DNA from: a virus
Lineage: Duplodnaviria; Caudoviricetes
Reading direction: 5' to 3' (one strand)
DNA length: 29,592 bases
IMG/VR virus record: IMGVR_UViG_3300033551_000029
Coordinates: 1 to 29,592 of that record
Shown: one piece after another, positions 1 to 29,592 of the stretch
How positions within the stretch are numbered: the first letter of the stretch is position 1
Layout: each line of letters begins with the position of its first letter
Made by a program: the position numbers and the translations under genes
Notes under the pieces: generated by a model
What the model was told of the DNA's origin: nothing
The model's input: only the letters and a program-made list of their open reading frames with translations
Database searches by the model: none

Positions 1-63
1 CCTCGGGAGTCGGCCCCGGCCCCCGAGCCGGAGCCGACTCCCGAGGAGCCCCCGACCGTCTAA
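1..63 (+). CDS. 3' end of an upstream gene (Pro/Glu-rich tail), partial
   Basis: Frame 1 reads PRESAPAPEPEPTPEEPPTV then TAA at 61-63; truncated by the window start. Confidence 0.45.
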   Translation, partial: PRESAPAPEPEPTPEEPPTV

Positions 64-94
64 GGCGGTCGCCGGCCAATCCCTCGGGAGAAAC

Positions 95-132
95 CGAGCC
101 CCCCGCGCTGAACGCGGGGGGCTCGTGCTATC
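95..132 (+). terminator. GC-rich hairpin, copy 1 of a repeated element
   Basis: CGAGCCCCCCGCG (95-107) pairs with CGCGGGGGGCTCG (113-125), followed by TGCTATC; near-identical copy at 407-442. Confidence 0.55.
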
Positions 133-136
133 TCGA

Positions 137-158
137 GTGCCACGCGGTGTGGTAAAAT
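137..158 (+). promoter_or_regulatory. 22-bp promoter/operator motif, copy 1
   Basis: GTGCCACGCGGTGTGGTAAAAT: CAC-N5-GTG dyad fused to an extended -10 (TGnTAnnnT); upstream of the 198 gene. Confidence 0.65.
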
Positions 159-197
159 GGGGGGGTTCCCGTTCCACGCTCTCTCAGGAGGATAGCA

Positions 198-395
198 ATG
201 AGCAAGCAGGGCCGCATCGTCGACGCGTTGATCGACGGCTTCGCCGAGGGTGCCAGCACTTCGGTCACGGTCATGGTGCACGTTCCCGATTTCCCCGAGC
301 CGATCCAGGTCGATGCGGACGGCCACGTGACCATCCCGGATGCGATGGTCGAACTCGCACCGAGCATCCGGCTGGATCTGCAGGCCATCGGCTGA
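198..395 (+). CDS. small hypothetical protein (65 aa)
   Basis: AGGAGG RBS at 187-192, strongly GC3-biased codons, own promoter motif, flanked by repeated hairpins. Confidence 0.75.
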   Translation: MSKQGRIVDALIDGFAEGASTSVTVMVHVPDFPEPIQVDADGHVTIPDAMVELAPSIRLDLQAIG

Positions 396-406
396 GCCGG
401 ACCCCA

Positions 407-444
407 CGAGCCCCCCGTTCGCAGCGGGGGGCTCGTGCTATCCT
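407..444 (+). terminator. GC-rich hairpin copy 2, followed by an extended -10 (TGCTATCCT)
   Basis: ACGAGCCCCCCG-ttcgcag-CGGGGGGCTCGT just after the 395 stop; TGCTATCCT at 436-444 lies upstream of the putative terS. Confidence 0.55.
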
Positions 445-479
445 GGTGGCACCCCACCGAGACGGTAGGAGACGCCGCG

Positions 480-1031
480 ATGGCAGACGAAGATCCCCCG
501 GCGAACCTGCCGGCCCGCCGCAGTGGTGCCCGGCACCGGTCCGGCAACGAGAACGGCAAGAGGGTCACCGCCAACGCCCAGGACCTGGCCAACAAACGCA
601 TTAGGGCGTTGGAGTTGCGGATTCAGGGTTGGACCTACAACCGGATCGCCCAAGAGCTCGGAGTCAGCTACCAGGTCGCGTACAAATACGTCACGGCGCC
701 ACTGAAGGTCCGCGAGGCCGAACTGATCCCGACCATGCGGGAGATCGAAGCCGCCCGGCTGGATGCAGTGCTTGAAGAGGCGTTCGGGACCATGGAGAAG
801 AAGAAGGGTACCGAGCTCGCGCTGAAAGCCGCAGACCGGGTGATCCGGGCGGTTAGCACGCGGGCGGCGCTGTTCGGGCTGAACGCGCCAGTGGCAGTGA
901 GCCTGACCGAGGCCACCCCGATCGCAGATGAGATCGCGCAGTTGATCAAGGCCGCTGAGGCGGCGAACCAGCGGACCCGGCAACAGATCATCGAGGGTGA
1001 GGTTGTAGAGGATGGCGACCGAGCAGCCTAG
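480..1031 (+). CDS. putative terminase small subunit / HTH DNA-binding protein (183 aa)
   Basis: AGGAG RBS at 467-471, ATG at 480; HTH ALELRIQGWTYNRIAQELGVSYQVAYKYV followed by a helical region ending RAALFGLNAP; first gene of the packaging module. Confidence 0.7.
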   Translation: MADEDPPANLPARRSGARHRSGNENGKRVTANAQDLANKRIRALELRIQGWTYNRIAQELGVSYQVAYKYVTAPLKVREAELIPTMREIEAARLDAVLEEAFGTMEKKKGTELALKAADRVIRAVSTRAALFGLNAPVAVSLTEATPIADEIAQLIKAAEAANQRTRQQIIEGEVVEDGDRAA

Positions 1032-2619
1032 GTGGCCTCGCGGGACCCCTGTCGGCCCGTCTGGGCGCGGGCCGGGCGGTGGTAGGTTTCGTAGCGGACG
1101 CGACGCGCTGGCCGTCCCCCATGCCCCGCTCGAAGGTGTCACGACTGGCATCTTTGATCGTGGGTTCGCCGACCTGGACGAGGCTACGCAGGCGTTCATC
1201 GACTACCGTGGCGGGGGGTTTGCGCTGATCTCCGCTGCGGCGGCGGGCACATTGACTCATCCGGACTGGGCCGCTGAGCCGGAAACCAACATCCGAGCCA
1301 GGCAGCGGGCCGCAGCGATCGACCGGGTGATGCAACAGTCGCGCCTGCCGCATGGCATCGAGGTCTATCGGGGCAGTCGGGCTGAATACCTGTTTGGGCC
1401 GGTTGCGGACTGGCCGGACGACATGACCGGCAGGGAATGGGCTGGTCTGGGGTACATGTCGACTTCGGCCAACTCGGGGGTCGGCGAGCAGGTGGGAGCT
1501 CTACGTCCTACCCTCTTCGAGGGCGGCAGGTCGGCGATGGACTTTGTCGACCGGGCAACACAATTGGGGCAGACAGGCGGCCTGGTGCACATGACGATCC
1601 GGGTGCCGGCGGGTACCCCGGCGGTGCGACTGTCAGAGTGGGAACACGAGGCGGAGGTTCTGCTTGACAAGGGGCTGCGCTTCCGGGTGACGGCCGACAA
1701 CGGATGGGAAACAGTCGAGTTGCGCGACGGGCCGGAACCGGTCCGGATGCTGGAGGTGGAGGTCATACCAGCTGACTGGGCTGGCCAAGCCTCGACTCGG
1801 CTGTCCGGGCGCACGGCCCGCCACGATGTTGCCCAGATGTCTGATGCCGAACTGGATCAGCGCGCACTCGAGGCCGTTCGCGTGGCGCGTGCTGCCCCCA
1901 GCACCCGCGACATCTACCGGTCCGGTGGGCCGATGACCGACTGGGACCCCGAGCGGACGGCATTGCACGAGAAGATCCTGCAGCGGGCGATGGCCCAGGC
2001 GCGCGGCGTGCCCCGGCAACGCCGCGCGATCATGGCCGGCGGGCTGCCCGGCGCCGGCAAGACCTCCGCGCTGGGCAATCTGGACGGGTACCTGCAGGTC
2101 AACCCGGACGCGATGAAAGATGAGCTGATCGCGGAGGGTGCAATCCCCGCCATCCCCGGCGCCGAACACCTGTCCCCAATGGAACTGAACCCGAGCTTCC
2201 ACGTCGAGTCGACCTACCTGGCGGATCGGCTGCTGGAGATGGCGATGGCCAAGGGGTACAACGTGGTAATCGATGCCACGATGGGAGCACCGGACGCCCC
2301 GCTGGCCCGCTTGGCTCTGCTGCGGGAAGCCGGCTACGCCACCCGGGGGGTGTTCGTCGACGTCCCGGTCGAGGTCAGCATGGCCAGGGTCCAGTCCCGC
2401 TACCGCGAGGGTATGCGCCAGTGGGCGCGCGGCCAGGGCCACGGCGGACGACCGATTCCGGCGGATTTGATCGAGAGCCAACGGGGCGACAACTCGGCTG
2501 GCTGGACCCGCAACCGGGCGGTGTTCGAACACTTGGCTGCGCTCGGAGTGTTCTCCGGCTGGGATCTGTACGACAACTCCGGAGACGAACCACGGCTCGT
2601 TCGCACCACCGGCGTGTGA
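1012..2619 (+). CDS. tagged effector 1: VIP2-like ADP-ribosyltransferase fused to a zeta-toxin-like P-loop kinase (535 aa)
   Basis: N-terminal tag EQPRWPRGTPVGPSGRGPGGGRFR; ART R-S-E motifs EVYRGS / GYMSTSAN / HEAEVLLDKG; then GGLPGAGKTS Walker A, VNPDAMK, NVVIDATM, GVFVDVP and GRPIP typical of zeta toxins. Confidence 0.85.
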   Translation: MATEQPRWPRGTPVGPSGRGPGGGRFRSGRDALAVPHAPLEGVTTGIFDRGFADLDEATQAFIDYRGGGFALISAAAAGTLTHPDWAAEPETNIRARQRAAAIDRVMQQSRLPHGIEVYRGSRAEYLFGPVADWPDDMTGREWAGLGYMSTSANSGVGEQVGALRPTLFEGGRSAMDFVDRATQLGQTGGLVHMTIRVPAGTPAVRLSEWEHEAEVLLDKGLRFRVTADNGWETVELRDGPEPVRMLEVEVIPADWAGQASTRLSGRTARHDVAQMSDAELDQRALEAVRVARAAPSTRDIYRSGGPMTDWDPERTALHEKILQRAMAQARGVPRQRRAIMAGGLPGAGKTSALGNLDGYLQVNPDAMKDELIAEGAIPAIPGAEHLSPMELNPSFHVESTYLADRLLEMAMAKGYNVVIDATMGAPDAPLARLALLREAGYATRGVFVDVPVEVSMARVQSRYREGMRQWARGQGHGGRPIPADLIESQRGDNSAGWTRNRAVFEHLAALGVFSGWDLYDNSGDEPRLVRTTGV

Positions 2620-2637
2620 CACCCCGCGTGGTATAAT
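2616..2637 (+). promoter_or_regulatory. 22-bp promoter/operator motif, copy 2
   Basis: GTGACACCCCGCGTGGTATAAT with a perfect TATAAT; overlaps the stop of the ART-zeta gene. Confidence 0.7.
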
Positions 2638-2654
2638 GGTGTGGGAGGCACAAC

Positions 2655-2900
2655 ATGGCGACGGTGAGACAGACGGTGCAGGCACTGGCGGCAGGCAAGA
2701 TCAACCTTCGCCAGGCGGCGCAAACCCTGGCCGGCAGGGCCGACTGGGACCCGCCGATGCCGGAGCCGACCGAGGCCCAGCTGTACGGGCTGGAAGACAT
2801 CGCCCCCCCGGGTGACAACAGCCCCGACCAGATCAACATGGTGCCTGGCCTGGAGCCCGACGAGCGCGCTGCCCTGTGGGCGGCGGTCCGTCATGGCTGA
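2655..2900 (+). CDS. small untagged protein (81 aa), candidate antitoxin/immunity
   Basis: GGGAGG RBS and own promoter directly after the zeta-like domain; function inferred from position only. Confidence 0.7.
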   Translation: MATVRQTVQALAAGKINLRQAAQTLAGRADWDPPMPEPTEAQLYGLEDIAPPGDNSPDQINMVPGLEPDERAALWAAVRHG

Positions 2901-3621
2901 CCAACAGCGCTGGCCGAAAGGCACTCCCGTTGCTCCGTCTGGTCGGGGGCCGGGTGGCGGACGGTTTCGGCCGGTGCCGCCTGGACATGTCCGGCTGTAC
3001 CATGGACGTTTGCGCCCGCATTCTGGTGGGCGACTGCCCAGCAATCCGGTCGAGCTTGCTGCGGTTGTAGAAGCCGAATATGGTCTGCCACCTGGATCAG
3101 TCTACAGCCACGACCGATTTGCGGGCCAGCGTCATCGAGCGGACGACCCGCACTATTACGTTGCTCCCCGGGCAGATGCGATCGATTATGCCAAATACGG
3201 GGGGGAGGCTCTCGGGGATGCCCTACAGGCCGCCTTCTTCTTGTTGTACCCGGGCCGGGGGAGCGAGAAGACCTTAGATGGCAAGAGGTGGTTGTGGTCT
3301 GAGTGGGTGGAATCGCAGGTCTCCAAGTTTGGCGCGACAGAGCTAGAACAAGTCGATGTCCCCCATGAAGTGATCCGGGAGTACGACCAGTTCGGGTTCG
3401 ACCAAGGCTATACCGACGTTCAGCCGGGAACACCTGGGTCCTGGTTGGGGGTTTACCCGGAGCCAGACGACGAACAGGGATGGCTAGACCGAACTTCCAT
3501 TATGTCTTGGCCGGCGGGGATTGGCCTGACTCCTGCGCAGCGTAATCGAACGATTATTGAACGCGACATGGACTGGGCGCAGGAGATTAGTCGACGGTTG
3601 CCGGGGGGCGACCATGGCTGA
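2893..3621 (+). CDS. tagged effector 2: possible divergent His-type ADP-ribosyltransferase fold (242 aa)
   Basis: ATG 2893 overlaps the previous stop; tag DQQRWPKGTPVAPSGRGPGGGRFR; VRLYHG ... HYYVAPRADAIDYA pattern; ends DWAQEISRRLPG. Gene is secure, fold is tentative. Confidence 0.65.
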   Translation: MADQQRWPKGTPVAPSGRGPGGGRFRPVPPGHVRLYHGRLRPHSGGRLPSNPVELAAVVEAEYGLPPGSVYSHDRFAGQRHRADDPHYYVAPRADAIDYAKYGGEALGDALQAAFFLLYPGRGSEKTLDGKRWLWSEWVESQVSKFGATELEQVDVPHEVIREYDQFGFDQGYTDVQPGTPGSWLGVYPEPDDEQGWLDRTSIMSWPAGIGLTPAQRNRTIIERDMDWAQEISRRLPGGDHG

Positions 3622-4369
3622 CCAGCCGAGATGGCCCCGGGGAACACCCGTAGCACCTGGGGGCAGGGGTCCGGGGGGCGGTCGCTTCCGTGGAAGACCT
3701 TTCCGGGGGTCGATTAACCCGGTAGATGCTGGTGAGGCGCTAGAACTACGAGATGTGGTTGCTGGCAGTGGTCTCCGGCAAGAGTACACGATGCGGGCAC
3801 TGGCAGATTCAGCAGACATGGACGGCTGGGCCACGACCCGAGTGGCATTGAGCGAAGACGATGAAGTGGTTGGCGCGATCTCCACCAGTCCCTACAACCT
3901 GGGAGAGGATGCCCCACCGGTAACGTTGATCCACACTCTGGGTTCGCTCGCCCCCGGGGTGGGGACTGCGTTGGTGCGTGAAGCAATTGTCGAGGCCCAG
4001 CAAGCTGGGCACGGTGCAGTGTATGTCGAGCCCATTGCCGAATCAGAGGGTTTCTATAGGCGTCTCGGGTTTGTTGACGATCCCCTAGAGCTCGGCAGTC
4101 CTTTCTGGGGCATTCTGGCGGAGCATTTTGGTGACTGGCTGCGCCATATTGACTCGGACTGGGCCAACCAGGTCTCGGCGCGATTGCCCGGCAGTGACGA
4201 CGACTGGTGGGCACAACAGCAGGACGTGGGCGACTTCCAAGTGGGGGAGACGGGGGCGATCGCCGACGAGGAGGACATGTCGCGGTTGTGGGCCTCGCCG
4301 ACAGTGGAGGACGCCCTGCGGGCCTCCGCCGCAGGACATCCCACCACCGGGTGGTGGGACCCGCTGTGA
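3614..4369 (+). CDS. tagged effector 3: GNAT acetyltransferase (251 aa)
   Basis: Tag DQPRWPRGTPVAPGGRGPGGGRFR; acetyl-CoA loop PGVGTALVREAI and motif B SEGFYRRLGF; followed by DWANQVSARLPG. Confidence 0.8.
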   Translation: MADQPRWPRGTPVAPGGRGPGGGRFRGRPFRGSINPVDAGEALELRDVVAGSGLRQEYTMRALADSADMDGWATTRVALSEDDEVVGAISTSPYNLGEDAPPVTLIHTLGSLAPGVGTALVREAIVEAQQAGHGAVYVEPIAESEGFYRRLGFVDDPLELGSPFWGILAEHFGDWLRHIDSDWANQVSARLPGSDDDWWAQQQDVGDFQVGETGAIADEEDMSRLWASPTVEDALRASAAGHPTTGWWDPL

Positions 4370-5952
4370 CAGCGGTGCTCGAGCCCGTCTTCCAGGTCGA
4401 GAAGATCACCGACCCGTACGACCCTCGGGTTAACTCGGAGAACTTCGACCTGCCCGGCTATCTGGCCCAGTTCGATCCCCGGCTGCTGAACCACCCGAAA
4501 GGCCGCCGCACCCTCACCAAGTATGACCCGCTGCTGTTCGCGATCGTATATCTGCGCAACCACATCATGACCGATGGGGTCGTGTCGTTCGCCGACCCGC
4601 ACTTCGAGTGGGCAGCCCAGGCCCGGCAGTGGGTCCGGCCGAACGAGTTGAAGCAGGGCCGGCACGCCTACGTCGCCCCCCGCGACACTGGCAAGAGCAC
4701 CTGGTGGTTCTTGATCCTGCCGATGTGGGCCGCCGCGCACGGGCACAAGAAGTTTGTCGCAGCGTTCGCCCACTCCGGCGGGCAGTCCGAGACCCACCTG
4801 CACGCGTTCCGGTCCGAGCTCGGGGAGAACCACCTGCTGCGGGGAGACTTCCAGACCCTGTGCACCCCGGCGCGCAAGCCCAACGGCAAGACCACCGCCG
4901 ACAACATTCAGATGCTGCGGTGCGCCTCCGGATTCGCCTTCGCCGCGAGGGGTGTCGATGCCGCGAACCTGGGCTTGAAGGAGAAAGACACCCGGCCGGA
5001 CCTGATCCTGCTGGACGATGTTGAGCCTGACGAAGCTTCGTACAGCCAGTACCAGATGGAGAAGCGACGCGGGACCATCATCGAGGCGATCTTGCCGATG
5101 AACCTGCGCGCCCATGTCGCGATCGTCGGCACCGTTACCATGCCCGGCTCGATCGTGCACCAACTGGTCGCGAAAGCCCGGGGCGATGACGAGATCGAGA
5201 AGTGGATCGACGAGGAGAATTTCCAGCCCCATCATCACATGCCGATCCTGCTGCGCGACGACGGCACCGAACGCAGCATCTGGCCGTTCAAATGGCCGGT
5301 GCAGTTCCTGCGCAGCATCCAGCGGACCCGGTCCTACGCCAAGAACTTCTTGAACGACCCGGTCGGCAACGAGGGCGGGTACTGGACCCTGGAGGACTTC
5401 ACCTACCTGCAGCTGCCGAACGTCACCCGTCAGATGATCTCGGTCGACCCGACGATCACCACCAAGACCCAGTCCGACCCTGCCGGCATATCGGTCATCT
5501 CCTATGCTCCGGCGTACAAGGTCGAGCAGCACGGGCAGTTGCCGGTGAAGATGCCCAGCCGCTGCCAGGTGGATTTCGCGGCGGAGGTGCGCCTGGTCGG
5601 CGAGCCGTTGCGGCAGTACCTGCTGAAGCTGTGCCGGCAGTACCCCCGGGTGTCGCTGATCGTGGTCGAAGCGAACCAGGGCGGGGAGAACTGGCACTCA
5701 ATCCTGCATGACATGCCGGTGCGGGTGGTGATCGTGTATTCGACCGCACCCAAAGAGGTGCGGGCGGCCAACCTGCTCGAGCTGTACCAGCACAATCCGC
5801 CCCGGGTGGTGCACGCTCAACGGCACACCCTGCTCGAGCAACAGATGGCGTCGTTCCCGCGCGGCAAGGACGACCTGGTCGACTCGGTCGGGGCGATCTG
5901 CCTGCGCGTGCTGGCCAACCGGGTCAAAGAGGGCGTGATGTTCCCGAAGTAG
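4366..5952 (+). CDS. terL: terminase large subunit (528 aa)
   Basis: GTG start overlapping the prior TGA (GTGA); Walker A APRDTGKST, Walker B LILLDDVE, nuclease motifs ISVDPT, VEANQGG and DDLVDS. Confidence 0.92.
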   Translation: MTAVLEPVFQVEKITDPYDPRVNSENFDLPGYLAQFDPRLLNHPKGRRTLTKYDPLLFAIVYLRNHIMTDGVVSFADPHFEWAAQARQWVRPNELKQGRHAYVAPRDTGKSTWWFLILPMWAAAHGHKKFVAAFAHSGGQSETHLHAFRSELGENHLLRGDFQTLCTPARKPNGKTTADNIQMLRCASGFAFAARGVDAANLGLKEKDTRPDLILLDDVEPDEASYSQYQMEKRRGTIIEAILPMNLRAHVAIVGTVTMPGSIVHQLVAKARGDDEIEKWIDEENFQPHHHMPILLRDDGTERSIWPFKWPVQFLRSIQRTRSYAKNFLNDPVGNEGGYWTLEDFTYLQLPNVTRQMISVDPTITTKTQSDPAGISVISYAPAYKVEQHGQLPVKMPSRCQVDFAAEVRLVGEPLRQYLLKLCRQYPRVSLIVVEANQGGENWHSILHDMPVRVVIVYSTAPKEVRAANLLELYQHNPPRVVHAQRHTLLEQQMASFPRGKDDLVDSVGAICLRVLANRVKEGVMFPK

Positions 5953-5987
5953 TTCGACTTCGATGCAGTTGCATGCGTTGTGCCATC

Positions 5988-5997
5988 GTGGTAGGAT
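5988..5997 (+). promoter_or_regulatory. extended -10 (GTGGTAGGAT), probably driving a leaderless transcript
   Basis: TAGGAT is followed by 6 nt and then ATG 6004; no SD sequence. Confidence 0.5.
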
Positions 5998-6003
5998 GGC
6001 GGC

Positions 6004-7152
6004 ATGGCATACGACATCTGGCAACCCATGCACAGACGCGAATCTCGACTATCGCGGGTGGGTGACTGGTTCAAGCGCAACCTCGTCGGCGTGCTCGTGG
6101 GCGTCGTGATCTCCCTGCTGATGACCGGCGGTCTGGTCCGGGCGGCGAACACCCCGCCGAACACCAACGGGCAGCAGGTTTTCTGTCCGAGCGGCGCAGA
6201 CCTGGTCGTGCACGGCGACGGGACCTGGTCCTGCGGACCGACTCCGACCCCCAGCCCGAGTGCGAGCGCCAGCCCGACACCTTCTACATCGCCGTCCGTG
6301 TCACCGAGCGCCAGCCCGAGCGCCAGCCCATCCACCTCGCCGCCCGCGCCGACGCCCAGTGCCAGCCCGACTCCCAGCCCCAGTGGGCCGCCGTCGACTC
6401 GTCTGGCGAAGTGCCTGCCCCGTCTGGCCGAGTGCGGCTACCCCCACCCGGGCAACACCGGAGTGCCGGCGGGCGTGACCCTCACCGCTTACACCGGGCC
6501 GTCGACGATCACCACGCCCAACACGGTCATCGACGGCAAGACCATGGGCTGCATCAAGGTCCGCGCAGCGGGTGTCGTCATCCAGAACAGCCGCATCACT
6601 GGGCCGTGCTCCTATGCGGTGGACGTGGACAGCGGCGGCACGGTCACCGTGCGCAACAGCGTCGTCGACTGCGTCAACCACAAGGGGACGGGATTCGTCT
6701 GGCGCAACTACACGGTGCGCTCGACGCAGATCTTGAACTGTGAGAACGGGTTCCACACCAGCGGGAATGTTGATGTCCAGGACTCCTACATCTCCGGCGT
6801 GGTCGAAGTTGATGATGGTCACGGCGACGGCGTCCAAGGCTCCAGCGGGTCGAACTACCGGTTCGCGCACAACACCTTCGACCTGCGCAACCCGATCACC
6901 TCCTCGATCATCTGGGACGACCAGACGATGCACAACGTTCTGATCGAAGACAACTTCTTCATGGCCGGCGCCTACACGATTTACTGCCCGTCCGCTGGAT
7001 CGAACGTCGTCTACCGCAACAACCGGTTCTATGGGCCGGTGGGCAACTGGCCGTCTGACCCGGCCCGTCCCGCGTTCGGGTTCTGGACCAATTGCGGGTC
7101 GTGGATCGTTCGCACCGGCAACTACCGCGACGACACGCTGGGGGCGATCTAG
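6004..7152 (+). CDS. membrane-anchored or secreted protein with Pro/Ser/Thr linker and right-handed beta-helix (pectin-lyase-like) domain (382 aa)
   Basis: Hydrophobic segment LVGVLVGVVISLLMTGGLV; PTPTPSPSASASPTPSTSPS linker; GYPHPGNTGVPAG then VVIQNSRI / VTVRNSVV / VDVQDSYI / HGDGVQ / VLIEDNFF / VVYRNNRF beta-helix rungs. Confidence 0.8.
   Translation: MAYDIWQPMHRRESRLSRVGDWFKRNLVGVLVGVVISLLMTGGLVRAANTPPNTNGQQVFCPSGADLVVHGDGTWSCGPTPTPSPSASASPTPSTSPSVSPSASPSASPSTSPPAPTPSASPTPSPSGPPSTRLAKCLPRLAECGYPHPGNTGVPAGVTLTAYTGPSTITTPNTVIDGKTMGCIKVRAAGVVIQNSRITGPCSYAVDVDSGGTVTVRNSVVDCVNHKGTGFVWRNYTVRSTQILNCENGFHTSGNVDVQDSYISGVVEVDDGHGDGVQGSSGSNYRFAHNTFDLRNPITSSIIWDDQTMHNVLIEDNFFMAGAYTIYCPSAGSNVVYRNNRFYGPVGNWPSDPARPAFGFWTNCGSWIVRTGNYRDDTLGAI
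6238..6393 (+). repeat. low-complexity coding repeat (SPSA/TP linker)
   Basis: Recurrent (C)CCGAGCGCCAG-type units encoding PSAS/SPTP. Confidence 0.7.
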
Positions 7153-7271
7153 GCTATGCAGACACCGAGTATCGGGCGGACCCTATCATGCTGAGATTGG
7201 CAACGTCGCCTGGTGGCCGCCGCGCGTTTGACGGTCTGATCGACCAATGAAGTAATCACATAGAGTAAGGC

Positions 7272-7338
7272 CAGGTCGCCCCGCGCTTCCCCAGCTGGTG
7301 TCAGGGAGCCCGGGGCGCACCTGCATCCCCGGTATAAT
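7272..7338 (+). promoter_or_regulatory. hairpin (7272-7323) followed by a TATAAT -10 box (7333-7338); leaderless start at 7346
   Basis: CAGGT-CGCCCCG ... CGGGGCG-C-ACCTG stem; TATAAT, 7 nt, then ATG. Confidence 0.55.
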
Positions 7339-7345
7339 GGGTGAC

Positions 7346-8620
7346 ATGACGGACGACCAGCCCAGGTGGCCGAAAGGTACGCCGGTGGCCCCAGGCGGCA
7401 AGGGGCCAGGCGGTGGGCGGTTCCGTGGTAAGGCGGGCGACCTCGAAGCCGCGATGGCCGGTTGGGGTGGTGGCGGACCCTGGATGGCAGTCACTCTCGG
7501 TCTGGATGTGCCTGCTAGCGGGCCACTGCCGCCGCAGCGGCCCCCGTTCACTGCCGTTTTTGATCGAGCCCGGCGCGATCCCACCTCCGGCCGCATCGAG
7601 CTAGTGCGCGACTACGGCACTGGTGTCGAGACTTCGCTTTCCCCCGGCATGAACGTCGAGGTGACTCCCCTCGGAGGGTGGATCGGCCAGGTGGTCGACC
7701 GCATGGACCGGCGTCGAGGTGTGGCCAGAACCAGTCGAGTCGATTCCACCATGGCTGAGCCAGCCATGCCGGATGCTCAACCTGGCACGGCCTATGACGT
7801 GGCCGAACTGCTCGAGCAGGGGCATCGGGTGCAGGTTTATCACCCCTACGGCCAGCTGGATGACAGGTGGTCCGAGGTCCAAGCCGCAGAGGTGGTCGGG
7901 GAAGATCACGTGGGCCTGCGGATGCGGCTGGGCCAGGGGAGCGACATATTTACGCATGGCCCGGAGGTGCTGCAGTATCGCATCGTGGGCCGTCGAGAGA
8001 CCCCGAACCCGCCCGTCCTGCGCGCCGACCGGGTGATTGGGTATCCCGAGGAACTGCCGGCCGACCCGACCGAGCGCCAGCGCGAAGAAATCATGCAGAA
8101 CCTGGGTGGCCCTCCGATCTACCCGCAGCGGCAGATGCGTCGGGTGTTTGAGCAGTTCGGGATCGAGGTCAGCGAAGACGACCTTGCCTGGCTGATTGAC
8201 AAGGTCAAGCCGTCGTTCGCCATGCCCTGGTCCGAGTTGGGCAACGCCGTGGTTGAGTACCTGGCCCAACGCGGCAACATTAACGACCTGGTCCGAGTCC
8301 AGAAAATGAACTGGGCCGATTCGATCCGCCCCCCCGAGTTGCACGCCGCCATGCGAGCCCCCTTGACTAACGTCGCCCTGGACGACGGGCCGATGCGGTT
8401 CGAGGCGGCTTTCGAGCAGTACCTGAAAGAGCGCTACGGGTACGAAAGCGAAGAGCTCGACCGGATCTTGAACAGCGAGGCTTTCCATGAGTCTGTTGCG
8501 CCAGACTGGGATCGTTGGGTCGCGGACCGGCCGGGGACCGAACAGATCCTAATGTTCGACCGATTGTTCCAGAACATTACAGACCGCATGCTTTACTACG
8601 GCGAGGGTGTCGATGACTAG
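7346..8620 (+). CDS. tagged protein 4: unknown domains (424 aa)
   Basis: MTDDQPRWPKGTPVAPGGKGPGGGRFR; helix GWIGQVVDRM; small beta-rich unit and helical C-terminal region; lies between terL and portal. Confidence 0.75.
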   Translation: MTDDQPRWPKGTPVAPGGKGPGGGRFRGKAGDLEAAMAGWGGGGPWMAVTLGLDVPASGPLPPQRPPFTAVFDRARRDPTSGRIELVRDYGTGVETSLSPGMNVEVTPLGGWIGQVVDRMDRRRGVARTSRVDSTMAEPAMPDAQPGTAYDVAELLEQGHRVQVYHPYGQLDDRWSEVQAAEVVGEDHVGLRMRLGQGSDIFTHGPEVLQYRIVGRRETPNPPVLRADRVIGYPEELPADPTERQREEIMQNLGGPPIYPQRQMRRVFEQFGIEVSEDDLAWLIDKVKPSFAMPWSELGNAVVEYLAQRGNINDLVRVQKMNWADSIRPPELHAAMRAPLTNVALDDGPMRFEAAFEQYLKERYGYESEELDRILNSEAFHESVAPDWDRWVADRPGTEQILMFDRLFQNITDRMLYYGEGVDD

Positions 8621-10532
8621 TCCAGCCGGATTCGCCCAGCAGGTATACCAGCTGCCGTCCAGCGCGTTCGACGAGCCGGCGCTGGTCAACCCTGGCCAGG
8701 AGCCGGGGGAGCTCCAGGCCGAGGAGGCTGGCGGCCTGCCCCTGCACGGCACCCCCCGCCTGATGGCTGCGCTGGCCGACCTGAAAGCCGCCCGCGAGGA
8801 TTACGCCCTGGCGGATAGCATGTGCGGCGGCACGGTTGGTGACGCGCTGCTGAACCGGCGGGTCGCAGAACTGATGGAACGCGCCGGGGTCAACGAGATC
8901 GAAGACCTGCAGTATGCTCGAGTCCCGGTCGACACGATGATCAGCAAGCTCGGCATCCGGGCGGTCACTGTCGCGCCCACCGACCTGGACCCCGGCCAGA
9001 AGCCCACTCCGGAGCAGGAGTCGCTGGTCGAGCAGGCACAGAAGGTGCTCAGCCAGATCCGGCGGCACAACCAGCTGGACATCGAAGAGGTGGAGCTTTT
9101 CCACCGGGCCTGCCGGTACGGCGAAGCTTACATGGAGGTCTGGCCCAGCGGGGCGATCGCGACCGTGGTCGGCGACGACGACGAACCAGAGATGGCCCTG
9201 AATATCGACGGGATCGACATCTTCGTGTGCTCGCCGGTCAACGTGCGGGCGTTCTATGATGCCGAGCAGCCGTTGCTGTTGACCCATGTGTTGAAAGCCT
9301 GGGAGTGGTACGAGGACGAGGGGCCGGAGGCGAAAGCCCGTTACCGGGCGACCATCTTCGACTACGACGGGATCGAACGCTGGATCTGCGAGCCGGACGG
9401 GTCGCCCGACCGGGCGGAGGACTGGAAGCCGTTCGTTGACGACGTCTCTGACGAATGGCCCCTGCCTTACCCGGAGGGGATGGTGGATGACGGCGGTGAG
9501 CCGGCCATCCCATTCTTCCACTTCCGCAACGAACGCCCCTACGGTGTGCCCGAACACCGGGCTGCATATGGCCCGCAGCGGCTGATTAACAAGCTGGTCT
9601 CGGCGCACGCGGTGTCGATCGACTACCAAGCTTTCCCCCAGCGCTATGCCCTGCTGGACCCGAAGGCAGACGACGCGCTGCTCAACCTGGTCGACCCGGA
9701 CAATCCGGAGGACGACGACGACGACCCGGAGGGCGGTGGGTTCAGTCAGCTACGGGCGGACCCGGCCGCGCTGTGGAAGCTGCGCGCCCAGTCGGTTGGG
9801 CAGTTCTCCCCCGCCGACCCGGCGGTGTTCCTGACCCCCCTGGACCGCTACATCCGCTCGATCGCGGAACTGTGCGGCATCCCCCTGGACCGGTTCACCG
9901 GCTACTCGACCCCACCGTCCGGCCAGTCTCGACGGATCGGCAACGAGGTGCTGTATGACAAGGCGGGCCTGCGCAGGCGCCGTTACCAGGGCACCCTCGC
10001 CGACGCGTACGAGTTCGCGCTACGGCTGATGGGGTTCGGCGAACTGCAGGTGTTGATCAAATGGGAGCCGATGGATGTCGCAGTCGGTCCCGAAGACTGG
10101 GCAGTGATCAGCCAGAAGATCGCCAACGGCGTGCCCAGCCAGCAGGCCCTGGTCGAGGCAGGCTATGCCGAGGACGAGGTTAAGCAATGGCTGCTGGACC
10201 AGGGTGGCCAGGACCTGATCCGTCGAGTGGCGCTGCTGAACCAGATCGGCACGGCCGTGCAGGCGCTGGCCGCCGGGGTCGGGGTCGGGATCATCTCGCG
10301 CGAGCAGACCGCCGACCTGTTCGCCCGGGTGTTGGGTGAGATCGGGGAGGACATCCCGAGCCTGGAGCAGCCGGTCACGGTGCAGCCACCGCCCATCCCG
10401 CCGCAGATGCCTGGCGCCGGCCCTGCCAAGGACGAGGAGGGCGGCACAGCCCCGGCCATGCCGCAGATGCCACCAATGCCCCCGCCAATCCAGGTTGGGC
10501 AGGGCGGGGCGCCGCGTCCGCCCAAGCCGTAA
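8613..10532 (+). CDS. portal protein (SPP1 gp6-like, 639 aa)
   Basis: Position and size; ACRYGEAYMEVWP, IPFFHFRNERPYGVPEH, YQAFPQRYAL and PPSGQSRR motifs; Pro-rich C-tail. Confidence 0.9.
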   Translation: MTSPAGFAQQVYQLPSSAFDEPALVNPGQEPGELQAEEAGGLPLHGTPRLMAALADLKAAREDYALADSMCGGTVGDALLNRRVAELMERAGVNEIEDLQYARVPVDTMISKLGIRAVTVAPTDLDPGQKPTPEQESLVEQAQKVLSQIRRHNQLDIEEVELFHRACRYGEAYMEVWPSGAIATVVGDDDEPEMALNIDGIDIFVCSPVNVRAFYDAEQPLLLTHVLKAWEWYEDEGPEAKARYRATIFDYDGIERWICEPDGSPDRAEDWKPFVDDVSDEWPLPYPEGMVDDGGEPAIPFFHFRNERPYGVPEHRAAYGPQRLINKLVSAHAVSIDYQAFPQRYALLDPKADDALLNLVDPDNPEDDDDDPEGGGFSQLRADPAALWKLRAQSVGQFSPADPAVFLTPLDRYIRSIAELCGIPLDRFTGYSTPPSGQSRRIGNEVLYDKAGLRRRRYQGTLADAYEFALRLMGFGELQVLIKWEPMDVAVGPEDWAVISQKIANGVPSQQALVEAGYAEDEVKQWLLDQGGQDLIRRVALLNQIGTAVQALAAGVGVGIISREQTADLFARVLGEIGEDIPSLEQPVTVQPPPIPPQMPGAGPAKDEEGGTAPAMPQMPPMPPPIQVGQGGAPRPPKP

Positions 10533-10576
10533 ACGGGGCGGGCTGTATACTGGTGGGTGAAGCCGGGATGGCTCGC

Positions 10577-10598
10577 GTGCCACGCGACGTGGTAAACT
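10577..10598 (+). promoter_or_regulatory. 22-bp promoter/operator motif, copy 3
   Basis: GTGCCACGCGACGTGGTAAACT; a second -10 (TATACT, 10546-10551) lies just upstream. Confidence 0.6.
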
Positions 10599-10636
10599 GA
10601 GTGGTCAGTGGTTTACGCTTCGCTGGAGGGATCGCT

Positions 10637-11593
10637 GTGGCATACAATAGAGATCAGCCCCGGTGGCCTAAGGGCACCCCGCGCAAGGGCAAGGCTGGTG
10701 GCGGACAGTGGCGTGAGGATGGCAAGCCCAACGCCCCGCGTCCGTCCTGGGCTGAACGGATGGGCAGCATCATCGGCCGTCGCCGCCGTGGTGACCAGAC
10801 TCCGCAGGATCCCGACCGGGAACGTCAGATCCAGATTCGTCGTCGCTATGGCATGCCAGATGACGCCAGTGCTGACGAGATCGGCACCCGCATCCGACAG
10901 GCCGGCACCACCCAGACCCACATGCGTCCCGGGGAGTCCGCCCAGGAATATGGCGAGCGGCTCGGGGCGGCGGTCGCGGCCAGCCCCTATTGGACCCCCG
11001 GTCCGGACCCGTATGAGCCGCAGCCAGACTTGACGGGGTTGGGTGACGATGAGCTCGAGGCTCTGGTTGCTGACGACCGACCCCCGGCCGGGGATTTTGC
11101 TGATCAGATCTCGCAGCGGATTGGGCGCAGGCGCGGCGAAGGCCGACCGACTGCGGATTCCGTTACGGACGCTGTTCTGGGGATGCGCGGTAGTTCGCGC
11201 GACGAAGTCGACGAGATGATGGACCGGCAGTTCGGTGATACCGATCTGGCCGAGCTCGGTCGCATCCGTGAGGGACTGGCCGCAGGCAATCAGCTGTACG
11301 ATCGGACCATCGTCAGGGCAATCGACCGGCTGATGGGCCGGCGGACCGGCAACCCTCCCAACCGGGGTACCGCCAGGCTGGAGAGCCTGCGCGATCGCAT
11401 GGGCGAGTTGCGGCAGGCAGGCACTGGCAACGCTGTCGAAGTGCTTGCCGACAGCCTGGCCGATGTGAGCCTGGCGGATCTACGCGACATGCAGGACCGA
11501 CTGGAAGAGCAGCACCGAGCGGACGCCCGGTTGTACGATGAACTCTTGGACCGGGCGATTCGGCGGGCGATTCGTAACGCGCGGGGGCGGTAG
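10637..11593 (+). CDS. tagged protein 5: divergent tag, helical internal duplication (318 aa)
   Basis: GGAGG at 10625-10629, GTG start; MAYNRDQPRWPKGTPRKGKAGGGQWR; two helix copies SWAERMGSIIG and DFADQISQRIG. Confidence 0.75.
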   Translation: MAYNRDQPRWPKGTPRKGKAGGGQWREDGKPNAPRPSWAERMGSIIGRRRRGDQTPQDPDRERQIQIRRRYGMPDDASADEIGTRIRQAGTTQTHMRPGESAQEYGERLGAAVAASPYWTPGPDPYEPQPDLTGLGDDELEALVADDRPPAGDFADQISQRIGRRRGEGRPTADSVTDAVLGMRGSSRDEVDEMMDRQFGDTDLAELGRIREGLAAGNQLYDRTIVRAIDRLMGRRTGNPPNRGTARLESLRDRMGELRQAGTGNAVEVLADSLADVSLADLRDMQDRLEEQHRADARLYDELLDRAIRRAIRNARGR

Positions 11594-11596
11594 GCC

Positions 11597-14500
11597 ATGC
11601 CCAGGCGTCGCGACTACCACGGCCGCGACCCGGGCGAACGCTGGCCGGCAGGGTCTCCTGACGACGCTAGCGGCGACGGGCAGGGCGGCAGATTCCGTCG
11701 GACGGGCTCTGGCGGGGTGCCTGCTGGCGACTGGGCGGAGGTAGTATCCGCCCGCATCGCGGGCGAAAGCATCGATGACCGGGACGAGTCTGCGGTTACC
11801 CGCGAAACAGGCGCTGGGTCGATGGCAGACCTGGCGCGCCTGGTTCGGGAGCACGGCGCAATCGATGTGATGATGCGGCGGGACCCGCACTACGGTTGGA
11901 TGCCGGGCGATCACGAAAGCACCCCGATTGTCATCACCGATGTCAGGGAAGAACCGGGACCGGCCTGGGCGGCCCTGCCGAACATCGGCCTGACTGGTCT
12001 GGATCCGGACAGCGATCTGCCCGAGCACCGGCGTGACTCGATCGACCTGGGTGTATATCCGGGTTCATGGACGGTGCGTTGGCGGATGCCGTGGGATGCC
12101 CCTGAGGGGCAGCAGCGCACCGCTAGCAACATCTCTGCCCTGCTGGGCGACGACTTCGCCGACGTGGAGATTCAGCAAGATGACGGCACCTGGATATCGG
12201 TGGCTGCAGACGTTGGGCGGTATCAGGGGCGACCTAGCGGATATATCTCTCTGCGCGCCCGAGACGGCGGGGTGGAGCCGTTAGGCAACTACAGGGAGGG
12301 CGATTTGATCACCGCCCGGGTCCGGGAGTTGACCGAAGAAGAACGGTTGGCGCGCGAGCTCGGGGATGCCGACCCAGTCGACGTGCCAGGCGACAACGAA
12401 GGGTGGGACCCGCCGACCAATCTCACTGCTGCGTCCGTGGCAGAGAACGCGGCGAACGGCTACGGAGCCCAGATGTGGAACCCGGACTATGACAGATGGG
12501 TTCCCATTCAGATCCAGCGCGAAGACGTTGGCGGCAGAATCCGCTATCGTGTTACCGATGACGACGATGGATTCATTGAGAACTATGCACCGCATGAGCT
12601 TCTGCGGGTGCGGACCGCAACCAACCGGACGCCCGCCACCACTCCTGACACTCCGCCGGGAGTGGAGTGGCGGTCCGGTGGTTCTTGGCCCCCCAACGAT
12701 GTTGCCGCCCTGTTCAGGCAGACAGGCGACGTGCAGATCCGCAACAGTCGCGGTGAGTGGGATAGAGTTGCGTCCGTTGACTATCTGGCCAGCGACGGGC
12801 AGTACCGGTTTGTCCTGGAGAACGACGGTGAGATCTTCGAAGACGAAGACAACAATATTCTTGAGACTCGGATCCTGATCCACACGGACTCTTCGCCCAC
12901 GGTTGCAGTCGAGACCCCGCTGTTGCCGGCCGGAGCCACCTCGGAGCAGTGGCGCGAATATGACAACCTGATCCTAGACAACGCAGTCGAGATCGTGAAC
13001 GACCCGACTTCGGCGGTGGCGGCGCTCGGGCTTAGCCTGCCGAGAGGGTTCGATCACGACGTGTTCCGCAATTGGGTGACGCAACTGCAATCCCTCCGGC
13101 GCACTCCCGGCGCGGAACAGGATGCCCATCGGGCTGCGATGCAGATCAGCCGATTGGCTGGGCTGGACGACTCCCCGTGGATCCAGCAGATGATGCGCCA
13201 TCGGCTCGGTCGAGGTCCCGCCCCCAGTACGGTGTCGTCTCAACGGCAAGAATACAACGACGAGGTTGCCGACGCTGTGCGACTGGCAGTCGAGGCCGGT
13301 CGAATGCGTCTGGCGAGTGGGGGCACAGACCGGGCAGCGGCACATACCGCCTTTAGTGTGCTCGAAGGCGACTATGGCGTGGAAGCCGCCAGTCTGCTCT
13401 GGGACGCCCGGGATTCGAGCGGAACGGCTTTCCTTGCGCTGTCCAACAGCTATGACGATTACCTTGCACAGGTCGCGGCGGGTGATCTGCACGGAGCATC
13501 AGAGACGATTGACGGGCTGGCGGCCTATACCGGGCTGGACGACATCTTCATTGCCCCCACGGAGGGCGCGTCCATTGCCGCCCCAGCGGCGGGCGCAGAC
13601 CCTCCCAGTAACGCCACGAGCGTGGTCATGCATGCCAACGTGGAAACCCTGGTCCGGCACAGGAATCTTGGGGCAGAGGTGGCCGTCCAGATCACCACCC
13701 CAACTGGTCCCGGTTGGTATGCGGTGCAGTTCCACGGGGTAGAGCACGACGGCACCATTTCCCTGCAAGTTGCGGACATCGCTCACGACGACGAGCCTTG
13801 GTATGACTTCGAACCCGGCACACCGGTCCAGTTCGTCCACTTCGACCAAGGTCCCGAGCAATATGAGGCGACCGCCGCCGATTTGGCAGCCGGGCTGTAC
13901 GGTAGCCCTGGCGAGCTTGAAATTTTGATCCCCACCGGGTGGGAGCTGGTCCGTGGCTGGGACAACGATGGATCGCTGGTAGACATCCTAACCTGGCAGG
14001 CGGACGGCACCGAGGGAAGCATCACGCGCACCCCCGGCCAGGAGATTACGTGGCGGCCCCGCCCGCCTGGGGTTACCCCACGTCCTTTGCCGCGCCAACA
14101 GGTTGCCCCTCCCACCCCGCCTGCGCCGCAAGTGAGCCCGCTACATTCATGGAACAACCCGCCGGCTGGCGAACTGCCCGGCGGGGCGGCCACCCTGCGC
14201 GAGATGATGGAGGTGCTGCAGGCGGCCCAGTTGGGCTGGGCGTCACTAACCATATCGCCGGAACTCAAACGGCGGATCGAGCAGATCTTCGCCTACACCG
14301 ACCCCTCGTCTGGGCTCGAGGCCAGGATTACCACCATTGAGCTCTCTGCTGCTGGGCGGATGGCTGTCGGTGGCCGGGTGTATGACCAGAACGGTCGCGA
14401 CGTTGGCAACTGGTCCCGCAACCTCGATGCTGACGGGAATGTCTATCATGCTTATTTCCGACTGAACCCAGACATCCAGGGCGACGGGTTTACCACCCGC

Positions 14501-14956
14501 TGGTTCGAGCAGGTGCTGGACGGATACCGCGCCGAGGGCATGTCCAAGGTTGCGGTGTCTGCCAACATCGATGTGGGCGGCTACACCTGGTCGCGGTGGT
14601 TCGATTTCGCCGACCCTGGGCGCGCCCGGATGTTCTTGGAACAGATGCTGGCGGCGGTTGATCAACGCTGGTACCAACATGTCACCCCCGACACCAAGCA
14701 GGAGATCGAAGATTTGATCACTCGGCTGGAGAATGGCGGTCGGGTCACTGCCCGGGAGGTCTCACAGGTCGGCTACAGCAGGCGCCAGCGGATCAACCCC
14801 CCTGATGGGTATGAGTCGAATCCCCAGGACTGGGATTCGAACGCCGACTGGATCCGGGATATTCTGCCGCGACGGGGCAGCGGCACGCCGATAGAGATGT
14901 GGCTCGGCAAGCACTTCATGCTCGGTAAGTCTTGGGCTGGTGTGCTCGAGCTCTAA
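11597..14956 (+). CDS. tagged effector 6: polyvalent-type protein with repeated beta-rich units and a C-terminal GNAT-like domain (1119 aa)
   Basis: Divergent tag ERWPAGSPDDASGDGQGGRFR; DWAEVVSARIAG; C-terminal YHAYFRLNPDIQGDGF ... SANIDVGGYTWSR GNAT-like pattern. Confidence 0.75.
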   Translation: MPRRRDYHGRDPGERWPAGSPDDASGDGQGGRFRRTGSGGVPAGDWAEVVSARIAGESIDDRDESAVTRETGAGSMADLARLVREHGAIDVMMRRDPHYGWMPGDHESTPIVITDVREEPGPAWAALPNIGLTGLDPDSDLPEHRRDSIDLGVYPGSWTVRWRMPWDAPEGQQRTASNISALLGDDFADVEIQQDDGTWISVAADVGRYQGRPSGYISLRARDGGVEPLGNYREGDLITARVRELTEEERLARELGDADPVDVPGDNEGWDPPTNLTAASVAENAANGYGAQMWNPDYDRWVPIQIQREDVGGRIRYRVTDDDDGFIENYAPHELLRVRTATNRTPATTPDTPPGVEWRSGGSWPPNDVAALFRQTGDVQIRNSRGEWDRVASVDYLASDGQYRFVLENDGEIFEDEDNNILETRILIHTDSSPTVAVETPLLPAGATSEQWREYDNLILDNAVEIVNDPTSAVAALGLSLPRGFDHDVFRNWVTQLQSLRRTPGAEQDAHRAAMQISRLAGLDDSPWIQQMMRHRLGRGPAPSTVSSQRQEYNDEVADAVRLAVEAGRMRLASGGTDRAAAHTAFSVLEGDYGVEAASLLWDARDSSGTAFLALSNSYDDYLAQVAAGDLHGASETIDGLAAYTGLDDIFIAPTEGASIAAPAAGADPPSNATSVVMHANVETLVRHRNLGAEVAVQITTPTGPGWYAVQFHGVEHDGTISLQVADIAHDDEPWYDFEPGTPVQFVHFDQGPEQYEATAADLAAGLYGSPGELEILIPTGWELVRGWDNDGSLVDILTWQADGTEGSITRTPGQEITWRPRPPGVTPRPLPRQQVAPPTPPAPQVSPLHSWNNPPAGELPGGAATLREMMEVLQAAQLGWASLTISPELKRRIEQIFAYTDPSSGLEARITTIELSAAGRMAVGGRVYDQNGRDVGNWSRNLDADGNVYHAYFRLNPDIQGDGFTTRWFEQVLDGYRAEGMSKVAVSANIDVGGYTWSRWFDFADPGRARMFLEQMLAAVDQRWYQHVTPDTKQEIEDLITRLENGGRVTAREVSQVGYSRRQRINPPDGYESNPQDWDSNADWIRDILPRRGSGTPIEMWLGKHFMLGKSWAGVLEL

Positions 14957-14962
14957 ACCGGA

Positions 14963-14984
14963 GTGACACGCGGTGTGGTACAAT
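14963..14984 (+). promoter_or_regulatory. 22-bp promoter/operator motif, copy 4
   Basis: GTGACACGCGGTGTGGTACAAT, starting 7 nt after the stop of the 1119-aa gene. Confidence 0.7.
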
Positions 14985-15009
14985 TGGGGGGGAGAAGAGG
15001 AGGCGCGAA

Positions 15010-15276
15010 ATGGACCACAAGGAGTACATGCGGCGGATGCGCGAGATCACCGCAGCATGGAGCAAGCGCTACTCCGAGCGCATCCCGAACGAGTATCCCG
15101 CCGGGTCTGACCCCCACGAGGGGGTGGCCCCCGAAGAAAGCGACTATGCCCAGTTCCACGCCCAGCATGCGGCTGCGCCGGAGTTCATGGACATCCTCGA
15201 AGAAAAGCTGGCCGCACTCGACCGCGAGTGGGCGCAGTCGCCGGAAGCACAAGGAGCAGGACATGGCCGCTCGTAA
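15010..15276 (+). CDS. small untagged protein (88 aa), candidate immunity/partner
   Basis: GAGGAGG RBS at 14997-15003, own promoter, GC3-rich codons. Confidence 0.75.
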   Translation: MDHKEYMRRMREITAAWSKRYSERIPNEYPAGSDPHEGVAPEESDYAQFHAQHAAAPEFMDILEEKLAALDREWAQSPEAQGAGHGRS

Positions 15277-15574
15277 GGCGCTAGTGCGCAACCTCGACAA
15301 GGTCGTGATCGGTCAGTTGATCGATGACGGCACCCACGAGCCCTACGGCACCAACCCGATGGTGGACGAGATGCTGCGGGCTGACCGACGGGACCGGTTC
15401 GACCGGTACTACCTGGGCTACAGCAACGGCTTTACCTTCGAGACGGTGCCGGAGGTGGCGGTCCGCAAGCCGGCCGTGTGGGACCAGTTCCTGGCCTGGG
15501 CTCGTAGCGACGGCCGCAACGCCAGCATGGCGGACAAGGTCGCCAAGCTCGATTCCATGGCGGGTGCCCGGTGA
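15263..15574 (+). CDS. small untagged protein (103 aa)
   Basis: AAGGAG RBS at 15251-15256, ATG 15263 (MAARKALVRNLDK), GC3-rich codons; stop overlaps the next start. Confidence 0.7.
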   Translation: MAARKALVRNLDKVVIGQLIDDGTHEPYGTNPMVDEMLRADRRDRFDRYYLGYSNGFTFETVPEVAVRKPAVWDQFLAWARSDGRNASMADKVAKLDSMAGAR

Positions 15575-16134
15575 GCCGCCGCGACGACCAGGACCGCTGG
15601 CCGAAAGGCACCCCGGTTGGGCCGGGTGGCAAAGGCCCAGGTGGTGGGCGGTTCCGCGATGCGGGGCCGTCCGCCCCGGGCGTCGGTGGAGACTGGGCGG
15701 ACCGAATCTCCAGTTCGATTGGCGGCGATGCTGACAACGAGGCTCTCCTTGATTGGGAGACGAAAGCTTCCGAGTACATGCGCAGCGTCGAGAGCATGCG
15801 CGACGACGAGATCAACGACTTCTGGGAGTGGGTGGCCCTGACCGGAGGGGGCGGCCCCGACGACGGGGACCCGGAGGACTGGGCTGCTCGAGTCCTGTCG
15901 GAGTTCTATGAAGACCGAGACGACGGGAACGAGGATGGCATCTCCCCTGGGGAGGCCGCCTATGACCCCCGCACAACCAGTTTCGTGGTGGGCATGACCG
16001 TCAACCTGCCAGGCGGCGGTAGGGGTCGGGTCACCGCCGTGGGTAGTGACGGGTTCGTGTTCGTGCAGCCCGATGGGGGCGGCCAAGTCCAGGTGCACAC
16101 CGCCAGCTTCTTGCGGAGCCTGCGGGACGGCTGA
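15571..16134 (+). CDS. tagged protein 7: acidic region plus C-terminal KOW/SH3-like domain (187 aa)
   Basis: DQDRWPKGTPVGPGGKGPGGGRFR; DWADRISSSIG; FVVGMTVNLPGGGRGRVTAVGSDGFVFVQPDG. Confidence 0.7.
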   Translation: MSRRDDQDRWPKGTPVGPGGKGPGGGRFRDAGPSAPGVGGDWADRISSSIGGDADNEALLDWETKASEYMRSVESMRDDEINDFWEWVALTGGGGPDDGDPEDWAARVLSEFYEDRDDGNEDGISPGEAAYDPRTTSFVVGMTVNLPGGGRGRVTAVGSDGFVFVQPDGGGQVQVHTASFLRSLRDG

Positions 16135-16146
16135 AAGGCGTGAGCG

Positions 16147-17187
16147 ATGCCAGCACCAGCCGATCAACCCCGGTGGCCGGAGAATATCCCCTGGAGTCCC
16201 AGGGGGCCGGCACCGGGGCGTTGGCGTAGTCGCGCTGACGCCACGTCTTGGACCGACCTGCTATACCAGCGGATCACCGGGCAGCCTGTCTGGGCGGACC
16301 GCAGCCGGGTTGCCCTACAGGCCCTGGGTCGCCCAACCAGCCGGCGGCGGCTTGGCGGCGGGGCGATCGCTGAAACCGAAGTGCTTACCTACGCTGACGG
16401 TTCGGCTGCGATCCGCAAGATCTTCGGTGGCGAGGCCGATGATCGGTTGAACCAACACCGGGCCAGCGCAGAGTACATGGCGTCGCTGGTCGCCCAGGCG
16501 GTCGGCGCGACCGCCCCTGCTGTGGTGAAAGACCCGACCGACCCGGAACACTCGGTGATCATGGGCCGGGTCACCGGTGACATGGGGACTATCCACACCG
16601 GAGAGGCTAGCGCCGAGGAATGGGGCCAGGCGCTATATTACTTGACCCAAACCGATGGCGGGCTGCGGATCGGCCTGCTGGACGTGCTGATTGCCAACCA
16701 GGACCGCCACTCGATGAACTGGTTGCTGTCCGACCAGATGGCCGATCCCCACCCGTGGAACCCTACCCGAGAGGACATGCGCCGACCGATCGCGATCGAT
16801 CATTCGGAAGCGTTCCCTCTGGCCACGCTCGCGCAGGCGTACCACTTCCGGATCGCCGACCCACAGGGGCAGCCGCTGTACACGATGCCATTGGAGGTCG
16901 GGGCCTACGGCGGCTTCTTTACTCCCTGGATGCAGCGGACGAACGATGTCGTGGACATGCTCGGTAACCCGGTGGCACAGGCCCCCCTTCTCGGGGCCTA
17001 CGCCTACCGGGATGGCAATCCGCTGCACCCAGATGACGTTCCGGTGTTGCGTGCCCGGCTGGAACGGCTGAAGTCGCTGTTCGAGGATGAGCCGACCGGG
17101 CACTTGGCATACCAGGACATGATGGCTCGGTTTGAGCAACTGGCCGCGCGAGCAGGCGGGCGCGAGAGGATGTTTCCCGATGTCTGA
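16147..17187 (+). CDS. tagged effector 8: HipA / PI3-PI4-kinase-like kinase (346 aa)
   Basis: Divergent tag DQPRWPENIPWSPRGPAPGRWR; IRK, AEYMAS, LLDVLIANQDRHSMNWL and IAIDHS motifs. Confidence 0.82.
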   Translation: MPAPADQPRWPENIPWSPRGPAPGRWRSRADATSWTDLLYQRITGQPVWADRSRVALQALGRPTSRRRLGGGAIAETEVLTYADGSAAIRKIFGGEADDRLNQHRASAEYMASLVAQAVGATAPAVVKDPTDPEHSVIMGRVTGDMGTIHTGEASAEEWGQALYYLTQTDGGLRIGLLDVLIANQDRHSMNWLLSDQMADPHPWNPTREDMRRPIAIDHSEAFPLATLAQAYHFRIADPQGQPLYTMPLEVGAYGGFFTPWMQRTNDVVDMLGNPVAQAPLLGAYAYRDGNPLHPDDVPVLRARLERLKSLFEDEPTGHLAYQDMMARFEQLAARAGGRERMFPDV

Positions 17188-18154
17188 TGACCAGCCGCGT
17201 TGGCCCGCCGGCACCCCTGTTGCGCCTGGCGGCAAAGGCCCTGGCGGCGGTCGCTTCCGTGGGATTGGCGTGCCCGGTCGGGGGGGGTGGGTCGAACAGG
17301 TCTCGGGTCGGTTTGCCCGAGGCTGGGCCAATGATGATCGTAGCCGGGACGAACTGTTCGAGGTCGTGCAGTCGGCTGCGTCCGCCCCCGATGGCATGCC
17401 GCCCGGGGCTACCATGGAGAACTACAGCGGCGATGCCGCGACTGTTTGGCGCATCGACTTGCCGGATGGTCGATCCGTGGTGCGCAAATCCTACGACGAA
17501 GCATTGTCGGACTATTACGATGGCGAATATGACGAGCAGTACGATGACGACGACGGGGAGTATTTGTCGGTCGACGATCCTCGCAGACGACCAGCCAAAG
17601 AGGATGAAGTTCATGCACGGGCGGAGTGGGTGTCTGCTCGGGTCGCGCGGGCAGTCGGCGCGTTGGTCCCCCCGGTGGTTTTTGACCCCCAATGGGGCGG
17701 CGCGGTGTGGATGGGCTGGGTCGATGGCAAGACTGGCATCAACTGGGACTTTGAACACCAGGACAAGGGGGCGACACTCGCTGCCAAGCAGGATATGTGG
17801 CGGCTTGGACTGCTCGACCTACTGATCATCAATAGCGATCGCCACGAACTGAACTGGCTTTTCACCGAGGACGGTCGGGTTTTTGGGATCGACCATGGCT
17901 ATGCGGGACTGTTCACGGATTTTGTCCCGACCGAGGCCATTGGGGCGATCTCGCCATTCGCCCAACTGTATTACGACAGCGGCGAGAAACTTAAACCGAA
18001 CATCTTACATCCGGACGACATCGATGATGTCATCGGGCGGCTTGGGGGCCTGTGGGAAGACGGCACCTTGAGTGAGCCCGAGTACAACTACATGGTGCGG
18101 GTGATGAACTGGCTGCGCCCCCACGCTACCGGCACTAGGAGGCTGATCCCGTGA
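17180..18154 (+). CDS. tagged effector 9: HipA / PI3-PI4-kinase-like kinase (324 aa)
   Basis: MSDDQPRWPAGTPVAPGGKGPGGGRFR; VRK, AEWVSA, LLDLLIINSDRHELNWL and FGIDHG motifs. Confidence 0.82.
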   Translation: MSDDQPRWPAGTPVAPGGKGPGGGRFRGIGVPGRGGWVEQVSGRFARGWANDDRSRDELFEVVQSAASAPDGMPPGATMENYSGDAATVWRIDLPDGRSVVRKSYDEALSDYYDGEYDEQYDDDDGEYLSVDDPRRRPAKEDEVHARAEWVSARVARAVGALVPPVVFDPQWGGAVWMGWVDGKTGINWDFEHQDKGATLAAKQDMWRLGLLDLLIINSDRHELNWLFTEDGRVFGIDHGYAGLFTDFVPTEAIGAISPFAQLYYDSGEKLKPNILHPDDIDDVIGRLGGLWEDGTLSEPEYNYMVRVMNWLRPHATGTRRLIP

Positions 18155-19215
18155 GTGACCAGTCGCGCTGGCCTGCGGGCACCCCGGTCGCCCCCGGCGG
18201 ACGCGGTCCTGGCGGGGGGCGGTTTCGGGAGCGCTGGGCCGATGCCATTGTTTACAGCTTGACTGGACACATACCGGTTCCCCGGACGCGGGTCGCGGTT
18301 GACCCGCAGATTGCTGCCGATCTGTATGCGGTTGCTCGATATGACGTGGGCGCCCCATCCGGAGTGGAGATCCAAGCTAGCCAGGAGTTGTGGGAAGAAC
18401 GCAGTCGGTGGTGGGATCGCCGCCACGACGTGAACAGCCGTCTGCGGGCGGCTGTTGATGACACTCTCTCACGCGAGCAGATCATGGAACGGGCATATCG
18501 TGATGCCGGCATCGACCACTACTTCGAGGAGTACGTCGAACGCAACGGGATAACTGACCCTGAGGCGTTCAAGCGGCAGGCCGTTGAGCGCATGCGGCAA
18601 TATTGGGCTGGGATGGAAGTCGCAATCCGGATCACTCCGACCGGCCTGGAAAGGATGTTGGGAGACCGGCGATTCCGAACGGTGCACGAGACTGGGCGCA
18701 GTGGGGGGCTGAACGACGCAGATGTGCGTGCCCGTCACGAGGCGGTTACCTGGGGCTATCTGCCAGAAGGCGATCCTCGAGCTCGGCCGGTGTATGGCTA
18801 CTTGATGGACCGGGATCGTCCAGCCGGCGACAAAGATTCGTTCGCCGACAACGGTGATGCCCTGTCGCAGTACGGTCGAGTTCAAGTGGTGTTGCGCAGC
18901 AGTGTTCGCCAACGAACTACCGCGATGTACGGCGATTCCCTGGACATGAAGCTGTTTGGCGAACCGTCCCCGGTCGATGATCCCGACTGGCGCAGCTGGA
19001 CGTTCGGTCGGGGTGGGATCTTCGGAGCCCCCTACATGGGTCTGGATCGTGACAACTTGCACACGAGCTTGGCGTACATCGAGGCACAGGTCCATGGCGG
19101 GGTGGAATCGGAAGACATCGAGCGAGTAATCTTCACAGATCGGGGGCCGCCGGCTGCGCTGCGGCGGCTGCTGGAGGAACACGGGATCGGCTGGAGCGTG
19201 GTACGCAGTGGCTGA
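18151..19215 (+). CDS. tagged effector 10: DUF3626-like (putative ART-related) domain (354 aa)
   Basis: Tag DQSRWPAGTPVAPGGRGPGGGRFR; RFRTVHETGRSGG, RPVYGYL, YGRVQVVLR, RTTAMYGDS and YIEAQVHGGV motifs. Confidence 0.75.
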   Translation: MSDQSRWPAGTPVAPGGRGPGGGRFRERWADAIVYSLTGHIPVPRTRVAVDPQIAADLYAVARYDVGAPSGVEIQASQELWEERSRWWDRRHDVNSRLRAAVDDTLSREQIMERAYRDAGIDHYFEEYVERNGITDPEAFKRQAVERMRQYWAGMEVAIRITPTGLERMLGDRRFRTVHETGRSGGLNDADVRARHEAVTWGYLPEGDPRARPVYGYLMDRDRPAGDKDSFADNGDALSQYGRVQVVLRSSVRQRTTAMYGDSLDMKLFGEPSPVDDPDWRSWTFGRGGIFGAPYMGLDRDNLHTSLAYIEAQVHGGVESEDIERVIFTDRGPPAALRRLLEEHGIGWSVVRSG

Positions 19216-20326
19216 CCAGGCGCGTTGGCCCCGGGGCACGCCGGTGGCCCCCGGCGGCCGTGGCCCCGGCGGGGGGCGATTCCGCGACGCCGAGGTCGAT
19301 TGGGCCGACCTGGCGGTCGATCGAATGATGCCTGCCCGCAACCCCCGGCTGGGGCTGAGTCGCGCCGAGCTCCAGGACCTGATCGACAATCCGCCCGAGT
19401 CCATTCCGGGACCACCCAGAACGCTGCCGGCTCTGGACGCAGCAGTTCAGATGATGCAAGACGAGCTCGGCGAGTATGAGGTGCAGCACGACGGCGCCTG
19501 GCGGCAGATGGCCTCCATTGCCCCCTTGTCGGTTGGGGGGCTGCTATACCGCTCCTGGGTGCCCGAACAGTTGCAGTGGGAAGTCGGCCGCGACGAACCT
19601 GTCACCTTCCGGCGCCACCCCCCGCCATACACCCGGGAGGACATCTCCGATGGCGGTGGGAGCTACACCCAACGCGTGGTGTGGAACGATGGCCGGCGAG
19701 TCGTAGTCAAAGGCGGCGGCGCCACCCGGGACACCGATGCGGAATATCTGGCGAGCCTGGTCGGGCAGGCAGTCGGAGCTCCGGTGCCCGAAGTGCTCCG
19801 GATCAGCAGTCAGACTGTCTGGATGGGCCATGTCAGTGGCGATTCGGGGATGATGGTTGCACAAAAGCGCGGCCTGGACCCGTACGAGGTCACCGACGAC
19901 TGGGAAGAGATCTGGGCCGACCAGGAACCCGGGTGGCGGCTCGGGTTGCTCGACGTGCTGATCATGAACGAAGACCGACACCACGGCAACTGGCTGTTCG
20001 AGGACCCATCCGACCCCGCCAGCATTGTTGGGATTGACCACGGTCGGGCCTGGTGGGTTGCCGACCGGTTGCGCCCGGTTGAGCCCGGGGAGCGCCCGAT
20101 CGGCTTGAAGCCTGATTGGACGGCTATCCGGCGGGCGGTCTACGATGGGGCAGTGCCCCACGGTTGGCGCACCGATCGGACGACCCTGCAGGAGGTGCAG
20201 CAGATGGACGCCCGAATCCGTGCACTCGAGCCCGAGTTCCTGGCGCTGGACCGAGGGCGTTGGTTCGACCACACGCTTGCTGCTTGGGACAGTTTCGTAG
20301 CCGCGATGCAGGCCGACCATGGGTGA
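19208..20326 (+). CDS. tagged effector 11: HipA / PI3-PI4-kinase-like kinase (372 aa)
   Basis: Tag DQARWPRGTPVAPGGRGPGGGRFR; VVK, AEYLAS, LLDVLIMNEDRHHGNWL and VGIDHG motifs. Confidence 0.82.
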   Translation: MADQARWPRGTPVAPGGRGPGGGRFRDAEVDWADLAVDRMMPARNPRLGLSRAELQDLIDNPPESIPGPPRTLPALDAAVQMMQDELGEYEVQHDGAWRQMASIAPLSVGGLLYRSWVPEQLQWEVGRDEPVTFRRHPPPYTREDISDGGGSYTQRVVWNDGRRVVVKGGGATRDTDAEYLASLVGQAVGAPVPEVLRISSQTVWMGHVSGDSGMMVAQKRGLDPYEVTDDWEEIWADQEPGWRLGLLDVLIMNEDRHHGNWLFEDPSDPASIVGIDHGRAWWVADRLRPVEPGERPIGLKPDWTAIRRAVYDGAVPHGWRTDRTTLQEVQQMDARIRALEPEFLALDRGRWFDHTLAAWDSFVAAMQADHG

Positions 20327-21554
20327 TCAACCGAGGTGGCCCGCCGGCACGCCGGTGGCTCCTTCAGGGAAGGGACCCGGCGGGGGGCGGTTCCGGGCAA
20401 CTGGGCCGATACATTGGCGGGTGTTCCCGACCGGTGTGCTGCCCGATCTGGTTCCCGGGGACGACTCGCGCGACGCAGTCCTGCAGATACGCCGGGGCGA
20501 GGAACATGGTGGTGGGCTAGGCCGGTGGTGGTTCGCTGCGGGCGATGAGGAGCACAACGACGAAGAATCGGCCCGACGCGGCGCTGAACACTACGGTGGC
20601 GAGGGTCAAATCCTGGTCGGGGCTCGGTTTGAGCACCCGGAGCGGTTGGAGAGCCCCAGGCACTCCAGTGGGCTCTATGCCCGCGAACCGCTGCAGTTGT
20701 TGGTCGAACAGGTGCACGTCTGGGAGAACGGTCGGTGGGAGCCGATCGAGGTACCGGAGGGATTGACCTCTTGGACTTCTGCGCCGCACGATTGGGCCGA
20801 ACAGGTGGCGGGACGGCTGCCCGGTGAGCGTCGGGCGGCCGGTCGCGAAGCACTGGAGGCGATTCCTCTCAGCATCCGAGACGGTCGGGGATTTGCCATT
20901 GCGCTCTTCGGGGACCAGGATTACTATGCGCCCGGTGGCGGCGCCGACACGCTCCACGCGATCCACGACTACCAGTCGGTTGGCTATCGCGACGTTAACC
21001 CACACCTGCGCAATCCCGCCGAGGTTTCTCTTGCGCGCTACCGGCATCGCTGGGGGCAGTGGGAAAGTCCGGATGATATTGAAGCCATGGCCAAAGTTGA
21101 GGCACGAGCGCAACGGCTGATGGAGCTCATGGGAGAACACGTTACGCTGATCGATCGCGCATTGGATGCGTCGCGCACCGAGAGAGATGTCGAGCTCTGG
21201 CGTGGGTTCGACGGTGGATATCTTGGCGATCTGTCAGTTGGGTCTACTTGGTCCGATGGGGCTTACACCTCTACCACGGCAGACCGGGAGGTTGCCTCGA
21301 TGTTTGCATCACACGAAGCCGGGGGCGTGCTTGTGCGGCTTCTCGTCCCTCGGGGAACCCCGGCATTGCGGATGTCTGACTTCTATGCCCCGGGGACAGC
21401 TGATGGCATCCGTGGTGAGGCCGAGGTGTTGTTGGGTCGGGGGCTTGAGTTCGTGGTGGTGGCCGACCGGGGGATAGTGGAAGTCGACCAAGAAGCTGAT
21501 GGGACGCCGCGCATGGCCCGGGTGTTCGATGTGGCAGTCCGAGAGATGGAATAG
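20319..21554 (+). CDS. tagged effector 12: unknown N-domain plus VIP2-like ADP-ribosyltransferase (411 aa)
   Basis: Tag DQPRWPAGTPVAPSGKGPGGGRFR; DWAEQVAGRLPG linker; YRDVNPHLR, ELWRGF, AYTSTTAD and GEAEVLLGRG ART motifs. Confidence 0.85.
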   Translation: MGDQPRWPAGTPVAPSGKGPGGGRFRATGPIHWRVFPTGVLPDLVPGDDSRDAVLQIRRGEEHGGGLGRWWFAAGDEEHNDEESARRGAEHYGGEGQILVGARFEHPERLESPRHSSGLYAREPLQLLVEQVHVWENGRWEPIEVPEGLTSWTSAPHDWAEQVAGRLPGERRAAGREALEAIPLSIRDGRGFAIALFGDQDYYAPGGGADTLHAIHDYQSVGYRDVNPHLRNPAEVSLARYRHRWGQWESPDDIEAMAKVEARAQRLMELMGEHVTLIDRALDASRTERDVELWRGFDGGYLGDLSVGSTWSDGAYTSTTADREVASMFASHEAGGVLVRLLVPRGTPALRMSDFYAPGTADGIRGEAEVLLGRGLEFVVVADRGIVEVDQEADGTPRMARVFDVAVREME

Positions 21555-21559
21555 AAGAC

Positions 21560-22678
21560 TTGACTAGCCCGCTGCCGACAGCACCCGACCCCACTCAGCT
21601 GGCGGTCGAGCTCGCGGCTGCCCAGGCGGTCACCGGCGGGCTGCAGGCCCAGCTACAAGAAGCCACTCGGCAGATCATCGGGCTATACATCGCGTACGCC
21701 GGCAGTGTCAACAACCCGATCCCGCAGAACGCTCGACGGGCATTCACTGCAGCCGCCGCCCGCGTCATCTCCTCGGTCGTGGTCGACATCCGGCAGGTCC
21801 TGTGGGAGATGGTGTGGCAGGCGCTGATGGAAGGGCAACGCGCTGCCCTGTCCTATCTGGCCGACTCGACCCAGCAGATGCTGACCCAGTACGGTGCAGC
21901 CGCCTATCACGAGGCAGTGGCCGGCGCGGTCTCTGCGGCCAGGTCGTACGGTGGCCAGGCGTTGGGCACCGCGCAGTGGGCAGGCAACGTGGTGTCGACC
22001 GCACAGGCTCGGCTGGACGCTGCGCTCATGGCAGCGCGCTCGCACCACCGTCTGGCCGCTGTTGGCGGCGGGGAGATCACGTTCGAGTCCGTGTTGGCGG
22101 GCCTGGCACCCCTGCAGCAGACCTTGAACGATCTGGAACGTGACACCCGGTGGGCGATCAACTCGGCATTCAACCAGGCCAGCCGCGACATCTCCGACTC
22201 ACACGGGGTGGCCCGGATGTGGGTCGCGGAAGAGGACGCCTGTCTGCACTGTCTGGCGCTGTCCGGTGAGATCGCCGGCCCTGGCCGCCCGTTCGACGCC
22301 GACCTGACCTACTACGTCGCCCCCAATGGCAACCTGAAGCCCCTGCCGGTATATCCGGTCGGTGGGTACCTCTGGGGGCCGCCGCGCCACCCGAACTGCC
22401 GATGCAGCCAGATACCCGTACCGGAGCTCTCCGGTTACCCGGTGATGCCATGGGAGGCGCGGGAATACCACCCGGCGCAGGCGCTGCAGCGGGAAGCTCG
22501 CCGCTCGGTCCTGCGGGGCGACTCCGGATCGGATTCACTGCCTGCACGGCTGCGGGCTACTGCCGGGCTGTTGGCCATCGGGGCTCGTCTGCCCCGGTCT
22601 GTGGAGGCTCGAGCTCGTGCCGCACTGCGCGCCGGACGCTACCCGGATCGGCGTTGGGATAGGTCGCAGACACCGTGA
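21560..22678 (+). CDS. MuF-like (SPP1 gp7-like) minor head / head morphogenesis protein (372 aa)
   Basis: WVAEEDACLHCLALSGE ... GPPRHPNCRC signature; directly upstream of scaffold. TTG start uncertain. Confidence 0.8.
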   Translation: MTSPLPTAPDPTQLAVELAAAQAVTGGLQAQLQEATRQIIGLYIAYAGSVNNPIPQNARRAFTAAAARVISSVVVDIRQVLWEMVWQALMEGQRAALSYLADSTQQMLTQYGAAAYHEAVAGAVSAARSYGGQALGTAQWAGNVVSTAQARLDAALMAARSHHRLAAVGGGEITFESVLAGLAPLQQTLNDLERDTRWAINSAFNQASRDISDSHGVARMWVAEEDACLHCLALSGEIAGPGRPFDADLTYYVAPNGNLKPLPVYPVGGYLWGPPRHPNCRCSQIPVPELSGYPVMPWEAREYHPAQALQREARRSVLRGDSGSDSLPARLRATAGLLAIGARLPRSVEARARAALRAGRYPDRRWDRSQTP

Positions 22679-22731
22679 TCTAGTAAACTCGACCCCAACA
22701 ACCAGCGAGACGCTGAAAGGAACCGGTCGAG

Positions 22732-23568
22732 ATGACCCTTCAGACCTGGCCCGTCCTGCTCGGGTATACCCCTGGCGGCAAACCGATCTACCACATCGCG
22801 GGCGGCGCTCCCATCACCGCTGAGCCGGACGACGACGACTTCGACGACGGCTCCGATGGCGACGATGGTCCGGCTGCTTCGACGACCACAGCCCCCCCGA
22901 TGCCCGGGGTGCCTGCTGCGGCCCCTGCAGCCGCCCCGACTGTCGAAGATCTGCAGGCCCAGCTGGAGCGCTCGCAGGCCGCGAACCGGCGCAACAACGC
23001 CGAGTTGACACAGCGCCGGCACGTGCAGAAGTTCATGGACAAAGCCGGGGTTCGGACCTACGACGAACTATTGGCGAAGTTCGGGATCGACCCGGACGGC
23101 AACCCGGTCGCGCCTGCCGCCCCCGAACCGGCCGCCACTGCTCCTGAGCCGACCGCCGCCACCGAGCCGGCGCCGGTGGATGAGACGGAGATCGAACGCA
23201 GGGTACGCGCTAAGTTCGAGCGCGACCTGGCGCAGAAGGAGGAGCGGGCAGCCGCTCTCACGGAGGCCCTGCGTAGCACGGCGATCCAGGCTGCCCTGAC
23301 TGCGGCCAAGTTCACCGGCACCTTCGAGAAGGCATTGCTGGTCATGGACTTGTCCAGGGTCGATGTCGAGGAGGACGGCAAGGTCACAGGGGTGGAGGCA
23401 GCGGTGCAGGGCTTGCGGGAGGAGATCCCGGAGTGGTTCCGCCGCGAAGCCCCCCCGCCACCACCTCGCCGGCAGGTCGGGGTGGACCGGGGTGACAAGC
23501 GCCAGCCGGCGGCCAGACCCCCGACATGGGAGCAACGGGCTGCGGACCGGATGATCCGGGGACGCTAA
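22732..23568 (+). CDS. capsid scaffolding protein (278 aa)
   Basis: Upstream of the MCP; acidic and Pro/Ala-rich start, coiled coils, GVEAAVQGLREEIPEWF motif; AAAGGAA RBS. Confidence 0.85.
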   Translation: MTLQTWPVLLGYTPGGKPIYHIAGGAPITAEPDDDDFDDGSDGDDGPAASTTTAPPMPGVPAAAPAAAPTVEDLQAQLERSQAANRRNNAELTQRRHVQKFMDKAGVRTYDELLAKFGIDPDGNPVAPAAPEPAATAPEPTAATEPAPVDETEIERRVRAKFERDLAQKEERAAALTEALRSTAIQAALTAAKFTGTFEKALLVMDLSRVDVEEDGKVTGVEAAVQGLREEIPEWFRREAPPPPPRRQVGVDRGDKRQPAARPPTWEQRAADRMIRGR

Positions 23569-23572
23569 GACC

Positions 23573-23645
23573 CAGGCGCCCCCCATTGCCCCGAAACGGA
23601 CAACCGGCGAGGGTGGTGGGGGGCGTCCTGTGTACGTGCTACAAT
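23573..23645 (+). promoter_or_regulatory. hairpin followed by an extended -10 (TGCTACAAT) upstream of the major capsid gene
   Basis: CAGGCGCCCCCCATTGCCC pairs imperfectly with GGGTGGTGGGGGGCGTCCTG; TGCTACAAT at 23637-23645. Confidence 0.55.
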
Positions 23646-23756
23646 CGTAGACATCAGGGGGCAAGCCTCCCCCCGCCCGGGATGGGCATCCGCTCGCGAC
23701 GAGCACACTCGAGACGGACCTATCCCGCGTGGCGCGGGGGGAGGATTTTCAACCCG

Positions 23757-24848
23757 ATGGATCGCATGAAGCTTCCCGGCCGGGCCGAATGGCTCGTTGT
23801 GCCGGACGAGGACATCAACCCGTTCAAGTCGGCCCCCGGGGTGCTGCTCGGGTTCACCGACAGCGGCAAGCCGATCTTCCACGTGACCGGTGGTGCGCCG
23901 GCCAACGTCGACGACTGGATCCCGATCGAGTACGACTCCGAGGTCGTGCAGCGGGTTCTGATGGAGTCGTGCATCGAGCGTTATGCCAACCGCGTGCCGA
24001 TGCGCTCCAAGACCAAGAGCATCCCGCGTTCGGCGGGCATCGTGGTCTCGGCCGGCACGACCTACACCGACGACACCTCCACCAACGACGAGGTGACGAT
24101 CACCGCCCGCCGGTTCATCGCTCGATTCAAGATCGACGAGGACGACCTGGCGGACGCCTCGACTCGGGTCGACGTGATCCGCACCAAGGGCGTGGACTGG
24201 GCGATCTCCTACGCCGACACGTTCGACAACGCGTGTCTCGCGGTCACTGGCGCGGAGAACGGCACCACGGTCCCGTTCACCAGCCTCTACCGCCAGCTGC
24301 GTTCGACCGACAACGACGTGTCGTACACGGCGGACGACAACTACCTGACCTGGGATGACGACAAGATCGCCATCAGCGGCACCCCGGACGGCACCTCGCT
24401 CTACGAGAAGCTGTCGGGCATGTTCCGACTCGTCGAGACCGGTAAGTACTGGTCGCCGGCCGACTCGCTGGTGATCGCCCACCCGGGCTGGCGCGACGCG
24501 CTGCGCCTGTGCACCGACGCCCAGGGCCGTCCGATCTTCCAGCCTGGTGCTGGGTTCGGCCTGCCGGGCAACGGCACCCCGGACATGCTGTTCAACACGC
24601 CGATCTCCTGGAGCCGTGGCGCCAAGACCTCAGCGCTGAACAGCGGCTCGCCGGACGGCAACGACCTGATCTTCTTCGTCAACCGGCGATTCCTGCGCCG
24701 GGGCGACCGGTCCGGTCCGGAGACGCTGACCGACGACGCGCGGGCGCAGGACGACACCGACGACTACGCGATCAAGTTCCGCACGCGTCGGGCGTTCAAG
24801 TGCACCCACCCGGCGGCTGCGGCCGTGGTCGAGCGGCTGACCGACTAA
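23757..24848 (+). CDS. major capsid protein (HK97 fold, ~363 aa)
   Basis: GGAGG at 23740-23744; WIPIEYDSEVVQ, DEVTITARRF, LRLCTDAQGRPIF and HPAAAAVV motifs; extreme GC3 bias; alternative start 23766. Confidence 0.9.
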   Translation: MDRMKLPGRAEWLVVPDEDINPFKSAPGVLLGFTDSGKPIFHVTGGAPANVDDWIPIEYDSEVVQRVLMESCIERYANRVPMRSKTKSIPRSAGIVVSAGTTYTDDTSTNDEVTITARRFIARFKIDEDDLADASTRVDVIRTKGVDWAISYADTFDNACLAVTGAENGTTVPFTSLYRQLRSTDNDVSYTADDNYLTWDDDKIAISGTPDGTSLYEKLSGMFRLVETGKYWSPADSLVIAHPGWRDALRLCTDAQGRPIFQPGAGFGLPGNGTPDMLFNTPISWSRGAKTSALNSGSPDGNDLIFFVNRRFLRRGDRSGPETLTDDARAQDDTDDYAIKFRTRRAFKCTHPAAAAVVERLTD

Positions 24849-24874
24849 GCCCTCTGCGAGAGGTTGTAGCAACC

Positions 24875-24906
24875 CACACCGGCCGGGCCGACACCCGGCC
24901 GGTGTG
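24875..24906 (+). terminator. 13-bp perfect stem-loop after the capsid gene
   Basis: CACACCGGCCGGG-ccgaca-CCCGGCCGGTGTG; no U-tract, as is common in actinobacteria. Confidence 0.65.
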
Positions 24907-24927
24907 TCGTAGGGAGAGGGGGCGGTT

Positions 24928-25257
24928 GTGACCACACCGGTGTTCAACGTGACCGGCTCGGAAGCCGGGACCATCGTGATCAGGGTCCAGATGCAGGACT
25001 CGGACGGCGTCGCCATCGATCTTTCCAGCGGCTACACCGGCCAGATCCAGGTCCGCGAGACCGACCTGTCCGAGGATGTCCTGGCTGAGGGGACGGTCGA
25101 GTTCTCGGCGGACGGCATCGTGACTGCCACCATCGCGGCAACAGACACCCTGGACTGGACCACCGGGGTCTACGACATCCGGGTCGAATCGGCGGGCGTG
25201 GTCGAGTACGTCTGTCGAGGTACGATCACTTTGATCCCAACGGTGACCCGAGAATGA
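24928..25257 (+). CDS. small beta-sandwich virion protein (BppU/LtfC-like, 109 aa)
   Basis: AIDLSSGYTGQIQVRE ... GVYDIRV ... RGTITLIPTVTR pattern; GGAGAGG RBS. Confidence 0.65.
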   Translation: MTTPVFNVTGSEAGTIVIRVQMQDSDGVAIDLSSGYTGQIQVRETDLSEDVLAEGTVEFSADGIVTATIAATDTLDWTTGVYDIRVESAGVVEYVCRGTITLIPTVTRE

Positions 25258-25380
25258 GCACAACGTTCCGCCGACCGGCTGTAGTAGTCTACCGCCGCGA
25301 TGCAGTGGCCGCCGTCTACCGGCGTCATCCCGTGGTAGTCTTTAGGAGACTGGAACAAGCTGCCTAGGGAGGGCTCGAGC

Positions 25381-25890
25381 ATGGGATTGTACGACGGTTG
25401 GTCGCAGGCGCAGTTACAGGCTGCGTGCAAAGATCGCGAGCTTTCGGCAGGCGGGTCCAACGCCGAGATGACTGCCCGGCTGGAGGAGTTCGACGCCAAC
25501 CAGCTTCTTGGCGGGGACGAGCCTAAGCCGGCCAGCGCCCAGCCCGATCCTCCGGCAGAGGGTGCGGCCGACGCGCTCGCGAGGGCTGACGAGGCCAGTG
25601 ACCGCGACGACGAGTTGCACATGGCCACGGCGCCCCCACCGGTTGACCCGCCCAAGGGCAACGGGCTGCAGACTCGAGTGGCCAGCGAGCAGAACCTGTA
25701 CCGGATCGCGTTCTCCTGCCCCAGCGAACTGTCCACCGGGCTGCACGAGGATTTCCGGCTGCGGGCCTACAACCAGGCAATCGAGGCTGGCAAGACGCCG
25801 CGCGGTGGCCTGGCCGGGGTGCACCGGACTGGTTTCTCTGTCATCAATGGCGTGCGGCACGCGATCTACGCGGTGTCGCTGCGTCGCTGA
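25381..25890 (+). CDS. SAP/HeH-domain protein (169 aa)
   Basis: YDGWSQAQLQAACKDRELSAGGSNAEMTARL fits the SAP pattern; GGGAGG RBS; GTGGTAGTCT -10-like box at 25332-25341. Confidence 0.7.
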   Translation: MGLYDGWSQAQLQAACKDRELSAGGSNAEMTARLEEFDANQLLGGDEPKPASAQPDPPAEGAADALARADEASDRDDELHMATAPPPVDPPKGNGLQTRVASEQNLYRIAFSCPSELSTGLHEDFRLRAYNQAIEAGKTPRGGLAGVHRTGFSVINGVRHAIYAVSLRR

Positions 25891-25901
25891 AGGGGGCATC
25901 G

Positions 25902-26351
25902 ATGATCGACGAGACCCTAGAGACCTGGGCGGACATCGCCGACGTCTACAACCTGACGGGCGAGCACGTGTCTGCGGTTGTGCTCACCCAAGCCCAGGGG
26001 ATCATCGATCTGTTCAGCGGAACGACGTTCGCCGCCCGGGGCAACCTGTCCCAGCGCAACCTGCGACACCTGAATCGGGCGGTGGCCTATCAGGCTGGCT
26101 GGATGCCGCACCACCCGGATCTGTTCAGCCACATGGAAGTGGAGAGCATTAGCCAAGACGGGGCGACCGCGACCCCGGCCAACGAGAACGCCCGGCTACT
26201 GGCGCCGTTCGCTGCTCGCTGCCTTAAGCGGCTCACCTGGGTGCAGAAGCCGCTGCGCATCCGGCGCCGCTATGGCCAGTTCGACGATGTTGACGGCCCG
26301 CGTGACTCGGCAGTGGCGGACGACAACCGCAACTGGACATCGATGCGATGA
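25902..26351 (+). CDS. head-to-tail adaptor (149 aa)
   Basis: WADIADVYNLTG, LNRAVAYQAGW, SISQDG and LAPFAARCLKRL; synteny. Confidence 0.75.
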   Translation: MIDETLETWADIADVYNLTGEHVSAVVLTQAQGIIDLFSGTTFAARGNLSQRNLRHLNRAVAYQAGWMPHHPDLFSHMEVESISQDGATATPANENARLLAPFAARCLKRLTWVQKPLRIRRRYGQFDDVDGPRDSAVADDNRNWTSMR

Positions 26352-26680
26352 TTGCGGCGGCCAACACTAAGATCACCATCTTGCGCGGGACTCAGGTGGA
26401 CGCTTTCGGTGACACGGTCGATTCCGACGTCGCGGTGTATTCCGACATCCAGGCGGCGATCACCGAGAGCAACAGGCGGGTCTACCTGCCAGCAGAGAAA
26501 GCCTCGCGGGTGGTTCGGGCCTACGCCTGCCGGGTCGGGTACGAGGTGGATCTGCGCAAGGACGACCGCATCCGGGACCAGCTGTCCGGCACGGTCTATG
26601 TGGTCACCGAGTTGAACGAGCCGCTGCGCGTCGCCGGCACCCTGCCCGATCGGGTCGCCACCCTCTCCCGTACTACCTGA
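26348..26680 (+). CDS. head-to-tail stopper / head closure protein (110 aa)
   Basis: ITILRGTQVDAFGD and DLRKDDRIRDQLSGTVYVV; ATGA overlap; synteny. Confidence 0.75.
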   Translation: MIAAANTKITILRGTQVDAFGDTVDSDVAVYSDIQAAITESNRRVYLPAEKASRVVRAYACRVGYEVDLRKDDRIRDQLSGTVYVVTELNEPLRVAGTLPDRVATLSRTT

Positions 26681-26760
26681 CCGGTATAATCGGGACAGGG
26701 CGCAGCGGGTAGACCGCACGAAACGCCCGGATTGCCGGCCCGTAGAGGGAGGTGGGGGTT

Positions 26761-27150
26761 TTGGCACGCGCTTACGTACCAACCGCCACCGCGCAGATCC
26801 ACATCGATGAAATCCGCCGCGACATCCGGATTTGGCTCGCCGAGGAGATCTCCCGCGACGCCAAGCGTTACGCCGCTCGCGACACCGGCTACATGAAGGC
26901 CCACATCGGGCCGACCCACGATCACACCCGAGTGACAGCGCCGGGCGCCGGCATGCCGCCCAACGCGGACGCCCCTGCCTATGTGGAGTTCGGCACTCGC
27001 CCCCACCTGATCCCCAACGCGTTCGGTCTCGGGATCACGGTCCAACATCCGGGCACTGAGGCGCAGCCGTTCCTGCGCCCCGCTGCATACACTAAGCGTC
27101 GCGTCCCGCCATCGGTGGTCCGAGCTCGGGGGAGTTGGTCCGCGCGATGA
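26761..27150 (+). CDS. neck protein, HK97 gp10-like (129 aa)
   Basis: RDTGYMKAHI, AYVEFGTRPH and HPGTEAQPFLRPA; GGAGG at 26748-26752 favours TTG 26761; TATAAT at 26685-26690 upstream. Confidence 0.8.
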   Translation: MARAYVPTATAQIHIDEIRRDIRIWLAEEISRDAKRYAARDTGYMKAHIGPTHDHTRVTAPGAGMPPNADAPAYVEFGTRPHLIPNAFGLGITVQHPGTEAQPFLRPAAYTKRRVPPSVVRARGSWSAR

Positions 27151-27614
27151 GCGATCCGCTGCTTCCCAACTCGCTACTGGTGGCCAAGCACTGGCTGCTC
27201 GCGGCGGTCGGGGGTCTGGACCAGAACGTGGCGACCACCCTGCCAGACCCGCCGTGGCACAACGACGAGTTCCTGCAGGTGATGAACGTCGGCGGAGCGC
27301 CCGATCTCGACGTCCCGATGTTCCACCCGGTGGTGTCGGTGAACTGCTTCGCCATGAAGCCGAACTCGACCAAGCCGCCATGGGGGCGGGCCGCACAACT
27401 GGGGATGCGGGTAATCAAGGCGACCTACCAGATCGCCTACGCGCCCAGTACCAGGGTCGAGCTTAACCTCCCGGACGGCTATGGCCGGGCGATCGTGCAT
27501 TCGGTGTCTGCGGTGTCGGACCTGCGCGAGATCCCATCCGACCCCAGTCAGTATGCGGCGTACAACCTGGACCTGGCGATTCACTGGACCCCGGCCAGTC
27601 TGGTGGTGACCTGA
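27147..27614 (+). CDS. tail terminator / tail completion protein (155 aa)
   Basis: ATGA overlap; VATTLP, PVVSVNCFA and PPWGRAAQL; synteny. Confidence 0.7.
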   Translation: MSDPLLPNSLLVAKHWLLAAVGGLDQNVATTLPDPPWHNDEFLQVMNVGGAPDLDVPMFHPVVSVNCFAMKPNSTKPPWGRAAQLGMRVIKATYQIAYAPSTRVELNLPDGYGRAIVHSVSAVSDLREIPSDPSQYAAYNLDLAIHWTPASLVVT

Positions 27615-27615
27615 C

Positions 27616-27840
27616 ATGGCCCGATTCGCACTGGTCGGCGCCAGGTCGGGGCAATTGCTGACATATATGGGTCGGATCTTGCTGCACGACAACCGGGCCG
27701 AGATGGAGTTCCTGTTCCCCGGGGCTCGAGTGGTGCGGGTCTCGGACGGGGACCTGGGCCAGGCGTGGATGTGGGTCAAGAACCATCCGGACATGTCCCA
27801 CGTGCAGTGGCCGCTGCGGCGGGAGGATTTCGTCCGATGA
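27616..27840 (+). CDS. hypothetical protein (74 aa)
   Basis: Tightly packed ORF containing LLHDNRAEMEFLFPG; plausible codon use. Confidence 0.65.
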   Translation: MARFALVGARSGQLLTYMGRILLHDNRAEMEFLFPGARVVRVSDGDLGQAWMWVKNHPDMSHVQWPLRREDFVR

Positions 27841-27971
27841 CCAAGATGTTGGGGCGGCTGTGCCGGCGGCGGTTCACTTGCCAATGCTGTGACTGGTCCT
27901 GCACCATAAAGATCCAGCGGGTCCGGGAGACCCGCGCATGGCGCCGGGAGGTGGACCGTGGCGAAGCGTAA
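27837..27971 (+). CDS. small Cys-rich basic protein (44 aa)
   Basis: GGGAGG at 27821-27826, ATGA overlap; MTKMLGRLCRRRFTCQCCDWSC...RETRAWRRE. Confidence 0.55.
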   Translation: MTKMLGRLCRRRFTCQCCDWSCTIKIQRVRETRAWRREVDRGEA

Positions 27972-28158
27972 AGGCTCGCATCGTGGTTTCCGCAGCAAGG
28001 CTCAGTGGCGCCTGTTCTTCGCCAACCCGCGCCTGCGCCGCTACGCCCGCAAGTGGGCGCACAAGACCCCAGGTGGACCGGTGGTACGCTACCGGCGCCT
28101 GCCAGAACGTGTGAGTGTCCCGAAGTCCCGCAGCGTGCGGGGCAGGAAAAACAAGTAG
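27958..28158 (+). CDS. small highly basic protein (66 aa)
   Basis: GGGAGG RBS, GTG start; Arg/Lys-rich GFRSKAQWRLFFA. Confidence 0.65.
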   Translation: MAKRKGSHRGFRSKAQWRLFFANPRLRRYARKWAHKTPGGPVVRYRRLPERVSVPKSRSVRGRKNK

Positions 28159-28169
28159 GAGGTACTGCG

Positions 28170-28745
28170 GTGGCTACCGTTACCGTAACCAACCTGATCC
28201 AAGGTCCCGGCACGCTGTACCTCGGGGATTACTCCGCGACGGCGGCGAACGAGCCGGCGGCCAGTGCGATCAACACCAGTCCGGCTGCATCGGCCTGGAC
28301 CGACCTGGGCGGCACTAAGGATGGCGTGACCATCGAGGTGGCCCGGGAGTACGCGGAGCTCGCGGTCGACCAGATCATCGACGTGCCCGATCGGCGCCAG
28401 ACCAAGCGTGAGGTCACCCTGGCCACCAACCTGGCCGAGGTCACTCTTGAGAACCTCGCTTTGGCCTGCAACGAGGAGGCAGACACGGCGGTCACGACCG
28501 GGTCGGGCTACAAGGAGTACAGCCCGGACGAGAACCCGTTCATGCCGAACTTCAAGGCGCTGATCTTCGACGGCTACGCCCCGCAGGCGTACCGGCGGCG
28601 AGTCTGCGCCCGACGCATCCTGTCGGTCGACCCTGTCGCGACCGCGTACAAGAAGGACGACCAGGCGGTGTACACGGTGAAGTGGGCGACCCACTACGTG
28701 TCCAGCGCTGTCCGGCCCTACCGGATCATCGATCAGACCAGCTAA
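28170..28745 (+). CDS. major tail (tube) protein (191 aa)
   Basis: AGGAGG RBS; NLIQGPGTLY, WTDLGGTKDGV, VDQ, TNLAEVTLENL and AYKKDDQ motifs. Confidence 0.88.
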   Translation: MATVTVTNLIQGPGTLYLGDYSATAANEPAASAINTSPAASAWTDLGGTKDGVTIEVAREYAELAVDQIIDVPDRRQTKREVTLATNLAEVTLENLALACNEEADTAVTTGSGYKEYSPDENPFMPNFKALIFDGYAPQAYRRRVCARRILSVDPVATAYKKDDQAVYTVKWATHYVSSAVRPYRIIDQTS

Positions 28746-28754
28746 GGAGTCTGC

Positions 28755-29153
28755 GTGACGCAGCAGCTAGAGGCCACAGTGGTAGACAGCGGGTTCGGGG
28801 TCAACCCGGACCTGCTGACAGACGGCGGACCGGGCGACCTGCCCGCCGGGGTGTTCGCAGTCGGCACCGAGGTGCCCGCGAATCGGGTGGAACTGTTCCG
28901 GGCCAACGGACGGATCTATACCGCCCCGAGGGTCGCCGACCCCCGGATCACATTCCGGTTCATGCGAGCCCTGCACCGGCGGGTCAACCAGGAGCAGGCC
29001 ATCTCGGACATGATGTACGAGATCCTGGGCGAGCCGGTGGTCGACGAACTGGCCGATGGCGACCTGACCGAGGACCAGCTGGCCCAGGTGATGAAGGTGA
29101 TCACCAAATACACGATGTCGGCGTTCAACCGGGCTGGCCTGGGAAACTCCTAG
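28755..29153 (+). CDS. tail assembly chaperone, short form (132 aa)
   Basis: AAGGAG RBS; between the major tail and tape measure genes; ends at a slippery site (LGNS*). Confidence 0.8.
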   Translation: MTQQLEATVVDSGFGVNPDLLTDGGPGDLPAGVFAVGTEVPANRVELFRANGRIYTAPRVADPRITFRFMRALHRRVNQEQAISDMMYEILGEPVVDELADGDLTEDQLAQVMKVITKYTMSAFNRAGLGNS

Positions 29154-29473
29154 ACGAGGCGGCCGGGCTGCTATGGGTGCTGGAACTGGACGAGGATATC
29201 GAGTCCGACCTGCACAGATTCCATGGCGTCTGGGTTGACCTCGATCAGGACCAGTTCGCCGGGCTGTCCTCGGAGCGGCTGTTCAGCTTGATCCTGCGGC
29301 TTCCGGCCTACGACGGAGCGCTAGCCGCCCGGGTGTACCACATGCAGGAGGAGGCGAAGAAACACAACCCCAGCCATTCTGTTGCGCAGCCCGGCGCGGT
29401 CCAAAACGACAACGTCCACACGCTGCTAGCAGACCCGGCAGTCGCCCAGTATTTCGAGTACGAACAGGTGTAG
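29141..29473 (+). CDS. tail assembly chaperone, -1 frameshift extension
   Basis: G GGA AAC slippery heptamer at 29141-29147 in X XXY YYZ phase; the -1 frame stays open to 29473 (DIESDLHRFHG ... RLPAYDGAL). Confidence 0.8.
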   Translation, partial: GKLLDEAAGLLWVLELDEDIESDLHRFHGVWVDLDQDQFAGLSSERLFSLILRLPAYDGALAARVYHMQEEAKKHNPSHSVAQPGAVQNDNVHTLLADPAVAQYFEYEQV

Positions 29474-29485
29474 GGGAGGGTCGAC

Positions 29486-29592
29486 GTGGCGGTTGGGTTC
29501 AAAGTCGCCGACGCCTACGTCGACGTCCATGTCGAAGACGGCACTAAGGTCGGGCGCGATAAGATCGGCCGGGACACCGACAGGTGGGCCAA
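29486..29592 (+). CDS. tape measure protein, N-terminal fragment (partial)
   Basis: GGAGG RBS, GTG start, MAVGFKVADAYVDV typical of actinophage TMP starts; follows the chaperones. Confidence 0.75.
   Translation, partial: MAVGFKVADAYVDVHVEDGTKVGRDKIGRDTDRWA

Follow-up and report, generated by a model that had tools for sequence, protein, structure and literature searches.

How do twelve separate genes, set among the head genes of a tailed phage, come to share one short N-terminal peptide, and is this peptide what takes their products into the capsid? The question is raised by a 29,592-nucleotide stretch of Caudoviricetes DNA (IMG/VR record IMGVR_UViG_3300033551_000029), here called the window. 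Head-packaged effectors have been predicted in numbers, and to our knowledge the route by which unrelated proteins enter and leave the head is known for few phages. A preliminary description of the window, made from sequence without database searches, proposed that the peptide (RWP...GRF, the tag) addresses stand-alone effectors to the procapsid or the ejection pathway.

Tagged cargo genes in the head module

The twelve stand-alone tagged genes, termed cargos (Table 1), amount to 14,685 bp (about 14.7 kb in the preliminary description), and genes for terL, portal, MuF, scaffold and coat proteins were identified around them by Pfam and PHROG. The tag was recovered in frame on the + strand in 12/12 cargos, beginning 4-13 residues past a start codon, and the previously described division into nine full and three degenerate copies (genes at 10637, 11597 and 16147) was confirmed. 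A regular expression for the motif gave 11 matches in the window, a count that omits the 11597 copy, which it does not match, compared with a mean of 0.015 (maximum 1) in 200 codon shuffles. Comparison of the nine full copies gave 756 codon pairs; 677 of them specify an identical residue, but only 223 of these use an identical codon, and identity at codon positions 1, 2 and 3 is 0.88, 0.90 and 0.32. These values bear out the earlier claim of selection on the peptide and led us to reject a crossover site or repeat at the DNA level. In the proteins scanned, the tag fell outside every Pfam, PHROG and NCBIfam match, and the leader region is disordered in the AF2 model of cargo 10. An assembly artefact is unlikely, given an IMG/VR contig with 100% identity across window positions 2-19201 and five related contigs bearing arrays.

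Table 1. Features of the window discussed in the text
Feature	Position	Strand	Tag	W-helix	Domains, matches and remarks
Terminase small subunit-like gene (HTH), untagged	480..1031	+			Pfam HTH_23 4e-6, Terminase_5 0.01
Cargo 1, 535 aa	1012..2619	+	1024-1092	1777-1803	R-S-E ART, zeta-like kinase
Small untagged gene after zeta domain (cargo 1)	2655..2900	+			homologue 42-43% identical
Cargo 2, 242 aa	2893..3621	+	2902-2970	3574-3600 (C-terminal)	
Cargo 3, 251 aa	3614..4369	+	3623-3691	4160-4186	GNAT
Terminase large subunit	4366..5952	+			phrog_38 1.8e-44
Cargo 4, 424 aa	7346..8620	+	7358-7426	7679-7705	
Portal protein	8613..10532	+			phrog_104 1.4e-37; ~30% identity to Streptomyces phage portals
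Cargo 5, 318 aa	10637..11593	+	10655-10714 (degenerate)	11096-11122	helical domain
Cargo 6, 1119 aa	11597..14956	+	11633-11698 (degenerate)	11732-11758	
Two small untagged genes after cargo 6	15010-15276 and 15263-15574	+			homologues 38-43% identical
Cargo 7, 187 aa	15571..16134	+	15589-15657	15694-15720	acidic domain
Cargo 8, 346 aa	16147..17187	+	16165-16227 (degenerate)	16249-16275 (weak)	PI3/4K-HipA-like kinase
Cargo 9, 324 aa	17180..18154	+	17192-17260	17288-17314	kinase
Cargo 10, 354 aa	18151..19215	+	18160-18228	18235-18261	DUF3626-like
Cargo 11, 372 aa	19208..20326	+	19217-19285	19301-19327	kinase
Cargo 12, 411 aa	20319..21554	+	20328-20396	20793-20819	R-S-E ART; unassigned domain between tag and W-helix
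MuF-like minor head protein, untagged	21560..22678	+			Phage_Mu_F 0.012, phrog_115 1.2e-4
Head scaffolding protein	22732..23568	+			Phage_scaffold 3.3e-13
Scaffold C-terminal W-helix, WEQRAADRM	23527..23553	+		23527..23553	motif resembled by the cargo helices
HK97-fold major capsid protein	23766..24848 (start 23757 or 23766)	+			Phage_capsid 5.1e-10

Eight of the twelve cargos have an ART, zeta, kinase or GNAT domain or at least a lead to one, and the catalytic motifs of the recognised enzyme domains appear intact in sequence. Of the domain calls made in the preliminary description, those of the two R-S-E ARTs (ADPrib_exo_Tox, 1.2e-8 in cargo 1 and 7.7e-10 in cargo 12) and the zeta kinase of cargo 1 (Zeta_toxin, 3.6e-16; motifs intact) pass the Pfam cut-offs, and the GNAT of cargo 3 passes one model (Acetyltransf_1, 5.9e-5). 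By contrast, the three kinases (PI3_PI4_kinase 0.0027 in cargo 8; 9.6e-6 in cargo 9; 6e-4 in cargo 11; catalytic motifs present in cargos 8 and 11) and the DUF3626 match of cargo 10 fall below the cut-off, and the case for the second GNAT (cargo 6) consists of a language-model lead plus a motif. This GNAT-like C-terminal domain, 30-35% identical in relatives, contains a motif A-like stretch, and its top Atlas match (0.94) carries Acetyltransf_1 on 20% of members. The DUF3626-like domain of cargo 10 is predicted to adopt an ART fold (AF2 pLDDT 76), with SopF (E 3e-6) and DarT as the best Foldseek matches of the model. No enzyme domain could be assigned to the cargos at 2893, 7346, 10637 and 15571: cargo 2 has no match in Pfam and PHROG, an unusable fold model (pLDDT 40) and an Atlas match (0.87) that is a lead only, and cargo 4 gave nothing significant in Pfam, PHROG and NCBIfam. 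The downstream parts, earlier called unrelated enzymes, do span several classes, but the three kinases are paralogues of one another, homology also links the two ARTs, and these four genes lack an assigned domain.

As for the untagged genes, 480..1031 is named terS from its position, its homologues (37-45% identity) lying immediately upstream of terL in relatives, and the terL start is deduced from a 4-base overlap. Pfam and PHROG searches found no toxin domain fused to the MuF-like protein. The scaffold has an N-terminal motif (residue 11) in common with the coat protein, for which 596 homologues were recovered, and no head protease was found within the window. Three small untagged genes inside the array had been overlooked, as had the helix described below. 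Homologues of 2655..2900, which has no NCBIfam match, also stand behind the zeta cargo in two relatives, and those of the two genes after cargo 6 behind the equivalent cargo in two relatives. Conserved small genes thus stand behind 2/12 cargos, the first being a candidate immunity or partner gene and the other two candidate partners.

A scaffold-like helix in the cargos

W-anchored amphipathic helices are common. The second motif common to the cargos, the W-helix, resembles the C-terminal helix of the phage's own scaffold, which is kept at the scaffold end in 22/22 recovered scaffolds (13 distinct). With a scaffold-only profile built from 13 peptides (scaffold tails of relatives), 11/12 cargo helices were among the best 16 of 8,994 windows and the own scaffold took rank 2; the helix of cargo 8 was missed (rank 68). 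At least 7 bits were reached by 11/12 tagged proteins versus 2/17 untagged proteins, the latter two scoring 8-10 bits. Across phages, a helix lies at most 45 residues downstream of 32/50 tags in this coat-protein family, the remaining 18 having no scoring helix within that distance, compared with 0/131 tags elsewhere (shuffle rates 1.3% for the family and 0.6% for other phages), and it is carried by 28/44 non-own profile matches versus 1.7% of 1,020 shuffles. The helix is C-terminal, as in the scaffold, in just one of the twelve cargos (cargo 2), cargo 7 has an additional helix-like copy at residue 62, and no RIIK hook is present in the aligned peptides. Co-variation of cargo helices with their own scaffold gave no signal (mean rank 6.7 versus 7.5 expected); for the window phage, its own scaffold ranked 12 of 14 among those of relatives.

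Docking of the coat protein with the helix peptide of cargo 12 scored 0.59, against 0.01 for the best of three controls, with at least 75% of contacts agreeing between runs and partner pLDDT of at least 56. The mark used was passed by 116/157 solved pairs and 2/215 mismatched pairs; because at scores up to 0.60 it was reached by only 18 solved pairs and both mismatches, the model gives weak support to docking of the cargo helix on the coat protein. From sequence, the scaffold-like helix is a better candidate than the tag for the procapsid address.

Module fusions in cargo relatives join at the helix: stand-alone homologues of the two halves of cargo 1 meet there, and in P0186 the domain of cargo 2 sits fused to an ART behind it. 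Such junctions, together with the paralogy of the three kinases, would suit a reading of both peptides as by-products of gene duplication and recombination between cassettes, each marking a 5' end used again or a site of DNA crossover and neither serving as an address. However, the low third-codon identity of the tag relative to positions 1 and 2, the alternation of long and short tag forms among orthologous cargos, and the match of the helix to the end of a non-homologous gene, the scaffold, make this very improbable.

The tag across other phages

The window tag is the long-loop form of a widespread motif, [WF]xxxxHPRxxxG[RKQ][FW], and orthologous cargos carry either form alternately. The N-terminal position noted earlier holds for the long form, since 50/51 matches of its profile among 1.84 billion proteins start in the first 11 residues, but not for the short form, which is mostly protein-internal elsewhere (95/145 copies lie more than 150 residues past the preceding stop). 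The link to the head module also held: all 23 short-tag matches in five complete or near-complete relatives fall among the packaging and head genes, and a head or packaging gene stands close to at least 46 of 64 independent short-tag loci. Among 65 ORFs scanned with the short tag, 19 are fusions to portal, MuF or head protease; a cultured phage, phiE131, has the short tag in a portal fusion. The cargo families of the window likewise recur in MuF fusions or, preceded by short tags, in fusions with portal or MuF.

In unrelated phages the short motif thus stands ahead of cargo domains that already form part of a portal, MuF or protease fusion, and the tag is therefore probably not a capsid address, contrary to the procapsid half of the initial proposal; a role in the ejection pathway, its other half, may still apply. 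A capsid-targeting role for the tag itself, in the manner of T4 internal proteins or P1 DarB and with the helix as helper or spacer, would account for its N-terminal position in the window and among long-tag matches, its conservation, far stronger than that of the helix, and its predicted disorder, and DarB N-terminal signals of fewer than 30 residues are described as sufficient (PMC9024508). Yet, unlike a coat-specific address, the motif spans phages with differing portal and protease types, and it is the helix, not the tag, that tracks the scaffold family; with the fusions considered as well, this role for the tag seems unlikely.

The residue before internal tags is K in 14/20 HK97-portal/S78 groups versus 0/7 DUF2213 groups, and D in 6/7 DUF2213 groups versus 4/20 HK97-portal/S78 groups, a comparison that ignores phylogeny among groups. 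The long tag matched no PDB sequence; for the short tag, a single weak match to a baseplate-complex entry (9rku_Af, E 0.034) is regarded as chance. Searches of cultured phages by tblastn with tags of 22-49 residues, lengths at which the method is insensitive, gave no match, and the regular expression found no tag in the Acinetobacter ABMM1, Moraxella Mcat8 or pMLP1 regions.

Proposed loading and delivery, and known systems

The twelve cargos are probably a capsid load, with the helix docking on the coat in the procapsid and the tag acting afterwards. During procapsid assembly, the W-helix would imitate the scaffold tail and bring the cargo onto the coat. Scaffold sites on the coat let go at expansion, so cargo retention would require a second mechanism; the RWP/HPR...GRF tag may keep the cargo inside the head and later have it ejected along with the DNA, whereupon it would enter the next host cell and act on host targets. 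Coat binding, packaging, ejection and activity on host targets are the steps that we infer. Within this model, the preferred tag target would be packaged DNA, contacted via the Arg/aromatic core, at rather less than an even chance, with portal/tail and mature inner wall as alternatives of equal and lower standing. In other phages, which fuse tag and enzyme behind portal, MuF or protease, the same outcome would apparently follow a maturation cut, and in this family, with no head protease found in the window, scaffold mimicry likely took over from fusion. In the available stretches of the prophage relatives L176/L179, L177 and also L161, no tagged gene was found from portal to coat; the array is therefore dispensable.

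Alternatively, the cargo may bind the procapsid by its helix and then work in the producer cell or stay in the head, serving in assembly tuning, late shut-off, lysis timing or exclusion of competitors. CpmB is a described precedent as an assembly modifier, zeta kinases are reported to block cell-wall synthesis (PMC5512222), the small genes that follow two cargos have the look of immunity partners, which fits producer action as well, and scaffold-like binders would be expected to exit together with the scaffold. This non-injected role nevertheless appears rather unlikely, as the same enzyme classes follow the tag in portal/MuF fusions, which are proposed to be packaged and injected, and twelve variable enzymes suit an arms race more than an assembly role.

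Extending the loading-and-delivery reading, we tentatively raise the possibility, on balance doubtful, of a natural two-step code in tailed phages, in which a scaffold-tail mimic loads and a near-universal HPR...G[RKQ][FW] leader delivers. The mimic would be family-specific and able to carry any enzyme into the procapsid, and the leader, its N-terminus exposed through translation or by a head protease, would fasten the cargo to packaged DNA and take it into the next cell; the window phage would keep the two signals apart, on twelve stand-alone genes. Such a division of loading and the later step between two short peptides would make each testable alone with a reporter, and the short tag offers a sequence handle to find cargo proteins across many phage groups.

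Several known systems share parts of this arrangement. For the tag, a DNA-binding lead comes from the GxGGRF DNA-recognition loop described for NF-YA (PMC12101057), which resembles the RGPGGGRF end of the tag and short forms such as HPRGxGGKF. NF-YA, however, is eukaryotic and as described requires an A2 helix and histone-fold partners, PDB sequence profile searches gave no match and the AF2 model of cargo 10 has no helix before the tag, so the likeness is at most convergence. The T4 internal proteins and P1 DarB, anti-host proteins packaged in the head, likewise carry a short peptide at the N-terminus, as the products of 12/12 genes do here; the P1 Dar proteins, in the text available, have no consensus in common (PMC9024508), whereas here one consensus is found on twelve genes, with a second motif, and the N-terminal motif recurs inside fusions of unrelated phages.

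For the helix, CpmB of SaPI1 and the 80alpha scaffold are described as using the same C-terminal helix (helix-and-hook) to bind coat (PMC5644958), so that a non-scaffold protein bears the scaffold's coat-binding helix, as appears to be the case here. CpmB, however, is a parasite's competing scaffold that alters capsid size, whereas here the phage's own enzymes bear the copy, in helices that are mostly internal, differ in sequence and lack the RIIK hook. In engineered P22, cargo joined to the scaffold tail becomes encapsulated (PMC9962691); a scaffold-tail address, if true, would be its natural counterpart and useful for protein delivery in actinomycetes.

Encoded near virion genes, as here, phage polyvalent proteins (Iyer et al. 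2017, PMC5512222) are likewise built from shuffled modules that include ART, kinase, GNAT and zeta domains; in the window, however, mostly one enzyme is present per protein (cargo 1, with ART and zeta, has two). A shared leader or scaffold mimic does not feature in the text available, and the main text contains 'scaffold' 0 times. A parallel in layout is provided by MuF polymorphic toxins (PMC12226406) and portal/MuF-fused ARTs (PMC9503650), which as described also place variable enzymes amid head genes, have small conserved downstream genes, and share cargo families with the window: the homologue of the cargo 9 kinase in Micromonospora phage pMLP1 is fused to a MuF-type protein, and that of cargo 10 in P0182 to MuF. 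None of the twelve cargos matches a MuF domain in Pfam or PHROG, and twelve separate genes with two short peptides stand in place of a fusion.

The tagged array and its head module

The window (29,592 bases, 66% G+C) is the entire record and carries a head and tail-start module, comprising genes for the terminase large subunit, portal, MuF-like protein, scaffold, HK97-fold coat, neck and tail-tube; whole relatives measure 73-85 kb. Coat relatives occur in genomes of Rhizomonospora, Ornithinicoccus and Actinomadura, and Streptomyces phages are closest to the portal, making an actinomycete the likely host. No head protease was found among the 29 ORFs scanned in this partial genome record. The scaffold and coat share an N-terminal motif (see table), which all 12 cargos lack; of 119 coat homologues, 61 carry it by a strict pattern and 101 by a loose one. 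It may be a host-protease site, and recalls the common N-terminal site of the 80alpha coat and scaffold, reported to be cut by host Prp (PMC5744158). The untagged beta-helix gene, for which no homologue was found in the regions compared from two relatives, seems to encode a protein that is secreted or lies at the surface.

The tagged array is a real feature. All twelve genes of the preliminary description carry a genuine tag, in frame and N-terminal, and the tag regular expression has 11 matches in the window, compared with 0.015 on average over 200 codon shuffles. Conservation as protein with differing codons was likewise confirmed: among nine full copies, the residue is kept in 677 of 756 codon pairs, and the same codon in just 223 of these. 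Identity by codon position (0.88/0.90/0.32) indicates that selection acts on the peptide; that the shared peptides are relics is very improbable.

The enzyme classes claimed earlier were borne out in part. Pfam cut-offs are passed by cargo 1 (ART and zeta kinase), cargo 12 (ART) and cargo 3 (GNAT), but not by the three kinase paralogues or the DUF3626-like cargo 10; the second GNAT, which would close cargo 6, is no more than a lead, and four of the twelve proteins have no domain assigned. By sequence, R-STS-ExE, Walker A and the catalytic motifs of the kinases are all intact. The predicted fold of cargo 10 (mean pLDDT 76) has ADP-ribosyltransferases as its top structural matches (SopF, E 3e-6; DarT), and a third ART is likely on this model. 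Cargo modules have been shuffled: residues 46-267 of cargo 1 match one stand-alone ART protein and 250-533 one stand-alone zeta protein. In relatives, three small untagged genes keep their place beside the same zeta or large GNAT-like cargo, and they are candidate immunity or partner proteins.

Coordinates of features in the window and in loci outside it (L numbers)
Position	Feature	Observation
2655-2900	small untagged gene	
15010-15276	small untagged gene	
15263-15574	small untagged gene	
6004-7152	untagged gene, terL to portal region	hydrophobic N-terminal stretch, Ser/Pro/Thr linker, right-handed beta-helix (Pfam 5.8e-6)
22762-22806	scaffold N-terminus	G[YF]TxxGKPI[YF]HxxGG
23850-23894	coat N-terminus	G[YF]TxxGKPI[YF]HxxGG
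25381-25890	gene 3' of coat gene	SAP-domain protein (Pfam 7.6e-6)
L007:4116-19199	array in a relative	about 14 tagged genes, portal to scaffold; short tag on most
L073:7410-8645	Hdf-like domain (phrog_1620)	followed by short tag
L082:7365-8798	Hdf-like domain (phrog_1620)	followed by short tag
L181:2611-4890	Burkholderia phage phiE131 (cultured)	portal, short tag behind VD|S-like site, PBECR3-like domain

The tag as one form of a widespread motif

Six viral contigs, including one identical to the window, hold the strict DNA pattern of the tag at a total of 16 loci. In relatives, a short form (W..E..HPRD..G[RQ][FW]) begins most array genes, and forms bridging short and long tags exist, including on cargo 10 orthologues; one protein of 1,910 residues (P0030) has four bridging copies. 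Several tagged genes of the L007 array contain repeated small beta-rich domains of no recognised family. Among 1.84 billion proteins the long-form profile matched 51, of which 7 belong to the window, and 50 of the 51 matches start within 11 residues of the protein start. Domains at E <=0.01 comprise 19 kinase, 4 ART, 2 zeta, 1 GNAT and 1 LPD38.

The short form, searched with one narrow pattern, occurs at 131 loci or more. In long loci, among the matches listed, it is mostly internal and often repeated, with 95 of 145 copies over 150 residues beyond the preceding stop and 28 within 60 of it. Of 104 such ORFs (among the matches listed), 65 were scanned for domains, of which 19 contain a portal (10), MuF (7, one shared) or head-protease-type domain (3); their cargo includes ART, zeta, kinase, PBECR, LPD, RelA/SpoT, Nudix and 2H. 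Head or packaging genes lie near 39 of 64 independent short-tag groups by local profiles, and PHROGs on a subset add 7, giving at least 46 of 64 (among the matches listed); all 23 tag matches of five whole relatives fall in the stretch that runs from about 3 kb before terS to the scaffold. The expected linkage to head genes was thus found.

Internal tags are preceded by K in 14 of 20 HK97-portal/S78 groups versus 0 of 7 DUF2213 groups (p 0.002), and by D in 4 of 20 versus 6 of 7 (p 0.004), kinship being ignored in both; since the preceding residue tracks head-module type, a maturation cut directly before internal tags is suggested. The phiE131 coat N-terminus contains MD|A. By sequence, the Hdf-like domains before short tags tie the motif to proteins related to Hdf/DarA of the P1 inner head.

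A scaffold-like helix and a proposed route

The preliminary description read the array as an effector arsenal with the tag as address for the procapsid or the ejection pathway. The arsenal is supported by context, but the loading address is probably a second motif, the W-helix. That the tag itself is the loading address is unlikely, because cargo that is itself part of a portal or MuF fusion also bears it. The W-helix pattern (W-x-x-x-[VIA]-x-x-[RS]-hydrophobic) is present in 12 of 12 cargos, behind the tag, between domains or C-terminally, and ends the window's own scaffold and 22 of 22 from relatives (13 distinct). A profile of these 13 scaffold-end peptides and no cargo was run against 8,994 windows, drawn from 30 window proteins. 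It places 11 of 12 cargo helices within the top 16 and the own scaffold second, and the likeness extends across the 13 distinct scaffold tails; the cargo 8 helix was not recovered, and a score of 7 bits is reached by 2 of 17 untagged proteins. Behind the tag, the helix occurs in 32 of 50 cases in the window's coat-protein family versus 0 of 131 in other phages (among the matches listed). It counts against mimicry that cargo helices resemble the scaffold of their own phage no more than those of relatives (mean rank 6.7, expected 7.5).

Coat residues 44-360 folded with the cargo 12 helix, alignments supplied, score 0.59 (best of 3 controls 0.01), with at least 75% of contacts agreeing between runs and partner pLDDT of at least 56. 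Of solved pairs 116 of 157 reach the docking mark, and of mismatched pairs 2 of 215; scores <=0.60 account for just 18 of the former and for both of the latter. The value may owe something to likeness with solved scaffold-coat complexes, and the model weakly supports docking.

Array frames mostly overlap or abut, and cargo would be expressed late, together with head genes. During assembly, the helix is predicted to dock on the coat at the sites used by the scaffold; the tag would help cargo stay after scaffold exit and leave with the DNA; and early in infection the cargo, judging from its families, would modify host proteins, nucleic acids or wall precursors. We consider this whole chain reasonably probable, and cargo acting in the producing cell or in the head improbable. 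For the tag, DNA binding is favoured, given that Pro-Arg and Gly are invariant in it and an aromatic residue ends it, and that it resembles the GxGGRF DNA-recognition loop described for NF-YA (PMC12101057); profile searches of PDB sequences detected no homology to this loop. A general two-step delivery code is a tentative extension.

Comparison with known systems

No paper on the tag motif or on scaffold-mimic enzyme arrays was found in the open-access literature searched, including the main text of PMC5512222, where short motifs search poorly as text. With two signals paired on each of twelve stand-alone genes, loading and delivery can be tested one by one, and phiE131, being cultured, is a ready test system. 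Descriptions already exist of MuF toxins, polyvalent proteins and head-packaged ARTs (PMC5512222, PMC9503650, PMC12226406); T4 and P1 DarB have demonstrated N-terminal targeting signals, although the Dar proteins share no consensus (PMC9024508, PMC12810830); scaffold-tail mimicry is shown for SaPI1 CpmB (PMC5644958); and engineered P22 particles exploit the scaffold tail (PMC9962691). Unlike MuF toxins, the array lacks MuF fusion, and unlike CpmB, its cargo helix differs in position and RIIK is missing, placing it in neither class; its proposed working would be a blend of the two.

Follow-up and report, generated by a model that had tools for sequence, protein, structure and literature searches.

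A head module with twelve tagged genes

The window, i.e., the whole stretch of 29,592 nucleotides analyzed here, comprises the head-and-neck module of a tailed phage with high GC content, in which the genes for terminase, portal, a short MuF-type protein, scaffold and an HK97-fold major capsid protein (MCP) follow one another in the usual order (Table 1). Relatives of its MCP include those of prophages in Streptomyces and Actinomadura and, at 32-47% identity, those of cultured phages of Streptomyces and Microbacterium, which points to an actinobacterium as the probable host. No protease family was matched among the 31 window genes scanned. The scaffold (22753-22811) and the MCP (23841-23899) share an N-terminal leader, LLG(Y/F)T..GKPI(Y/F)H..GGAP, which is 73% identical at the DNA level, forms a hairpin in both structure models and is absent from some relatives; it recalls the host-cleaved leader common to the scaffold and capsid proteins of 80alpha (PMC5744158). 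Additionally, an intergenic promoter-like repeat resembling CACGCGGTGTGGTA(A/T/C)AAT heads gene blocks at 135-165, 2614-2644, 10575-10605 and 14961-14991, with similar copies near 5989 and 23637.

Amid these head genes lie 12 genes (T1-T12) whose products start with the tag RWP..G(R/Q)(F/W)R. Enzyme-like Pfam matches, several of them weak, were obtained for seven of the 12 proteins and no Pfam match for the other five; the domain types are ADP-ribosyltransferase (ART), zeta-type kinase, GNAT, PI3/4-kinase-like and DUF3626, placed by Pfam as listed in Table 1. MuF models matched none of the 12, apart from a weak PHROG "minor head protein" match over the zeta domain of T1. T8, T9 and T11 are three diverged kinase-like paralogues that have in common a DNA repeat over the catalytic motif (16147-20326). 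The small untagged genes at 2655-2900 and 15010-15574, which come immediately after T1 and T6, have homologues behind related genes elsewhere and are candidate immunity genes.

Each tagged protein also contains one or more copies of a short W-helix. The 13 copies that an earlier note had listed are all present at the positions reported, in frame and distributed over the 12 genes, although one begins with F and those of T8 and T10 are weak. The motif search that the same note had proposed, run de novo with the tag masked, returned the same site in all 12 proteins, with a score of 198 bits against 136-150 bits in eight shuffles (1500 starts for the real set, 500 for the shuffles). Likewise, leave-one-out profiles placed 12 of the 13 sites at the top of their own protein, the thirteenth coming second behind the other copy of the same protein. 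The helix follows the tag by 2-12 residues in seven proteins and comes after the first domain in five; its copies are N-terminal, internal or C-terminal, among unrelated domains or in linkers. Selection on the helix acts on the protein, since third codon positions are the least conserved (38% identity, the other two positions standing at 56% and 63%), and the same figures rule out a DNA- or RNA-level repeat as the origin of the motif. No Pfam or NCBIfam model spans tag or helix; PHROG profiles for portal can extend over the tag in other phages. The product of the MuF-type gene reaches a top helix score of 1-2 bits.

Table 1. Coordinates of head genes, tagged genes and predicted binding elements in the window
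Feature	Coordinates	Strand	Basis and remarks
T1	1012..2619	+	tag 1030; ART domain; helix 1777-1803 in linker; zeta-toxin-like kinase
T2	2893..3621	+	tag 2908; unknown domain; C-terminal helix 3574-3600
T3	3614..4369	+	tag 3629; GNAT acetyltransferase; helix 4160-4186
Large terminase	4366..5952	+	PHROG 38
T4	7346..8620	+	tag 7364; helix 7679-7705; unknown domains
Portal protein, untagged	8613..10532	+	PHROG 104
T5	10601..11593	+	tag 10661; two helices, 10748-10774 and 11096-11122
T6, 1119-aa multidomain protein	11597..14956	+	tag 11639; helix 11732-11758
T7	15571..16134	+	tag 15595; helix 15694-15720
T8	16147..17187	+	tag 16171; weak helix 16249-16275; PI3/4-kinase-like domain (weak match)
T9	17180..18154	+	tag 17198; helix 17288-17314; PI3/4-kinase-like domain
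T10	18151..19215	+	tag 18166; weak helix 18235-18261; weak DUF3626 match
T11	19208..20326	+	tag 19223; helix 19301-19327; PI3/4-kinase-like domain (weak match)
T12	20319..21554	+	tag 20334; helix 20793-20819 (the co-folded one); ART domain
Short minor head protein of MuF type; effector domain, tag and helix all absent	21560..22678	+	weak PHROG and TIGR01641 matches
Capsid scaffolding protein, 278 aa, immediately 5' of the MCP gene	22732..23568	+	Pfam Phage_scaffold (E 3e-13), PHROG head scaffolding, structure model
Scaffold C-terminal helix W266-I275, W-x3-hydrophobic-x2-R/Q-hydrophobic	23527..23556	+	invariant W266; helix in model
MCP, HK97 fold, 363 aa	23757..24848	+	Pfam, PHROG, NCBIfam, model and fold search
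Predicted docking site, part 1: residues 51-63 of the MCP N-arm	23907..23945	+	co-fold; I57 lies opposite the W of the helix
Predicted docking site, part 2: MCP residues 126-145 at the start of the spine helix	24132..24191	+	co-fold; helix 137-161 in model
Predicted docking site, part 3: MCP residues 323-325, 337 and 339	24723..24773	+	co-fold

Scaffold tails and the helices of tagged proteins

As in phages with 80alpha/P22-type scaffolds, the scaffold-family gene lies directly upstream of the gene for the HK97-fold MCP, and its product is predicted to carry the conserved free amphipathic helix that in this type follows a flexible linker at the extreme C-terminus. The protein ends in TWEQRAADRMIRGR (23524-23565), and W266 (codon at 23527) is one of four invariant columns among 18 scaffolds sharing 24-46% identity. 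In the structure model, which consists of long helices, a linker of ~25 residues precedes the free helix 266-275, with a pLDDT of ~90 in block 261-270. Direct searches with the window scaffold found no relatives, and related scaffolds and loci were reached via the MCP. Of 105 scaffold records found beside related MCPs, redundant across collections and holding 50 distinct W-tails, 101 have a W located 10-18 residues from the end and four have none. Searches of solved structures with the tag-helix module and with the scaffold gave no significant match, and an atlas look-up gave leads under 0.9 only.

The earlier note had also held that the scaffold tail repeats the pattern of the helices in the tagged proteins (hereafter cargo helices), a claim that stands for the scaffold family but is weakened for the window's own tail. 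In 11 of 12 settings the latter comes first among ~4,100 windows from 20 untagged proteins, where chance alone would give 0.12-0.53 such windows per shuffled proteome; however, of 145 strict amphipathic W-helices, 10 match or exceed it when scored with the window profile and 46 when scored with that of the relatives, a comparison that is conservative because the control set contains some true cargo helices whose tags escaped the tag pattern. At position +1 it has E, where cargo helices mostly have A. As judged from sequence, the window's own tail is therefore a modest match, suggestive only. At the family level, a profile of 18 relatives' scaffold tails, built with no cargo, gave the top rank to a cargo site in 10 of the 12 tagged proteins and placed cargo sites at 12 of the top 15 positions among 8,910 windows. 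In line with these results, a profile made solely from 13 tails of cargo-free phages (drawn from 23 loci that cover terminase to scaffold with no tagged gene) found the cargo helix as the best window in 11 of 12 proteins, whereas column-permuted versions did so in a mean of 1.5 proteins and only 1 in 2000 reached 11. A cargo-free scaffold tail, that of L061, is identical to the T12 helix at 8 of 10 positions. Furthermore, when cargo helices were anchored by position as the first W after the tag (51 distinct), their column-wise fit to scaffold tails was bettered by at most 2 of 40,320 column orders, and cargo helices outscore strict amphipathic W-helices, on non-core columns too (p 4e-5 and 2e-8).

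Could the likeness be convergent, the helix being a generic amphipathic W-helix of the tag module with no capsid role? The match spans just nine residues, the window's own tail does not stand out from strict amphipathic helices, MCP N-arm helices of four loci likewise reach 14.5 bits, and fine co-variation is absent. Nevertheless, the blind recovery of the cargo site in 11 of 12 proteins, the extension of the match to non-core columns, the near-identity of the T12 helix to a cargo-free tail and the lack of the helix behind 123 tags outside the clade (see below) together make convergence very unlikely. As to co-variation between helix and scaffold tail in related phages, which the earlier note had proposed to check, it is seen at clade scale only: across 14 groups, cargo helices showed none with the tail of their own phage (trace 0.0, P=0.49), and the window tail ranks 12th of 14 for its own cargo. 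A conserved docking site would account for this, but one predicted sign is thereby lost.

Tag and helix across phages

In relatives, the tag mostly reads W-x-x-x-x-HPR-x(3-12)-G(R/E/Q/K)F. Across 13 related phage groups, a W occurs at its end or up to 20 residues further on in 58 of 62 distinct tagged proteins, a number that includes orthologues; a helix of at least 5 bits lies near the tag in 46 of the 62, and near the tag or elsewhere in 54. Distal W-helices of at least 10 bits, found in 14 of the 62, are often C-terminal, as in the scaffold, and are commoner where the first copy is weak (7/16 vs 7/46, p=0.034, the cases not being independent). The number of tagged proteins differs widely between relatives. 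Such second copies, as in T5 and these 14 proteins, would suit auxiliary scaffolds that change capsid size or assembly, and CpmB employs exactly such a copied helix (PMC5644958); given that the tagged proteins hold unrelated enzyme domains and vary so much in number between relatives, we regard this role as extremely improbable.

Several arrangements in related loci deserve mention. In one of them (L130, at 5414, 9602, 10079 and 11974) the last aromatic residue of the tag (GRW) doubles as the helix W, so that tag and helix form one motif. A scaffold-like W-helix also ends small untagged proteins of 65-76 aa (L005:7669-7866, L010:4948-5157, L132:6946-7176 and L072:743-973), three of which are encoded right behind a tagged gene; they are candidate co-packaged immunity or partner proteins. 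Additionally, genes in small-terminase position (L063:219-818 and L099:383-964) start with a tag-like RD..GR(F/Y), which hints at a possible DNA-binding role of the tag.

A scan for the tag pattern yielded 131 loci from 30 of the 64 parts of the viral collection, with clade membership checkable (by flank length) for 80 of them. The 127 distinct tags included 124 that could be scored, one in this clade and 123 outside. A W-helix of at least 5 bits follows none of the 123 out-of-clade tags; for tags located at N-termini elsewhere, the count is 0 of 34. The two elements can thus occur separately, the helix being specific to this clade; moreover, because the tag occurs elsewhere with no helix, N-termini included, the tag alone may suffice for packaging. 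Among the 47 out-of-clade tagged frames scanned (of 83), in 11 the tag lies at or close to the end of a portal domain, two have a MuF-type domain and one a head protease, and in large multidomain proteins the tag is repeated up to five times or more with no helix. In its form HPRD..G(R/K/Q)F, which no Pfam or NCBIfam model matched in the proteins scanned, the tag is widespread in unrelated phages (L139-L269; P0124-P0132), where it frequently follows a portal or MuF domain or recurs within multidomain proteins.

In a tree of 48 MCPs, rooted at midpoint only and built after a length and motif filter had dropped others, one clade (98/88) holds all 18 cargo-bearing rows, and all 12 cargo-free rows lie outside it. 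These 12 cargo-free rows all have W-tails. Read most simply, the tail of the scaffold came first and cargo took on the likeness. Three cultured relatives that were inspected have neither W-tails nor tagged genes in the head region, and tblastn of the tag-helix module against cultured phages gave no match or three non-significant ones.

Predicted docking, a putative loading route and known systems

In two known systems, scaffolds bind the N-arm of the capsid protein. In 80alpha, where capsid and scaffold proteins stand at 2:1, the scaffold's C-terminal helix packs at low occupancy on the N-arm helix and forms a palisade with the spine helix, and CpmB copies this scaffold helix (PMC5644958; PMC5744158); in P22, a scaffold hook binds N-arm residues (PMC12005531). 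MCP residues 47-363 (121-row alignment) were co-folded with a 32-residue piece of T12 (39 rows) that contains the helix and lacks the tag. The pair scored 0.61, against 0.01 for the best of three controls (0.00-0.01); of 157 solved complexes 116 attain the mark applied, as do 2 of 215 mismatched pairs, a benchmark that is rough since the alignments were self-made. The runs share at least 85% of contacts, with a partner pLDDT of at least 54, and the contacts are confined to the helix (residues 12-18 and 20-23 of 32). According to this model, which covers one of the 13 helices, the best-scoring one, the helix is predicted to bind MCP residues 51-63, 126-145 and 323-339. The proposal of the earlier note that cargo docks on the scaffold-binding site of the capsid protein is thus supported, by this predicted placement on the N-arm and spine helix and by the family-level likeness. 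Given that the scaffold helices and hooks of 80alpha and P22 bind the N-arm, the co-fold pass may also reflect likeness to solved scaffold-capsid complexes. The window's MCP N-arm helix itself (23931-23957) scores -3.7 bits under the scaffold profile, and that of L065, L110, L111 and L112 shows a similar pattern at 14.5 bits.

Independently of the model, MCP position 57, one of the closest contacts of the W, is I, L or M in all 59 rows with W-tailed scaffolds and E in all six phages without a W-tail (three alignment rows and Zuko, KimJongPhill and Gibson), a link that may go back to a single evolutionary event. Mutual information between scaffold-tail columns and the predicted MCP interface columns was not enriched (p=0.16). 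An association of an acid at +1 with a basic MCP residue 142 (8/12 vs 12/42, p=0.039) comes largely from one subclade and was set aside.

These data bear on two further readings. A scaffold-like helix might instead have the portal vertex, the scaffold core or MuF as its partner, so that cargo clusters near the portal and not over the shell; P22 scaffold hooks do sit on the portal too, ejection proteins dock on scaffold columns (PMC12005531), and the out-of-clade tagged frames include the 11 portal fusions and two MuF-type proteins mentioned above. The defined, W-centered site predicted on the MCP, with controls at 0.00-0.01, and the way in which position 57 follows the W make such a partner unlikely. 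Alternatively, binding to the MCP, predicted equally in this case, could be a switch by which the capsid protein sequesters toxic enzymes in the producer or activates them against a competitor phage of the same capsid type. Several cargo domains are indeed toxin-like enzymes, and capsid-sensing defence is known (PMC11312562). Still, a switch is quite unlikely for genes that sit amid those for terminase, portal, MuF and scaffold and whose helix is found at termini or linkers of unrelated domains; in addition, ART genes in head modules have been interpreted as packaged effectors (PMC9503650).

The W-helix of the tagged proteins is likely a scaffold-derived capsid-loading peptide that would pack effector-like proteins into the head. 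Specifically, docking of the nine-residue helix that matches the scaffold tail is predicted at the MCP's N-arm and spine helix, likely the site of the scaffold itself, and cargo helices would occupy spare scaffold sites during prohead assembly. On expansion the site would close and the scaffold exit, folded cargo being held inside as are P22 scaffold fusions; cargo would then leave with the DNA at ejection and act on the host. The widespread HPR..GRF tag would serve a later step, i.e., DNA tethering, release or ejection, and the helix would stand in for the portal or MuF fusion that anchors many tagged effectors in other phages. We consider this sequence of docking on spare sites, loading, retention and later ejection, with a later role for the tag, to be probable. 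With less assurance, though still leaning in its favor, we propose that an actinobacterial phage clade made the capsid-binding helix of its scaffold a transferable loading tag of ten residues, grafted next to the HPR..GRF tag, which is widespread and would be older and serve ejection or DNA tethering, and so packs up to about a dozen interchangeable effectors per genome into the head with no portal or MuF fusion, as a natural encapsulin-like cargo system in a DNA phage.

For most phages, we know of no described route by which stand-alone effector and ejection proteins enter the head. The present finding offers a concrete loading signal, a predicted site and single-residue targets (the cargo W and MCP I57), and it tells apart two signals on the same proteins, a putative clade-specific loader and a widespread tag. 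If the proposal is true, proteins could be brought into actinophage proheads with a minimal tool of ten residues, and packaged effectors among unannotated genes would be recognizable by the motif. In the open-access literature searched, supplements aside (that of PMC5512222 may list the tag), no scaffold-tail motif is reported on a phage's own effectors.

Among known systems, CpmB of SaPI1 and the scaffold of phage 80alpha offer a close parallel, in that a second protein bears a copy of the scaffold's C-terminal amphipathic helix directed at an N-arm site of the HK97 fold, here a predicted one (PMC5644958). The tagged proteins share with CpmB the sequence likeness to the capsid-binding tail of the scaffold; however, their genes lie inside the phage's own head module and not in a satellite that hijacks a helper capsid. 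Whereas CpmB is a single protein of a satellite and redirects capsid size, 12 phage genes with unrelated enzyme domains are involved here, and the motif is W-based and lacks the RIIK hook (PMC5644958). Similarly, in engineered P22 fusions a C-terminal piece of the scaffold brings foreign folded proteins into proheads, and the fused cargo remains trapped past expansion (PMC9962691). Unlike these laboratory fusions, which use scaffold residues 141-303 or 238-303 (PMC9962691), the version described here would be natural and ~10 residues long, if true.

MuF polymorphic toxins and polyvalent proteins are variable head-module effectors (ART, kinases, GNAT) that are thought to be packaged and injected (PMC5576092; PMC5512222; PMC9503650). 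In agreement with the Alt-like and polyvalent types, enzymatic domains occur among the head genes of the window; yet, unlike MuF- or portal-fused effectors (PMC5576092; PMC5512222; PMC9503650), the effectors are separate genes with tag and helix, and the portal and MuF proteins, the latter encoded by a gene of its own, are bare. The word "scaffold" is absent from the main text of both PMC5576092 and PMC5512222. The T4 capsid targeting sequence (CTS) is likewise a short peptide common to diverse head-packaged counter-defence proteins, but, going by its description in PMC3012670, it steers them into the scaffolding core and is not presented as a copy of a scaffold tail. Of natural loaders, the CTS comes nearest in role.

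Encapsulin cargo is loaded through cargo-loading peptides. As would be the case here, it is co-assembled within an HK97-fold shell, and a parallel between cargo and scaffold has been drawn, together with speculation on cargo in procapsids (PMC13669383). By contrast, encapsulins are cellular compartments with no DNA packaging, and in that account the similarity between cargo and scaffold is low, with no common peptide of the kind seen here (PMC13669383). By analogy, the tagged system would work like CpmB mimicry and like engineered P22 loading, yet it involves no satellite protein and no MuF fusion.
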